This document shows positions 1 to 64,000 of a stretch of 64,000 bases of DNA, piece after piece. Location: assembly GCA_963783375.1 (NCBI GenBank), contig CAWANH010000029.1, positions 928,001-992,000 on the forward strand, in the 5' to 3' direction. The notes beneath the pieces were generated by a model. It did not search any database. It was not told the origin of the DNA and saw only the letters and a program-made list of their open reading frames with translations. Both the position numbers and the translations under genes were made by a program. This DNA is from Candidatus Eiseniibacteriota bacterium. Lineage in GTDB: Bacteria; Eisenbacteria; RBG-16-71-46; JABDJR01. Each line of letters begins with the position of its first letter. Within the stretch, counting starts at the first letter, position 1.

Positions 1-785
1 CGGATCAACCGCGCGGCGGGAACGCGGCTCGGGTCGGCGGTGAACATGCCGTGGACATCGGTCCAGATCTCGAGGAACTCGGCCCCCAGACGCGCGGCGA
101 AGAGGGCGGCCGAGGTGTCGCTTCCCCCCCGACCCAGTAGGCACGTCTCCCCCTGATCGGTGCGCGCGAGAAACCCCTGGGTGATGACCACCCGCGCACC
201 GCCGGCCACGCGCTCCATCGGGCCGGGGTCGCGCTCGGCGGGCACGTCGGCATCCAGGTAGCGCGCCTCGTCGGATTCCATGGACCGGGGCGCGCTCACC
301 ATGATCTCGGTGGCGTCGAGCCAGGCCGCGTTCACCCCCCGGGCGGCCAGAAGCGCCGCCCCCAACCGGCTCGACGCCCGCTCCCCCATGGCCATCACGC
401 GGGCGGTGAGACGCGGGGGCGTCTCCCCGGTCAAACGAATCCCGTCCAGGAGCCGGGCAAGCTCATCCCACAGAGCCGCCAGTTCGGGAACGTCGGATTC
501 GAGGCCGCCTGCCGACCCCAACGCCCGGTGAAGCTCGCGAAGCTCATCAGGCGCGGTGACAGTCTTTCCCTGCCGGGCCTCGGCCACCGCGCGCTCCAGA
601 CGGTCGGTGACGGTGGCCAGAGCCGACACCACCGCGCAGACCCGGTGTTCGGGGGTGAGTGCCCGAACCCGTTCGGCGATCCGGTCCCATCCGGTCGCCG
701 TAGCCACCGAGGTGCCGCCGTACTTGAGCACGACCCAGGTGGAACCCTTGGACAGGTTGTCGGACATGGCGCTGTGATCCGTCAT
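1..785 (-). CDS. lysC: Aspartate kinase, N-terminal part (runs off window edge; possibly bifunctional AK/DAP decarboxylase)
   Basis: Manual translation (absent from ORF track): MTDHSAMSDNLSKGSTWVVLKYGGTSV...VVSALA...TQGFLART...LLGRGGSDTSAA...EIWTDVHGMFTADP, classic aspartokinase motifs. Confidence 0.9.
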   Translation of the reverse strand, partial: MTDHSAMSDNLSKGSTWVVLKYGGTSVATATGWDRIAERVRALTPEHRVCAVVSALATVTDRLERAVAEARQGKTVTAPDELRELHRALGSAGGLESDVPELAALWDELARLLDGIRLTGETPPRLTARVMAMGERASSRLGAALLAARGVNAAWLDATEIMVSAPRSMESDEARYLDADVPAERDPGPMERVAGGARVVITQGFLARTDQGETCLLGRGGSDTSAALFAARLGAEFLEIWTDVHGMFTADPSRVPAARLI

Positions 786-967
786 GCAGGGGATGCCTCC
801 TCGAACCGCTGACTATAACCCAGGAGCCTGCGGCGTCGAGGGGACGGCGTGGTTTCGATCGGGGGCGCGGCGCGAGGGCGCGGAAGATGCGCGGGGGCGG
901 CGGGAAACGACAGGCGGAACCGCCCGGTGAGCGGTCCCGCCCGTTCATGCGGATCGGCACGGAGAGA

Positions 968-1402
968 TCAGATGCCGGTGATGACCGGCGCGTCCGCGCT
1001 CGCGTACATGTCGGGAACGGTCATCACCAGGGTGATCCCGGAAAGCTTGCCCTTCCCGGTTGCGGTGATCACCAGTGGGTTCGAGTCGGCGGGTTGGCCG
1101 CCGCCCGAGGAGATCTGATAGGTGAAGTTCTCGGAATCGGCCATGTCCATCAGGCCGAACTCCCCGGCCACCGGCGGCCAGGTGGGGGTTCCATTCAATG
1201 CCGCGTGTTCCTGGGAGAACGCCTTCGCCGCGGTGATCATCTCCCCCATGCGGGACTGGGCCTCGGTGACCCGGGTCCGCCGTACGTAGCTCCCGTAGAT
1301 CGGAACCGCGATACCGGCCAGAACCCCCACCACGACGGTCACCACCATGAGCTCGATGATGGTGAAGCCAGCCTTGGAGCGGAGCGGATGGTGTCGTTGC
1401 AT
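968..1402 (-). CDS. Type IV pilin / prepilin-type protein
   Basis: Class III signal G|FTIIELMVVTVVVGVLAGIAVP followed by pilin helix. Confidence 0.9.
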   Translation of the reverse strand: MQRHHPLRSKAGFTIIELMVVTVVVGVLAGIAVPIYGSYVRRTRVTEAQSRMGEMITAAKAFSQEHAALNGTPTWPPVAGEFGLMDMADSENFTYQISSGGGQPADSNPLVITATGKGKLSGITLVMTVPDMYASADAPVITGI

Positions 1403-1649
1403 CGAAAGCCTCCTTGAAGAGGACCGTTCCCATCGCCTGGTGGACCGACCTTCGGCGGCGCTTCGCCCGGGAACCTGGGCGATCTCTCACACTCAGGGGG
1501 GATTCGCCCCAGAACATCCGAGGACCGTGGTGCCGCCCCGCAGCGGACACTCCCGCCGAATTGGCTGTCGCTTGGCCCGTTGGCGTCGGGTGGACCCCCA
1601 CGGGCCCCGCCGCCCGCACCCCGGACCGGCACCGATGGACTCCAGAAGA

Positions 1650-1665
1650 TGCAAAGCCCGGACCA
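1650..1665 (-). promoter_or_regulatory. Putative sigma54 (-24/-12) promoter for the pilin
   Basis: Minus strand TGGTCCGGGCTTTGCA = GG-N10-GC, ~250 bp upstream of the pilin ATG; pilins are often RpoN-dependent. Confidence 0.5.
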
Positions 1666-1750
1666 ACCGGGTCGGATTCGGACTCCAAGGCGGCGGGCCG
1701 GGCCACATCGGAGTCGGGCCGCGCCAGAGGAGGAGATAGGGAGGAAAGAA

Positions 1751-1828
1751 TGGTGTCCCCAACGGGATTTGAACCCGTGTCGCCAGCGTGAAAGGCTGGT
1801 GTCCTAGACCAGACTAGACGATGGGGAC
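1751..1828 (-). tRNA. tRNA-Glu (TTC)
   Basis: GTCCCCATCGTCTAG...CCAGC-CTTTCAC-GCTGG...GGTTCAAATCC...GGGGACACCA cloverleaf with encoded CCA. Confidence 0.97.
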
Positions 1829-1890
1829 CCGAATCGAGGCCGCTCCGACGTCCAAGCCGCGTCGGAGGCGCAGGCAAAAACCGGTCGCAG

Positions 1891-1920
1891 AAGGTACCAG
1901 GATACAAAGTCGAGGGTCAA
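1891..1920 (-). promoter_or_regulatory. Putative sigma70 promoter of tRNA-Glu
   Basis: TTGACC-N18-TACCTT with TG extension. Confidence 0.45.
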
Positions 1921-2023
1921 CCGGCGCCCACGACCCGCGGGCGCCTCCGCGTCCCTGCCGTCCCCGCATCACAATATCCAACAGGCTTGCGCTGTGTGCG
2001 AGAAACGCCGGGGAGAACCGCTG

Positions 2024-2054
2024 AAAAAAAAAGGCCGGGGGGTGATCCCCGGCC
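2024..2054 (-). terminator. Rho-independent terminator
   Basis: GGCCGGGG/CCCCGGCC hairpin followed by T9 on the minus strand. Confidence 0.85.
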
Positions 2055-2229
2055 CCGCCTCAAGCTGGAGCCGGGCGTAGGCACCCGGCTGGAGGGCAAC
2101 CAGCCTGAAGACTGATTCGTGCTCTAGGGCACGACCTCTTGACAAGGGTAACCGGCCAGTCCCACGAGGGATGAGCAAGGGCCGCGTCTGAGCGCAGCCA
2201 GCTTACACAGGGACACAGCCAAGCCACCG
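2024..2229 (-). ncRNA. Unassigned structured ncRNA (~200 nt; 6S-sized)
   Basis: Bounded by extended -10 (TGGTATAAT) and terminator; closing helix AAGCTGG/CCAGCTT, inner helix GGGACTGG/TCAGTCTT and several hairpins; no credible ORF. Confidence 0.6.
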
Positions 2230-2235
2230 AGCATC

Positions 2236-2263
2236 ATTATACCAGCCCCCCCCCCGCCGTCAC
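2236..2263 (-). promoter_or_regulatory. Sigma70 promoter for the ncRNA
   Basis: GTGACG-N16-TATAAT with TG extension (spacer contains a G run). Confidence 0.65.
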
Positions 2264-2276
2264 CCAAAATTTCCGC

Positions 2277-2888
2277 TTACTGGAGACGCCGGACAAGCCC
2301 AACCACTTTTCCAACAATTTTCAGATCTTTCGGATTCCTCACCACGATGGGGTCCATGGTCTGGTTGGCCGGAAGAAGCCGAACCCTATCTGCTTTCTTT
2401 TCAAAGCGTTTGACGGTCGCCTCGTCCTCGATCATCGCGACCACGATGTCCCCGTTGACTGCCTGCTCCTGGGGCCGGACCACGATGTAGTCTCCGGGGC
2501 AGATGTGTTCCTCGATCATGCTCTCACCCTGGACCTCCAGCAGGAAGTTCCCGTCTCCGCGGAGGAGGGAGGCGTCCAGGGTGAGCCGCTCGGCGATGTT
2601 CTCCACCGCGAGAAGGGGCGCCCCGGCGGCAATCCTCCCCACCAGGGGGACGCTCTGGCCGGAGGCGCTGGGCCGACTTCCGATGATCTCGATTCCCCTG
2701 GACCGGTCGCGGGTCCGGGCGATGAACCCCTTCCGCTCGAGGGCCAGGAGATGGTCCGAGGCGGCCCGGGTGCTCCTCATCCCAAACTCGGAGCAGATCT
2801 CGCGGAGGGTGGGGGGGTACCCGTGCTCCTCCAGATGGCGGGCCAGGTAGTCGAAAATCTCCTGCTGTCGGGCGGTCAGGCGTTGCAT
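2277..2888 (-). CDS. lexA: SOS repressor LexA
   Basis: LTARQQEIF..GYPPTLREI wHTH, cleavage site IAAG-AP, catalytic GESM and TVKR. Confidence 0.97.
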   Translation of the reverse strand: MQRLTARQQEIFDYLARHLEEHGYPPTLREICSEFGMRSTRAASDHLLALERKGFIARTRDRSRGIEIIGSRPSASGQSVPLVGRIAAGAPLLAVENIAERLTLDASLLRGDGNFLLEVQGESMIEEHICPGDYIVVRPQEQAVNGDIVVAMIEDEATVKRFEKKADRVRLLPANQTMDPIVVRNPKDLKIVGKVVGLVRRLQ

Positions 2889-3394
2889 GGGGTGCCTCCC
2901 AGAAGGGTCCGGGTCACGAGGTCGGGGGAGAACAGGTCCCCTTGGCGATCCCGCCACCTCGCCCTCTCCTCGACCGAATCTAATGCACGACCGGCCGCGG
3001 GGCCAGCATTCTTGCTCGCTTTGGCCATTGATCCCCGCACCGCGTCCTTCACGTCCGTCTGGGCCGACACGCCCGGGGAGGCGGCCGCCGGTGGAGCGGG
3101 AGCGGCTTTCGGGACCCGCCCGACGGCCAGGGCCAGGAGAAAGCTCCTGGGCCAGAGATCTCCGGCCTCGGTGGCCACCGCGGGTCCCAGGGCGACCGCC
3201 CGGCGAAGAAGTCCGAGCCGTCGCTCCTGAACGAACTCGCTCCACTCGTCGGCGAACCGCCGCAGACGCTCCGCGCGAATCCGGCGGGGCACGCTGCGAC
3301 ATGCCTTCTGGAGCTCCCCCACCAGGACCCGCCGTAGCGCGTACGCCTCCTGACGGGATCGGACTTCAGACCATTCCCTGTTCACCGCGATCAT
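2876..3394 (-). CDS. Hypothetical protein coupled to lexA, with QGDLF motif
   Basis: AAAGGGGG RBS before ATG, stop codon overlaps the lexA 5' end, helical N-terminus, QGDLF near C-terminus. Confidence 0.6.
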   Translation of the reverse strand: MIAVNREWSEVRSRQEAYALRRVLVGELQKACRSVPRRIRAERLRRFADEWSEFVQERRLGLLRRAVALGPAVATEAGDLWPRSFLLALAVGRVPKAAPAPPAAASPGVSAQTDVKDAVRGSMAKASKNAGPAAGRALDSVEERARWRDRQGDLFSPDLVTRTLLGGTPCNA

Positions 3395-3624
3395 GGTCGC
3401 CCCCTTTGACGGCGGGCCGCTCGCCCGCCCATCCGCGTTGGTTGACGGGTTGTCCGGGCCGCGCCCCGCCGCTGCGGCGCCGGCCCGGAACCCCGTCGTT
3501 TGCCTGCCGCGCCCCGTGGGCGCGGTCTCAAGAACAGCCCGGTCAAGGTCGGCTTCGCCCGCCTCACCCGACTTTCCCCGTCTTTTAGAGAGGACAGACA
3601 CCTTGCCGGGCTCAATCCGTTTGC

Positions 3625-3664
3625 TGTGCATATGTATACTACTCGCATGAAGCCTCGGCAAGCA
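3625..3664 (-). promoter_or_regulatory. Promoter with candidate LexA operator
   Basis: TTGCTT-N18-TAGTAT on minus strand, overlapped by imperfect palindrome TGTGC-ATAT-GTATA (3625-3638). Confidence 0.45.
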
Positions 3665-3714
3665 AAAAAGGGAGGGGACGGCAAAAAGTTTCGAACTCCC
3701 GGTCAAACAACCGT

Positions 3715-5712
3715 TTAAGGGGCGTCGAGGAAGGCTTCCAGACGCATGGAGAGCCGCTCCCATTCGGAAATCGCCCCCCCGATCTCCGCCTCCAGCTCCT
3801 TCAGCCGCCGGTGGAGCCGGCCCAGCTTCTCGGGATCGACCGCGGTCTCGGGTTCGGCCATGGCCAGGATGAGGTCCTCCTTCTCCGCCTCGAGTTCCTC
3901 GATCCGGGTCTCGGCGTCGGCCACCCGCCGGCGGAGCTTCTCCTCATCCCGCTTCCGCCGCCGCTGCTCCTCGTAGCTCCTCCGCCGCGCCTGCTTCCCG
4001 CCTGCCACGCCTTCGGCGCCGTCTCCACTCCGTTCGGCCGGGGGGGAGGGCTCCGGCGCCGGCCCCGGAGCGCCCCGCGACTTCTCCGAGGCCTCGGCGC
4101 CGGTCACGCCGCGCCGCGAGTGAGCGTAGGCCGAGTACCCACCTTCCCAGAGCCGGCTCCCCACCGCGCGAAGCTCCAGCACGTGGTCCACCACCCGATC
4201 CAGGAAGTAACGGTCGTGGCTCACCACCAGCACGGTGCCGGCATAGATTTCCAGCGCGGCTTCGAACACCTCCCGGGATTCGATGTCCAGGTGATTGGTG
4301 GGCTCATCGAGGACCAGGAAGTTGGCGCCGTGGCGCACCAGCTTGGCCAGGGCCACCCGGCTCTTCTCGCCGCCCGAAAGCTGGTTCAACGCCTTGAAGA
4401 CATCGTCGCCCCGGAAGAGGAAGCCCCCCAGAAACGACCGGATCTCGTTCTCGGTGACCTGGGGGGTGACCGACCAGACCTCATCGAGAACGGATTGGGG
4501 GCCGCGGATCCTGGTCTGCTCCTGCTCGTAGTAGCCGATCTCCACCCCCGGCCCGATCCGGAGCGTCCCCTCGGTCTGGCCCTCCTCCCCCACCAGGATC
4601 CGCACCAGGGTGCTCTTCCCCACCCCGTTGGGACCGATGAGGCCGATCTTCTGGCCGCGGATGACCGAGAACGACACGTCGGAGAAGATGCGGGCATCGC
4701 CGTAGCGCTTGGAGAGCTTCTTGGCCTCGGCCACGATCTTGGCGCTCCGCGACGGCTCGGGGAGCTTCATGTGGATGCTCGAGGCCGGCCATTCCGGGGC
4801 ATCGATGCGTTCCAGCTTCTCCAGCGCCTTCCGCCGGGACTGGGCCTGCTTGGTCTTCTGGCCGGCTAGGTTCCGGCGGATGAAGTCCTCCTGGCGGAGG
4901 ATCTCGACCCGCTGGAGCTCGTAGCGCTTGGCCTGCTCCTCGAGGCGCCGTTCGCGCTCGACCAGGAAGTCGTCGTAGTTCCCCTGGAAATGCTGGAGAC
5001 GGCGGTTCCGGATCTCCACCACCCCCCGGGCCAGCCGGTTCACGAACATCCGGTCGTGGCTGATGATGACGAAGCCGCCCTGGTAGCTCCCCAGGAACGC
5101 CTCCAGCCATTCGATGGCATCGAGATCGAGGTGGTTGGTGGGCTCGTCGAGAAGCAGGAGATCGGGATCCCTGAGGAGCACGCGGGCCAGGATGGCCCGG
5201 CTCTTCTGGCCGCCGCTGAACTCGACCAGCGGCCGGTCGAGATCCTCTTCCCGGAAGTGCAGTCCCTCCAGCACCGCCGAGACCCGCGCCTCGAAGGAGT
5301 AGCCCCCCTCGCGTTCCAGCCGCTCCTGGAGCCCGGCGTACCGGTCGAGAAGATCCCGGGTCCCCGGATCCCCCTCGCTGACCGAGCCCAGCTCCCGGGT
5401 GACCGCGTTGAACTCCGCGTGCAGTTCCTCCAGGTGCTTGAGCCCGCTTGCCGCCTCCTCGCGAAGGGTTCGGAGGTCCTCCACCCGGACTTCCTGCTCC
5501 ATGGCGGCGATCACCGCGCCGCGCCGCCGCCAGACCGTCCCCCGGTCGGGTTCGAGTTCCCCGGTCAGGAGCCGGAAGAGGGTGGTCTTCCCTGCGCCGT
5601 TCCGGCCCACCATGGCCGCGCGGGTGGTGTCCTGGATCTGCCAGTGGACACTCTCCAGGACGTCGTTCGAACCGTAGGCCTTGGACACTTCGCTGAGTTG
5701 AGCGATCAACAT
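3715..5712 (-). CDS. ABC-F family ATP-binding protein
   Basis: Two ABC domains (GRNGAGKT, FSGGQK, LLLDEPTNHLD; GPNGVGKS, LSGGEK), no TM segments, C-terminal coiled coil. Confidence 0.95.
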   Translation of the reverse strand: MLIAQLSEVSKAYGSNDVLESVHWQIQDTTRAAMVGRNGAGKTTLFRLLTGELEPDRGTVWRRRGAVIAAMEQEVRVEDLRTLREEAASGLKHLEELHAEFNAVTRELGSVSEGDPGTRDLLDRYAGLQERLEREGGYSFEARVSAVLEGLHFREEDLDRPLVEFSGGQKSRAILARVLLRDPDLLLLDEPTNHLDLDAIEWLEAFLGSYQGGFVIISHDRMFVNRLARGVVEIRNRRLQHFQGNYDDFLVERERRLEEQAKRYELQRVEILRQEDFIRRNLAGQKTKQAQSRRKALEKLERIDAPEWPASSIHMKLPEPSRSAKIVAEAKKLSKRYGDARIFSDVSFSVIRGQKIGLIGPNGVGKSTLVRILVGEEGQTEGTLRIGPGVEIGYYEQEQTRIRGPQSVLDEVWSVTPQVTENEIRSFLGGFLFRGDDVFKALNQLSGGEKSRVALAKLVRHGANFLVLDEPTNHLDIESREVFEAALEIYAGTVLVVSHDRYFLDRVVDHVLELRAVGSRLWEGGYSAYAHSRRGVTGAEASEKSRGAPGPAPEPSPPAERSGDGAEGVAGGKQARRRSYEEQRRRKRDEEKLRRRVADAETRIEELEAEKEDLILAMAEPETAVDPEKLGRLHRRLKELEAEIGGAISEWERLSMRLEAFLDAP

Positions 5713-5809
5713 GGCTTGGAGCTTCCGCGGTGAGGGTAAAACGCGGACCATCATAACCGACGCGGGACGGTGGCGGGAGCCGGTTCCGCCTGGGCGGCGG
5801 ACCTGAGGG

Positions 5810-7267
5810 TCAGGCGCGCTCGACCGTTCGTGAGGAGGTCTCCGGCGAGGTCCCGCTCCCGGGCGCCTCCGTACCGGATGGCGGGTCGGGGTCACCGTTC
5901 GGGGAGCGGCGCTCTCCCACGGGATCGACGTAGGGCAGGAAGACGGTGAACGTCGTTCCCACGCCCGCAACGCTGGTCACATCGATGTGGCCTTGGCTCT
6001 GCTTCACGATGCCGTACACCGTGGAAAGTCCGAGTCCGGTTCCCTTCTCCGCTTCCTTGGTGGTGAAGAAGGGTTCGAAGATCCGACTCATGATCTGCGG
6101 ATCGATACCGGTGCCGCTGTCCGACACCTCCAGGGTCTCGTAGCGACCGGGGGGAAGCCCGTGGGCTTCCGCCGCATTCCCATCGAGGCGCCGGCTGCCC
6201 ACCGCCATGGTGAGCGAGCCCCCGTTGGGCATGGCGTCCCGCGCGTTGACCGCGAGGTTCATGAGAACCTGTTCGATCTGGTTCCGGTCGGCGCGGATCC
6301 AGCCCGCCTCCGGCTGATGCTCGATCTTCAGTTCGACGTCCCGGCCCAGAAGCCGGGCCAGAAGCTGCTCCAGGTCCGCCACCGTCGTGTTCAGGTTCAG
6401 GTTCTCCGGTTGGAGCGGCTGGCGACGGCTGAAAGCCAGAAGCTGGCGGGTGAGCCCCGCTCCCCGCTCCACCGCGTTGTCGATCTCGGCCAGGTTCTGA
6501 TGGCCGGGATGATCCTCCCCGACCTTCCTTCGCAGGAGACGGCTGTTGCCGCCGATTGCGGTGAGGAGATTGTTGAAGTCATGGGCAACGCCGCCGGCCA
6601 GCCTTCCGATCGCCTCGAGCTTCTGGGCCTGCCGGAACTGAGCCTCCAGGAGCTTCACCTGGGTGATGTCGGAGATGAACCCCTCGATCGCCTCGAGCCG
6701 TCCCTCATCGTCGAAGACTCCCCGACCCTGCTCCAGGACCCACCTGATCTCCCCCGAAGCATTGGTGAGGCGATACACCAGTTGGAAGGGCTCGCGCCGG
6801 CCCAGGGCATCCTGGACCCGGTCCCATACCATGGCCCGGTCTTCGGAGTACACCAGGTCTCCGAAAGAGACATCGCGGTTTCCGATCAGCCGTTCGGGTT
6901 CGTAGCCGGTGATGGCCAGCGTCCCCTCGCTGGCGAACTCCATGGTCCAGTCCGGATCGTTGGCGCAGCGGTAGGCCATGCCGGACAAGTTGCTGAGCAG
7001 GGTGGCCAGGCGGCGGTTCTGCTCCCGCAACGCGTCCCGCGAGGCCTCGGCGCCCTGGAACAACCGATCCAGCACCAGGTAGAGGATGCACCCGGTGACC
7101 ATGACGTAGCCCAATCCCTTGAAGGTCTGAAGGCGGGTCAGGACGCTGGGCGAGGCAGCCAGATGCTCCAGGAACCTGTCCGAGAACAGGATCCACAACG
7201 CCGCGACGATGACATAGAGCCCGGCCACCTGAAGGGCCGGCCTCAACCGTTTGGATGTTCGGGTCAT
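5810..7267 (-). CDS. Membrane PAS sensor histidine kinase (CckA/NtrB-like)
   Basis: Two N-terminal TM helices, PAS, H-box GGVAHDFNNLL, NLAVNARDAM, DSGTGI, FEPFFTTK, GTGLGL. Confidence 0.93.
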   Translation of the reverse strand: MTRTSKRLRPALQVAGLYVIVAALWILFSDRFLEHLAASPSVLTRLQTFKGLGYVMVTGCILYLVLDRLFQGAEASRDALREQNRRLATLLSNLSGMAYRCANDPDWTMEFASEGTLAITGYEPERLIGNRDVSFGDLVYSEDRAMVWDRVQDALGRREPFQLVYRLTNASGEIRWVLEQGRGVFDDEGRLEAIEGFISDITQVKLLEAQFRQAQKLEAIGRLAGGVAHDFNNLLTAIGGNSRLLRRKVGEDHPGHQNLAEIDNAVERGAGLTRQLLAFSRRQPLQPENLNLNTTVADLEQLLARLLGRDVELKIEHQPEAGWIRADRNQIEQVLMNLAVNARDAMPNGGSLTMAVGSRRLDGNAAEAHGLPPGRYETLEVSDSGTGIDPQIMSRIFEPFFTTKEAEKGTGLGLSTVYGIVKQSQGHIDVTSVAGVGTTFTVFLPYVDPVGERRSPNGDPDPPSGTEAPGSGTSPETSSRTVERA

Positions 7268-7482
7268 GACCTCACCGGCGGCCCTGAGGGGTGAGCCGCG
7301 GCACGCTGGAATCTCGCATAGGGTCGGAAGGACGGAATTCTCGCGTGCTGGTGTGTACGTGGTGTGGGCCGAATTCCAGTCCCGATCTGAAGATCGGCCC
7401 CAGGCGAGACCGACCTTAGATTTCACTCAGGTTGGATTCTAGCAGGTCCGGCTTGTGCAACCCCCCGCTAATCGGGTCGAGG

Positions 7483-9672
7483 CTAGGGAAGGACCACCAA
7501 CTTCCGGGTCGCCAGCGAACCGGCGACCCGGAACCGGGCAAAGTAGACCCCGGCGGGCACCGCACGGCCGTCGTCCGCCACGGCGTCCCACCGGGCCTGG
7601 AACTCCCCCGGGCCAAGGATCCCCAGGTCCCGCTCGGCGACACGCCGCCCACGAACGTCGTACACCGCCAGGCTTGCGCGACCGCCCACGTCCCCGGACA
7701 GCGTCCCGGAGAAGCCGAAGCCGGCGGCGGAGGGCATCGGGCTCACGGTCAGGCCTTCCAGGGCGGGAAAGAGGTCCGCGCGCTCGAAGACCGCCAGGAG
7801 CCAGCCCTCGGGGTCGGGTTCCACCCCCCAGTCCGCCCGGGGCAGGTCCACCGCCCATGAGCTGTACTCGCCGTCCACCCGGCGGGCCTCATCCAATTCC
7901 GCGCCCGGGCTCAGGTATCGGATCTGGATCGGCATGCGGTAGAGGGCGGTGCCCGAGGGAACCTGGCGGATCCGCACCCGGAGCCGGGTTCCGGCGCCGG
8001 CGGGGGCGCTCCGCCAGTCGATCTGGTACTTCGGGTACCCGGTCTGGCCGAGCCACGGGCCGAAGAACCAGGTCAGGTTCTCGCCGAGCACGTCCTCCGC
8101 CGCGGCCTGGAAGTCGGCGGAGGTGGCGTTGCCGTATGCATGCTCGGCGGCATAACGGCGGAAGATGTCCAGGAAGCGCTCATCCCCGGGAGCGGTTCGG
8201 CCTTCGAATTCGTCGGTCCTCATCGGAGGTCCCCCGGCCGACCTCAGGCGGCACACCGAGCGCAACATGTCGAGAACCCGCGCCCCCTTGTTGTACTCCA
8301 CGAAGGAGAGGAGCCGGCCCGGAAGCGGCTCGGTGAGAGGCTGGTCCAGCTGCGGGTTGGCCAGATAGACGCTGTCCATGACCGCCAGGCGCTCGCGCAT
8401 CGGTCCCCAACCGTAGCGGTACTCGGTGAATAGCAGGTCGAAGTAGGTGGCGAAACCTTCGTTGAGCCAGATGTCCCGCCACGCGGACGGGGTGATCATG
8501 TCTCCCCACCACTGGTGGGCCAGTTCATGGGCGTAGAGATCCTCCAACTCCCTCTCGGTCGAGCGCCCCCCGATGAAGTACCAGCCGATCAGGGTGTTGG
8601 TTTGATGCTCCATGCCACCTCCGAAGTCCTCCACCGTCATGGCATAGCGGGGGAAGGGGAAGGGCCGGATCCGGGAGAAGAATGAAACCATGTCCGGCAC
8701 GGTGGCGAAGGCCTCGCGGGTGTCGTCGGCGATCTCCGGATAGGTGAAGAACTCCAGAGGAAGCCCGTCGGGGCCGGTCTCCTCCAGCTTCACATAGTCG
8801 CCCAGGTAGAAAGCCATGAGGTAGGTGGCCGTCGGCTGATCCATGCTCCACACGTATCGTGTCCGGTCCCCGATCGCGGTCTCCGAGACCAGGACTCCGG
8901 TCCCCGAGGCGACCAGGCCGGCAGGGGCGTCCACGGTCAGGGTGAGGGTGGCCTTGTCCCGGGGGACGTCGTGGCAGGGAAACCAGTTCCGGGCATAGGT
9001 GGGCTCGGCAAAGGTGTGGGATCCGCGGTCGGAAAACACGAGTCCTCCGGGAGGGGTGCTGATGCCCTGGCACTCGGGGTCGGTTCCCGCATAGGCGACC
9101 CGGATCTCGATTTGCCCGCCGGCGAGGACCTCGGAGATGGGTCCCACGCGAAGGAGGGCGGCAGCCTGTTCGTAGGGGACCTGGACGAAGGTGGTGTCGC
9201 CGCTCCCCCGCACTTCGACCCGGGACACCCCCATTCCGTCGAAGTCCAGGTCCAGCGCGGTCAACGACCGAAGGGCGGTGAGGGTCACCGTGGCTTCGGC
9301 GCGGACGGTGCGCATGGCCCGGTCGATCTCCTGGATGTGAATGTCGTAGTGGAGCACGTCCACGCTGTCGGCTTGCTCGGGCGGACCGAACTCCGGAGGA
9401 TTGCACGGCGCGAGGGTCGGAGACAGCGTTCGGACGACTTCGGCCAGCTCCCGGGCATCGAGCCGAAGCAGATCGTCGAGTTCGCCGGGGGGGACGAGTC
9501 CCTGCTCCAGGAAGGGGACCAGCGCCGGCACCGTCCGAGGCCCCGGCGGGGACGGGCGCCCGCTCGTCGCCGACGAGCCGGGAGCCCCGCCCGAGGCGAT
9601 GGCCGGGACGAGGAGCCCGACGAGGAGGAGGCTTCCCGCTAAGCGATTGTTGAAAAGGGTGTTATGCAACAT
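7483..9672 (-). CDS. Secreted M1 aminopeptidase with FlgD-Ig/T9SS-like C-terminal domain
   Basis: Signal peptide, GGMEH, HELAH-X18-E; C-terminal YDVRGRRV...PAGVYFARF...RKLVVLP. Confidence 0.9.
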   Translation of the reverse strand: MLHNTLFNNRLAGSLLLVGLLVPAIASGGAPGSSATSGRPSPPGPRTVPALVPFLEQGLVPPGELDDLLRLDARELAEVVRTLSPTLAPCNPPEFGPPEQADSVDVLHYDIHIQEIDRAMRTVRAEATVTLTALRSLTALDLDFDGMGVSRVEVRGSGDTTFVQVPYEQAAALLRVGPISEVLAGGQIEIRVAYAGTDPECQGISTPPGGLVFSDRGSHTFAEPTYARNWFPCHDVPRDKATLTLTVDAPAGLVASGTGVLVSETAIGDRTRYVWSMDQPTATYLMAFYLGDYVKLEETGPDGLPLEFFTYPEIADDTREAFATVPDMVSFFSRIRPFPFPRYAMTVEDFGGGMEHQTNTLIGWYFIGGRSTERELEDLYAHELAHQWWGDMITPSAWRDIWLNEGFATYFDLLFTEYRYGWGPMRERLAVMDSVYLANPQLDQPLTEPLPGRLLSFVEYNKGARVLDMLRSVCRLRSAGGPPMRTDEFEGRTAPGDERFLDIFRRYAAEHAYGNATSADFQAAAEDVLGENLTWFFGPWLGQTGYPKYQIDWRSAPAGAGTRLRVRIRQVPSGTALYRMPIQIRYLSPGAELDEARRVDGEYSSWAVDLPRADWGVEPDPEGWLLAVFERADLFPALEGLTVSPMPSAAGFGFSGTLSGDVGGRASLAVYDVRGRRVAERDLGILGPGEFQARWDAVADDGRAVPAGVYFARFRVAGSLATRKLVVLP

Positions 9673-10019
9673 GCCCCTCGGCCTGGGTACGGCGGTGACC
9701 CGGATATGAGCCCCGATCGGTCGAGTCTATCCTCCGAGGTTCCGGCACGGCACCCGAATTCAACCTGCTCCGTCTCCTCGCCCGAGGAGCGGGACCCGGC
9801 CCCGGGCCGGGTCGTGAGGCCCACCGACCCTCCCTGGGTCCCTTCCCCCATCTTGGGCTGAGGTCAGCCATCGGGGGCCAACCCCATGAACGATCGACGC
9901 TTGGGTCGCATTCGTTGGGTCGGCGCCGCCCATCCGGGTCCCCTCCCATCATCCGAAGCGGGATTTCCCCCACCCCAATCCCGACACCACGACTCGATCC
10001 TCCGGTGCAACGGAAAGAA

Positions 10020-10032
10020 TAACTCCTTGAAA
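10020..10032 (-). promoter_or_regulatory. IHF-like site upstream of a sigma54 promoter
   Basis: TTTCAAGGAGTTA, one mismatch to WATCAAN4TTR, ~45 bp upstream of the -24 box. Confidence 0.35.
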
Positions 10033-10074
10033 TCCGGTCGTTTAGAAGTCCTTGGGACCGGGTCTCGCCGCGGG

Positions 10075-10090
10075 TGGCACCGCTCTTGCC
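10075..10090 (+). promoter_or_regulatory. Sigma54 promoter
   Basis: TGGCACCGCTCTTGCC, near-consensus TGGCAC-N5-TTGC. Confidence 0.75.
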
Positions 10091-10165
10091 CTTATTCAGT
10101 GGCACGCGCCGAGGGCGGTGGACAACGGCCCGGGCATCCGCAGGGGGTTTCAAGGAGAGCAGACC

Positions 10166-10339
10166 ATGAAGAGCCAAGCTTCCAAAGTCCGTCGGTTGAT
10201 CATCGCCGCCAGCGTCCTCGCCATCTCCGTCTTCGCCTGGGGCTGCGGCCAGACCGCTCCCACCGGGGTGGATACGAACAGCATCCAGCAGGACCAGCAG
10301 GTTGGGACGCAGAGCACGCAAGTTCCCGATTGGGAATAG
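10166..10339 (+). CDS. Small secreted lipoprotein/peptide (57 aa)
   Basis: AAGGAG RBS; basic N-terminus, hydrophobic core, lipobox-like FAWG|C, short polar mature part ending VPDWE. Confidence 0.75.
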   Translation: MKSQASKVRRLIIAASVLAISVFAWGCGQTAPTGVDTNSIQQDQQVGTQSTQVPDWE

Positions 10340-10344
10340 GCGGA

Positions 10345-13300
10345 TTACGTGCGAAGCGCCAAGAGCGTGTTCCTTGATCCGGGGCAAAGACAGGTACAGT
10401 TTTCCTTCTACCCGGGATCATCCATTGAACTGCTGATAGTCTGGATGGCTTGAAGCACCCCTCGCTTGACTTCGATGGCGTTCTGTGGTGGAGCCAGATT
10501 TGAGCAACTCCAATCCCCAGAATGCCATATCCATGAATCGGTGTTCCTATGGAGATTCTGTGAACCTCTTCACGAACATCAGAGTCCGTCCGGTAGTCTT
10601 CCAAGTGCTGCGTCCGATAATACCGTGAAGGTGCGAGTAGCGGGGGTAGCCCCCCTGAGATGAAGAAGCGACCTGCGCGCGCGTTCATAGGCCTCTCGAG
10701 CCTCATCGCAAAGTCTGCCCAGCTTGCTTCAGGACATACGCCAGCCTCGTTTCGACTGAGGCCTGCTGATCCACTTGTCCCGTCGCCTTCAGGGCACTGA
10801 TCGCTCTCTCCAGGTGATTCGCAGCTGTCGTCCCACTGCTCAAGTGCACATGCAACGTGCATCACCTCGACCCTCAGCTAGATAGGCTTCGACCGCTGAG
10901 CGTGGAGTCTGCCTCAGACCCGCTTCCGCCTTGAACCAAGAGATCAGGTCGTACCGGCATTCGAAGCGAGAAAGTGGCAAGCCGCCACGCTTGAGCTCGC
11001 CAGCCCGCGATCTTCCAATCTCTCTGCTTCCTTGAGTACAAATTCCATCCGCCGATGTGCCGCCCCGAAGCGTCCTAGCTGCACCTCGTAGAAGCCCAGG
11101 AACAGCATGACCATCGCGGCCGTTCGATCGCTCTTCGTGGCCAATGCGGTGGACAGCGCCTGCGTGGTTCCGCGATGGGCCTCGAGAATCTTCCCGTTGT
11201 CGTAGGCCACAACGCTGGCGCGTGTCGAGAACCGGACCGAGTCCTGCCAACGCGAAGCTTTCTCCGCGAGCGCCACGGCTCTGTGGGTGAAGGGCGCGGC
11301 CGCCTCCGGGTTCCCCCTCTGGAACTCGAGTCCGGCCCTCGCATAGAAGTAGTAGGGATCCGATTCCAATGTTTCGGGCCCCAGGCGACGTTCGGCCTCC
11401 TCCAGAAACGTCGCCATGGCCTTGATGTCGCCGACTTGCGCGGCCAGGCGGGCCCTCCCCACCAGATACTTGAGGAGCAGAGGCTCGTCGGACTCCGGCC
11501 CGTGACGACACGTCTCGTAGGCGCCGGTGGCTTCGGGGAACCGCCCGACCTCCCACAGAAACTCCGCCTTCTGCAACTCCGCCCGGACCCGCTCCCGCTC
11601 CGTAGCCTCGGCGGACGCGGACAACGCCTCGCACTCCGCCACCGCGCCCTGCCAATCACCCACCGCGAAGAGAGCGTCGGCCAACATCCGGCGACGATCG
11701 ATCTCGACCTCCGGCGGGCTCTCGGACCCGAGCAGGCGCCGGAGGATCTCCACCTCTTCCGGGAACCGGCCGAGCCGATGGGCCGCGCGCCGTCCCGCTT
11801 CCCATACGAACAGGAATTCCGGTTTCCGGGCCTCGGGTCGATCCTTGAACTCCTTCCAGAACCCCAGCACGTCCTCGTAGCGGCCCTCGGCAAGCCGGCT
11901 CCCGAGCGCGTCCCCCAGATACCCCGGCAGGAAGATCCCCCGGGCGAACAGGTCTCGCGCCAGGGCAAGATCGCCTCGATGGAGGTCCCCGGAGCCCTCC
12001 AGGCGGGCCGCGATCGCCTCGATCCGTTCCCCCCCGAAATGGTTTGCGCTGGAGCGGCGCAGGGCGGCGTGCACCAGCCAATCGGGGATTCTCTCCTGTA
12101 ACTCTCCCCGCTCGTAATCTCCGCGACTGAGGCCCAGCCGCCTGATTTCCCCCTGGACCCGGATCCGCTCCGTCTCGCTCCAATCCAGGGCCTCGGCCAG
12201 CGACGACCATCGCCAACCGGTGTCGCTCCAGGCGAGGAGCGACAGGGCGTCCCGAGCCCCGGCCGACGCCCGCTCCCACATGATGACGGCCTCGGACTCC
12301 ACGGTCCGCGCCTCGGAGTCCGGTCCACCCTGCGGCCGCCCCCCCGGGCGGCCCGCTTCAGGAGCACCAGGCCGAGTGGGCTGGCCCCGGATCGGACCTC
12401 GGGGCGCGGGTGATCGACACCGTAGCCCTCCTCTTCGGGAAAGAGATCGAGGACGAGCCCGGCCAGACCGTCCTCCTCCGGTCCCGGCCAATCCTCGGCC
12501 AGTGCGCGCACCGCGCCGCCGAGCCATACCGAGTCATCGTCGGGCTCCACCGCCGGGACGATCTTGAGCACACAGGTGCGGGTGCCGCTCCCCTCCCGGT
12601 CCCTCCCCACCACAAAGGCCCTGAGGAGTCGCGATTCCACCCCCCCCGCCCGCTCGGGCCAGAGCACCACCACGTCCTTCTCCTCGAACCGGCGCGCCAG
12701 CTCCCGGGCCAGCCGCACCGGATCGGGGTCCCCCGTCGCGGCCTCGAGCCAGTCGCGCACCGCACCAAGTGGGAGATCCCACAGGGCGGCCCAGCCTTGA
12801 CCCACGAGCCGGCGGGCCATCGCACGGGCCGCGGTGGTCCGTCCGGTTCCCGCGCGTCCCCGAAGCGCTACCGCGCCCACCGCCCCCCCGCCGAGGTTGC
12901 TCATCCACGTTTGCCAGCGATCCAGGGCGGTGTCGAGACCGAACACCCCGGCTTCGAGGACATCGGGGCCCCAGGCCGCGGCATCGGCCCGGAGGTCCGA
13001 CCAGCGCACGGGGCCCCGCTCGGCGGGGACCGGACGTCCGAGGGCGGTGAGAAGGGTGAGGAGCTCGGGCGAGGTCCGCCGGACCGGCGGAGGCACCTCG
13101 GGTCCGGCGGCCAGGCGCTTCATGGCCTCCGCGGAGCCGAGTCCTTCCCAGGGACCCCGTCCGTCGATCCAGGTCGTCGCGGTGGCGGCCAGCGCGTACA
13201 GATCCGAGGCGGGGGCCGCGCCCTCACCGCGGGCGGTTTCAGGCGCCAGGTATCCAAGGGTGCCGCGAACCCCCGCCCGAGCCGCCTCGGTCAGGGGAAG

Positions 13301-13765
13301 GGTGAGCCCCAGATCGGCCACCTTCGACCGCCACCGCTCCCCCTCCTTCCAGACCAGGAGGTTTCCGGGAGCGACGTCGCCGTGAACGTAGCCGTGGCGG
13401 TGAAGGTAGTGGAGCCCGCGGAGCGCCTGGGTCAGAGCCGCCCGCACGGCGGGCTCACCCCCGATTTCCCAGATCCGGGTCGGCTCCAGGGCGGGCACGT
13501 ATTCCATGAGGTGAGCCACGGTGTTTCCGTGACGAAGCAGATCGCGGGATTCGATGAGGCACGGATGGCGCAGCCGGGCCAGCAGCCGGTACTCCAGGAG
13601 CAGCGACTTGTTGGCTTCGGGCCCGCCCCCCACCTTGAGAGCGGAGATGCGGCCGGTCCAGCGGTCCCGCACGCGGAAGAGCCGGCCTTCCGCCCCTTCG
13701 GCCAGCGGGACCCAATCGGTGAAGCGGCCGCCGAAGTCCCCTTCGTTCTGTGCATCCAGGCTCAT
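10345..13765 (-). pseudogene. Ser/Thr kinase - P-loop ATPase - TPR protein, frameshifted
   Basis: Kinase motifs ALK, HGDVAPGN, DLG, YLAPE; degenerate P-loop GRAGTGRT; shift at C7 run ~12340 into a TPR-like frame; more shifts below ~10950; 3' end approximate. Confidence 0.7.
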
Positions 13766-13851
13766 GGTTCCGCCGTAGGTCGATGCCCCATTGACTTGCC
13801 CCCCGCCTCCCTTGACACTCCTCGCGTCCCGTTCCCGGAGGGCCCATCGCG

Positions 13852-14529
13852 ATGAAGATAACCCATCCCGAGCTGGCTGAGGCCCGCTCCCTGGACGAGG
13901 CGGTCGCCCTCCAGGAGACGGTCCGGGGGCTGGTCCGGCTGGCGCCGTTCCGCCGGCATCCCCATCGGGTGGTGGGAGTGGACGCGGCCTATGCCCCCGA
14001 CGGCGTCCTGGGGTACGCGGCCGCGGTGGCGCTCAACGTCGAAACCCTGATCCGGATCGAGATCCAGACCGGGGTGACCGCATGCACATTCCCCTACGTT
14101 CCCGGACTTTTCGCCTTTCGTGAACTTCCCATCCTGCTCGCCGCCTTGCGGAAGCTCACCGAAGCCCCGGACGTGCTCCTGGTGGAGGGACACGGGGTGG
14201 CCCACCCCCGCCGGGCGGGCCTGGCCACCCACCTTGGGGTTCTGCTGGACGTCCCCACCATCGGCTGCGCCAAGACCCCGCTGGGGGGAGAGTGGCGGGA
14301 GCCCGAACGCCGGGCCGGATCCTCCAGCGAGGTCCGAATGGGCGGGGAGGTGGTGGGCGTCGCCTTCCGGTCCCGACCCGAGAGCGCGCCGATCTTCCTC
14401 TCTCCCGGCCACCGGGTCGACCTTCCCTCGATCCTGGAGCTGGCCCCCCGGCTCTTCCACGGCCATCGCCTCCCCGAGCCCCTTCATCTCGCCCACGAGA
14501 CCGCGGAGAGGACCCGCCGCCACCATTGA
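13852..14529 (+). CDS. nfi: Endonuclease V
   Basis: GVDAAY, FPYVPGLFAFRE, GHGVAHPRRAGLATHLG, IGCAK, SPGH. Confidence 0.95.
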   Translation: MKITHPELAEARSLDEAVALQETVRGLVRLAPFRRHPHRVVGVDAAYAPDGVLGYAAAVALNVETLIRIEIQTGVTACTFPYVPGLFAFRELPILLAALRKLTEAPDVLLVEGHGVAHPRRAGLATHLGVLLDVPTIGCAKTPLGGEWREPERRAGSSSEVRMGGEVVGVAFRSRPESAPIFLSPGHRVDLPSILELAPRLFHGHRLPEPLHLAHETAERTRRHH

Positions 14530-14653
14530 TCCCCCGGCCGGCGCACGGGATCCCGCGTGGCCCTCACTCCCCGGCCGGGCCTCGGCCCTTGGCCCCCCGC
14601 CCTTCGGCGGGCTATCATTCATCTCCGAATTCCAACCGCTTGGAGGCGATGTC

Positions 14654-15601
14654 ATGCGTTCGTTGTATCCGCCGATCGATCCCTACAAGACCACCCAGCT
14701 CCAGGTTTCGCCGGTTCACACGATCCACGTCGAGGAATCCGGAAACCCCAAGGGTCGGCCGGCGGTCTTCGTCCACGGCGGACCCGGGGGCGGCAGCATC
14801 CCCCAGTATCGCCAGTACTTCGACCCGGACGCCTACCGCATCGTGGTCTTCGACCAGCGGGGGTCGGGAAAGAGCACTCCTCACGCAAATCTGGAGCAGA
14901 ACACCACCTGGGACCTCGTGGCGGACATGGAGAGGATCCGGGAGGCCCTGGACATCGATCGCTGGTTGGTTTTCGGCGGTTCCTGGGGGAGCACGCTCTC
15001 CCTGGCCTACGCCCAGACCCATCCCGATCGGGTGAAGGCGCTGGTGCTTCGCGGTATTTTTCTGCTCCGTCCCAAGGAAATCCGATGGTTCTATCAGGAG
15101 GGGGCGAGCTTCATCTTCGCCGATGCCTGGGAAAAGTACCTGGCTCCGATTCCCGAGGCGGAGCGGGACGACCTGGTGGCCGCGTACTACCGGCGGCTGA
15201 CCAGCGACGATCCCGCGATCCGTTCCGAGGCGGCCCGGGCCTGGAGCGTGTGGGAGGCCACCACCAGCAAGCTCATCCCCGATCCCAAGCTCATCGAGGA
15301 TTTCGGGGGGGACGAGTTCGCCGAGGCCTTCGCGCGCATCGAATGCCACTACTTCACCAATCGCGGGTTCTTCGAACACCCCGACCAACTCCTGGAAGGT
15401 GTGGACCGGATCCGTTCCATCCCCGCAGTCATCGTCCAGGGTCGCTACGACGTGGTCTGCCCGATGACCACGGCCTGGGACCTCCACCGTCGTTGGCCTG
15501 AAGCGGACTTCCATCTTGTTCCCGACGCCGGTCACTCCGCCGGCGAGCCCGGAATCGTGGACCAGTTGATCCTCGCCACCGACCGGTTCAAGGAGTTGTA
15601 G
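14654..15601 (+). CDS. pip: Proline iminopeptidase
   Basis: HGGPGG, FDQRG, GGSWG nucleophile elbow, GRYD, AGHS; GGAGG RBS. Confidence 0.96.
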   Translation: MRSLYPPIDPYKTTQLQVSPVHTIHVEESGNPKGRPAVFVHGGPGGGSIPQYRQYFDPDAYRIVVFDQRGSGKSTPHANLEQNTTWDLVADMERIREALDIDRWLVFGGSWGSTLSLAYAQTHPDRVKALVLRGIFLLRPKEIRWFYQEGASFIFADAWEKYLAPIPEAERDDLVAAYYRRLTSDDPAIRSEAARAWSVWEATTSKLIPDPKLIEDFGGDEFAEAFARIECHYFTNRGFFEHPDQLLEGVDRIRSIPAVIVQGRYDVVCPMTTAWDLHRRWPEADFHLVPDAGHSAGEPGIVDQLILATDRFKEL

Positions 15602-15655
15602 CCGCCTACCGCCGTTCCCGGTCCCCATCAACCGGGACCATCGAAGGAGAGCCGT

Positions 15656-18283
15656 ATGCCGCAACGTCTCCTGCTTCCGCGTGCCATGGTCCTCGGGATG
15701 TGCTGCGTGCTGGCCGGCGCCGTCTTCGGCGCCTCGGAAGCGCGGGCGGAGATCGTCCGGTTGGGGCACGACGTCGTTCCCACCTTCGAAGAGGTTCACC
15801 TCACCGTCGACCCCGATCGCCCGGACTACTCGGGGTCGGTGCAGGTCGTTCTCCAGGTGAATCGGGAGACCGACCGGTTCCGCTTCCACGCCCGGAGCCT
15901 CACCCTGGACCGGAGCGTCCTGATCGGCCAGGACCTCCGGGTGGTGCTCAAGTCGGAACCGGTGGGAAACGACCTGATCGAGGTGCGCGCCGACCGGCCG
16001 CTGGCGCCGGGAAAATACGTTCTGGCCGTGTCGTTCCACAGCCTTTTCGACACCACCGCGGTCGGACTCTATCGAGCCGAGGCCGGCGGCCGGCATTACG
16101 TGTTCACCCAGTTCGAGGCCGCCGACGCCCGGCGCGCCTTTCCCTGCTGGGACGAACCCGAGTTCAAGGTCCCCTGGCAATTGACGGCGCGGATCCCCGA
16201 GAATCTGGTCGCAATCGGGAACACCCCGGTCCGGTCCGAGAAGCAGGACGGCGACTGGAAGACGGTGAGCTTCGACAACACCAAACCCCTTCCCAGCTAC
16301 CTCCTGGAGCTCTCGGTGGGGGCCTTCGACACCGTTCCGATCGCCGGCATGGGGGTGCCGGGTTCGGTGGTTGCGGTGAAGGGCCAAGGCGACCTGGCCG
16401 AGGCCGCGGCGCGGGAAACCCCGGCCATCATGGACGCCCTTGAGCGCTACTTCGGGCGACCCTACCCCTATCGGAAGCTCGATCTCATCGCCGCGCCGGA
16501 GTTCTGGCCGGGCGCCATGGAAAACGCCGGGGCGATCACCTTCGCCGACCGGCTTCTCCTGGTGGACGCGAGCGAGGAGACCCCGTCGCGCGTCCGCAGC
16601 CTGGTCCGGATCACCGCCCACGAGATCTCACACCAGTGGTTCGGGGACCTGGTGACCATGACGTGGTGGGACGACCTTTGGCTCAACGAGTCCTTTGCCG
16701 ACTGGATGGGCGACAAGATCACCCAGGAGGTTCATCCCGAGCTGCACCAGAACATGGAGACCCTCAACGCCTCGCTGGAGATCATGGAGCAGGACGCCCA
16801 GCCCTCGGCCGAACCGATTCGCAATCCGGTCAACTCCATCGCCGAGATGCTGGGCAACGTCGGCCTGGCTTACAACAAGGGCAAGGCCGTCCTCGGCATG
16901 TTCGAGTCCTGGGTGGGACCGGAAAGCTTCCGGCGGGGAATCAACGCCTACCTCGCCGCTCACGCCTGGGGGAACGCCTCCTCCTCCGATCTCTGGGCCG
17001 CGCTGGCCGACGTGTCCGGAAAGGACGTGGCCGGCGGCATGTCCACGTTCATCGAGCAGCCGGGATTGCCGCTGGTGAGGGTGGAACTCCTTCCCGGCGG
17101 GAAAGCCCGCGTTTCCCAGGAGCGATTCCGGAACTTCGGGACGGAATCCAAGAACCTCCTCTGGAAGGTCCCCGTGGTCCTCACCTACCCCTCGGGGGAC
17201 TCGCTGGCGAGCCGGACCGTCTACCTGGACACCCGGAGCTCGGAGGTGGACCTGGGGTCGGGCGCGCCTCCGGCCTGGATCTATCCCAATGGCGGAGCCC
17301 ACGGCTACTACCGCTGGCGCACCTCGCCCGCGACCCTGGCCGCGCTGGCCGCCGCCGCCCCGACCGCGCTCTCCGCGCGCGAGCAGGTGGAGTTCCTGAG
17401 CAACCTGACCGGGCTCCTCAAGGCGGGGATTATCGGGGGGGACGCGTACTACCGCACCCTCAACGCCTTTTCCGGGACGACCAGTCCTTTCGTGGTGAAC
17501 GCGATCATCGGCGGCTTGGCCGGGGTGAAGGAAGCCCTGGTCCCCGACTCCCTCGCCGACGCCTATGCCGCCTACGTCAAGGCCACGCTCCAACCCGCCC
17601 TGACCCGCTTCGGCATGCGCCCGAGACCGGGAGAGGACGACGCCGTAACCCTCACCCGTCCCCGGCTGCTGGAGGAGCTGGGGAAGTCCGGACGGGACCC
17701 GGCGGTCCTCGCCTACGCGGATTCCATGGCCCAGCTCACCATGCAGCATCCGGACGAAGTCCCCGCGTCCCTCCACGACGCCGCGCTCGGTCTCGCCGCG
17801 TATCACGGAAACGCGTCCCTCTTCGACGCCTACCGCCAACGGTTCGAGACCGCGCAGACCCCGGTCGAGCGCGGGCGATACCTGACCGCCCTGGCGTCGT
17901 TTCGGGATCCGGAGCTTCAGAAGAAAGCCCTCGCCTTCGCCCTGGAGGGAACCCTCCGGACCAACGAGATGTTTGCGGTGCTCCGGGGGACGCCCAAGGA
18001 CGAGGCGAGCCGGGATCTCGTATTCCAATGGGTGATGGACCACTATCAGGCCCTCCTGAACCGCCTCCCTCCCGCGTTTTCGGAATTCATGCCGACCTTC
18101 GCCGGGGGCTGCTCCCCGGAGCGGCTCGCGGCCGCCAGGAGCTTCTTCGCGAGATCCGGACATGGCGGCCCTGGAATCGAGCATCGGCTCCGACGGGTGG
18201 CCGACGAGGTCGGGGCCTGTGAGGAACTCCACCGGCGGGAGGGCGCGGCGGCCGCCGCCTACCTGGAGGGCTATCGCCCTTGA
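15656..18283 (+). CDS. Secreted M1 aminopeptidase with ERAP1-like C-terminal domain
   Basis: Signal peptide, TQFEAADARRAFPCWDEP, GAMEN, HEISHQWFG...WLNES. Confidence 0.93.
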   Translation: MPQRLLLPRAMVLGMCCVLAGAVFGASEARAEIVRLGHDVVPTFEEVHLTVDPDRPDYSGSVQVVLQVNRETDRFRFHARSLTLDRSVLIGQDLRVVLKSEPVGNDLIEVRADRPLAPGKYVLAVSFHSLFDTTAVGLYRAEAGGRHYVFTQFEAADARRAFPCWDEPEFKVPWQLTARIPENLVAIGNTPVRSEKQDGDWKTVSFDNTKPLPSYLLELSVGAFDTVPIAGMGVPGSVVAVKGQGDLAEAAARETPAIMDALERYFGRPYPYRKLDLIAAPEFWPGAMENAGAITFADRLLLVDASEETPSRVRSLVRITAHEISHQWFGDLVTMTWWDDLWLNESFADWMGDKITQEVHPELHQNMETLNASLEIMEQDAQPSAEPIRNPVNSIAEMLGNVGLAYNKGKAVLGMFESWVGPESFRRGINAYLAAHAWGNASSSDLWAALADVSGKDVAGGMSTFIEQPGLPLVRVELLPGGKARVSQERFRNFGTESKNLLWKVPVVLTYPSGDSLASRTVYLDTRSSEVDLGSGAPPAWIYPNGGAHGYYRWRTSPATLAALAAAAPTALSAREQVEFLSNLTGLLKAGIIGGDAYYRTLNAFSGTTSPFVVNAIIGGLAGVKEALVPDSLADAYAAYVKATLQPALTRFGMRPRPGEDDAVTLTRPRLLEELGKSGRDPAVLAYADSMAQLTMQHPDEVPASLHDAALGLAAYHGNASLFDAYRQRFETAQTPVERGRYLTALASFRDPELQKKALAFALEGTLRTNEMFAVLRGTPKDEASRDLVFQWVMDHYQALLNRLPPAFSEFMPTFAGGCSPERLAAARSFFARSGHGGPGIEHRLRRVADEVGACEELHRREGAAAAAYLEGYRP

Positions 18284-18382
18284 CCGTCCTCGTTCCGGGA
18301 GGGAGGGTTGTCAGACCGGCACCAACTGGGGTTAGCTTGAGCAATCGAACGCGGTCCGATCCGGCCGACCAAGGAGGCTTCC

Positions 18383-18592
18383 ATGAGCGATCACGTCTAC
18401 AAACACATCGAAATCACCGGTTCCTCGAGCAAGTCCTATCAGGAGGCCATCGAAAACGCGGTTGAGCGGTCGGCGAAATCGGTGGAGAACATGCGCTGGT
18501 TCCAGGTGCTGGAGAGCCGGGGGCACATCGAGAACGGTAAAGTGTCCCACTGGCAGGTCACGATCAAGATCGGTTTCACCCTGAAGGACTGA
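18383..18592 (+). CDS. Dodecin (flavin-binding)
   Basis: 69 aa, VYKHIEITGSS...WFQV..RG...WQVTIKIGF. Confidence 0.93.
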   Translation: MSDHVYKHIEITGSSSKSYQEAIENAVERSAKSVENMRWFQVLESRGHIENGKVSHWQVTIKIGFTLKD

Positions 18593-18653
18593 GTTCGCGC
18601 CGCCCGCGGGGCCCCGGTTCGCGGGCCGTCGATCTCATACCCAAGGAATTCTC

Positions 18654-20458
18654 ATGGCGCCGGACCACCCGGTCGCGCCCGCCCATCCCCTGAGTACGCT
18701 CCGGTTCTCCCTCCTCGCCGTCCTCATCGGCGGGGTGGCCGGGATGGGCGCCGTGGCCTTTCGAGCCCTGATCGCGCTCTTTCACAACCTTCTCTTTCTC
18801 CGCACCTTTTCCATCACCTACGACGCCAATCTCCACACCCCGGCGTCCCCCTGGGGCCCGTTGGTGATCCTGGTCCCGGTGGTGGGAGCGCTCGGGGTGG
18901 TCTTCCTGGTCAAGAATTTCGCCCCCGAAGCCAAGGGACACGGCGTTCCCGAAGTCATGGACGCGATCTACTACAACAAGGGAGTGATCCGGCCGGTGGT
19001 GGCGGTGATCAAATCGCTGGCCTCCGCGCTCTCGATCGGAAGCGGGGGGGCGATCGGACGCGAGGGGCCGATCATCCAGATAGGCTCCTCTTTCGGTTCC
19101 ACCCTGGGCCAGCTGATGCGGGTCCCCTTGTGGCAACGCATCACCCTGGTGGCGGCGGGGGCGGGCGCGGGAATCGCCGCCACCTTCAACACCCCGGTGG
19201 GGGGCGTGTTGTTCGCCGTCGAGATCATGATGCACGAGGTGAGCGTCCGGACCCTGGTGCCGGTGGCGATCTCGACCGCCACCGCGACCTACGTCGGACG
19301 GATGTTCTTCGGCCCCCACCCCTCCTTCGTCATCCCCGGTTTCGAGACCCCGTACTTTCACCTCACCGATCCTGCGGTGCTCCTCACCTACGTGGGGCTG
19401 GGAATCCTCATGGGCCTGGTCTCCGCCCTCTACATCAAGTCCATCTACGGCTTCGAGGACTTCTTCGAGAAACGGGTGAAGGGGGGCTACTACGTCCGGC
19501 ACATGTCGGGCATGCTGGTGGTCGGCGTGATGATGTACGTCCTCTTCCGGCTCTTCGGCCACTATTACGTCGAAGGCGTGGGTTACGCCACCGTGCAGGA
19601 CGTCCTCTCGGGGGAAACGCCATCTTCCTCCTGCTCCTTTTGTTGTGCGGACTCAAACTTCTGGCCACCTCGCTCACCCTGGGATCCGGAGCCTCGGGGG
19701 GGATCTTCTCCCCCGCCCTCTTCATGGGGGCGACCCTGGGGGGCGCCTACGGGATCCTCCTCCAGAACCTTTTTCCCGGCCTGGGAGTGAGCGCGCCCGC
19801 CTTCGCGGTGGCCGGGATGGCCGGGGTGGTGGGTGGATCCACCGGCGCGGCCATGGCCGCCATCGTGATGATCTTCGAGATGACCCTCGACTACAGCGTG
19901 ATCGTCCCCATGACCATCACCGTGGCCCTGAGCTACGAGGTGCGGAAGCTCATCTCCCGGGAGAGCATCTACACCCTCAAGCTCGTCCGGCGGGGACACA
20001 CCATGCCCGACGCGCTCCAGACCAACTTCCACCACTTGCGGCGGGCCGGGGACATCATGGACACCCGCCTGGTCTCCGTCCCCGCGGACGCCACGATGGA
20101 TCACTTCGTGCGGTCCGCGTCCGGGGCCGCCTCGGTCACCCATTTCCTGGTCGTCGAAGGGGGGCGCGTGACCGGGGTGCTCACCCATCACGCCGCCATG
20201 TCCGCCCTGGCCGAGCCGGATCAAGGGACAACCATGGGAACCGTGGCCGACGCGAACTTCATCGTGGTGTCCGAGGACTCCACCTTGTCCGAGGTGATGA
20301 CTCGGCTCCGCCGGAGCCAAGCCTCGGCGGCGTTGGTGGTCCGGCGGGGGGAGCCGGCAGACCCCGAATCGACGGCGGCCGAAGGCGTGACCGGGATCAT
20401 CAACAAGGAGCGGATCGCCGATACCCTGGTGGAGGCGATTGAGCTATTCTCGGACTGA
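18654..20458 (+). CDS. CLC chloride channel/antiporter with CBS domains (frameshift ~19615)
   Basis: GHGVPE, GREGP, FNTPVGG in first frame; GGIFSP and CBS pair in second frame. Confidence 0.9.
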
Positions 20459-20554
20459 CCGGGCGGTTTCCTCGCGGGAACCACCTCATCGACGCCGGCA
20501 GGCCCCGTCGGGCTCCCGGTTCTCCGGATATCCACGCCAATCGACGGGGCTCAC

Positions 20555-21769
20555 ATGAGTTGGTCGGAAAAGCTTGGGGCGAACCGGGTCGTCCTCGCCC
20601 TCTCGGTCGCCCGCCTGGGGGATGCGATCGGGAACAGCATCCTTTTCATCATCATCCCGCTCTACGTGGCCAAACTCCCCGCTCCCTGGTTCCACGTTCC
20701 GGAATCGGTGCGGGTCGGAATCCTGATCTCCCTCTACGGCATCGTGAACTCCGCCTTCCAGCCGCTGATGGGGGCGCTCAGCGACCGGTTCCGACGCCGG
20801 AAGCCCTTCATCCTGGCCGGACTCTTCCTCATGGCGGTCAGCACGTTCCTGTTCACCCTGGCGAGCCGGTTCACCGACCTCCTGGTCCTCCGAGCCATTC
20901 AGGGGGTGGGGGTGGCCATCACCATTCCGGCATCCATGGCGCTCATGGCCTCGGCCACCCAGAAGCACTCGCGCGGGGGGTCCATGGGGGTCTACTCCAC
21001 CTTGCGGATCGTGGGGTTCGCGTCGGGCCCCCTGATCGGAGGCTTCCTTCACGTCCGCTACGGGTTCAACGCCGCCTTTCTGGCCGGGACCGCCTTCGTG
21101 CTGTTGGGGATGCTCCTGGTACAGTTCTGGGTTCACGAAGCACCCACCGAGGCCCCGGCGGCCGCCGAGCGCCCCCGGTTCCGGATCATCGACCGGGGGC
21201 TCCTCTCGGGCGGAATCCTGGGCCTGGGGGCGGCCACCTTCGTGATGGCCGCGGTGTTCACCATGATGAGCACCCTGGAGGTGCAGTTCAACGAACGCCT
21301 CCATCAGACCGCGTTCGCCTTCAGCGTGGCCTTCAGCGCTCTCATGGTGAGCCGGCTCCTCGCCCAGATCCCCCTCGGCCACCTCTCCGACCGGATCGGA
21401 CGAAAGCCCCTGATCGTGATTGGCCTCCTCCTCATGGCCCCGGCCAGCGCGCTCCTCGGCGAGGTGACATCCACCTTTCAGCTCACCGGCCTCCGGCTGA
21501 TCCAGGGGCTGGCCTCGGCGGGGATCGCCGCTCCCGCCTTCGCCCTGGCCGCCGATCTCTCCAAGGTCGGAGGTGAGGGCCGCCAGATGAGCGTCATCAC
21601 CATGGGCTTCGGGCTGGGAATCGCGGTGGGGCCCCTGATCGCCGGGGTCCTGGCCGTTGTCTTCTTCGAGCTGCCGTTCCTGATCGGGGGGGCGCTTTCG
21701 CTTCTGGCCGCCTGGATCGTCCACCGCTACGTCCCCGAGACCGTCCACCGGCAGCGCCGGGCGGCGTAG
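20555..21769 (+). CDS. MFS transporter
   Basis: About 12 TM helices, motif A GALSDRFRRRK and GHLSDRIGRK. Confidence 0.92.
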   Translation: MSWSEKLGANRVVLALSVARLGDAIGNSILFIIIPLYVAKLPAPWFHVPESVRVGILISLYGIVNSAFQPLMGALSDRFRRRKPFILAGLFLMAVSTFLFTLASRFTDLLVLRAIQGVGVAITIPASMALMASATQKHSRGGSMGVYSTLRIVGFASGPLIGGFLHVRYGFNAAFLAGTAFVLLGMLLVQFWVHEAPTEAPAAAERPRFRIIDRGLLSGGILGLGAATFVMAAVFTMMSTLEVQFNERLHQTAFAFSVAFSALMVSRLLAQIPLGHLSDRIGRKPLIVIGLLLMAPASALLGEVTSTFQLTGLRLIQGLASAGIAAPAFALAADLSKVGGEGRQMSVITMGFGLGIAVGPLIAGVLAVVFFELPFLIGGALSLLAAWIVHRYVPETVHRQRRAA

Positions 21770-21936
21770 GGGGGGCGTTGCGGGCGCTCGATCGTCCCCG
21801 CGATCGCAAGAGGGAACCGTTGACTCGGCGGAAGCCCTTTCGGCGCCCGCCCGAACCCATTAGAATGTCCGCTCGTTTCGGCAAGGCCGGATGATTGTCT
21901 CCCCGCAGGCTGCGGGTCGGGAGCGAGGACCAGGCG

Positions 21937-23329
21937 ATGACGGAAACAGCGGTACGCGCGATCTACCGGGACCCCAAGGGACACGTGGGACGGACGGTCA
22001 CGGTCTCCGGGTGGATCCGGACGGCCCGATTCTCCAAGAACGTGGGATTCCTGGAGCTCAACGACGGGACGTTCATGAAGAACCTCCAGGTCGTGATCTC
22101 GCCCGAACTCCCGAACTACGACGAAGTTTCGCGCCTCGGGATCAGCTCCTCGATCGTGGTGGAAGGGGATCTGGTGGAGAGCCCCAAGCCGGGACAACCG
22201 GTGGAGCTCAAGGCGGCCCGGGTGGAGATCGAGGGCGCCTCGGACGCTGACTATCCGCTCCAGAAGAAACGGCACACCTTCGAGTACCTCCGTACCATCG
22301 CCCACCTGCGCCCCCGCGGAAACACGTTCACCGCGGTTTTCCGGGTGCGCTCCCTCGTCTCCTACGCCATCCACACCTTCTTCCAGGAGCGGGGATTCGT
22401 CTACGTGCACACCCCGATCCTCACCTCCAGCGACGCCGAGGGCGCGGGTAGCATGTTCCGGGTCACCACCATGGACCTGGACAAGCCGGCCCGGGGCGGG
22501 GACGGCAAGGTGGACTACGCGGCGAACCTCCTGGGCCGGGACGCGTTCCTCACCGTGAGCGGGCAGCTCGAGGTCGAGACCCACTGCATGGCCTTCCGGA
22601 ACGTCTACACGTTCGGCCCGACCTTCCGGGCCGAGAACTCGAACACCGCCCGCCACGCCTGCGAGTTCTGGATGATCGAGCCCGAGATCTCCTTTGCCGG
22701 ACTCCCCGAGGTCATGGACCTGGCCGAAGACATGGTGAAGTACCTCATCACCTTCCTCCGCGAGCGCGCCCCGGAGGAGATGGCCTTCTTCAACCAGCGG
22801 ATCGATACGGACCTCCTGGCCCGACTGGATCACATCGCCAGCCAGTCCTTCGAACGCATCCCCTACACCGAGGCCGTCTCGATCCTGAAGAAGAGCGGGG
22901 AAACCTTCGAACACCCGGTGGCCTGGGAAGACGGCCTCCAGACCGAGCACGAGCGGTACCTCTGCGAGAAGGTCTACAAGAAGCCGGTCTTCGTCACCGA
23001 CTATCCCAAGGACGTGAAGGCGTTCTACATGCGCCAGAACGACGACGGGAAGACCGTGGCCGCCACCGATCTCCTGGTCCCCAAGGTTGGCGAGATCATC
23101 GGGGGAAGCCAGCGCGAGGAGCGGATGGACGTCCTCAAGCGCCGGATCGCCGAGATGGGTCTCGACGAGAGCGCCTACTGGTGGTACCTGGATCTCCGCC
23201 GCTACGGGACGGTGAGGCACGCCGGGTTCGGCCTGGGACTCGAGCGCTTCATCATGTACGTGACCGGGATGGAGAACATCCGGGACGTGATCTCGTTTCC
23301 CGCGGACGCCGAACAGCATCGAGTTCTGA
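21937..23329 (+). CDS. asnS: Asparagine--tRNA ligase (1-nt insertion ~23300)
   Basis: OB-fold [42 protein letters not shown]; removing one base restores the [10 protein letters not shown] terminus. Confidence 0.95.
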
Positions 23330-23474
23330 CCCGGAGAACGCCGGCGATCCACCGCCTTCGCGCCGGACCGGATTGCTGTGGCATCGTAGTTTCACGCATG
23401 CTATACTGCAACAAATTTCCTCGTCCCGTTCCCGTGCGGGGCCTGTTCCTCCATCACCCCCAAGGAGCAAGACC

Positions 23475-24143
23475 ATGGCCACTAGGCATACCCCCGATTG
23501 CGGCCCGCATCTCCCGGCGTTTGGGAGCGTTGCTCGTTCCCGCCCTGCTGGTCCTCTCGTTCGCTTCCACGCCTCCGCCGGTGTCATCGTCGCCTTCGGC
23601 GGCGCCTCCGGACCCGGGCTGGCCAGCATGTCGTTCAACAACCTGGGAACCCCGTCTCCGGGCAACGACAACTTCGCCGGCACCTCGCCCAACTGGGTCG
23701 CCGTCAACCAGAAGGCCTACAATGCCGTCGGCTACATCGACATGGTCTTCGTCGTCGTCGATTCCGGAGCGACGCCCATCACCGAATACGTGCTCACCGA
23801 GGGCGTCGACAACGGCACCGGCATCGACTGGACCGACTACCACCTCCAGCTCGGGTTCGGGACCGGCGCTTCCTTCGTGCCCTCGGGCCCCGGGGACGGG
23901 CTCGACTTCGACGCCCCGGACTACGACTCCCCCTTCAGCTTCGCGCCATTCACCACCGTGAACCCGGGCGAGGACGGCGTCGATGCCTACGGCGGCACCT
24001 TTCCCACCGGCTCGTTCCACGTCATATCCTTCCCGTTCGACGTCCCGAACGGCATCACCGAGTTCACGATCCGGCAGTATCCCACCATTTCCCCCACGCC
24101 CACCGAGGCCACGACCTGGGGAAGGGTGAAAGCCCTGTACTGA
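23475..24143 (+). CDS. Secreted surface protein with C-terminal TWGxxK tail
   Basis: AAGGAG RBS; signal peptide ([16 protein letters not shown]) recovered by compensating frameshifts; beta-rich body; ends [14 protein letters not shown]. Confidence 0.8.
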
Positions 24144-24175
24144 TCCGGGCGAAGTATCCACCGGCCGGCGCCGCG

Positions 24176-25222
24176 TCAGAGTCCGAGGACGCTCTCGACC
24201 TCCAGGAAGAGCGGCCACACGGCCCCTCCGGTGTTGCCGAGCATCGTTAGGACGATGCTCGGGCCGGGGTAGACGGCGGAGCGCATGGCCACACCCGGGT
24301 CCGAGCCCTCGACGAAGACCTTCCGGATCGCTTGATCCGGAAGGTCGATCCATACGCCGTATCCGTAGTGGGTATATGGCGAGTTCAGTGCGGTGGCGAT
24401 ATGCGGCTCGAGCAGCGCCTCGGTGGTCCCGACCGCCAGTAGTTCGGATCCGGTCAACGCCCTCCAGAACCGCGCCAGGTCCGGCGCGGTGGTGTACGCC
24501 CCTCCGTCGGGCCCGCCGATGACCGGCACCGCGAAGACGTTGGTCCGCCAGGACCCGTCGTCGTCCTTGATGTAGGCGCGGGCGGTCCGCTCCGGCAGCC
24601 GGTCGGCCGGGAAATACCCCGAATCATCCATGCCCGCCGGTTCGAACACCGTTTCCCGAACGACGTCCGGGAAGGGCTTGCCGGCCACGCACTCGGCGAC
24701 CAGGCCCAGGAGGATGTAGCCCCCGTCGTTGTACTCGAACCTGTCCCCCGGCGGGAACTTCATGGGCCTGTCCCGGAAGAGAGGCAGGAAATCCTTCGGT
24801 CCTCTCATCCGGTACACGGGAACGTCCCGCCACAGCGCCTCGTAGTCCGGGTCCATGTCCTCCTCGAAGTACGAGGTGATCCCCGAACTGTGGGTGAGGA
24901 GGTGGCGGACGGTGATCTCCGGCGAGAAGTGCGGGAAGGCCTCGTCGACGCACTCGGTCAAGCGGGTGTCGAGGCTCACCATTCCCAGCTCCACCAACCG
25001 GCAGACCGCCACCGCAGTGAAGATCTTGCACCCCGACGCCGTCTGGAACCGGGTGTCGATCCGGTTGGGGACGGACTCCGAGCGGACGGCCGGGCCGTAG
25101 GCGTCTTCGAAGAGAACCTCGTTGCCATGCGTCAGACAGACCACCCCGGAAAACGGCTCGGGATCGGTCCGGCTCTCGATGCAGGCGGCCAGCGCTTTCG
25201 GGTCGAGCTTCATGCGATTCAT
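24176..25222 (-). CDS. Serine hydrolase, beta-lactamase class C-like
   Basis: SGCK (SxxK), LLTHSSG, FEYND, YGYG. Confidence 0.9.
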   Translation of the reverse strand: MNRMKLDPKALAACIESRTDPEPFSGVVCLTHGNEVLFEDAYGPAVRSESVPNRIDTRFQTASGCKIFTAVAVCRLVELGMVSLDTRLTECVDEAFPHFSPEITVRHLLTHSSGITSYFEEDMDPDYEALWRDVPVYRMRGPKDFLPLFRDRPMKFPPGDRFEYNDGGYILLGLVAECVAGKPFPDVVRETVFEPAGMDDSGYFPADRLPERTARAYIKDDDGSWRTNVFAVPVIGGPDGGAYTTAPDLARFWRALTGSELLAVGTTEALLEPHIATALNSPYTHYGYGVWIDLPDQAIRKVFVEGSDPGVAMRSAVYPGPSIVLTMLGNTGGAVWPLFLEVESVLGL

Positions 25223-25498
25223 CCTGTGGCGGGGCGGGAACACGAGAAGGGCCCGCTCCGGCCGCGAAGGGTATCATGCCCGGAGCGGGGGCCCACGGCG
25301 TGAAGCGGAGGGCGCGCGGATCGCCCGGATCCTCCACCCCCGTCCCGTCGGCCCGGACCGCCTCCACGGGCCGCCGGGGGGCCATTCCCAGGCGGCATGG
25401 TATGATGCGATCTCCGCCGGGGCGGTGAGCGGGACGAAGACCATAGGGATCGATCGGCGGCAGAACGTACTCCCCAACCTACAGGAGCCATCCGACCC

Positions 25499-27883
25499 AT
25501 GCCCCTCGATCCTGGCACCCGCCTTGGCCCCTACGAGATCCTGGACGCGCTGGGAGCCGGCGGCATGGGCGAGGTCTACCGCGCCCGCGACACCCGTCTC
25601 AACCGGACGGTCGCCATCAAGTCCCTATCCCACGCCTTCGCCGACGACCCCGGCCACCTGGCCCGGTTCGAGCGGGAGGCCAAGGTCCTGGCCTCGCTGA
25701 ACCACCCCAACATCGCCGCCATCTACGGGCTCGAGGACCACGCGGGAGCTCCCCACCTGGTCCTTGAGCTGGTGGAGGGCGAGACCCTGGCCCAGACGCT
25801 CACCCGGGGACCGCTCCCGGTCTCGGAGTCCCTCCAGGTCTGCGGGCAGATCGCCGAAGCCCTGGAGGCCGCTCACGAACGGGGCATCGTCCACCGGGAC
25901 CTGAAGCCGGGAAACGTCATGCTCACCGCCACGCGAACGGTGAAGGTGCTGGACTTCGGTCTGGCCAAGGGACAGGCCTCCACCGAGGACTCCTCGGCGG
26001 TTCTGACCGCCACCCCCACCGCACCGGCCTTCTCCACCGGCGCGGGATTGATCCTCGGCACCGCTCCCTACATGAGCCCGGAGCAGGCCCGCGGTAGGCC
26101 GGTGGATCGTCGGACCGACGTGTGGGCGTTCGGGTGCGTGCTCTACGAGTGTCTCTCCGGCCGGGCAGCCTTCGCCGGGGAAACCGTCTCCGACGTGATC
26201 GCGAAGATCCTGGAGCGCGAGCCGGACTGGAGCGCGCTTCCCCCCTCCACGCCTCCCCGCCTCCGCACCCTCCTCGGTCGCTGCCTCACCAAGGACGCGG
26301 TGCAACGGCCCCGCGACATCGGTGACCTGCGGCGGGAGCTGACCGCCATCGCCCTGGAAATGTCCGCGCCCAAGGTGGGCCGGACCTCCCCCGCCGACCG
26401 GCCGTCGCTGGCCGTGCTCTACTTCGAGAACCTCTCCACCGACAAGGAGAGCGAGTACTTCTGCGCGGGGATCACCGAGGACATCCTCACCGATCTCTCC
26501 AAGATCAAGGGACTCCGGGTGGCGTCCCGAAACGCGGTGGCCAAGTACCGCGGCGAATCCGTGGACATCTCCCGGGTGGCTTCGGACCTGGGGGTGCGGG
26601 CGGTGCTGGAGGGGAGCGTCCGGAAGGCCGGCGACCGCGTCCGCATCTCCGCCCAGCTCATCAACGGCTCCGACGGGTTCCATCTCTGGGCCGACCGCTA
26701 CGACCGCGTCCTGGAGGACGTCTTCGCGGTGCAGGAGGAGATCGCCTCGGCCATCGCCCAGGCGCTCCGGGTGGCGCTCACCCCGTCGGAAGCGAGGAGG
26801 CTCACCCAGGACCGCCCCCAGGACGTGCGGGCCTACGACCTGTACCTGAAGGGGCGCGAACAGTACGGCCAGTACACCCCCGAGGGGATGCGAAACGCCC
26901 TGAATCTCTTCCAGGAGGCGATCGGGGTGGACCCGAACTACGCCCTGGCCTGGGCGGGTATCGCCGACGCCCACGGCCAGATGCTGCAGTTCGGAATCAG
27001 CGAGAACGTGGACGAGACATTTCGGGCGGGGCTCGAGGCCGCGGAGCGGGCCATCCAGATCAACCCCAAGCTGGCCGAGGGCTACAAGGCCAAGTCCCTG
27101 GTGCTCCGGTTCTCCGGCGACCGGGAAGGATCCAATGCCGCCCTGGCCCAGGCGATCGAGGTCAATCCGCGCTTCACCCCCGCCCTCATCAACGTCGCGG
27201 TGGAGGAGTTCTGCCGGGGCGACGTGGCCGGAGCCGAGCGCCATGTGCGCCGGGTGCTGGAGATCGATCCCCAGGAGTCCTTTGCCACCATCTGGCTGGC
27301 CTGGCTCATGACCTACACCGGCCGCTGGGAGGAGAGCGCCGCCATCGGCCGCCAGCAACGCACCCTCTCCGACAATCCGATCTACGTCGCCGCCACGTAC
27401 GGATTCCAGCTCAACGCCGCCCTGGCCGCCGGCGACATCGAGAGTGCCCGGGACCTGTATCGCCGCGCCGCCGCCGAAGTCTCGGACAAGCCCAACCTGA
27501 GGGTGATGAAAGCGTCGATCGCGCTTTCCAGGGGGGATCTCGAGACCGCGCAGAAGATCGCGCGGGAACTGCGGGATGACCGTGGGGTGGGAGGGGGACC
27601 GCTGCTCGAGCTGGCCCGGATCGAGCTGGCCGCGAACGACCCCGAAGCGGCCCGTCACTTCCTGGAGCGGGGATTCGTTCGCGATCTGGCTCCGGTGGCG
27701 ATCCGGCTCCTTCCACACCTCCGCCCCCTCCTCGGCTCCCCGCCCTTCACCCCGAGGCGGATGGACGCGGTCCTGGTGTGGCCGCTGGAGGCGCCCATGC
27801 CGGACCGGGAGATGCTGTCGCTCTTCCGGGAAATCCGGCTGGACACCGGCACCCCCGAGGGCAGTGGAGTGGAGCCGGCCTGA
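25499..27883 (+). CDS. Ser/Thr kinase with TolB-N-like domain and TPR repeats
   Basis: [26 protein letters not shown]; SLAVLYFEN...LEGSVRK...; helical TPRs. Confidence 0.93.
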
Positions 27884-28214
27884 CTCCGACCCCGGCCGCT
27901 ACGATCGGTCGCTTGCGCCGACCGCTGAACGCCGTCCACGTTCGATACGCCCGGGGCGACCACTTGGGTCGCGCGGTCGCGGGAGCGATCCACGGCGGCT
28001 CCTGATGCGCCCCGCGTAGCCGACGTTCGGCTCCAGCGCCTGCGTGAACAGGGGCTTCCGGGGGCCGAGGATGCCGTCGGGAAGCATGGGGCCGACTCCG
28101 AGGCTCCCACGTCCACGGTGGTCGATCACCCGAATCCCCAACCTCCCATACGGCGCCACGTTCACGTTTCCGGGCGACCACCCCATGCCGACCTGGGGCG
28201 CAAGGACCTTCTGC

Positions 28215-28500
28215 CCGCCGCGACGAGGTACATGTTGTCCCGCCAGACCGAGAAGTTGATCGTACCGGGAGCGCTCCAGGCAGCGCCGATGATGCTCCCG
28301 ATCCCCGGAATCTCGCAGATTGCCGTGGGCCGCCCACCCTCGACGGGGACCTTCCAAAGCTTCCGGTCGTCGGCGTAGACCAGCTCCCGCGAGTCCGGGG
28401 ACCAGCTGGCCGGCCCGGCGGCCAGGATATCGGCAACGGACCTCGGGGTGAGCTGATCCAGATCGCGGACCCACACGTGATTTGCAGAGGTGTATGCGGA
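28215..28500 (-). pseudogene. Fragment of TolB/PD40 beta-propeller (kinase-associated type)
   Basis: HVWVRDLD...WSPDSRELVYADDRKLWKVPVEGGRP, similar to the propeller of the 35488 kinase; no start or RBS. Confidence 0.65.
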
Positions 28501-28708
28501 CCGCGAGCCGGCGCTGGAGGAAGTGATCCTCGAGTGTCTCCAGGGGGATCCGCGGCGCCGGCCCCGTTCGGCGCGTGAGATCGGCGAACGGCTCGCGGAG
28601 ACGAGGCCGGCCGGGTCGCCGGCGACTTCCGCCACCTCGTCGAGGAACGCCACCGCCGAACCGGCATCGGTCGTGGTGATTCCGGTCGAGGACTCCGCTG
28701 CCGGTTAG
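28499..28708 (+). pseudogene. Ser/Thr kinase C-lobe fragment
   Basis: PALEEVILECLQGDPRRRPRSAREI = kinase subdomain XI with no upstream domains. Confidence 0.6.
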
Positions 28709-29053
28709 GACGACTGGTTGGCGGGTCGGTTCGAGCAGGCCGTCGAGGGCGCCCGGCGAGCGGGGGTCTTCGAGCCGGAGAACTTTCTTTTCTACACGCC
28801 GTGGGTGGTCCTGATGTTGAGCGGCCGGGAGGACGAAGCCGCGCTCATGACCCGGATGGTCGACCGGAAGGAGGACCCCACCTTCACCCGCCTCCTGCGG
28901 TTCCACATCGCCGCCGTGTCCCCGGTCACCGCCCTGGGCGGAACTCGACCCCACCCGGGTCTGGTGGCCTACTCATGTGTGGACCCGGAAGATGCGGGGT
29001 GCTACCCTTTCGCGCTTCTTCGCCTCGGTCCACCCGGCCCACCCTGAGGAGGT

Positions 29054-29431
29054 ATGCATCCCATGCCCGACAAGACCCTGACCCCCTACGAGAACCTGCA
29101 ATTTGCCCCCCTTGCCGATGGAAGCCCGGTGCAGATCTCGCTGCTGTGGGGGAATCCCGAGACCGGGCCCGCGGCGGTGCTGGTGAAGTTCCCCGAAGGC
29201 TACCGCGAGCCCTGGCACTCCCACACCTCGACCTACCACGCCGTGGTCGTGAAGGGCGCTTTCCGCTCCCTCAGTCCCGAGGGCGGGCCGCAGTCGGAGC
29301 GCGTGCTGGGACCGGGTTCCCACATGATCCAGCCCGGCGGCGTGACCCACGCCGAAGTCAACGCCGGAGCGGGCGACGCGCTGGCCATGGTCTACTTCGA
29401 CGGGCCGGTCGACTTCGTGATGGCGGAGTAG
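29054..29431 (+). CDS. Cupin-fold protein (DUF4437-like)
   Basis: GAGGAGG RBS; PWHSHT...YHAVVVKG...QPGGVTH cupin motifs. Confidence 0.8.
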   Translation: MHPMPDKTLTPYENLQFAPLADGSPVQISLLWGNPETGPAAVLVKFPEGYREPWHSHTSTYHAVVVKGAFRSLSPEGGPQSERVLGPGSHMIQPGGVTHAEVNAGAGDALAMVYFDGPVDFVMAE

Positions 29432-29459
29432 CGAGGGCCCGGCCTCGATGGGGCGGCCG

Positions 29460-29481
29460 TGGTGCCGGGAGGGGGACTCGA
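29460..29481 (-). repeat. Duplicated tRNA-Leu 3' end (att-like)
   Basis: TGGTGCCGGGAGGGGGACTCGA vs TGGTGCCGGGAGGGAGACTTGA at 33157-33178, 20/22 identical, same orientation. Confidence 0.8.
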
Positions 29482-29511
29482 TTCCCCGCGGGGCGATCGG
29501 TCGGCGAACCG

Positions 29512-29930
29512 CTACTCCCCGACCATCTTCAGGAGGTCCTCCACCGACAACGCCTTCGCCTCCTCCACCAACCCATCCAATGTCCCCTTCGGAATCCCCG
29601 CCTTGTGCGCCTCGATCCGGTCCACGATCCCGGGATCCATGGGGTGATCCACCACCACCCCCGCCCGCTTCGACCTTGCGTCTGCCGCCGCCGCAATCGC
29701 CACCGCATTCTCCGGCCGGCCGTGCGCCTCGGCGACGTCGAGCGCGATCCCGACCGTGGGCAGGACCTCGGCCGGATCGGTGACCGAGGCCATCGAGCCT
29801 AAACCGGCGCCGCCGGGATGGTCGGCGGCCAAGCGGTGGAAAAGATCGATGGAGAAGCGCGTCTTCCCCGTGCCCCCGTAGCCGGTGATGGTAACCACGC
29901 GCGCGTCTCGCCGTGTGAGCGCGATCTTGG
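29512..29930 (-). pseudogene. Internally deleted STAND/NB-ARC ATPase-TPR gene remnant
   Basis: RVVTITGYGGTGKTR Walker A and VTDPAEV joined directly to a C-terminal helical segment; no Walker B. Confidence 0.6.
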
Positions 29931-30198
29931 GCCCCCGGCTTTGGGGATCCCTCAGCCGTGCCCGGTGGTGGCCGCCGGACCGGGTTCCCCGGGTCCATTT
30001 GGCCCCAGCCGGCCCGAGGCCCCTCCGGACCCGGGCCGATCGGGGGCGGCGTGTCACAGGTTGACGGAGTACCCCCTGCTGGACATACACTTCGGCCGGC
30101 CTGGACCCCCTATCGTCGCTTCCGTACCGGCCGACCACGGAGATCGAAAGGTCTCCTGCTCCCCCATTCAAGTTTCCAGAAACGAAAGCGTGGTCACC

Positions 30199-32811
30199 AT
30201 GTCGCTGAGCCCCGGGGCCCGGTTGGGCCCGTACCAAATCGTCTCCCCGCTCGGGGCCGGCGGCATGGGCGAGGTCTACCGAGCCACGGACACCCGTCTG
30301 GGGCGCGAGGTCGCGGTCAAGGTGCTCCCCCGGCACCTGAGCGAGAACGCCGAGGTTCGCGCGCGCTTCGAGCGGGAAGCGAGGACCGTTTCCTCCCTGA
30401 ACCATCCCCATATCTGCACCCTCTTCGACGTCGGACGCGAGGGGGACACGGACTACCTCGTGATGGAGCTCATCGAAGGTGAGACCCTCGCCCAGCGGCT
30501 CACCCGGGGCCCCGTGCCGATCGACCAGGTCGCCACAATCGGCGCGCAGATCGCCAACGCGCTCACGCTCGCACACCGTTCCGGCATCGTGCACCGTGAT
30601 CTCAAACCCGGCAACGTCATGCTCACGAAGTCGGGGGCAAAGCTCATGGACTTCGGCCTGGCGCGCCCCACGGGTCTTGCCGGCGGCGAGAGCGACAAGT
30701 CCATGGCGACCCTCACCCAGTCCCCCACCATGGCCGAACCGCTCACCGCGCAGGGGACGATCGTCGGCACCTTCCAATACATGTCGCCCGAGCAGCTGGA
30801 AGGCAAGGAGGCCGACGCGCGCAGCGACATCTGGGCGCTCGGGTGCATCCTGTATGAAATGGCAACCGGCAGGCATGCCTTCGACGGCAAAAGCCAGGCG
30901 TCGCTGATCGCCGCGATCCTCGAGCACGAACCGGAGCCCATCACCGACCTCCAACCGATGTCGCCGCTGGGCCTGGATCGTCTGGTGCGGGCTTGCCTGG
31001 CCAAGGACCCGGACGACCGCGTTCAGACCTCGCACGACGTCCGGTTGCAGCTGGAGTGGCTCGGGGCGGAGCCGGCCGGCGGCGAGCGGCCGGCGGCAAC
31101 CCCCGCGCGTTCAAGGAGGATCGGTGTGCCGCCGCTGCTCGCGGCGCTGGCGGCGATTGCGGTGGTGGCCGTGCTGGCGTTCGTGGCCGGCCACCGGAAT
31201 GCGGCGTCCGCGGACGACCTGGCGGGAGACTTCCACCGGAGGACCTACGGCACCCAGAGCATCTTCACCGCGCGCTTCATGCCCGACAACAAGACGGTCG
31301 TGATGAGCGCGGCCCTCCACGGCAGCCGCACGGAACTGTTCGTCATTCGTCAGGAGTATCCCGAACCCCAGCCGCTGAACCGCAAGGACGTGCACCTGCT
31401 CGCCGTCTCCTCACGTGGTGAGCTGCTGGTTCTCGACCACGCCCGCTACACGGGGAGCCACCGGTTGTTCTCCGGCACCCTGGCGCGCATGCCGCTGGAA
31501 GGCGCGGCACCACGCGAGCTCATGGACAACGTCCGCGAGGCGGACTGGGGGCCGGACGGGGAGACCATGGCGATCATTCGGGACCTGGGAGCCGCCGACC
31601 GGCTCGAGTATCCAGTGGGGACCGTACTGCGCGAATCGGCCGGCTACCTGAGCGACGTGCGCGTGTCACCGGACGGCAACCTGGTGGCCTTTCTGGAGCA
31701 TCCCTGGCGTTTCGACGACCGCGGAAGCGTGCAGATCGTGGATCGCTCCGGAAAGAGCCGGGAGCTTTCGAGCGGCTACTGGGGACTGGAAGGCATGGCC
31801 TGGGCGCCGGACGGAAAATCGCTCTACTTCAGCGGAGGAAAGGGCGGGGCCATGTACAACGTGTTCCGCGTCACGCTGGACGGCGATGCGCACATGGTCA
31901 GCGACAACGCCGGCACCATGATCATCCACGACGTTTCCAGGGACGGGACGTGGGCCGTGAGTCGCGATGATACCGCCGAACGCATGTTCTTCCGGGCCGC
32001 GGGTAGCGATCGGGACGTGGATCTCAGCTGGCTCGACGACATGGTCAGTCCCGTTCTCACGGGGGACGGGAAAGCGCTCCTCTTCACCGATCAGAGCAGC
32101 GAAGCCGGCGTGAACTACGGCGCTGCCTTCCGTCCCACTTCGGGCGGCCCGATCGTCCGCCTGGGAGAGGGAGGGGTGAGCGATGTCTCCGCGGACGGGA
32201 AGTCCGTGCTCGTGAGGATCCCCGACACTCCTCCCCGGCTCATGTCCTACCCGATGGGTGTGGGGGAAATCGCGCGATTGGACCGAGGGCAGTTCGAGAA
32301 CCTGTCGGTTGCTTCGTGGCTTCCGGATGGACACGTCCTGGTCTGCGGGAACCTTCCGAAGGGCCCGACGCGCGCCTTCGTGCTGGACCCCACCACGCAC
32401 GAGGCAACCCCGGTGGGGCCGGATGGACTCTGGTCGTGTTTCCCCTCCCCCAGCGGGAAGACGTTCATCGCGCAACAGGAGACCGGGTGGGTGACCTGCC
32501 CTCTGGAGGACGCGGGCGAGGTGACCCCGGCCCCGGGCCTGAGGTCGGACGACCATTTCATCCGGTGGAATCACGGCGGGTCCGCGGTGTTCGTTTTTCA
32601 CCTGGCCGAGATCCCGGCCCGGATCGACAGCGTCAGCCTGGCCACGGGGTCGCGCGAAACGGTCCTCACAGTGAGCGAGGGAGAGAACGCCGGTCGGACC
32701 GGAATAAGCTCTGTCTCGATGGCGGACGACCTGCGCACGGTTGCGTACGAAGCCGACCAGCTCATCTCGGTGCTGTTCACCGTCACCCGCACGCGCCCAT
32801 CGGGTCTCTGA
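30199..32811 (+). CDS. Membrane Ser/Thr kinase with TolB/PD40 beta-propeller
   Basis: Kinase motifs, TM helix LLAALAAIAVVAVLAFVAG, WGPDG/SPDG/WAPDG repeats. Confidence 0.93.
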   Translation: MSLSPGARLGPYQIVSPLGAGGMGEVYRATDTRLGREVAVKVLPRHLSENAEVRARFEREARTVSSLNHPHICTLFDVGREGDTDYLVMELIEGETLAQRLTRGPVPIDQVATIGAQIANALTLAHRSGIVHRDLKPGNVMLTKSGAKLMDFGLARPTGLAGGESDKSMATLTQSPTMAEPLTAQGTIVGTFQYMSPEQLEGKEADARSDIWALGCILYEMATGRHAFDGKSQASLIAAILEHEPEPITDLQPMSPLGLDRLVRACLAKDPDDRVQTSHDVRLQLEWLGAEPAGGERPAATPARSRRIGVPPLLAALAAIAVVAVLAFVAGHRNAASADDLAGDFHRRTYGTQSIFTARFMPDNKTVVMSAALHGSRTELFVIRQEYPEPQPLNRKDVHLLAVSSRGELLVLDHARYTGSHRLFSGTLARMPLEGAAPRELMDNVREADWGPDGETMAIIRDLGAADRLEYPVGTVLRESAGYLSDVRVSPDGNLVAFLEHPWRFDDRGSVQIVDRSGKSRELSSGYWGLEGMAWAPDGKSLYFSGGKGGAMYNVFRVTLDGDAHMVSDNAGTMIIHDVSRDGTWAVSRDDTAERMFFRAAGSDRDVDLSWLDDMVSPVLTGDGKALLFTDQSSEAGVNYGAAFRPTSGGPIVRLGEGGVSDVSADGKSVLVRIPDTPPRLMSYPMGVGEIARLDRGQFENLSVASWLPDGHVLVCGNLPKGPTRAFVLDPTTHEATPVGPDGLWSCFPSPSGKTFIAQQETGWVTCPLEDAGEVTPAPGLRSDDHFIRWNHGGSAVFVFHLAEIPARIDSVSLATGSRETVLTVSEGENAGRTGISSVSMADDLRTVAYEADQLISVLFTVTRTRPSGL

Positions 32812-33156
32812 CCGCCCTCCCGACGGGGTCCCCCTGGCTGCGTAGGCGAGCGCCATACCGGAGAGTGCAGCGGTCAGGCCTTCAACTCTTGCGGACGGGG
32901 GCGCCACGGTGTCCGGGCCGTGTCCGGTCGACGACGCGCCTTGGCGAGGCCGGGGATCCGCACTTGCGCCGGCTGCTCATAGGCATTTGTTCGGCTCGGG
33001 CGTCCATCTTGGGGAATCCCATTCCGGCTGTCGTCCAACACCCCGCCTGGCCATTCTCCGGGTGCGCCGGACCACGAACCGCGATGGAGACAAGAAGTGG
33101 GAATGTGGATCGTTCGGGCCGGGAACCCTCGGAGTAACGCGCTGTCTACCTGACAT

Positions 33157-33245
33157 TGGTGCCGGGAGGGAGACTTGAACTCCCACGGGCCTTGCGGCCC
33201 AACGGATTTTAAGTCCGTTGCGTCTACCCGTTTCGCCATCCCGGC
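33157..33245 (-). tRNA. tRNA-Leu (TAA)
   Basis: GCCGGGATGGCGAAACGGGTAGACGC AACGGA-CTTAAAA-TCCGTT, long variable arm, GTTCAAG T-loop, CCA. Confidence 0.96.
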
Positions 33246-33696
33246 GTCGGTTGGGAGACCGTAGGTTAGCGCGTTCCCGGGCAAGCCGCCACCGGCCCGT
33301 GTGCCAAGGTTTGTGACGTGTCTGTGCGCCATCCGCCGCACTCCCGCGTGGGCCAGCTGGTCGGCCAGCCGTCCATGGCGCGGGGTTGGCAGGATGGTCG
33401 ACTCTGCCCCACCCAGGCCGACACGGAACATTTTCTTGAAGTTCGAGTGAATACTGGACCACAAACCCGTCCAACCCTGCTATGGTGGTCCCTGCGCATT
33501 AGGCGCACCCTCCTGAAGATCCTCTTGATGCGATCCGGATCAAAGCTCCGAATTTTCTCATGAGTGCTCTCCACGATCCGGTGTTCCAAATACCGTCCGG
33601 GCGTAAGTCTGCCGATAGTACACGGTTGAAGTACCTGCCCGGGCATCCAAGAGGATGTGGGAAGACTTGCGCGTCCCACTCCAAGTAAGGAATCCG

Positions 33697-33969
33697 ATGA
33701 CCCAGAAGATCTATGTGGGCAACATGCCCTTCAGTATGGACGAGGAAAGTCTCCGCGCCTTGTTTTCCAGCCACGGAGAGGTCCAGACGGTATCGGTCAT
33801 TACCGACCGTGAGACCGGGCGGCCCCGCGGCTTCGCCTTCGTTGAGATGGCCACCGGTGCGCCGGAGGCGATCCGGGCCCTCAACAACCACGAGGTCGAT
33901 GGGCGCGCGCTCACGGTGAACGAGGCCAAGCCTCGCGAATCAAGCGGTTCCCGCTCCTCGCGCTGGTAG
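33697..33969 (+). CDS. RRM RNA-binding protein
   Basis: RNP2 IYVGNM, RNP1 RGFAFVEM, VNEAKPR. Confidence 0.95.
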   Translation: MTQKIYVGNMPFSMDEESLRALFSSHGEVQTVSVITDRETGRPRGFAFVEMATGAPEAIRALNNHEVDGRALTVNEAKPRESSGSRSSRW

Positions 33970-33977
33970 TCCGGTTT

Positions 33978-34005
33978 GGGAGGGGGCGACCCGTCGCCCT
34001 CTCCC
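33978..34005 (+). terminator. Hairpin between convergent genes, putative terminator
   Basis: GGGAGGGGGCGAC/GTCGCCCTCTCCC stem followed by a pyrimidine tract. Confidence 0.5.
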
Positions 34006-34093
34006 ATCCCTTCCTCCCCTCCCATCTCCTTCTTCCCCCCCCCCCCGGAACTGCCGGTTTCCATCGGCTGAGCCGGGCTCCCTGGATCGGGGA

Positions 34094-34927
34094 TCAGCGG
34101 GACTGGCCGAACCGGCGCTTCAATTCCCCGAAAGTGATCCGCTCCACCGGCGTCTGGGCATCGTAACCGTCGCTGAATTCGATGGCGAAGAAATCCCGGT
34201 AGCTGCTGGACGTCCCCGGAATCAGCTCATCGGCGATCTCGATCACGGGATCGATCGTCCCCGTGGCGGTTCCCGTGGCCACCGCCCCGACACTGACGTT
34301 GAGCATCGATGCAGAGGCCGACATGCCGACGAGGGTGACCGTGTCGACGGGAATCGCCGGAGTCTGGTCGATGGTAAAGGCATCCGTGGCCGGATCGGAG
34401 GTCCCGGAATCCCCGTTCACGTCCAGGCTGGAGGTGATCAGAATCCCCGCGCCCACCGCCTGAAACCGAAAGGACGAGGTGGCGCGCGAGCCGAAGACGT
34501 TCCGGACCGCCCCCCCCCCGGTGGCCAGTAGGTGGACCGGCACGTCGGTCACGCTGACCGGCGGAGTGGCCGTCTCGACGACCCGGAACTGGAAGTCGAT
34601 GGAAACGATGCTGGACAGGTTGAGAGAAGTGTTCCCCTCGGAGATGTTCCAGGTGACCTCCGCCGTTCCTTCCGGAGGTCCCGCGGATCCAAATCCCACG
34701 CTCCCCGCAACCGCGTAGCCGATACCGGAGAGCTCCTCTGTATGAGACTCGGGAATCGCCGAATCGGAACCCTGGAAGCCGGCGGTGCTGGGACCGACGG
34801 TCAACGAAATGTTCTCCTCCCAGAGCGTGGACGAGAGAGGAAACTGCGCCTCAACGCGACCGGCAAGAAGAACCAGACCGGCGGCCATGAGAAGAAGAGT
34901 CGGTTTCATACGATGGGCAAACTTCAT
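34094..34927 (-). CDS. Secreted Ser/Thr/Gly-rich protein with TWGxxK-like tail
   Basis: Signal peptide LLLMAAGLVLLAGRVEA|Q; ends PVERITFGELKRRFGQSR; GAGGAGG RBS. Confidence 0.75.
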   Translation of the reverse strand: MKFAHRMKPTLLLMAAGLVLLAGRVEAQFPLSSTLWEENISLTVGPSTAGFQGSDSAIPESHTEELSGIGYAVAGSVGFGSAGPPEGTAEVTWNISEGNTSLNLSSIVSIDFQFRVVETATPPVSVTDVPVHLLATGGGAVRNVFGSRATSSFRFQAVGAGILITSSLDVNGDSGTSDPATDAFTIDQTPAIPVDTVTLVGMSASASMLNVSVGAVATGTATGTIDPVIEIADELIPGTSSSYRDFFAIEFSDGYDAQTPVERITFGELKRRFGQSR

Positions 34928-35487
34928 TTCAACATGCCTCCTCGATCGTGGACTCCATTGAAGCCGTCCATGCACCCGACCACGTCGCTGTGGAACGTCA
35001 CGGCATGTCAGCAAGCGGGTTTGTTGCAGCGGTCGCAAGCGTCGCCGCGGCTTTCCGCCCTGGCGACAGAAGGGATGCGGGGCGCGTATCCAGCCGGATC
35101 CTGGGTAAGCCCGTGGCGTCACATCGCTTCGGAGGCACCCGGTCGTCGGGCGAGCCTCGACCTGGTTGCCTCCATGGTTACGGCCCGGATTGCACTACAC
35201 CCGAGTTTCATACGACGAAAGAGTAACACATCCGGACTGACACAGTCCGAAATGGGTCCGGTCCCGGGCTCACGATTTTCGTAACCGATTGGAAATAAGA
35301 TGATTACCCAGGATCCGGCGCCGGTGCTCGAGATTCCAGACCGGCGGCGGGGGCCCGTGCCGCCGTTCCGGGGTAGGTCGGGAAACCGGCGGGCGCCGGC
35401 GCTTGGGGCGGGGCGCCGAACACCGGATCACAGATACTGTGGGGTACCGGGGGGAGGGCACCCGCCGGCCCTCCTTGCCCGACCGGA

Positions 35488-38189
35488 ATGCTACTTCGCC
35501 AACCCCCGCCTCCAGTCGGTGACGAGCCGCAAGAAGCCCTTCTCGTCCTCGGAGACGTCCCCCCCCACGTAGAGGAGCCGGTCCCCGTCCGGGCCCAGCG
35601 AAACCGGAATCCCTCCCGCCACCGGCGCGGAGACCTGGGCGAAGAGCTTCGGCGCCCCGGTCTTGAAAGTGGACCCGCTCCCGTCCACGGGCACCTCCAT
35701 GACTTCCCCGGAGGCCTCGATGTAGAAGAGCTTCTTGCCGTGGGGGCCCCAGAACGGATAGACGCCTTCGTCCCGGTCGACCTGCCATTGCCGGTTTCCC
35801 CCGGTCATCGGGCGCACGATGACTTCCCACGCCCCGCTCGCGGACTGCTTGGTATAGGCGAACCACCGTCCATCGGGCGAGACCTGCGCCACCACGTCGA
35901 GCCCCTTGTCCCCGACCTTGAGTTCCATCTTCCCGGTGTCGACCGCCATCTCGTAGATGTTGTAGCCCGTGTCGGGATCCTCCCGGGTGACCATGAGGGT
36001 CGAGCCGTCGGGAGTCATCCCGTCAGAGGTGACTTCCTCCGTCCCCTCGTACAGGACCGTCGCCCCTCCGGTCCCCTCCACCGGCCGGCTCACGATACGA
36101 TAGGTGCTGTCCACCTGCGTTTCGTACAGGACCGACTTGCCGTCTGGGGTCCAGACCGCGTCCTGCTCGTCCCCGGGATCGAAGGTGAACCGCGTCCGGA
36201 GACCGGAGTCCAGGTTCACCAACCACAGGTCCGAGGTTTCGGTTTCGGGGTCGACCACCTCCACCACCGCCTGGGTGCCGTCCGGGGATACCCGCGGCCG
36301 CCGGAACTGTCCCGGCTCCCCCACCCGGCCGAGCTGGGTCCCGCTGGGTCCCGTCCAGGCCAGGAACTGTTCGGCGCTTCCGGTCGAGATCTGGTATGTG
36401 AGCATGCCCTCCCCGGTGGAGGAGTAGACGGCGCATACCGCGCCGCCCGACAGGACGAGGATGTTCTCCACCAGGGGAATACCGTCGGGTCCCAGCTTCC
36501 CGGTCCGGGGATCCATGGGGGTGGCCAGGAGGACCCCCTCCCGAACGGTGAGCAGGCTGCCGGCCGAGTACTCGGCCTGCGCTTCCGACGTGGCGATCAT
36601 CTGCGGGGGGCTTCCGTCCAGGGAGCCGATGTAGACCCGGTTGCTGTCGTTCCTGGCCGGTATCATGCGGGCGAGGAACAGGAACCGCTGTCCGCCGGGA
36701 AGGAACCGCGGCTCCCGGTGCGAGTTCTCGCCGTCATCTCTGTTGATCGTGGTGATCTCGACCGCGGTTCCCCCCGAGGCCGAAACCCGGTGGATCCCGC
36801 TCTTGTGATCGGGAGCGAAGAGGATCACGCCGTCCCGGTTCCAGGTGCCTCCCTTCATGTTGCTCGCCGGGCAGAGGACGACCGGGGGGCCGCCGGCCAC
36901 CGCGACCTTCTTGAGCTTCCCGTCCGAGGCGAACCCGACGTACCGGCTGTCCGGCGACCAGAAGGGATAAACCGCGTCGGTGGTGCCGGTGATGACGGTG
37001 GCGTCGGGGCTGTCCAGCCGCCGCAGGTGGAGGGTCACCGGCCCCGACGCGTCCCGGGCCGCATAGGCCATCATGGTCCCGTCGGGGGAGAGGGCGACCG
37101 GGCCGGGATCGGTCCCGCTGAGATCGAACGCCCCCCCGGGCGGAGGCGGGACGGTGAGGTTCAAGACCTGCGGGGGCGCGGACCGGCCGAGGACCTTCCA
37201 GCCCAGCATCACCCCTCCCACGGCCAAGGCGAGAGCGACCACCACGGTGGCCCAGAGGGGAAGGCCGCGCTTCCACCCGGGCGTGTCCTCCCCCCCTCTG
37301 AAATGCCGCTCAGGGATGACGCGGCCAGGATCGAGGAATCCATGGCCCCGCTCTCCAGGAAGATGCGGGCCTCCCCCACGTCCCGCAGCCGCCGCCGGGG
37401 ATCGCGCTCCAGGCACCGCTCCAGGAGCAGGCGCATACCGCGTGACGTGGTCTTGGGCAGCCGGTCCCATTCGATGTCGGCGCGCAACACCGCGGCCAGG
37501 GTGTCGCTCACCGTCTCGCCCTCGAACAGGCGCTTCCCCGAGAGCATCTCGAACAGGATCACCCCGAAGGACCAGATGTCGGCGCGCCGGTCCACCTTCT
37601 TCCCCCGCGCCTGCTCCGGGCTCATGTAGGCCGCGGTGCCCAGGATCACCCCACCCCCGGTCAGGGCGGCGGTGATGGTGGGCGAGTTCTCCAGGGCCTC
37701 CTCCTCGGCGGTTTCTCCCACGAAGGCCCGGGCCAGGCCGAAATCGAGGATCTTGACCTTGCCCTCGGAGCTCACCTTGATGTTGGCCGGCTTGAGATCG
37801 CGGTGGACGACGTGCCGCTCGTGGGCCTCCTCGAGTCCCGCGGCGAGCTGCCGGGCGATCTCGAGCGTCTCTTCCTCGGGGACCGGCCCCTGAAGAATGC
37901 GCTCGGAGAGGTCGGTCCCCTCGGCCAGCTCCATGGCCAGGAACCCCTGCCCGTCGGCTTCCTCCAGCCCGAAGATCGAGGCGATGTTGGGGTGCTGCAG
38001 CGACGCCAGCACCCGGGCCTCCCGCCGGAAGCGGGCCAGGCGCTCGGGATCCCGGGCGAAGTCCGGAGGCAGGAGCTTGACCGCAACCTCGCGCCCGAGC
38101 TTGGAGTCCCGGGCGCGATACACCTCCCCCATCCCTCCCTTGCCCAGGAACGCGGTGACTTCGTAGTGGCCGAGGGTCTTGCCGATCAG
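35488..38189 (-). CDS. Membrane Ser/Thr kinase with TolB/PD40 propeller (frameshift ~37295)
   Basis: IGKTLGHY, GKGGMGEVY, HRDLKPAN, DFG; after a C-run shift, TM helix and SPDG repeats; apparent CTG start after GAGGAG. Confidence 0.88.
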
Positions 38190-38555
38190 GGGTACTGCTC
38201 CTCTCGGAATCGTGGAAACAAGATCCCGGGGCGGTCGCGTCCAGGAAATGGCGTTTTGAAGGGGACCGGAACGGGCGGAGTTTACCCCGGCTTCTCCGGA
38301 AACGCGAGCCATACCGGGAGGCCGGTTCGCCCTCTCGCCCACTTGGAGTCCCCTGCCGGACTCGACTTTCCCCGTTCGACCAGGCCACCGGCTCCCCTGA
38401 CGCCGATCGAACGGGCCGCGGGAACCCACGCTTCGTGACCGGGAACCCCTGCAACTCCATCCGGGCCGGATGCGTAGTGGAGGACGGGATCCGGGGGACG
38501 GGACGGTCCCTGGACTTGACCGGCGTTGGGAACGCCGCAAGGAGGACAGATCTCG

Positions 38556-39377
38556 GTGCCGGACCATGGCAATCGATCGAGGACCAACGGCTGCGCCCTG
38601 GTCGTCGCGGCCCTGTTGGCGGTGCCGCTCGTGGTGGTGGGTGTCGTGGCCCTGAGGACGTGGATACCTCTGCAACTGGCCGGCCGGAGCCTGGATGAGC
38701 TCGACCGGACCCTCGGGACCGAGGCGCGCTACACGCCTCCGCCTCTCGGCGCGATTCCCGCCGGGAGGATGGATCGCTTTCTCGAGCTTCGGGCTTCGCT
38801 GATGCGTTCGTGCGAGGACTATGCCGTCCTACGGGAAGGATTCGAAGCCGTCGCCTCCCTGGATTCGACCGAGACGCCGGATGTAGAAGGGACCGTCCGG
38901 GCGGCGCGGAGCGTGGGAGGCGCAGCGTTGGCGATCACGCCCTACATGGCCAGGTTCTTCAGGCTACGGAACACGACGTTGCTCGCGGACTCCATGGGGC
39001 TCGAGGAATACTCTTACATCTACGCGATGGCTTATCACGATCGTCTGCTGTCGGAGGAAACGCGTGCGGAGATCTTCTCGGACGGCGACGCCCTCTCCCC
39101 GGAAGCCTCGGAGATGCTGCGAGGATGTCTGGCGAGGCAACTGGAGGTCCTTGGTCCCGAGAACGCCGCGTCGGACTGGCGCGCCTCGCTCATGCAGGAG
39201 CTGGAGCGGATGGAGAGCGATCCCTCCCGGCTCCCCTGGCAGGACGGGCTGCCTCCCCCGATCGCCGCGAGCCTGACGCCCTATCGGGAGCGGCTCGATC
39301 GCGTGTTCTGTGGGGCCACAGCCGGCCTGGAGATGGAGCGGAGTACGCGTCGCGCCCTACGGATCGCACTCTACTGA
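38556..39377 (+). CDS. Hypothetical membrane-anchored protein
   Basis: AAGGAGG RBS, GTG start, N-terminal TM helix, helical body. Confidence 0.7.
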   Translation: MPDHGNRSRTNGCALVVAALLAVPLVVVGVVALRTWIPLQLAGRSLDELDRTLGTEARYTPPPLGAIPAGRMDRFLELRASLMRSCEDYAVLREGFEAVASLDSTETPDVEGTVRAARSVGGAALAITPYMARFFRLRNTTLLADSMGLEEYSYIYAMAYHDRLLSEETRAEIFSDGDALSPEASEMLRGCLARQLEVLGPENAASDWRASLMQELERMESDPSRLPWQDGLPPPIAASLTPYRERLDRVFCGATAGLEMERSTRRALRIALY

Positions 39378-39495
39378 CCACCCGATCCGTGTGCGCACCG
39401 ACCCGGCCGGCCGCGGTGAGGCCCGGCCCGGTGGCAAACGGCGCCCGCCCGAGGACCGGGGCCGGTCCCATCGCCTCAGCGGGCAGGCCCCGGAC

Positions 39496-39524
39496 TTGAA
39501 ATGCTTAGCCCCTAAGTATAAAAT
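39496..39524 (+). promoter_or_regulatory. Sigma70 promoter with operator inverted repeat; leaderless start
   Basis: TTGAAA-N17-TAAAAT; spacer holds CTTAG-CCC-CTAAG; ATG 6 nt after the -10. Confidence 0.7.
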
Positions 39525-39530
39525 AGGCCC

Positions 39531-39986
39531 ATGAGACTCCCCAGCGACATCCGGAGGAGATTTCAGGAACACGGGAGACGAGGAGGCGCAGAACGCTCCC
39601 GGCGCCTTTCCCCCGGCGCCCGAGCGGCCATCGCCAGACGCGCCGCCCTGAAGCGCTGGACAGCGGTTCGCTTCGGCGGCACTAGCTTCGCCGCCCTGCA
39701 ACTCCCCGGGGGCGAGTTGATCGACGCGGGGGTCGACGATCTCGCCACCGGAAAGGAAACTATCGAGAGCCTCCTGGTCTCGTTGGCCGCCCCCCGGCTT
39801 CGTCGCGAGAACGTCCCCCTCCCTTCGGCGACCCTCTCCGACCCGGACCTTCGCCTCTACCGGTTGCTCGAACGGTCCGAAGGCGACCTCGCGCATTCCA
39901 GATACCTGGCCTACCTGCGACGGGTAAGCTCGTTCGCGGACGCCTGCCACGCGTACTCGGCGGGTCGGAGTCGCCTTGCGGGATGA
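39531..39986 (+). CDS. Hypothetical basic protein, putative antitoxin/regulator
   Basis: Arg-rich N-terminus (GRRGG...LSP..R..IARRAA..RW); overlaps the downstream nucleotidyltransferase. Confidence 0.65.
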   Translation: MRLPSDIRRRFQEHGRRGGAERSRRLSPGARAAIARRAALKRWTAVRFGGTSFAALQLPGGELIDAGVDDLATGKETIESLLVSLAAPRLRRENVPLPSATLSDPDLRLYRLLERSEGDLAHSRYLAYLRRVSSFADACHAYSAGRSRLAG

Positions 39987-40512
39987 ACTCACCCGCGAGC
40001 GGTTGGACGCGCTCATGCGGGAGATCGCCCGCACCGCTCCCCGCCGGGGCAGCTATCGGGTGTATCTGGTCGGCGGGGGAACCGCGGTTTACGCGGGGTG
40101 GCGTGCGTCCTCCATCGACGCCGATCTGTTCTCCGAACAGGAGGCGGTCTTTCACGACATCCAGGGCATCAAGGAGCGCCTCAACGTGAACGTCGAATTC
40201 GCCAGACCCGAACACTTCGTCCCCGCGCTCCGGGGAAGCGCCGGGCGCCACCTCTTCATCGAGACCATCGGACGCGTTTCCTTCTTCCACTACGACCCCT
40301 ACTCCCAGATCCTCTCGAAGATCGTCCGGGGCTTCCAGCGGGACGTCGACGATGCCCGCCACTTCGTGGAGAGCGGCATGGTGGAAGGCCCGAAACTCCG
40401 GGATCTGGTCGAGGGCATCCCGACCCCAGCCTACTCGAAGTATCCGAGCCTCTCCCGGCCGGCCGTCGTCGGGGCCGTCGACGCATTCCTGTCCGAGCTG
40501 CCGCGGGGGTAG
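39976..40512 (+). CDS. Nucleotidyltransferase (AbiEii/DUF6036-like)
   Basis: YLVGGGTA...R.SSIDAD motif, SKI.RG..RD..D. Confidence 0.75.
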   Translation: MRDELTRERLDALMREIARTAPRRGSYRVYLVGGGTAVYAGWRASSIDADLFSEQEAVFHDIQGIKERLNVNVEFARPEHFVPALRGSAGRHLFIETIGRVSFFHYDPYSQILSKIVRGFQRDVDDARHFVESGMVEGPKLRDLVEGIPTPAYSKYPSLSRPAVVGAVDAFLSELPRG

Positions 40513-40573
40513 AATCCGGTCCTGAAATCCCACGCCCCGGCCCGAACCGGTCGACCACCTTGGAGTCCCGCCC

Positions 40574-41113
40574 ATGCCCGACACCCACGGAACCATCCTC
40601 GAAACCGGGAGGCTCCTCCTCCGGGAACTGACCCTGGGCGATCTGGACGCGCTCGCCGCCCTCTACCGGGATCCCGAGGTGCGGCGCTACTTCCCGGAGG
40701 GCGTCCTCACCCGCGAGGAGACCCGCGAGGAGCTGGAGTGGATCATCCGGGAGTACTACGCCAAGCACGGCTTCGGCCTCTGGGCGACCATCCACAGGGA
40801 GTCCGGCGCCTTCATCGGCCGCTCGGGCCTTCTTCCCTGGACCATCGACGGGCGGGCCGAGGTGGAGGTGGCCTATCTGCTGGCCAGGGAGTACTGGGGT
40901 CGGGGCCTGGGCACCGAGGCCGCCCGGGCCATCGCGCACCATGCCTTCGATACCCTCCCGGTCTCCCGGCTCATCTGCCTGATCGACGCCCGGAACGCGG
41001 CCTCGCGCCGGGTCGCCGAGAAGATCGGGATGACCCTCTACCGGGACGATTTCGAGGACGACAAGGGCCCCGCCCACATCTACGCCATGGCGCGACCGGA
41101 GACGACATCATGA
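40574..41113 (+). CDS. GNAT acetyltransferase (RimJ/RimL-like)
   Basis: LETGRLLLR, YWGRGLGTEA, N.ASRRVAEKIG. Confidence 0.92.
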   Translation: MPDTHGTILETGRLLLRELTLGDLDALAALYRDPEVRRYFPEGVLTREETREELEWIIREYYAKHGFGLWATIHRESGAFIGRSGLLPWTIDGRAEVEVAYLLAREYWGRGLGTEAARAIAHHAFDTLPVSRLICLIDARNAASRRVAEKIGMTLYRDDFEDDKGPAHIYAMARPETTS

Positions 41114-41646
41114 ACGACGCGATGAAGGAGACCGTCTGGCGACAGTTCGGCGCCGCCATCGACATGCTCGAGGGGGCCGTCCGGGCCTGTCCCGAATCGA
41201 TCTGGCGCGACCGCGATCGCCAACCGGAGACCTGGTACCTGGCCTACCACACGCTCTTCTGGCTCGATCTCTATCTCTCGGGGCCGGTGGAAGGGTTCCG
41301 CCCGCCGACGCCCTTCGGCCTGGAGGAACTCGACCCGGCGGGAGTCCTCCCCGATCGCGTGTACACCCGGGAGGAACTCCTGACCTACCTGGAGCACGGC
41401 CGCCGCAAGTGCCGCTCGACCATCACCAACCTGACCGACGACAAGGCGGCGGAACGACATGCATTCGGCTGGGGGGAAGCGAGCTTCGCCGAACTCCTCC
41501 TCTACAACCTTCGCCACGTGCAGCACCATACCGCGCAGCTCAACCTCATCCTCAGGCAGTCGATCGATTCCGCCCCTCCATGGGTAACCCGGACGGGAAA
41601 CCACCTCCCGTCCTCTGAACTCCACGGCAATCCGCACGCCCGGTAG
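41110..41646 (+). CDS. DinB-family protein
   Basis: WYLAYHTL, YNLRHVQHH metal-binding histidines; ATGA overlap with GNAT gene. Confidence 0.85.
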   Translation: MNDAMKETVWRQFGAAIDMLEGAVRACPESIWRDRDRQPETWYLAYHTLFWLDLYLSGPVEGFRPPTPFGLEELDPAGVLPDRVYTREELLTYLEHGRRKCRSTITNLTDDKAAERHAFGWGEASFAELLLYNLRHVQHHTAQLNLILRQSIDSAPPWVTRTGNHLPSSELHGNPHAR

Positions 41647-41676
41647 CCGCTCCGTCACCCGCGCCGAAACCGGATC

Positions 41677-42684
41677 TCACTTCTCCAGCCGCACGTCGTC
41701 CCACCAGAGCGAGACCGGCTTGCGGACGTGCACGATGAAGAGCGTGACGCTCTGGATCCGGGCCATGTCGAGGAGCCGCGCCCGGGGGCTCCGCCGGATC
41801 TCCTCCAGCGGGATCCGAAAGGTGTTCATCCCGGGTTTGAGGCTCAGGTTCACGTAGGCCGCCCGGGTCCAGTCGTTTCCCACCGTGACGTCGTCGATCC
41901 GAAGCGCCATCGGAATCGTGTCCGGGAGGGTGGAGACCATCTCGAAGTCCAGGCTCCGGTATCTCCGCCAGTCGGGAACCGGCTCGCGGAGGGTGAGCCC
42001 GGCGTAGTCGACCGGCTTCAGGATCAGGTGGGCGGCGCGGTTCTCCGGGTCCTTCCGATACGGAGCCGGCAGGGGTTCAAAGCTCATCTCTGTCTCGTGG
42101 CTGAAGTAGAAGTAGTGCTCCCAGGGCGCGTCGAACCCGAAAAGGAGCGGAAACGCCTCATCCCGCTTCGCGTAGGCGTCCCCCACCTCCACCACCGGCC
42201 GGGCCACGATCCCCACCGGGATGAGGGCCAGCAAGACCACGGTCACCCGGAGGGGGGCCCGCCAGCGGGCGGGAATCCGGAGCGTCGCGTCCACCGCCGC
42301 GGCCAGGAGCAGGCAGGCGACGATCCCGGCCAGGTCCCGCTCCCAGTCCCCCAGGTCGGCGTCCCGCCCGGTGAAGTGCTGGAGGATCTCGCTCCCCAGG
42401 CCGGCGGTCGCGGCCAGGAAGAAGACCCCAACGTACCGGCCGAGCCTCCGCCACCCCCGGGCCGGCCACGCCCGGACCATCGCCCAGAGCGCGATCCAGG
42501 CGAACACCCCGAAGAGCGGGGCATGGCCCGCGTTGAACACCACGTCCCACCAGGCGCTCGCGCCCGGGGGCACGAAGACCTCGAGCACCACGATCAACGC
42601 GGCCAGGGCCAGCGACGCCAGGGCAAGGGAGCGCTTGCGGTGGGGCGCGCCGTGCCCCGACTCGCGGGAAGCGATCGCGCTCAC
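41677..42684 (-). CDS. VanZ-like membrane protein with C-terminal carbohydrate-binding-like domain
   Basis: NAGHAPLF, SEILQHFTGRDA..D..RD, about 5 TM helices, then DW..Y..L.F beta domain. Confidence 0.75.
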   Translation of the reverse strand: MSAIASRESGHGAPHRKRSLALASLALAALIVVLEVFVPPGASAWWDVVFNAGHAPLFGVFAWIALWAMVRAWPARGWRRLGRYVGVFFLAATAGLGSEILQHFTGRDADLGDWERDLAGIVACLLLAAAVDATLRIPARWRAPLRVTVVLLALIPVGIVARPVVEVGDAYAKRDEAFPLLFGFDAPWEHYFYFSHETEMSFEPLPAPYRKDPENRAAHLILKPVDYAGLTLREPVPDWRRYRSLDFEMVSTLPDTIPMALRIDDVTVGNDWTRAAYVNLSLKPGMNTFRIPLEEIRRSPRARLLDMARIQSVTLFIVHVRKPVSLWWDDVRLEK

Positions 42685-43400
42685 CGCGCCCCCGGCACGG
42701 TCACGGTGACCGGGTCGCTCGGTGCGCTCTCGTTGAAGGCGTCGTCCACCACGGTCACGCGATAGGTGTAGTTCGAGTCGGGCTCGACGGTGAAGTCCTC
42801 GAACCCGGCGGACCGGAGATCGGGGACGAATCCCTGGAGCGGAAACGGCGGATCCCGGAAGAGATTGTAGTGATGGAAAGCGGGATCGTCCGACGCCTCC
42901 CAGCCCAGCACCACCTCGTAGCGACCGGCGATGTCGTTCAGAACCGCCCGGGCGGTGAGCCCCTGCGGGGGCGCGGGAGCGGTGAAATCCACCCGGACCC
43001 ATACCACCCCGGTGGGAAGGCTCTCGATCCCCGCCGGGCTGACCGAGGTCAACCGGTACCAGTAGCGAACGCCGTCCACCACGTCCTCGTCCACCAGAAT
43101 GCTCCCGGTGAAGAGTTCCCGGTTCAGCCGCACGTAATCGGCATCCGCGGGCGGCGACTCCCCCACCGCCCGGTAGACGTTGAAACCGTCGATGAAGGCG
43201 AACAGGCCCGGGTCGGCCTGCCAGGTCACGTTCACCGAGCCCACCGACGGGAGCGCCAGGAGGTCGGTGGGCAGGGGAAGCGAGGCCGGGGCGCGAAAGG
43301 CCGCGGTCGGGGTCACGGTGTGCCCGCAACCCGCGAGCGCGACGAGAACCGCCGGCCACAGGGCGAGCGAAAGAACGCGAAGCCGCGGGCGGCGCCTCAT
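42681..43400 (-). CDS. Lipoprotein with two fibronectin type III-like domains
   Basis: Lipobox LAG|C; FNVYR, YWYRLTSV, YNLFR, YTYRVTVVD...ESAPS. Confidence 0.8.
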   Translation of the reverse strand: MRRRPRLRVLSLALWPAVLVALAGCGHTVTPTAAFRAPASLPLPTDLLALPSVGSVNVTWQADPGLFAFIDGFNVYRAVGESPPADADYVRLNRELFTGSILVDEDVVDGVRYWYRLTSVSPAGIESLPTGVVWVRVDFTAPAPPQGLTARAVLNDIAGRYEVVLGWEASDDPAFHHYNLFRDPPFPLQGFVPDLRSAGFEDFTVEPDSNYTYRVTVVDDAFNESAPSDPVTVTVPGAR

Positions 43401-44269
43401 CGCTTCCACCGCCATGCCGGGCTCGTGGCCAACGCGAGGCTCCACCGCGTGCCGGAGAGCGTGTTCCGCCCCCACACCGTGGTTCGCGCCTCCGCCTCCA
43501 CCGCCACTCCGCGCCCAGCGGCCACCGACACCGTCGCGGCCAGGTCGAGGTTGTCGGGATCCACGGTGGAGGGGTCGAAGCGAGTCTCTCCCGGCCGGGC
43601 CGGCGGGGGCCCCACCGCGACGCCGCCTCGGGCTTCGCCCCGAAGACCCACCCGCGAGCCGATGCCCGTCCCCCCCCCGATCGCCCCCTCCACCCGGTCC
43701 CGAAACACCCCGCCCCGGAAGACGTAGGCCGCGTCCAGGTTTCCCCAGTAGCCGGTGAAGGACGACCCCGCCGAGAGTCCCAGGGAGAGATCGCGAATGC
43801 CCGAGCCGAGGGCGGGGTACTCCTCGACCGCGTAGCCGGTGGGGAAGGTGGCGGCGGCCAGGACCGAGGCCACCCCGCGCGATCCCCGCCAGAGCCCGCG
43901 CTTCACCCCCACCGCCAGATCGGAGAACCCGTAGGTCTCGAACACCGCCGAGGGCTGGTTGGCCTGAAGGCGCTTCCAGGACCCCGCGGCCACCAGGTTC
44001 CAGCCCGGAAGGAGCCCGACCTCGGCGTACATCGCCACCGCCAGGTCCTCGTACCGGGTGTTCCGGAAACCGCCCCCGGCGGCGTCGAAGGGGACGGCGC
44101 GACCATCCTGATCGAGCCGCTCCCGGGTGGAGAGCGCACCGGCGGAGAGGCGGAGGTAGGCGGTTCCGGGCTCCTGGAGCCACGCTCCCGCCCGGGCCGG
44201 GCCGGAGCCCCCGAGGAGAGTCACGAGGGCGAGCAGGACGGCCACCCGGGCCCTGGGTTCGAAGCGCAT
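43397..44269 (-). CDS. Putative outer-membrane beta-barrel protein
   Basis: Signal peptide, AWLQEPG start, alternating amphipathic strands, GFSDL.VG.K. Confidence 0.65.
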   Translation of the reverse strand: MRFEPRARVAVLLALVTLLGGSGPARAGAWLQEPGTAYLRLSAGALSTRERLDQDGRAVPFDAAGGGFRNTRYEDLAVAMYAEVGLLPGWNLVAAGSWKRLQANQPSAVFETYGFSDLAVGVKRGLWRGSRGVASVLAAATFPTGYAVEEYPALGSGIRDLSLGLSAGSSFTGYWGNLDAAYVFRGGVFRDRVEGAIGGGTGIGSRVGLRGEARGGVAVGPPPARPGETRFDPSTVDPDNLDLAATVSVAAGRGVAVEAEARTTVWGRNTLSGTRWSLALATSPAWRWKR

Positions 44270-44492
44270 GAGGGGATGATACGGCCTAGGGTGAGGGCCG
44301 GTCGAAGGTAAGGGGACCCGGCCGGACCGGCGGCCCTGACCGACATGAAACGAAATCGCAATTCATTCGTGTATGAACCGGCAAGATGAGGTATCATGCC
44401 GGCCAAGAGGCGTCCCCTGGGAATTCAGCCCCGTCCTCCCCGGACGGTGTGAATCTCCCCCCATGCAACACGGTCATCCCCCGGAGGTACCC

Positions 44493-45335
44493 ATGAGTTC
44501 CTTGCGAAAACATCCCGAGTCCCCGCTCCGTTCCCGTCCGCTGGCCCTCATTCTCTTCGGCCTGGTCGCGCTGGGCCTGGCCGCCGCCCCCGCGGCCCAG
44601 GCCGGGTCGATCTTCCTCACCGGTCATGATCCGGACTTCCACGCGACCCGGGGACTGAACGCGGCCGGCGCCCAGACCATCAACAACGTGGCCATCAACT
44701 TCATCCGCGATCCCGGATTCAACCCCTACTTCGCCACCGCCCCCAAGTTCCTGTACGTGGAGTCCAGCATCACCCCGCCCACCGGCCATACCGTGGGCAA
44801 GGCCGGCATCGTGGCCAGCGGCTACGTCGAAGGGGTCGACTTCGACCATCACGACGCCTCCACCCTCGCCGCCGCCCTCGGCCAGCTCGGCCAGCCCGGC
44901 GGCTACTGCGCCATCGTGGTCGGCTCCGATTTCGGGGGGATCCTCACCCAGGCCGAACTCGACATCCTGAACGCGAACCAGGCGGCCATCGCCACCTTCG
45001 TGAACTCGGGCGGGGGAATCTACGCCATGTCCGAGGGGAACTCCGGCGCCGGTCTCACCCCCGGCGGCGGACACTACGCGTTCATTCCCACCGTGGTCTC
45101 GGCGGCCAGCGTGGACCAGGGCGAGACCGGGTTCACCGTGACCCCGTTCGGAGTGGGGCTGGGGCTGGCCGACAGCGACGTCAACGGGAACGCGTCCCAC
45201 GTGGTCTTCACCGCCACCGCGGGGTTGAGCGTGGTGGACACCGACGCCTCCGGCCGGATCCTCTCCATCGCGGGGCGGGAGCAGGTGATCCCGACCCGGC
45301 CCACGACCTGGAGCCGGATCAAGTCGCAGTACTGA
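44493..45335 (+). CDS. Secreted surface protein with C-terminal TWGxxK-like tail
   Basis: GGAGG RBS; signal peptide ...AAQA|GSIFLTGHDPDFH; ends PTRPTTWSRIKSQY. Confidence 0.82.
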   Translation: MSSLRKHPESPLRSRPLALILFGLVALGLAAAPAAQAGSIFLTGHDPDFHATRGLNAAGAQTINNVAINFIRDPGFNPYFATAPKFLYVESSITPPTGHTVGKAGIVASGYVEGVDFDHHDASTLAAALGQLGQPGGYCAIVVGSDFGGILTQAELDILNANQAAIATFVNSGGGIYAMSEGNSGAGLTPGGGHYAFIPTVVSAASVDQGETGFTVTPFGVGLGLADSDVNGNASHVVFTATAGLSVVDTDASGRILSIAGREQVIPTRPTTWSRIKSQY

Positions 45336-45410
45336 TCGTCCTCCCCGCGCGGCGGGGGTCGGTTCTTCTTCGGGCGGGGCGTGGTCGGAGCGACCGCGCC
45401 CCCGCCCGTT

Positions 45411-46178
45411 TTACGCCGGGGCCTCGGAGGCCGCGGACACCCACGCCGGGGGGAGCCCGGACGCCGCCGCGCGATCGAGGAGCCAGAGCGCCGGCCGCGA
45501 CGCGCTCACCACCATGCGGGCCGGATGCCGCGGGGTGGCCTCCTCCGCGGTGAGGGTGCCGGCCACCGCCTCGGCCTTCTCCTCCCCCGAGACCAGGAAC
45601 ACCGTCCGCCGGCTGGAACGCAGGGCTTCCGGGGTGAGGGTGACCCGGTCCTGGCCGGCCGGGTGTCTGGTGGCGAAGGCCAGCCACGCTCCGAAGTCGG
45701 GCCACTCCTCGGCGGGAAAGAGCGAGGCGGTGTGGCCGTCCGACCCCAGCCCCAGGAGCACCAGGTCGAAGAGCGGCACCCGCTCCGCCCAGGCCAGGAG
45801 CATCTTGTGGGCCTTCCGGGCCGCCTTCTCCGGCGGGTCCTCGCCGCGGAGCCGGATCATGCGGTCGGCGCTCAGCCCCAGCGGCTCGAGGAAGGTCTCC
45901 CGGGCCATCCGGTAGTTCGAATCCTTGTCGTCGGGGGGGACACAGCGTTCGTCGGTGAAGGTGAACCGCACCCGTCCCCAGCCCACCCGGTCCCGCAGGG
46001 TCGGCGCGGAGAGCCGCTCGTAGAGGGGTACGGGGGTGCTCCCCCCGGCCAGGGCCACTCGCGCCCCCGCCCGCGCCTCGGCCAGGGCGGCCACCACGAT
46101 CTCCGCGGCGCCGTCCAGGAATGCGGTCTTGTCCTCGAAAAGGCGGATCTCGTGTCCGTCGGGCAGGGAGTCGCTCAC
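45411..46178 (-). CDS. pgl: 6-phosphogluconolactonase
   Basis: ALAGGSTP, DERCVP..D.DSNY, LGLGSDGHTASLFP. Confidence 0.95.
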   Translation of the reverse strand: MSDSLPDGHEIRLFEDKTAFLDGAAEIVVAALAEARAGARVALAGGSTPVPLYERLSAPTLRDRVGWGRVRFTFTDERCVPPDDKDSNYRMARETFLEPLGLSADRMIRLRGEDPPEKAARKAHKMLLAWAERVPLFDLVLLGLGSDGHTASLFPAEEWPDFGAWLAFATRHPAGQDRVTLTPEALRSSRRTVFLVSGEEKAEAVAGTLTAEEATPRHPARMVVSASRPALWLLDRAAASGLPPAWVSAASEAPA

Positions 46179-46179
46179 C

Positions 46180-47298
46180 TCAATCCTCCTTCAGATCCTC
46201 GAAGCCCAGGGCGACCCCCATGGCGTCGCGGGCCGACGGATCCAGAATCGCCTCGTGAAGCTCGTGCACCACCGCCGATGCCCGGCTGGTCTTGGACTGG
46301 TTGAGCCGGGCCACCCGGGATCCTCCCCGCTCCACCACGATCGCCCGCTCCTCGGAGAGGCGCCGCCAGGAGAGCGGGGGATCCCCGCCTCGGAACGTCA
46401 TGCCGACCCCGAGGGTGGCCGCGGGGTCGATCTGGGGATCCCCCCGGGTCACCACCGCCTCGATCCCCCCCGAGGGCCCCTCGAACCGCCCTCGGCTCCG
46501 CGTACCGGCCTCCTCCGCCCACCGCCAGCCGAGCCGGGCGGCGAGCCAACCGAACAGCAGCCACGCCTTGAGCCGGGCTCCCGGACCTTCCCCCACCTCG
46601 ACGGTCACCCGTTCCAGCCGCTCGAGGGACCGCGCCTCGCCGGACCGGTCGAAGGGGAGAGCCAGGGCCCGCCGCCAGTCCACCAGCCGCGACCACAGGA
46701 CGTCGCGGTAGGAGGGCGGATCGTCCCCGCTCTCCCCGCAGCGTTTCCAGAGGGCGATTCCCGAGGCCTCGTCCAGGTGGGTGCCGTCCCCCAGGACCAC
46801 GTCCACGTGACCGCCGAGAACCCCCAGCCACCCGAGGGCCAGGGGCGACACCCGCTCCGCCACCACCTCCACCGGCACCCCTCCCACGCTCAGCGACCGC
46901 ACCGCGCTCGCCACCAGCCGGTCGGTCCCGGGGCCCGCCTCGATGTTCACGGTCTCGCAACAGATGAGGGACCGCCCGCTCGAACCGCGGCTGCACGCCG
47001 CGCTGACCCAGGCCTCGGCCTCTCCCCGCCCGAGCCCGGGGTCGTGGTGGACCACGATCACCCGCGATGGGTGGAGCCGGACCAGGTCGTCGGTCAGTTC
47101 GTGAGCCTCGTCGTCCGGACGAAGCGGGAGCACCAGGGTGGCGTGGCAGACCCGGGTGACCGGGCCATCGTCATCGCGCGCCGCTCCCTCCTCCATCCAG
47201 AGCGTGGCCAGGTCGCGCTTCACCGCTTCGGCGTCGAGTCCCCGGGAGGCCTTCTCGCCCAGGTGGATGATGTCGTCGTGGGTGGGGGTCACGATCAC
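46180..47298 (-). CDS. opcA: G6PDH assembly protein OpcA
   Basis: Coupled to zwf; HPSRVI, ICCE, DVLWSRL..WR, GWLAARLGW. Confidence 0.85.
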   Translation of the reverse strand: MIVTPTHDDIIHLGEKASRGLDAEAVKRDLATLWMEEGAARDDDGPVTRVCHATLVLPLRPDDEAHELTDDLVRLHPSRVIVVHHDPGLGRGEAEAWVSAACSRGSSGRSLICCETVNIEAGPGTDRLVASAVRSLSVGGVPVEVVAERVSPLALGWLGVLGGHVDVVLGDGTHLDEASGIALWKRCGESGDDPPSYRDVLWSRLVDWRRALALPFDRSGEARSLERLERVTVEVGEGPGARLKAWLLFGWLAARLGWRWAEEAGTRSRGRFEGPSGGIEAVVTRGDPQIDPAATLGVGMTFRGGDPPLSWRRLSEERAIVVERGGSRVARLNQSKTSRASAVVHELHEAILDPSARDAMGVALGFEDLKED

Positions 47299-48884
47299 AC
47301 CCGCAGCCATTTCCGGCCGTCGGCCTGGATCAGGCGATCCGCGGCCTCCGGCCCCCAACTCCCCGCTTCGTAGGGCGCCGGCTTGTCCCCGGGCTCGGCC
47401 TCCCACGCCCCCACGATGCTGTCCACGATCCCCCAGGCCAGCTCCACCTCGTCCCGCCGGGCGAAGAGAGTCGAATCGCCGACGATCGCGTCGAGGATCA
47501 GGCGTTCGTAGGCCTCGGGAGGCTCCTTCCCGAAGGAGGTGGCGTAGAAGAAGTCCATCCGCACCTCCTCCACCCGCATGGCCTGGCCGGGGAACTTGGA
47601 TTCGAAGGAGAGCGAGATCCCCTCGTCGGGCTGGATGCGGAGCCGGAGCACGTTGGGCCGGGGGCGCAACGACTTGCCGTCGCCGAAGAGCTCGTAGGGG
47701 GGCTCGCGGAAGACGATGCCCACCTCGGTGGCCCGCTTGGGAAGCCGCTTCCCCGAGCGCAGGTAGAATGGCGTCCCCGCCCACCGCCAGTTCTCCACCC
47801 CGAATCGGGCGGCGAGAAAGGTGTCGGTCCGGGAATCGGGAGCGACCTTCTCCTCCTCGTGGTATCCCGGCACCTCCTTCCCGCCGGCCACCCCCGCGGT
47901 GTACTGCCCCCGCACCACCCGGGCCCGAACCTCGTCCGGGGCGAAGGGGCGGATGGCGGTCAACACCTTGGCCTTCTCGTCGCGGACCGCGTTGGCCTCG
48001 AATCGGACCGGCGGCTCCATGGCGGTGAGGGTCAGAAGCTGCATGATGTGGTTCTGCAGCATATCCCGCACCACACCCGCCTCCTCGTAGAACCCGGCGC
48101 GGCTCCCCACCCCGTCCGTCTCCGCCACCGTGATCTGCACATGGTCCACGTGGCGTCTATTCCATAGTGGTTCAAATATTCCGTTGTCCAGCCTAAAAAT
48201 CAATATATTCTGGACGGTCTCCTTCCCCAGGTAGTGATCGATGCGGTAGATCTGGTCCTCGTCGAAGACCCCGAGCATGTGCCGGTTGAGCGCCCGCGCA
48301 GTGGCGAGGTCCCGGCCGAACGGCTTCTCCACGATGATGCGGCTCGACCCCTCGGCTTCCGGGTCGCGCACCAGGTTCGCCTTCCCCAGGTTCTCCACGA
48401 TGGTCTCGTAGGCGCTGGGAGGCGTGGAGAGATAGAAGAGGTGGCAGCCAGGGTGGTTCCGGCCCCGATCGATCTCGGCCAGCCGCTCCCCCAGAGCGCG
48501 GTACGCCGCCTCGTCCTGGAACTCCCCGCGCACGTAGCTCATGTCGTCGCAGAGCTGGCTCCACACCGCCTCATCCACCGGCTTCCGCCGGGAATGCGCC
48601 TCCACTCCCTCCCGCATGACCCGGCGGAAGTGGTCGTCGCTCCAGTCGCGCCGGGCGAATCCGACCACGCTGGTGTCGGGATGGAGGAGCCCCTCCCAGG
48701 CCAGGTTGTAGATCGCGGGCATGAGCTTCCGGGAGGCGAGGTCCCCGGTGGCCCCGAAGATCACCAACGTGCAGGGGATGGGTTCCCGGACCCGGGACAT
48801 TCCCTCGCGTAGGGGGTTGGTCCCCGGCTCTCCGGCGGCTCCGGTCTCTTCGTCCACGCGCGTCGCGGATACGGTCTTGGTCAT
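47295..48884 (-). CDS. zwf: Glucose-6-phosphate dehydrogenase
   Basis: IFGATGDLA, EKPFG, RIDHYLGKE, RDMLQNH, AYERL. Confidence 0.97.
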   Translation of the reverse strand: MTKTVSATRVDEETGAAGEPGTNPLREGMSRVREPIPCTLVIFGATGDLASRKLMPAIYNLAWEGLLHPDTSVVGFARRDWSDDHFRRVMREGVEAHSRRKPVDEAVWSQLCDDMSYVRGEFQDEAAYRALGERLAEIDRGRNHPGCHLFYLSTPPSAYETIVENLGKANLVRDPEAEGSSRIIVEKPFGRDLATARALNRHMLGVFDEDQIYRIDHYLGKETVQNILIFRLDNGIFEPLWNRRHVDHVQITVAETDGVGSRAGFYEEAGVVRDMLQNHIMQLLTLTAMEPPVRFEANAVRDEKAKVLTAIRPFAPDEVRARVVRGQYTAGVAGGKEVPGYHEEEKVAPDSRTDTFLAARFGVENWRWAGTPFYLRSGKRLPKRATEVGIVFREPPYELFGDGKSLRPRPNVLRLRIQPDEGISLSFESKFPGQAMRVEEVRMDFFYATSFGKEPPEAYERLILDAIVGDSTLFARRDEVELAWGIVDSIVGAWEAEPGDKPAPYEAGSWGPEAADRLIQADGRKWLRV

Positions 48885-49648
48885 GTCTGCTCCTCGCTGC
48901 TTCCTTCCTTCCACACGCATGCTCCGGGCGCCGCCGCCCGAGCCACCGAGGCCACCTCGGCCGGCTCCCAGGCGATCCGTTCCGGCGGGAGGAGCTTCGC
49001 CTCCTCGAGCTTCTGCCGGGTGAAGGGCGTGGCCAGCCCCACCACCCGGATCCCCGCGGCGAGCGCCGCCCGAACCCCCGACGGGGAGTCCTCCAGGGCC
49101 AGGCACTCCTCGGGCCGAAGCTCGAGCTCCCGGCAAAGCCGGTGATAGATCTCCGGGTCGGGCTTGGTGCGCTCCACATCCTCGTAGGTGAGGATCCGTC
49201 GGAAGGCGCCGCGAAGCCCGAGGGCGTCCAGCACCTTCTCCGTCTGGTCGCGGTGGGAGGTGGTGGCCAGGGCGGTGATGCACCCCGCCTCCACCGCCCG
49301 GTGAAGGAGGTCGATCACCGGGGGCCGGCGGTTCTTGCGGAGCACCTCGGGATCGTGGGTCAGCTTCTCGTAGTGCCCGAGCCGGACGGCCACGTAGGCC
49401 TCCCACGGTGTCGACGCCCCCAGCTCCCCCATCCGCGCCCGGGCCGGTCCCTCCAGGCCGAACCGGTCGAGAAGCGTGGTCGCCGCGTCCTTCCGCGACC
49501 GCCCCACCACGTCCTTGAAGGCCTCGACCACCTCGGCTTCGTCGAGCTCCGGCCGGAGATCGACCGCGGCGCGGGCGTAGGAGGTCGCCTTGAGCTTCTC
49601 GGTCTGAACCAGCGTCCCGTCCAGGTCGAAGAAGAGCGCGCGGATCAT
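48881..49648 (-). CDS. HAD-family phosphatase (beta-PGM-like)
   Basis: FDLDGTL, ATTS, KPDPEIY, EDSPSG. Confidence 0.88.
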   Translation of the reverse strand: MIRALFFDLDGTLVQTEKLKATSYARAAVDLRPELDEAEVVEAFKDVVGRSRKDAATTLLDRFGLEGPARARMGELGASTPWEAYVAVRLGHYEKLTHDPEVLRKNRRPPVIDLLHRAVEAGCITALATTSHRDQTEKVLDALGLRGAFRRILTYEDVERTKPDPEIYHRLCRELELRPEECLALEDSPSGVRAALAAGIRVVGLATPFTRQKLEEAKLLPPERIAWEPAEVASVARAAAPGACVWKEGSSEEQT

Positions 49649-51618
49649 GAGCCCAGCTCCCGCCGCCTGGCCACGTACTCCCGCACCGCGGCCACCACGG
49701 TGGAGTGACTCCAGGTGAGAGGGCTCACCGAGAGCGGCTCGCCGGTGAACGGGTGGACCTGCTCGGCCATGATACCGCTCGGCAGGGTGTGGTCCGCCAC
49801 CCACTCGAAGATCTCCAGCGCGCCCTTCAGCCCGTCGCGGTCCCGGGCGGCGGCGATCCGCCACTGGGCGAGCCAGAGGGTGCAGATGAACCAGGGGTTT
49901 CCGGGCACGTCGTCCGACACCCGGTGGTAGGCGTCGTTCTCGTAGCGGGCCACGCCGCCGACCTCGGTCTTCACCCAGAGCCGATCCTCCACCGCGCGCA
50001 TGGTGGCGGCGATGCGCGGGTCGTCGGCCGGGAACATCCCGAAATACCAGAGCCCCATGAGCGAGGCGTCGACGGTGAGATCGGGGGTGAGCCCTCCGTC
50101 CGGCCCGCGGGTGAGCATGCGGGCGAAACGCTGCTCCTTCTCGGACCAGAAATGGGTCTTGACCGCCTCGCGCATCTCTTCCGCCGAGCGCCGGCAGTCG
50201 GCGGCGATGGCGGTCTCCCCGAACGCCTCGGCGAACTCCGCCGCGGCGGTCAGTCCCCCCCAGACCGCCCCCACCGTCCAGGCCATCACCCCCCGGCGCT
50301 CCTCCCAGAGGTCCCAGGAGGGAAGCGGCAGGTGGTCGGCGGGATCCCGGTAGGCGGTCATCCAGCCCGCGGCCCGGGTGATGAGGTCGCGGTAGAGGGG
50401 CTTCACGAACTCGACGTCGCGGAATCGCTGGAAGTGGCGCCACAGGGCCCAGAGGACCAGCGCGGTCTCGTCCTCCTGCACCGGGAGCACCTTCTCCCCG
50501 TCCTGGTACCAGCCGTGCCAGGAGGAGGCCAGGGATCCGTCCGGGTTGTATTTGTGCAGGAGGTAACCCTCCTCGGTGATGGCCCGCAGGCAGAAGTCGA
50601 AGAAGCGGCGGGTGGTGTAGGCGTGGCCGGAGAGAATGAGCGACGAGCTCACCAGCGCTCCGTCCCGGGGCCACATGTAGGAATAGGTGTCGCGGGCGTA
50701 GCGGGCGATGTCGTAGTCGTTGGCCGCGATGATCGCGCCGCCGTTGTCGATCTGGGTGCGAAGCACGATCAGGCTCCGCCGGTAGAGACGGCACACCTCG
50801 GGGGAAAGGTCCGCGAGGTCCTCGGTCTCGTCCTTGGTCAGCCAGAGGTTCCAGTAGTGACCGGTCCGGTCCAGGAATCCCTCGGGGCCCCGCTCACGCA
50901 CGATGCGGTTCACCAGCACCACGTTGGGAAAGCAGTCGGCCACCGCGATCCAGTACCAGGCGGCCGCGCTTCCGCCCGGGTCCACCGCCAGGTGAACCGC
51001 CCCCACCGAGTCCACGCTCCCCTGGGCCACCGGGTTCCCGGAGAGCGCTCCGTCCTCGGCGTCCCGCCACGTTCCCTCGCGACCGGGGGTTTCCTTCTGG
51101 CCCACCGCCCACGCGTGAAACCCCAGGTTCCAGGCCCCCGCGGCGCCGGTGGCCGCGTTCATCATGAACCAGCGCTCCCCCTTGTAGTGGAAGAGCGCCT
51201 TCCGCTCGGGCTCGTAGTAGGCGGAGTCGGCGACCTCGGTGCCGTAGATGTGGAAGTCGTGGTGGAAGAAGAGCCGCACTTCCCGGCGGCGGTCGCTCTC
51301 GTTGTGGACCTGGATCCGCCGGAGGTAGAGGTTCTCGTGGAAATCCACCCCGTCCCGGCATTCCAGACGCACCCCCAGATCGGGATGGCGGAGCCCGACC
51401 CGGCTCAACAGGGTGGCGTCCTCGTAGTCGAGGGTCCGCGTCCAGCCCTCGTCGGCGATCCAGCGGAAGGCGCCGTCCACCCAGACCCCGAACCGGAAGG
51501 GGTGGCCGGCGGTATGGTTCTCCTGCCCGACGTGGGGCCAGTAGATGTCCCGGAGCTGGTAGGTCCGGTCGAAGTTCACGAGCAGCGACCCGTTTCCGAG
51601 CGGGATGTCGCGAGGCAT
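49645..51618 (-). CDS. Glycoside hydrolase family 15 (glucoamylase/trehalase-like)
   Basis: YMWPRDG, QEDETA, DLWEE, AEQV, PLTWSH. Confidence 0.92.
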   Translation of the reverse strand: MPRDIPLGNGSLLVNFDRTYQLRDIYWPHVGQENHTAGHPFRFGVWVDGAFRWIADEGWTRTLDYEDATLLSRVGLRHPDLGVRLECRDGVDFHENLYLRRIQVHNESDRRREVRLFFHHDFHIYGTEVADSAYYEPERKALFHYKGERWFMMNAATGAAGAWNLGFHAWAVGQKETPGREGTWRDAEDGALSGNPVAQGSVDSVGAVHLAVDPGGSAAAWYWIAVADCFPNVVLVNRIVRERGPEGFLDRTGHYWNLWLTKDETEDLADLSPEVCRLYRRSLIVLRTQIDNGGAIIAANDYDIARYARDTYSYMWPRDGALVSSSLILSGHAYTTRRFFDFCLRAITEEGYLLHKYNPDGSLASSWHGWYQDGEKVLPVQEDETALVLWALWRHFQRFRDVEFVKPLYRDLITRAAGWMTAYRDPADHLPLPSWDLWEERRGVMAWTVGAVWGGLTAAAEFAEAFGETAIAADCRRSAEEMREAVKTHFWSEKEQRFARMLTRGPDGGLTPDLTVDASLMGLWYFGMFPADDPRIAATMRAVEDRLWVKTEVGGVARYENDAYHRVSDDVPGNPWFICTLWLAQWRIAAARDRDGLKGALEIFEWVADHTLPSGIMAEQVHPFTGEPLSVSPLTWSHSTVVAAVREYVARRRELGS

Positions 51619-51752
51619 GCGTCCTCCCGATGGTTGATTGCTTGATGAGAGGCGCCGCCCCGGGCCCGGCGCGAAGTTCAAGTTTCCTCTCTCCGGGTGG
51701 ACCCGTCAAATGATGAACGGTCCTCGGAGCGCGGCCTCTCCGGGAGAGCGGC

Positions 51753-52523
51753 CTAGAGATCCCCCTCCGCGGGGCGAAGCACGATCTCCTCGGGGACGAG
51801 CGCCGGGTCGGTGGTGAGCGCCCAGATCGCCGCCTCGGCCACCGCCGCCACCGGCATCAGGCGCCCCTCCGGCGGCCGGTCGGGACCGTCCCACATCGCG
51901 GTGTCGGTCCCCCCGGGGATGAGGGCGGTGACCCGGACGCCGGACCCGCGGGTCTCCGCCCGGAGCACCCGGGTGAAGCCCAGGAGCCCGGCCTTGGACG
52001 CCCCGTACGCTCCGCACCCCTCGAACGCCCGGATCGCCGCCACCGAGACGTTCATCACGATGTGCCCCTCGCCGGCTTCGAGCATGCCGGGAAGGAGCGC
52101 CCGGGTGAGGAGGAACGGCGCCCGGAGATTCACCTCGATCATCCGGTCCCATTGCTCGACGGTCAGCTCATGGGCGGGAGCGTATTCCGCCACCCCCGCG
52201 TTGTTCACCAGGACCGTCACCTTCCCCAACTCGCGCGTCGCGGCGGCGGCCACGCGGTCCGCTTCCCCGGGATCGCGGAGATCGGCGGGAAGCGCCATCA
52301 ATCGCCCTTCCGAGGCCTCGGAGGCGGTGAGCGCGGCGGCCCGCTCCTCCAGGGCGCGCAGGGGCCCGGGGCGGCGTCCCACCCCCGCCACCCGCATCCC
52401 CCGGCGCACCAGCCCCAGGGCGATCTCGCGGCCGATGCCCGAGCCCGCCCCGGTCACCAGCGCCGCGAGTCCCGTCAGGGAGCGGACCGGCCCCGGAGCC
52501 GGAGTGCGGTCGTCGCCAGTCAT
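51753..52523 (-). CDS. SDR oxidoreductase (candidate pterin reductase)
   Basis: TGAGSGIG, NNAG, YGASK; directly downstream of folE. Confidence 0.9.
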   Translation of the reverse strand: MTGDDRTPAPGPVRSLTGLAALVTGAGSGIGREIALGLVRRGMRVAGVGRRPGPLRALEERAAALTASEASEGRLMALPADLRDPGEADRVAAAATRELGKVTVLVNNAGVAEYAPAHELTVEQWDRMIEVNLRAPFLLTRALLPGMLEAGEGHIVMNVSVAAIRAFEGCGAYGASKAGLLGFTRVLRAETRGSGVRVTALIPGGTDTAMWDGPDRPPEGRLMPVAAVAEAAIWALTTDPALVPEEIVLRPAEGDL

Positions 52524-52525
52524 CG

Positions 52526-53188
52526 CTAGAACTCCGTCCGGCGCTTCACCAGGTCCAGGAACTCGTTCCGGGTGGCGCGATCCTCGCGGAACACCCCGAG
52601 CATGGCGCTCGTGACCGCCACCGAGTTCTGCTTCTGCACCCCGCGCATGGTCATGCACATGTGGACGGCCTCGATCACCACCCCCACCCCCTGGGGTTTC
52701 AGGAGCTTCATGATGGTCCTGGCGATCTGGGTGGTGAGGCGTTCCTGGACCTGGAGCCGCCGGGCGTAGACGTCCACCAGCCGCGGGATCTTGGAGAAGC
52801 CCACGATTCTCCCGTCGGGAATGTAGGCCACGTGGGCCTTTCCCGCGAAGGGGAGAAGATGGTGCTCGCACATCGAGTAGAGCTCGATGTCCTTGATGCA
52901 GATCATCTCGTCCGATTCCTCGGAGAACAGCGCGTTGTTGAGAATCGCTTCCGGGTCCTGGCCGTAGCCCTGGAGATTGAACCGCCAGGCCTGGGCCACC
53001 CGATGGGGCGTCCGGAGCAGGCCCTCCCGCTCCGGGTCCTCGCCGACCTCCACCAGCAGCTCCCGGATGACGGCCTCCATCCGCGCGTCTTCGGGGACGG
53101 AGGCTTCGCTCACCGGGAACTCCCCGGCGGTGAGTCCTCGCGCCGCCTTCCCCCGTGCCGGCGGGTGATGATCCTTTCGCGTGGTCAT
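52526..53188 (-). CDS. folE: GTP cyclohydrolase I
   Basis: [39 protein letters not shown]. Confidence 0.97.
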
Positions 53189-53661
53189 GCCCGATTCCTT
53201 TCTCGTTCGCCCGCCCTTCCGCCGTCGCCCGGATCGTCTCCGTCCTCCGGGCCGAAGTACTCCACCACGTTCCGCTCGGTTTCGTGCAGCCGCAGGCGAT
53301 AGAGGGCGCCCTTCCCGAAGGCCGGCTCCAGCACCTCCCAGGCCGCGACGACGATGTTCTCCGCGGTGGGGATCCGCCCTTTCATGAACTCCACATCGTG
53401 ATTGAAGTCGCGATGGTCGCACTTCTCCCAGAACTCCCGCCGGATGATCTCCTTCATGTCCTTGAGATCGATCACCATGCCGGTGTCCGGATGGACCCGG
53501 CCCCGCACCGTCACCTCCAACACGTAGTTGTGTCCGTGTCCCCCCGCGGTCGCGCACTTCCCGAACACCGCCAGGTTCTTCTCGTCGGACCAGGCGGGGT
53601 TGTGGAGCCGGTGGGCGGCGCAGACCCCGATCTTCTTGGTGAGGTAGAGGGTCCCGCTCAT
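53185..53661 (-). CDS. 6-pyruvoyl-tetrahydropterin synthase family (C-X5-HGH type)
   Basis: [32 protein letters not shown]. Confidence 0.9.
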
Positions 53662-53686
53662 CGACGTGCCTCCTCCCGGGTGGCGC

Positions 53687-54892
53687 TCATGCGGAGTCTC
53701 CCTGGGCGGCATCCGGTCCCGCCGCCGCGAAGTGATCGAACAACGAGGCCTCGGCGCCGGCGGGGACCCGGCCCTGGGCCACCAGCTTGGACCCGCCGCC
53801 CCGTCCACCCACCGCGGCCAGGAGCGGCCGCGCCATCCCCCCCGCGTCGAGCCCGGAATCCGCAGGAACGGCCAGGGCCACCTTGACCCCGTCCGGTTCG
53901 GCCGAGACCAGAAGCACCGGCTCCCCGCGCCGCCCGGCCAGCTCCGACGCCGCGCCGGCCAGCCAGGCCCCCCGGCCCGGGCCCAGGTCCCGGGCGAAGC
54001 GGCCCGCGGCGGGTTCCGCCGCCCACTCCACCACCAGCCTTCCGCGAAGCTCCCCCTCCGTCTTCTCCAGCCGGGAACGCGCGTCCTTGAGCTCGGCGAG
54101 GAGCGCGGCCACCCGCCCGGGGACCTCGAACTCCTCGGTGGTGAGCGCCAGGGCGGCGCCGCGAAGCGCCCGGTGGCGTCGCGCATAGTCCAGGAGCGCC
54201 CTTCCCCCGCAGACGAATTCCACCCGGATGCCCCCCTTCTTCCGTTCGGCGCGGAGCAGCTTGATCGGCCCCACCTGCCCGGATCGGGGGCAGTGGGTCC
54301 CGCAGCAGGGGGTGGCGTCGAAGTCCCCCACCGTCACCACCCGGATGTCCCCGGCCACCGGCGCCTCCTTCCTCACATGGGGCGGAAGCGCCGACGGGTC
54401 ATCGTACCAAGTCGCCGCCACCTCGAGATCGGCGGTCACGATTTCATTGGCCCGGGCTTCGGCCCGCTCCAGCGCGGCCTCGTCCAGACCCTCCCGGTTC
54501 AAGTCGATGGTGCAGCGCTCGGCTCCCAGATGGAACCCCACCGTGTCCGCTCCGAACAGGTCCACGAAGGCCCGGCTCAGGATGTGCTGCCCGGTGTGCT
54601 GCTGGCGATGATCGACCCTCCGCGCCCAGTCCACCTCGCCGCGGAGCGGAGCCATCGGCGGACGGGCGGCGAGGCGGTGGATCACCCGCTCCCCCTCCTC
54701 GAACACGTCGGTCACCGGGATCCCTTCCAGCGTGCCCCGGTCGTGGGGCTGGCCGCCGCCGGTGGGGTAGAACGCGGTCCGGTCCAGCGCCGCGTCCCAG
54801 GTCCCTTCGGGGCCGGGGCGAAGATCCACGACCTTCGCCTCGAACGTGCGAAGCTCGGGATCCGCGTGATAGAGTCGCTGCGTTCTTTCCAT
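53687..54892 (-). CDS. Alanyl-tRNA editing protein (AlaX-like, DHHA1)
   Basis: FYPTGGGQPHD, HTGQH, CCGTH, GRGGG. Confidence 0.9.
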   Translation of the reverse strand: MERTQRLYHADPELRTFEAKVVDLRPGPEGTWDAALDRTAFYPTGGGQPHDRGTLEGIPVTDVFEEGERVIHRLAARPPMAPLRGEVDWARRVDHRQQHTGQHILSRAFVDLFGADTVGFHLGAERCTIDLNREGLDEAALERAEARANEIVTADLEVAATWYDDPSALPPHVRKEAPVAGDIRVVTVGDFDATPCCGTHCPRSGQVGPIKLLRAERKKGGIRVEFVCGGRALLDYARRHRALRGAALALTTEEFEVPGRVAALLAELKDARSRLEKTEGELRGRLVVEWAAEPAAGRFARDLGPGRGAWLAGAASELAGRRGEPVLLVSAEPDGVKVALAVPADSGLDAGGMARPLLAAVGGRGGGSKLVAQGRVPAGAEASLFDHFAAAGPDAAQGDSA

Positions 54893-54967
54893 GATCCTCG
54901 GTTTCCCTGGAGAAAGTCGTTGAGTATACGCGAATCGGATCCTTCCGAGCCGGCCTGGCCGGAGCGC

Positions 54968-55408
54968 GTGACCCGGGAGGGGAAGCGCGTCCGCACCGCC
55001 TTCCGCGTCCGCTACGCCGAGACCGACCAGATGGGCATGGTGTACTACGCCAACTACCTGGTCTGGTTCGAGGTCATGCGCGGGGACTTCATGCGGGCGG
55101 CGGGGGTCCCCTACTCCCGCATGGAGACCGACGGATGGTTCCTGCCCATCGCCGAGGCCCACGTTCGCTACCTCCTCCCCGCCCGCTACGACGAGGCGGT
55201 GGAGGTGGTGGCATGGATCCGGGCGGTCCGATCCCGCCTGGTGACCTTCGAGTACCGGGTGGAGCGCGGGGGGGAACTCCTGGCCACCGGCTGGACCACC
55301 CACGTGCCGGTAGGCCGGGACGGCCGGCCCCATCCACTTTCCCGGGAACTCCTGGACACCCTGGAAGTGTATAAGGAAAGCGCGACCGGGGAGGAATCAG
55401 GCCGATAA
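54968..55408 (+). CDS. Acyl-CoA thioesterase (YbgC/4HBT family)
   Basis: VRYAETDQMGMVYYANYLVWFE hot-dog fold. Confidence 0.9.
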   Translation: MTREGKRVRTAFRVRYAETDQMGMVYYANYLVWFEVMRGDFMRAAGVPYSRMETDGWFLPIAEAHVRYLLPARYDEAVEVVAWIRAVRSRLVTFEYRVERGGELLATGWTTHVPVGRDGRPHPLSRELLDTLEVYKESATGEESGR

Positions 55409-55479
55409 CCTTTGGATGGACAACCGGTTTGTCTGATATACTGCCTTCCTCGCTAGTTCGGGCCATACCAGGGAGATGG

Positions 55480-55890
55480 ATGAAGAAGCTGCTCGCCTCC
55501 ATATGCGCCGTTTTTGGCGTAACGTGCTGTGTAGCTGCGTCTTACGCAGCCACGCCGCGTGCCGGGGTTCAGCTCTCCACCCTGGACCGTCCCACCCTCT
55601 CCGCCCAGGTATCCCCTCTCAGCCTCTTCGGATCGACCGGACGTCAGCCCGACCTCTTTCCGGTCGAATCCCGGACCGACTCCAGGTTCGACTACTCCCG
55701 GCTGGCCTACAAGATCTCCTACGCCGGGGCCATCCTCCTCACCGCGGATCACGTGGTCCGCTCGGTGAACTCCCTGCTTGATTCCATGGAGTACACCGGG
55801 CGCGACGGCACCTCGATCCACTTCGTCATGGAACCGAAGAGCAAGGGCTTCGATGTCATGCTGAAGTTGAACCGTCCGCTGGGTTTCTAG
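55480..55890 (+). CDS. Hypothetical exported protein
   Basis: MKKLL signal peptide; C-terminal beta strands ending in Phe. Confidence 0.65.
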   Translation: MKKLLASICAVFGVTCCVAASYAATPRAGVQLSTLDRPTLSAQVSPLSLFGSTGRQPDLFPVESRTDSRFDYSRLAYKISYAGAILLTADHVVRSVNSLLDSMEYTGRDGTSIHFVMEPKSKGFDVMLKLNRPLGF

Positions 55891-56057
55891 TCCCGGGCCA
55901 TCGCGGCCGTCGCTTCGTCTCCCCCGTCGACTCCCCTCGCATTTGACGTTGTCCGAACGCGGTGCTACCTTGCCGGCATACGGAGCTTTGGGCGTCGTTT
56001 CCCGGCCTCGCTGCCGTGGTCGAGGCATTCGGCGCCGCGACGGGAACGAGGAGGGCT

Positions 56058-56405
56058 ATGAGCGAGCCGTGTCTCTTCTGCCGGATCGCGCGACGCGAGG
56101 TGGACGCCGGCGTGGTCTTCGAGGACGACGCGGTCATGGCTTTCCGCGACGTCAACCCCCAGGCCCCGGTCCACGTGCTCATCATCCCCAAACTGCACGT
56201 GGCCACGATCAACGATCTCCGTGAAGAGCATGCCGACCTTCTGTCCCGGCTCTTTCTGACCGCGGCCAAGATCGCCCGGGATCACGATGTCGCCGACGAA
56301 GGCTATCGCCTGGTGGTGAACTGCCAGGAAGGCGCGGGGCAGTCGGTCTTCCATCTGCACATGCACGTGTTGGGAGGCCGGCAATTCAAGTGGCCTCCCG
56401 GCTGA
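56058..56405 (+). CDS. Histidine triad (HIT) nucleotide-binding protein
   Basis: CLFC, FRDVNPQAPVH, GQSVFHLHMHVLGG. Confidence 0.95.
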   Translation: MSEPCLFCRIARREVDAGVVFEDDAVMAFRDVNPQAPVHVLIIPKLHVATINDLREEHADLLSRLFLTAAKIARDHDVADEGYRLVVNCQEGAGQSVFHLHMHVLGGRQFKWPPG

Positions 56406-56753
56406 TGAGGGACCGAGAATCGAGGGCGGTGGAGGATGGACCGGGGAATCAAAACCCCGTCCGGGGTGTAAAATTATGTGAGCGGTGCGGTTGGGAGGGG
56501 CGAAGCGGCAGTCAGCTGCCGTGGCGCGCGGACGCCGAAGTGCCAAGAAGTTGGCCGACTGGAATCGCACCCGGTACCGGATGGTCCGGTTTCAGGTCCG
56601 ATTCCCGCATCGGATCGGCGAGCGCAGTTCGGGGATCGCCGGCATCCCCCCACGGGTTTCGGGCATCGGACAACCCGGTGCGGGACAAAAGCTTTCTGCG
56701 TACCTTCCCACGACCTCCCTCCGCCCGGAGTTCCCCCCCTCTCCGTCCATGCG

Positions 56754-56769
56754 TGGCACGAAAGTTGCA
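56754..56769 (+). promoter_or_regulatory. Sigma54 promoter of the prkA operon
   Basis: TGGCACGAAAGTTGCA, consensus -24/-12, ~110 bp before the ATG. Confidence 0.85.
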
Positions 56770-56875
56770 CTTTGCAACGTCAGGATTAGCGCGGCGTGTA
56801 CCCAAGCCGCCCGCCCGGATCGTAGGCCCGGCGGGTGCGGCCCCCGCCGGGGCTTCCCTAAAGGAGTGAAGGCGA

Positions 56876-58924
<2,049 letters not shown>

Positions 58925-59011
58925 CGGGCGGCTGAACACGACCGGCCCGGTCCGGCGGGGCCATTCCCGGCCGGACGGCGGGGCCGCTACCTTGAACGGG
59001 GTGATCACGTT

Positions 59012-60112
<1,101 letters not shown>

Positions 60113-60116
60113 CGGG

Positions 60117-61624
60117 GTGACCACCAACCTCAGTCCCCGGCTCTCCGAGATGAAGGCGCGGGTCGAGGAACTGGCGCGTTCCCAGGGCCTCGACTTCTAT
60201 CCCGTGATCTTCGAGATGATCGACTACGAGCAGATGAACCAGATCGCGGCCTACGGCGGCTTCCCCACTCGTTACCCCCACTGGCGGTTCGGGATGGAGT
60301 ACGAGCGGCTCTCCAAGTCCTATCGCTACGGGCTCTCCAAGATCTACGAGATGGTGGTGAACACCAACCCGGTCTACGCCTACCTGCTCACCGCGAACAG
60401 CGAGATGGACCAGAAGCTGGTGATGGCCCACGTCTACGGCCATGCCGACTTCTTCAAGAACAACATCTGGTTCTCCCCCACCAACCGGAAGATGATGGAT
60501 GAGGCGGCCAACCACGCCGCCCGGGTGCGCCGCTACATCCAACGCTACGGCATCGAGAAGGTGGAGACGTTCGTGGACGCCTGCCTCTCCCTGGAGGATC
60601 TGATCGATCCCCATTCCCTCTTCATCAAGCGGCGGAGCCCCCGCCCCAGCGCCGAAGAGGAGCGGGACCAGGCCGATTCCCCCCCCCGGCGGTGAAGCGT
60701 CTGAAGAGCAAGGACTACATGGAGAGCTTCATCAACCCCCGGGAGTACCTGGACGCCGAGGAGAAGCGCCTGAAGGACGACCACGAGCGCAAGCCCCGCT
60801 TCCCCGAGGAGCCCGAGCGCGACGTGCTCCTGTTCCTGATCGAGCACGCTCCCCTGGAGGCGTGGCAGCGGGACGTCCTCTCCATCATCCGGGAGGAGGC
60901 ATACTACTTCGCCCCTCAGGCCCAGACCAAGATCATGAACGAGGGATGGGCCTCGTTCTGGCACTCCCGCCTCATGACCGGCCGGCTTCTCACCGACGCC
61001 GAGGTGATCGACTACGCCGATCATCACTCGGGGACGGTGAGCATGCAGTCCGGCCGGTTGAATCCCTACAAGATCGGCCTGGAGCTTTTCCGCGACATCG
61101 AGGACCGCTGGAACCGCGGGCGGTTCGGCAAGGATTACGAGGACTGCGACGATTACGTGAAGAAGCGCGACTGGGACCTCAAGCTGGGCGAGGGCATGGA
61201 GAAGGTGTTCCAGGTGCGCCGGATCTACAACGACGTGACCTTCATCGACACCTTCCTCACCGAGGAGTTCTGCCGGGATCAGAAGCTCTTCACCTTCGCC
61301 AAGAACGATCGGAGCGGCAACTTCGAGATCCAGAGCCGGGAGTTCCACCGCGTGAAGCAGCAGCTCCTGACCGTTCTAACCAATCACGGCCGTCCCTTCA
61401 TCTACGTCCAGGACGGCAACTTCGGCAACCGGGGAGAGCTCTGCCTCAGTCATCGATTCGAGGGGCCCGAGCTCCAGCGCGACTACGCCGAGGCCACCCT
61501 CGAGAACCTCGCGCTGATCTGGGGCCGGCCGGTGCATATCGAGACGGTGTTCGAGGACACCCCCACCCGCCTCACCTGCCGGGACGGCAAGATCGACGAA
61601 GCGGAGATCCAGGCCGAGGTCTGA
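60117..61624 (+). CDS. spoVR: SpoVR family protein (frameshift in C9 run ~60685)
   Basis: [27 protein letters not shown]; second frame [19 protein letters not shown]. Confidence 0.92.
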
Positions 61625-61713
61625 GCCCTCCCCACCGGCCTCCGGGGGCCCTTTTCAAGCTCCCGCCCCACGCCGCCAAAGTCCGACCCCCCCGCTTCCG
61701 ATAACCCCTTACG

Positions 61714-63375
61714 ATGCAACCGGAACGGGTCCCGATACAACCGCCGGCTCCGGGCCGGCGTCTGGGCGTGATGGAAGGCCGGAGCCGAACGCTGTACTGG
61801 GCTCCGATCGCCGCCGCGGTATGGGCGCTATGCCTGGGGGCCGCGCTCACCCGCCACGGGGCCGCGGTGACTCCCGACTCCGTCCAGTACCTGAGCGCGG
61901 CCGTTCACGCCGCCCGGGGCGATGGGCTCACGAGCTCGATCACCGAGCTCTCGGCGGCCGGCCTCCGGGTTCCGTTCGCGGCCTGGCCCCCGCTGTATCC
62001 CCTGGGGCTGGCCGGACTCCTCGGGCTGGGGGTCCCGCTCTTCGAGGCCGCGCGCTGGCTGGGAGTGGCGCTCACCGCGCTCTGCTTCCTCCCCCTCGCC
62101 GCGGTGGCCCACCGCGCCGGAGGCCCCCGCGCGGTGACCCCGGCGGTGCTTGCCTACGCCGTGTTCTTTCCGCCCCTCATGCTCTCCACCTTTGCCTGGT
62201 CGGAGCCGGCCTACATCTTCCTGTCGCTCTCGAGCCTGGCCTTTCTCGGGCGGGCGCTGGCCGGGGAATCCCGCGCCGCCTGGCCGGAGGCGGCGGCGGG
62301 GCTGCTGGCCGGAGCGGCCATGCTCACCCGCTACGTCGGGTTCACGCTGATCGGGGCCTCGATGATCGGGCTGTGGCTCCTCACCCTGCACCGGCCCCCG
62401 CGGCGGTTCTGGGGCGGTCTCCTCGCCTACATCCTCCCCGCCGCGCTCCCCAACGCGCTCTGGCTCTGGCGGAACCACCTGGCCACCGGCTTCTGGTTCG
62501 GAGACGCCCGCCCCGAGGCCTGGTTTCCGGTCGATCGGATCCTGGCCGATCTCGGACGGACCCTGGCCCTGGACTGGACCGCCCCCGCCGCGCGGCTGGG
62601 CGGGGCCGCCGGGCTGATTCTCGGTCTGGCCGGAGGCGTGGGCGCCCTGCTGCTTCTCGGTCTCCTCGCCTCCCGGACGCGGGCCCTCCGCTACCCCGAA
62701 CCTCGGGCCGGGGGCGGGCTGGCCTTCGTCCTCTGGCTCTACACGGCGGGGTTCCTCCTGGCCATGATCGCCCTATCCCGCGAGGTCGGCTTCGACCCCC
62801 TGAACACCCGCTACCTCGCCCCGGCCTATCCGGCGCTCCTGGTCCTGGCGGTGGGTGCGATCCGCTGGGTGCTCGGAAGCGATCGGCGGCGGGGCCTCGG
62901 GCCGGCGGGCCGGAACCTGCTCGCCACCTCCGCGCTGCTCCTGGCCGTCCCCCAGATCGCCGCCACCGCGGTGCTCGCGGCGCGGGCGGGGACCGAGGAT
63001 CGTACCCTCACCCGCCCGTACTGGACCAGCACCCTGTGGAACGACGCGTCGTGGGCGAGCGATCCGGGGCTCGGACGGCTCTCGGAGCTGGCCGGGACCG
63101 ACGGGCTCGTGATCTCCAACGTGTGGGAGTTGGTGGGGCTTCGGCTCGGCGTGCCGGCCAAGCCGCTCCCCGAGGCCGCCTCCTCCGACTTTCCCGCCCG
63201 GCTCGCCGACTTCCCGGGCGCGGTGATCGCGGTGGACCGGAAGCTCCGGGCCTATCGGGCGGGCCCGGCCGACCTCCGCGCGGCGATTCGCGGTGGAGCG
63301 CCCTTCGAGGACCTGGGGGAGACCGGCGACTGGAGCTTCTTCCGGGTGCTCCCGAAGCCGGGGGCCGGCCGATGA
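61714..63375 (+). CDS. GT-C (ArnT/PMT-like) membrane glycosyltransferase
   Basis: TPDSVQY, WPPLYP, WSEP, LTRYVG, RYLAP motifs, many TM helices; start may be 61771. Confidence 0.75.
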   Translation: MQPERVPIQPPAPGRRLGVMEGRSRTLYWAPIAAAVWALCLGAALTRHGAAVTPDSVQYLSAAVHAARGDGLTSSITELSAAGLRVPFAAWPPLYPLGLAGLLGLGVPLFEAARWLGVALTALCFLPLAAVAHRAGGPRAVTPAVLAYAVFFPPLMLSTFAWSEPAYIFLSLSSLAFLGRALAGESRAAWPEAAAGLLAGAAMLTRYVGFTLIGASMIGLWLLTLHRPPRRFWGGLLAYILPAALPNALWLWRNHLATGFWFGDARPEAWFPVDRILADLGRTLALDWTAPAARLGGAAGLILGLAGGVGALLLLGLLASRTRALRYPEPRAGGGLAFVLWLYTAGFLLAMIALSREVGFDPLNTRYLAPAYPALLVLAVGAIRWVLGSDRRRGLGPAGRNLLATSALLLAVPQIAATAVLAARAGTEDRTLTRPYWTSTLWNDASWASDPGLGRLSELAGTDGLVISNVWELVGLRLGVPAKPLPEAASSDFPARLADFPGAVIAVDRKLRAYRAGPADLRAAIRGGAPFEDLGETGDWSFFRVLPKPGAGR

Positions 63376-64000
63376 GGCGCGCCCCGCTCGCCGCGGCCGC
63401 CCTGCTCCTGGCCGCTCTCCTCGGTCCGCCCGTCGAGGCCGCCGACGGCTGGAGCGCGCGGGTGGACGCCAACCGGGCCGACGCCGATTCCCTGTTCGCG
63501 CTGGGGCGGGAAGCGGCGGCGGAGGGACACACCGGGGATGCGATCCGGGCCTACGAGGCCGCGGCGGCCGTGGATCCCGCCCGCCGGGGCGAGGCCCGGG
63601 CCGCGCTGGCCTACCAGTACGCCTGGGCGGGGCGGCTGGGAGCGGCCCGAGACGCCTTCGCCGACGCGCTCCAACGACAACCTGGCGACTACGATCTTCG
63701 GATGGGCGCGCTCCTGGTCCGGAACTGGATGGGCGATCACCTGACCGCCTCCCGCGGGTACGCGGAGCTGGCCGCGGAGTTCCCCGGCCGGCCGGGGCCG
63801 CGGACCGGCCGGGCCAAGGCGTATCAATACCTGGGACGCCGGGATCTCGCGCTGGCCGAGACGCGCGCGGCGCTTCGCCTGGACCCCGGCGATCGCGATG
63901 CCCGAGCCCTCGACGCCGGTCTCCGCCGCGGGCTCCGCCCCACCGCCGGCGTCTACTACGACGGCTCCGAGGACTCGGATCACTACCGGGTCAATTCCGG
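63372..64000 (+). CDS. Exported TPR protein (partial, runs off window)
   Basis: ATGA overlap; manual translation MRRAPLAAAALLLAALL..., AIRAYEAA, LAYQYAWAG.LE.A, TPR helices. Confidence 0.75.
   Translation, partial: MRRAPLAAAALLLAALLGPPVEAADGWSARVDANRADADSLFALGREAAAEGHTGDAIRAYEAAAAVDPARRGEARAALAYQYAWAGRLGAARDAFADALQRQPGDYDLRMGALLVRNWMGDHLTASRGYAELAAEFPGRPGPRTGRAKAYQYLGRRDLALAETRAALRLDPGDRDARALDAGLRRGLRPTAGVYYDGSEDSDHYRVNS

Follow-up and report, generated by a model that had tools for sequence, protein, structure and literature searches.

The stretch that follows lexA in an uncultured member of the Eisenbacteria raises the question of whether a unit of about 200 nt, free of open reading frames, is a gene for a structured RNA and, if so, to which family that RNA belongs and on what it acts. 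We have analysed this unit within its window, by which we mean the whole 64,000-nt stretch of DNA (G000:C29:928001-992000), and in relatives of the source genome, G000, which is 4.7 Mb in size, 97% complete and 69% GC. The genes of interest are all on the minus strand, in the order ABC-F ATPase, an orphan gene referred to here as gene X, lexA, the small RNA and tRNA-Glu(TTC) (Table 1). A type IV pilin-like gene is located just downstream of tRNA-Glu, at 968-1402 on the same strand.

Table 1. Positions of the features discussed, numbered from the first letter of the window
Feature	Position	Strand	Remarks
tRNA-Glu(TTC)	1754..1828	-	own promoter-like site at ~1891-1920
Small RNA, ~205 nt	2024..2229	-	5' end predicted from the position of the -10 element
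Intrinsic terminator	2024..2054	-	hairpin 2033-2054, nine T at 2024-2032
Arm 3	2058..2110	-	11-bp stem, 9-nt bulge, 7-bp stem and variable loop; 98.7% and 98.0% of cells paired
C-rich, anti-Shine-Dalgarno-like bulge, predicted seed	2091..2099	-	invariant in 14/14; lies within an invariant 15-mer, 2089-2103
Arm 2, small hairpin	2117..2134	-	87.5% of cells paired, two pairs with two-sided changes
Arm 1, variable 5' arm with inner hairpin	2147..2228	-	inner hairpin with two-sided changes in 7/8 pairs
Second C-rich conserved motif, in arm 1	2166..2177	-	partly unpaired; in 9/13 copies examined
Sigma70-type promoter of the RNA	2236..2263	-	-35 at 2258-2263, extended -10 at 2236-2244
lexA	2277..2888	-	TIGR00498, 238 bits; start overlaps the gene X stop
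Gene X, 172-aa orphan, predicted target	2876..3394	-	helical N-terminal domain, C-terminal QxDLF-like motif
Gene X ribosome-binding site and start	3394..3404	-	complementary to the seed region, 11 bp including two G-U in the window
Conserved hairpin of the X-lexA leader	3537..3611	-	compensatory changes across lineages; capped by repeat motif 3567-3582

A transcription unit between lexA and tRNA-Glu

The original prediction of an ORF-less unit with its own promoter and terminator is borne out; both elements are found on the minus strand and both are conserved among the copies of the unit. The unit itself starts near 2229, and 2236-2263 is the promoter. This is the sole promoter-like site in 1500-3500 (shuffle mean 0.1), and its extended -10 core is invariant in all 13 aligned copies. 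Terminator-like sites by themselves are not rare in the region (shuffle mean 1.6); the whole terminator hairpin, loop included, is invariant in 14/14 aligned copies, and the invariance of its 6-nt loop (2041-2046) is unaccounted for by any reading that we considered. The unit folds with a z score of -3.95, and none of 200 shuffles folds as well. A sense-strand open reading frame with a ribosome-binding site is seen in none of the 13 copies. The possibility of a hidden peptide was rejected, a conserved reading frame with a ribosome-binding site being absent from both strands.

The small RNA is present at 16 loci in total, in each case directly after lexA. In a BLAST search of 61 genomes, five relatives (G001-G004 and G006) had the RNA in full, and in G005 the contig stops within it. 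Of the 21 metagenome matches to a 20-nt pattern, nine are true copies, among which two are identical over the RNA and a third is nearly identical. The next gene is tRNA-Glu in 13 of the 16 loci, and the contigs of the remaining three end too early. When a covariance model, R2, was run against 151 of the 206 genomes of the class, the six full copies scored 112-139 bits and the cut copy 37 bits, with everything else at 27 bits or below. In an eighth genome of the family, G007, which is 75% complete, the RNA is absent and so is lexA. A wider search of 185,579 species genomes, with both motifs required to be exact, returned 88 matches, of which five are true copies and 83 are chance. Among the genomes searched, the RNA is found only in one family of uncultured Eisenbacteria.

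Seven sister-lineage genomes have a promoter and tRNA-Glu immediately after lexA, with no RNA between them; the RNA sits within an older lexA-tRNA-Glu junction. Gene X and a motif in the X-lexA leader have the same distribution as the RNA, in family f1. The RNA and gene X were probably gained once, so that their co-occurrence counts as a single event. Carriage by phages found no support: the terminator pattern has no match in phage sequences, none of the 80 seed-pattern matches scored with R2 (out of 101) exceeds 16 bits, and relatives of gene X were not found in phages. An origin of the RNA from the neighbouring tRNA-Glu was also considered and rejected, since this tRNA ranks between 12 and 31 of 56 tRNAs in seven copies. 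Another family of the class (loci L165, L167, L169 and L171-L173) has, downstream of lexA, a conserved motif whose sequence is different and, after it, a small conserved gene; this motif suggests a second operator type within the class.

Overall structure of the RNA

Comparison of the regions downstream of lexA in relatives, the check proposed for this unit, reveals a conserved, covarying fold. Across six genomes the full fold has 94.2% of cells paired and 11 pairs changed on both sides (0/500 shuffles), and its 3' part, across 14 copies, has 96.8% paired and five such pairs (2/500 shuffles), shuffle counts that are inflated by kinship among the copies; when the partners are slid, pairing drops to 33-53%. 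The fold comprises three arms followed by the terminator. Arm 1 is the least constant, being swapped for a different or shorter hairpin in two lineages. The bulge in arm 3 is C-rich, ends in an anti-Shine-Dalgarno (anti-SD) core and is fully unpaired in prediction, with an opening cost of 0-0.2 kcal/mol in 11 of 13 copies and of at most 1.4 kcal/mol.

The architecture differs from that read from a single sequence, which was of a multibranched domain shut by a closing helix with a second helix nested inside it. The proposed closing helix (2198-2204/2062-2068) has 71% of cells paired and no two-sided change in the six genomes, and the 6-pair part of the nested helix is only 69% paired in the same set. 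Three of the four hairpins that were proposed hold (2182-2197, 2117-2134 and ~2071-2088), the first with 5/5 pairs changed on both sides, but the local hairpin at 2087-2105 loses one pair in 8/14 copies and has no covariation signal; its 5' strand pairs instead with 2058-2068. Since the closing and nested helices are not conserved and the 2087-2105 strand pairs elsewhere, the consensus is a row of separate arms and a terminator rather than a closed domain.

Conservation, synteny and covariation thus support the prediction of a structured non-coding RNA gene, and we conclude that the gene is real in sequence terms, having a conserved promoter, a conserved terminator and a covarying fold.

Relationship to known RNA families

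The RNA has no family match in Rfam, where only tRNAs reach a gathering score in the window. The absence of signal recognition particle, tmRNA and RNase P signatures from the unit, as first noted, is confirmed; the window is unmatched by these families, each of which is found elsewhere in the genome.

Identification of the unit as a divergent 6S RNA, one of the two assignments offered originally, is refuted. The genome has a canonical 6S RNA between zapA and ymdB (L055:1227-1407 on the minus strand, G000:C29:533224-533404), which scores 80 bits against a cut-off of 46.4 in a direct cmscan of the zapA locus, and 6S is also present at the zapA loci of five of seven relatives. A whole-genome search for 6S-Flavo was blank, and the whole-genome family search missed the RF00013 6S, a false negative that makes the results for Hfq and CsrA from the same search soft as well. 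That the unit might be a second, divergent 6S RNA is barely credible: the two share a length of ~200 nt and differ in locus and fold, the closing stem and central bubble being absent from the consensus fold, and RF00013 finds no match in 1700-2700 at E up to 10.

Weak matches of 22-25 bits to the Rfam families MmgR/suhB, SorX and SorY extend over the 3' 60-90 nt of the RNA, far under the gathering scores of 41-111 bits. The likeness consists of a C-rich stretch and a GC terminator, and in the two alignments shown it rests largely on the terminator. Sponge RNAs of the CsrB/RsmZ type differ in that they have repeated GGA loop motifs, which the RNA lacks, its loops and bulges being C-rich. Neither CsrA (PF02599) nor Hfq was found in G000, 97% complete, by a search method that missed 6S there.

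No small RNA from the Eisenbacteria was found in the literature searched, nor any description of this one, the scope of the search stopping short of subscription journals and the supplements of motif surveys. The other assignment, a new RNA class, claims too much. The RNA is an uncatalogued new family, and its properties agree with a mechanism already described, in which an anti-SD seed mediates antisense pairing.

A predicted seed complementary to the start of gene X

The complementarity between the RNA and gene X amounts to 6-14 nt at the ribosome-binding site of X. When five relatives were searched for a start codon preceded by a perfect complement of the bulge, 32 sites came up. One of them, located in G001 at 500 nt upstream of the lexA gene, proved to be the X start; no other shared target is present among 30 of the 32. 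As X is a neighbour of the RNA, the burden of multiple testing is small.

The strength of this pairing was compared with that at the starts of G000, a null set drawn from that genome alone by a simple home-made gene caller, which missed X itself. Four X starts from three lineages (G001, G003, L053 and L044, the last of these chosen next to the match and all X start codons having been placed by hand) pair better than all 3730 G000 starts, and that of the window is in the top 1%. Five of the 13 fall at 8-14%, and three pair poorly (21st, 37th and 72nd percentile) though the seed is identical. The six-base core site occurs at 10/13 X starts as against 154/3729 of the G000 starts, and the predicted net energy of interaction between the RNA and the X start is -6.8 to -15.1 kcal/mol in 11 of 13 cases. 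In one lineage the start of X may lie five codons upstream of the position used.

Specific pairing was separated from plain Shine-Dalgarno (SD) pairing by a rank test in which the 5-nt anti-SD core was held fixed and the remainder varied. Averaged over the X starts of six lineages, which were grouped by eye without a tree, the actual 4-nt extension comes second of 256, counting itself, and first of the 96 with equal GC; the actual 7-nt extension comes first of 1200 sampled. These ranks hold when the discovery lineage (G000 and G001) is left out. The control starts give null ranks (156/256 for lexA, 109/256 for recA), and on this basis lexA's own start was rejected as a target. Pairing of arm 3 with the hairpin in the X leader was likewise rejected, the cognate combination ranking 78 of 120 permutations in five lineages and the pairing being absent in cofolding.

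The RNA and its predicted target cannot show compensatory change, as the seed is constant in all copies. The seed is identical even where X pairs poorly, which suggests that something else must also hold it constant. An anti-SD seed pairs with many mRNAs.

Gene X and its leader

Gene X precedes lexA at each of the 13 loci with enough sequence to show it, the other three of the 16 being cut, and in the copies that were checked its stop overlaps the lexA start or falls within ~20 nt of it. Within the class it is found in 7/206 genomes, all of the family that has the RNA, with three further matches at E 0.005-0.009. The X proteins are arginine-rich and 100-173 aa long, and that of the window has no credible match in Pfam, NCBIfam, PADLOC, PDB or Atlas. 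A family of 39 representatives was collected at E up to 1e-10; 32 of these have a QxDLF-like motif in their last 60 residues, which we take to resemble the beta-clamp-binding motif, and X is a probable sliding-clamp-binding protein. More distant X-like proteins, P0041-P0046, are shorter (93-136 aa) and lack the C-terminal motif.

The N-terminal domain is helical in the predicted structure, with pLDDT >85 for residues 11-90. One possibility considered for X is that it is a remnant of DnaE. Chains of the polymerase III alpha type account for five of its top 13 fold matches, the best match (Z 6.5, rmsd 5.1, 96 aligned) being under the level that counts for helical models, and Foldseek gave no match with the X model. 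In two sister genomes, G008 and G033, a gene that reads as DnaE-like in translation is located upstream of lexA, in the place of X; a profile comparison of X with the G008 gene gave a probability of 0.2%.

The leader upstream of X contains a promoter-like site and a conserved hairpin that has no Rfam match and could itself be a cis-regulatory RNA. The leader motif is near-invariant in 12 of 13 loci, the 13th of which may be cut, and is present in seven genomes of the family as against one of the other 199. The repeat motif that caps the hairpin has a period of about 10 bp. Related repeats are conserved after the recA promoter (recA loci L368-L374) and are seen near genes of G006 that read in translation as ssb- and dinG-like, and a 14-mer of the motif occurs four times exactly in G000, where ~0.06 would be expected by a hand estimate from base composition. 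The motif was not seen upstream of ssb, dinB, uvrA, uvrB or recN in G000, or at the RNA's own promoter. Sites besides the one in the window are at L352 and L354 and at G000:C3:79795, C28:198616 and C17:70197. One copy of the 14-mer is just after the promoter of an HNH gene and another is before a similar gene; at G000:C28:198900-200100, tandem units of ~280 bp, visible as repeated ORF translations, lie beside an HNH-like gene. We regard the repeat motif as a candidate new operator of the family, for LexA or another regulator and possibly an SOS operator, and one that is common to the lexA and recA leaders. LexA control of the X-lexA operon is plausible, and X is probably induced by DNA damage.

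Proposed function and alternative explanations

The seed analysis suggests that the RNA is linked to the SOS operon by antisense pairing to the first gene of that operon. Our preferred reading, to which we incline although only just, is that the RNA is an antisense brake on X, similar to IstR-1 and NfeR1, and perhaps also on lexA. The RNA would be made from its own, LexA-independent promoter, and the exposed bulge of arm 3 would pair over the SD sequence and start codon of X, blocking initiation. A threshold would thereby be set, so that strong induction of the operon would be needed for translation of X; induction would then outrun the RNA and X would be released. Pairing may also affect LexA output, given that in most copies the end of X overlaps the start of lexA or almost touches it, and by lowering LexA it could tune the SOS response. 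Other mRNAs with a strong SD sequence are possible secondary targets.

That last point is carried furthest in the reading that the RNA is a general, multi-target anti-SD small RNA of the NfeR1/AbcR kind with two C-rich seeds, X being a minor target or a passenger. This would account for the invariance of the seed where X pairs poorly and for the second C-rich motif in arm 1, yet the part of the main seed that lies outside the anti-SD core is tuned to X and no further shared target emerged among the 30 loci, and we consider it unlikely. The arm 1 motif does fit the start of a zapB-like gene, in the top 0-7% in 6/6 genomes with a placeable start (of eight loci), but this gene had been selected for the best fit among 3729 starts, and its relatives share that start by descent; the fit is therefore weak and the zapB-like gene is a lead only. 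It encodes a coiled-coil protein and precedes zapA (L055:1813-2148, minus strand), and its match to Pfam ZapB, at E 7e-4, is below the cut-off. Very unlikely, in our judgement, is a role in binding a protein or the ribosome, as a sponge, a scaffold or a mimic of the 16S 3' end, in which case the conserved bulge and the terminator loop would be sites for a protein and the fit to X a by-product. The stem and loop of the terminator are invariant beyond the needs of termination, the bulge and the loop are each similar to a segment at the 3' tail of the genome's 16S sequence, and Hfq was not found; CsrA was not found either, however, repeated purine-rich loop motifs are absent, and the seed's specific fit to X would be unexpected. 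NfeR1, moreover, is reported to pair through anti-SD sequences without Hfq (PMC10746234).

The position of the RNA before a tRNA gene also allows it to be read as a cis-acting leader or attenuator, riboswitch-like, for read-through into tRNA-Glu. The layout of promoter, structured RNA, terminator and tRNA is conserved, with tRNA-Glu next in 13/16 loci, and a similar promoter drives the tRNA directly in the sister lineages. In most spacers inspected, however, a second promoter-like site precedes the tRNA, the spacer varies from 89 to 463 nt, conserved antiterminator pairing was not seen and all predicted folds contain the terminator, all of which makes this reading highly improbable.

A bolder extension of the preferred reading, the antisense brake on X, is quite unlikely as a whole. 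It envisages a lineage-specific SOS checkpoint module around lexA, in which X, a helical DnaE-like piece with a clamp-binding tail, would jam or titrate the sliding clamp after DNA damage, and in which the RNA would be the antitoxin of X, would tune LexA by translational coupling and would silence the zapB-like division gene through its second seed. If true, this would amount to a type I-like system whose toxin targets the replisome, with the RNA as a link between SOS and cell division.

The antisense brake itself, if correct, would mean that the X-lexA operon itself is under an added layer of control by RNA, in a genome in which no Hfq was found, and that X, an SOS-associated protein with a clamp-motif tail, is something that the cell must keep silent. 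The covarying structure, the invariant exposed seed and the specific predicted target make the RNA testable in Escherichia coli, without culture of its host.

Comparison with known antisense systems

Two groups of bacterial antisense RNAs invite comparison. NfeR1 of Sinorhizobium is described as an Hfq-independent RNA of several hairpins with ultraconserved, unpaired C-rich anti-SD seeds in variable stems, which silences the autorepressed ntrBC operon by pairing at the start of a gene upstream of the repressor (PMC10746234). The RNA described here resembles NfeR1/alpha-r14 in having a conserved C-rich seed, predicted to be unpaired, amid variable stems, and resembles NfeR1/AbcR, at the level of sequence, in being a stand-alone non-coding unit with a promoter and an intrinsic terminator. 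It has one bulged seed in a long stem and a different second motif, whereas NfeR1/alpha-r14 has three identical anti-SD loops according to the same account (PMC10746234), and it differs further in showing no sequence or Rfam match, in belonging to a different phylum and in adjoining its predicted target.

The SOS-linked type I systems of E. coli, IstR-1/tisB and AgrB/dinQ, share with this locus a neighbouring small RNA that has its own promoter and a block, predicted in our case, to the translation of an SOS gene whose leader is long and structured (PMC4147584); in the first of them an RNA that is not damage-induced checks a LexA-controlled gene (PMC4147584). The present RNA differs in being co-oriented with its predicted target, with lexA between them, and X is a helical protein of 100-173 aa with a clamp-motif-like tail rather than a short hydrophobic peptide. 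The stretch that pairs is also shorter, at 6-14 nt over the X ribosome-binding site compared with the 21 nt reported by that source for the standby site in IstR-1/tisB (PMC4147584). With respect to type I toxin-antitoxin systems in general, X lies ~1.2 kb upstream of the RNA on the same strand, the pairing is predicted, and X is not a small hydrophobic toxin, usually of <60 aa. By analogy, then, the RNA appears to work in the way that NfeR1 and IstR-1 do, but it is a member of neither group: it is not homologous to them, it is laid out differently, and its predicted target is something other than a hydrophobic peptide.

Follow-up and report, generated by a model that had tools for sequence, protein, structure and literature searches.

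The PEP-CTERM tag of the exosortase system (PF07589, PF09721) is a short, portable C-terminal tag found on unrelated exported proteins. The tail analysed here, which we call the TWG tail, resembles it in these respects and, on the bodies that occur with either, is joined at the same point. It differs from PEP-CTERM in its composition, since neither a Pro-Glu-Pro motif nor a basic cluster is visible in a logo of 68 tails and no TM helix in 61 tail proteins, and in the genes that co-occur with it, which encode an outer-membrane barrel and lipoproteins. The motif-then-TM-helix layout of LPXTG and GlyGly-CTERM signals is also absent. With the type A CTD of type IX secretion (T9SS; TIGR04183, PF18962) the tail shares its C-terminal position, its FCB lineages, common cargo domains, a similar linker and a conserved Lys near the end. 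Unlike that CTD, it consists of about 16 residues with a helix rather than a beta-sandwich, terminates small cargo, and is kept or lost with another barrel while SprA remains. Type B CTDs and PorP/SprF (TIGR03519) offer a second parallel, that of a signal paired to a dedicated barrel, but the TWG barrel is about 600 aa long, falls far below the TIGR03519 cut-off and is present once per genome. Two other systems involve barrels of interest. In the MtrAB conduit the lumen of MtrB holds a separate protein; MtrB is, like the TWG barrel, a large barrel and is its top structural match, but next to the TWG barrel lie lipoproteins rather than a multiheme cytochrome. In Slam (type XI secretion), small dedicated barrel systems deliver lipoproteins or folded proteins to the surface; Slam has a 14-strand barrel and a TPR domain, whereas the TWG barrel is modelled with about 28 strands and without TPR domain.

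The TWG tail in the window and in the genome

The window is a stretch of 64,000 nucleotides from a Candidatus Eiseniibacteriota genome. The initial annotation had proposed that three secreted proteins with dissimilar bodies share a C-terminal tail, and all three tails were found at the positions it gave. Cargo 1 (23475..24143, forward strand, 222 codons) has a choice-of-anchor F-like body followed by a TWG tail (24093..24143 with its stop codon, forward strand, 31.9 bits against the tail profile). Cargo 2 (34094..34927, reverse strand, 277 aa) has a signal peptide, an unannotated body matching nothing in Pfam or NCBIfam, and a divergent tail (TFG) with four extra residues (34094..34153 with its stop codon, reverse strand, 23.1 bits); it has one paralog within the genome, which is frameshifted. 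Cargo 3 (44493..45335, forward strand, 280 aa) has a signal peptide, an unannotated body and a TWG tail (45288..45335 with its stop codon, forward strand, 27.3 bits). The bodies are indeed unrelated (best pairwise BLASTP E-values of 1.1-5.7, i.e. no similarity). As to the signal peptides announced on all three, cargo 2 and cargo 3 have clear leaders, and cargo 1 has none in frame from the ATG at 23475. In cargo 1 the next frame encodes a hydrophobic leader, which matches the start of a 93%-identical homolog (P0001); the leader is therefore frameshifted in this assembly by compensating frameshifts, which are either an assembly error or damage.

A tail profile was seeded with 64 C-terminal cases and applied with a threshold of at least 12 bits. 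It gave 74 matches, 72 of them at most 20 residues from the stop, versus a single match in reversed frames. Run over the genome's 66,750 stop-to-stop frames, a plain pattern written from the previously proposed consensus matched 100 times, in 76 cases at most 15 residues from the stop. Because the matches of both pattern and profile pile up near stops and reversed frames are nearly empty, the tail is not a product of chance. In total 72 C-termini carry it, on 46 unrelated body clusters; distinct tail segments number 68, the repeats being accounted for by gene duplicates on some small contigs. By a crude test other than SignalP, signal peptides were called for 58 of the 65 genes with a tail, as against 893 of the 3,507 without one. 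The tail is an uncatalogued short peptide ending about seventy mostly small, unrelated and likely exported proteins: no model of Pfam or NCBIfam matches it, and we found no description of it or of the barrel unit in the literature searched, at the level of titles and abstract openings. Among named records it is confined to FCB-side lineages, in line with the initial annotation.

The tail is predicted to be helical and without TM segment, in agreement with the first description. In the model it forms a helix at residues 120-129 (pLDDT 61-68), and beyond residue 45 none of the 61 tail proteins whose start was called has a TM segment. The Lys is invariant in all 68 tails of the genome, the net charge is about +1.9, and the helical moment is 0.35 at 100 degrees and 0.43 at 170. 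The median length is 231 aa for tailed cargo and about 680 aa for CTD cargo. Tailed cargo has bodies of the surface type (Ig-like, beta-helix, lamin-tail, PepA-like, choice-of-anchor), domains that also occur on T9SS cargo. Two tailed proteins are outsize (854 and 870 aa), a few seem N-terminally anchored or are lipoproteins, and in one protein the motif directly follows the signal peptide.

The initial annotation also suggested that the tail may replace PEP-CTERM. The body of cargo 1 matches NF033657 with an E-value of 4.6e-11, at 42.8 bits and hence below the cut-off of 50. Of 120 homologs, 78 end in PEP-CTERM-like tails, 37 in TWG tails and 5 in other tails. For cargo 3, the best 120 of 846 homologs comprise 81 with PEP-CTERM-like membrane tails and 39 with TWG-type tails. 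The replacement takes place at the same junction in both cases; by comparison of homologs, the tail is modular and trades places with PEP-CTERM on the bodies of cargo 1 and cargo 3. Bodies are also common to tailed and T9SS-CTD proteins: for example, a tailed protein (C28:590810) adjoins a CTD protein (C28:591614), the two being 36% identical over 162 aa.

A barrel and two lipoproteins accompanying the tail

The initial annotation had proposed to look for a co-occurring sortase-like enzyme or translocon. The co-occurring genes found encode a predicted barrel and lipoproteins. On contig C28 the predicted barrel, an unannotated 642-aa protein, is followed by two lipoproteins, Lp1 and Lp2, and then by three tailed Lp2 paralogs; in three further genomes (G005, G275, G276) the barrel also lies immediately ahead of lipoproteins. 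The barrel model (pLDDT 85.7) has about 28 long strands by our own count and no plug domain, and the protein carries a conserved acidic motif (D388-T-P...DDRDE400). Nothing in Pfam exceeded the cut-off. The top structural match, MtrB (PDB 6r2q), was obtained with Z 18.3, rmsd 9.3, 501 aligned residues and TM 0.43, at 8% identity and with generic large barrels within about 2 Z. Genomes with 1 or 70 cargoes alike have one barrel copy. The lipoproteins have weak SnoaL/NTF2-like matches; Lp2 is highly conserved, and the C-terminus of Lp1 is a variant of the tail, of the [ST]WS[ED]LKG type. In the Lp1 of this genome the tail is degenerate.

The distribution of tail and barrel was analyzed in two panels, with profiles built from tail-positive genomes. 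A narrower first barrel profile matched 0 of 151 genomes and a broadened one was used thereafter; in distant clades, absence of the barrel may partly be sequence divergence. Panel 1 consists of 151 genomes of the phylum containing Ignavibacteria, the tail being scored by a single-copy tail protein: this protein is present in 55, the barrel in 56, both in 55 and neither in 95. Lp2 is found in 54 of the 55 tail carriers, and in this panel the loci of tail protein, barrel and Lp2 are unlinked (in G100, at 1.30, 1.64 and 2.45 Mb). In panel 2 (71 Latescibacterota genomes) the tail is present in 34, the barrel in 39, both in 34 and neither in 32, and all 32 of the latter retain SprA, the T9SS pore. 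Six genomes over both panels have a barrel and no tail match. In the phylum of the window, the barrel match is missing from 8 of 119 tail-bearing genomes, one of which is 99% complete and has 36 tails; since the barrel profile scores weakly in these families, the misses may reflect sensitivity. Related genomes are not independent and the losses are thus probably a handful of independent events.

SprA is distributed otherwise. It is encoded without the tail in 65 of 120 SprA carriers of panel 1 and 37 of 70 of panel 2, and the barrel fits the tail distribution far better. Because tail and barrel are kept or lost jointly while SprA stays, the tail follows the barrel and not T9SS. Members of the single-copy family share 84% identity over the tail and 29% over the body, and this much stronger conservation of the tail implies a fixed binding partner. 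The record of a named strain, Rosettibacter primus (L068), has the barrel, Lp2 and a single tail protein, so that a minimal version of four genes is not restricted to uncultured lineages.

Other candidates were rejected. In 80 GTDB loci of tail genes no secretion gene recurs in the neighbourhood; the gene of the single-copy tail protein sits among housekeeping genes. PorV-like paralogs, many of which follow a CTD-type protein of their own, form no tail-specific clade in a tree of 18. A large common protein (C29:1232898) reads from its sequence as LptD, which we take it to be. A profile search with the single-copy family against 1.84 billion representatives returned mostly repeat-domain proteins.

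Candidate routes for tailed proteins

We give about an even chance to the tail being an address peptide, read by the predicted plug-less outer-membrane barrel and the two lipoproteins, for T9SS-independent surface export of small folded proteins. An uncharacterised machine had been postulated from the start, and co-occurrence makes the barrel unit the best candidate for it. According to their signal peptides, the cargo proteins would be exported by Sec and would then fold in the periplasm. The tail, a short basic helix with W, I/L, the invariant K and Y/F, would be a putative ligand docking on the acidic motif of the barrel or on Lp2, and the cargo would pass through the barrel, as suggested by the modelled structure and by how small the cargo is. 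More speculatively, Lp1, with its own copy of the tail, could occupy the site and help to shut the pore at rest. The tail-bearing genomes with no barrel match, the barrel-bearing genomes with no tail match, the two outsize cargo proteins, the anchored or lipoprotein cases and the degenerate tail on this genome's Lp1 speak against this reading.

The co-occurrence of tail, barrel and Lp2 also fits a docking platform, in which the cargo would exit elsewhere, possibly through SprA, and the tail would tether it to the barrel or Lp2, much as PorP/SprF acts with type B cargo. SprA is present in nearly all tail-positive genomes (55/55 in panel 1, 33/34 in panel 2), and the tail takes the place of a membrane anchor, PEP-CTERM. 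TIGR03519 gives 21.7 bits on the barrel of this genome, versus a cut-off of 90.55, but does not match the five other barrels scanned; moreover the barrel is about twice the PorP-family length and is modelled open. The cargo lacks a CTD with which it could engage SprA: among 48 tail proteins scanned none matched a CTD family, and the tail is absent from all of 121 CTD proteins. We consider such a platform unlikely.

Somewhat less likely still is retention in the envelope: on the periplasmic side the tail would bind Lp1/Lp2 or the surface of the membrane, with the barrel moving small molecules or polymers. The amphipathic, basic character of the tail is compatible with this, as are the tailed lipoproteins, the possibly signal-anchored proteins and the protein with the motif just past its signal peptide. 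However, the invariant Lys and the 84% identity of the tail favour a specific protein partner over lipid, and the bodies are of the surface type shared with T9SS cargo.

It is improbable that PorV reads the tail as a minimal T9SS signal and that the PorU sortase cuts it, in lineages with a motor-less T9SS. The genome does encode SprA and an adjacent porU-porV pair, and none of 37 GldM-positive genomes has a tail protein. The first half of the tail resembles the pre-CTD linkers of this genome (66/98 versus 121/436 control windows) and the PT/GI sortase site reported for Prevotella (PMC11969387), the latter in 55 of 68 own tails and 44 of 119 tails of other genomes. However, small residues are reported at P1' (PMC11969387), whereas 87% of own tails would have Pro there, and the tail is helical whereas known CTDs are beta. 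In addition, 27 GldM-negative genomes of panel 1 and 32 genomes of panel 2 have SprA and neither tail nor barrel; single-contig genomes are among them, and one of these (G032) keeps porU-porV.

Processing of the tail as a PEP-CTERM substitute by the exosortase of the genome (PF09721, E 1e-69, with an EpsI-like neighbour) is, despite the positional swap, very improbable, since the tail has neither TM helix nor PEP motif, PF07589 matches none of the tail proteins scanned, and three true PEP-CTERM proteins account for the enzyme. More generally, a sortase-type processing enzyme had been envisaged, but no test gave a sign of cleavage, and what co-occurs with the tail are the genes of the barrel and two lipoproteins.

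Returning to export through the barrel, a fuller formulation is tentative and, in our estimate, slightly short of even: an undescribed FCB-side outer-membrane secretion system with a plug-less barrel of ~28 strands, two NTF2-like lipoprotein gates, and folded cargo of ~25 kDa with a 10-residue helical C-terminal signal, which would have been lost in Bacteroidia, retained for a single cargo in Ignavibacteria-type lineages and widened to ~70 cargoes in Eisenbacteria-type lineages. If true, this would be a new way of crossing the outer membrane, relying on a signal of about 10-16 residues in place of a folded domain. Dozens of "hypothetical" proteins in each genome of several uncultured phyla would thereby gain a location, and such a short portable display tag would be a useful tool.

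The TWG tail and its occurrence

The initial annotation had placed a short C-terminal peptide, the TWG tail, on three otherwise unrelated secreted proteins of the window, here cargo 1 (23475..24143, +), cargo 2 (34094..34927, -) and cargo 3 (44493..45335, +). The three tails are indeed present and the bodies mutually unrelated. The signal peptides ascribed to them stand with one reservation: the leader of cargo 1 is divided between two frames (window 23475-23580) by a frameshift in the assembly. Frameshifts also occur elsewhere, for example in a cargo 2 paralog at C29:1503407, and the frameshifted genes, the cargo 1 leader included, suggest indel errors in the assembly. A tRNA-Leu (window 33157-33245, -) is located about 850 bases away from cargo 2; a tRNA-Glu is found at 1751-1828 (-), and genes at 25499-27883, 30199-32811 and 35491-38132, the last apparently split, are presumably of Ser/Thr kinase type.

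The whole genome (4.73 Mb, 69% GC), which named homologs assign with some probability to Ca. Eisenbacteria, was searched for the tail. The plain pattern [TS][WF][GS]x[VILM]K gave 100 matches, 76 of them at most 15 residues from a stop, and a tail profile gave 74 matches at 12 bits or more, 72 of them C-terminal, against one in reversed frames. The 74 tailed bodies form 46 clusters. The 68 distinct tails share the consensus P-[VT]-P-[VT]-E-x-T-[TS]-W-[GS]-x-[ILV]-K-x-x-Y; none lacks the K, and the W is present in 99%. A crude signal-peptide test was passed by 58/65 tail genes, 78/110 genes with a T9SS C-terminal domain (CTD) and 893/3,507 other genes. No Pfam or NCBIfam model spans the tail in the 48 tail proteins scanned, and it belongs to no catalogued family. 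In one protein (L020, G000:C28:1279421-1280569) a perfect TWG motif comes straight after the signal peptide and precedes a domain that is Cys-rich at its end. In a tailed family of five members (L011, L006), the floc-forming PEP-CTERM protein PepA was weakly matched (NF033554, E 6.7e-6).

A DNA pattern scan of GTDB yielded at least 121 stretches, 80 with titles; named records among those 80 bear only the labels Eisenbacteria, Zixibacteria, Latescibacterota, Krumholzibacteriia, Ignavibacteria, Kapabacteria, Calditrichia and other FCB groups. Within its own phylum the tail is present in 119/121 genomes, with one to at least 74 copies each. Ignavibacteria-type genomes carry it on one conserved protein, consisting of a signal peptide, an FN3-like domain of the T9SS-cargo kind and a near-invariant tail (L068:3004-3396 and 30 relatives, alignment A3). 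Over these 31 sequences identity is 84% in the tail and 29% in the body, and this single-copy protein may be a core machine part rather than cargo. A different conserved 140-aa tail protein was observed in Zixibacteria-labelled and other records (L025, L029, L051, L063, L069, L096, L097), beside genes which we take to be Rex-like and anti-sigma-factor. In a Bacteroidia record (L048:2446-3030), a protein of membrane type ends in a TWG-like helix, possibly by chance.

Tail exchange and coexisting tagging routes

Replacement of the tail by PEP-CTERM in homologs was seen for the bodies of cargo 1 and cargo 3. The best 120 of 124 cargo 1 homologs comprise 37 with TWG, 78 with a PEP-CTERM-like tail and 5 others, exchanged immediately past the final body residues; the best 120 of 846 cargo 3 homologs comprise 39 with TWG-type tails and 81 with PEP-CTERM-like membrane tails. 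T9SS-CTD proteins of the same genome also reuse bodies found with the tail, and none of 121 CTD proteins carries both. The two groups differ in size: the median length is 231 aa for the small tailed proteins (n=61) and 679 for the large CTD proteins (n=110). The genome encodes SprA and porU-porV as well as an exosortase with 3 PEP-CTERM proteins; with T9SS and exosortase/PEP-CTERM beside the tail, three tagging routes therefore coexist. Six C25 proteins were also found. At G000:C29:136830-151739 (L161, L302), the gene after porU-porV encodes a CTD protein, an order kept in G001 and G002; an unannotated protein of 1,119 aa comes next, a probable barrel that matched no Pfam family.

A predicted barrel and two lipoproteins

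A candidate reader was sought by comparing about 91% of the small tail-positive genome G120 with the genome under study, and a lipoprotein pair of G120 was singled out because its homologs in the latter are tailed. The gene order at C28:943297-948916 is an unannotated 642-aa protein, the lipoproteins Lp1 and Lp2, and three TWG-tailed Lp2 paralogs; the first gene also precedes the lipoprotein genes in G005, G275 and G276. The 642-aa protein is modelled as an all-beta barrel (pLDDT 85.7, pTM 0.67) of 28 long strands, counted on the DSSP line, without a plug domain. Structure searches returned generic large barrels only, with MtrB at the top (Z 18.3, rmsd 9.3) and SprA fifth (Z 15.8). Its most conserved stretch is an acidic motif, DTP...DDRDE. 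Lp1 ends in a tail variant whose W, S and K are conserved in at least 90% of 19 aligned sequences, and Lp2 is the most conserved part of the unit (pairwise identity 55%); both have at most weak SnoaL/DUF4440 matches.

Joint presence was examined in the phylum of G001, where one set of 151 genomes served every search. The full-length tail protein was found in 55 (49 by tail alone), the barrel in 56, Lp2 in 56, SprA in 120 and GldM, over the cut-off, in 37. Tail and barrel occur together in 55 genomes, the barrel alone in 1, the tail alone in none and neither in 95; tail and Lp2 are joint in 54, with 1 tail only and 2 Lp2 only (one a weak partial match). SprA accompanies the tail in 55 genomes and occurs without it in 65, and 27/83 SprA-positive, GldM-negative genomes lack tail and barrel. 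In the phylum of G002 (record labelled Latescibacterota), 71 genomes were surveyed: the tail is present in 34, the barrel in 39, both in 34 and neither in 32, and SprA in 70, including all 32 without tail and barrel. Counting against joint distribution, the barrel is present in 113/121 genomes of the own phylum and all 8 barrel-negative genomes carry tails. These profiles derive from tail-positive genomes, many surveyed genomes are incomplete, and the independent losses behind the co-occurrence are probably few.

Possible roles of the tail

The likeliest reading, at about even odds, is that barrel, Lp1 and Lp2 form a translocon which recognises small folded proteins by the tail and would bind it. 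Tailed proteins would be exported by Sec, pass through the barrel and reside at the surface; Lp1's own tail is a putative gate. The same co-occurrence might instead reflect a docking platform holding cargo exported by another route, which we regard as unlikely, and a periplasmic tether, retaining the proteins in the periplasm, seems somewhat less likely still. That the tail is a minimal T9SS signal is improbable: in two phyla it is gained or missing together with the barrel, which sets it apart from T9SS. According to PMC11969387, the sortase cleavage consensus is PT/GI, as reported for Prevotella, and short CTDs are still three-stranded sheets; according to PMC12611786, SprA, BamG and BamH are missing from Chlorobiota. 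An exosortase substrate is very improbable, despite the exchanges with PEP-CTERM-like tails. In its behaviour the tail resembles a C-terminal sorting signal, yet it does not show the features that define PEP-CTERM, LPXTG, GlyGly-CTERM and the T9SS CTD.

No description of the tail or of the barrel-lipoprotein unit was found in the titles and opening abstract lines of a mainly open-access literature, and the accessible part of PMC10994853 holds nothing bearing on either. The first reading, a new C-terminal sorting signal served by an uncharacterised machine, is supported in outline; to it are now added the barrel-Lp1-Lp2 block, the barrel model and a joint distribution in two phyla.
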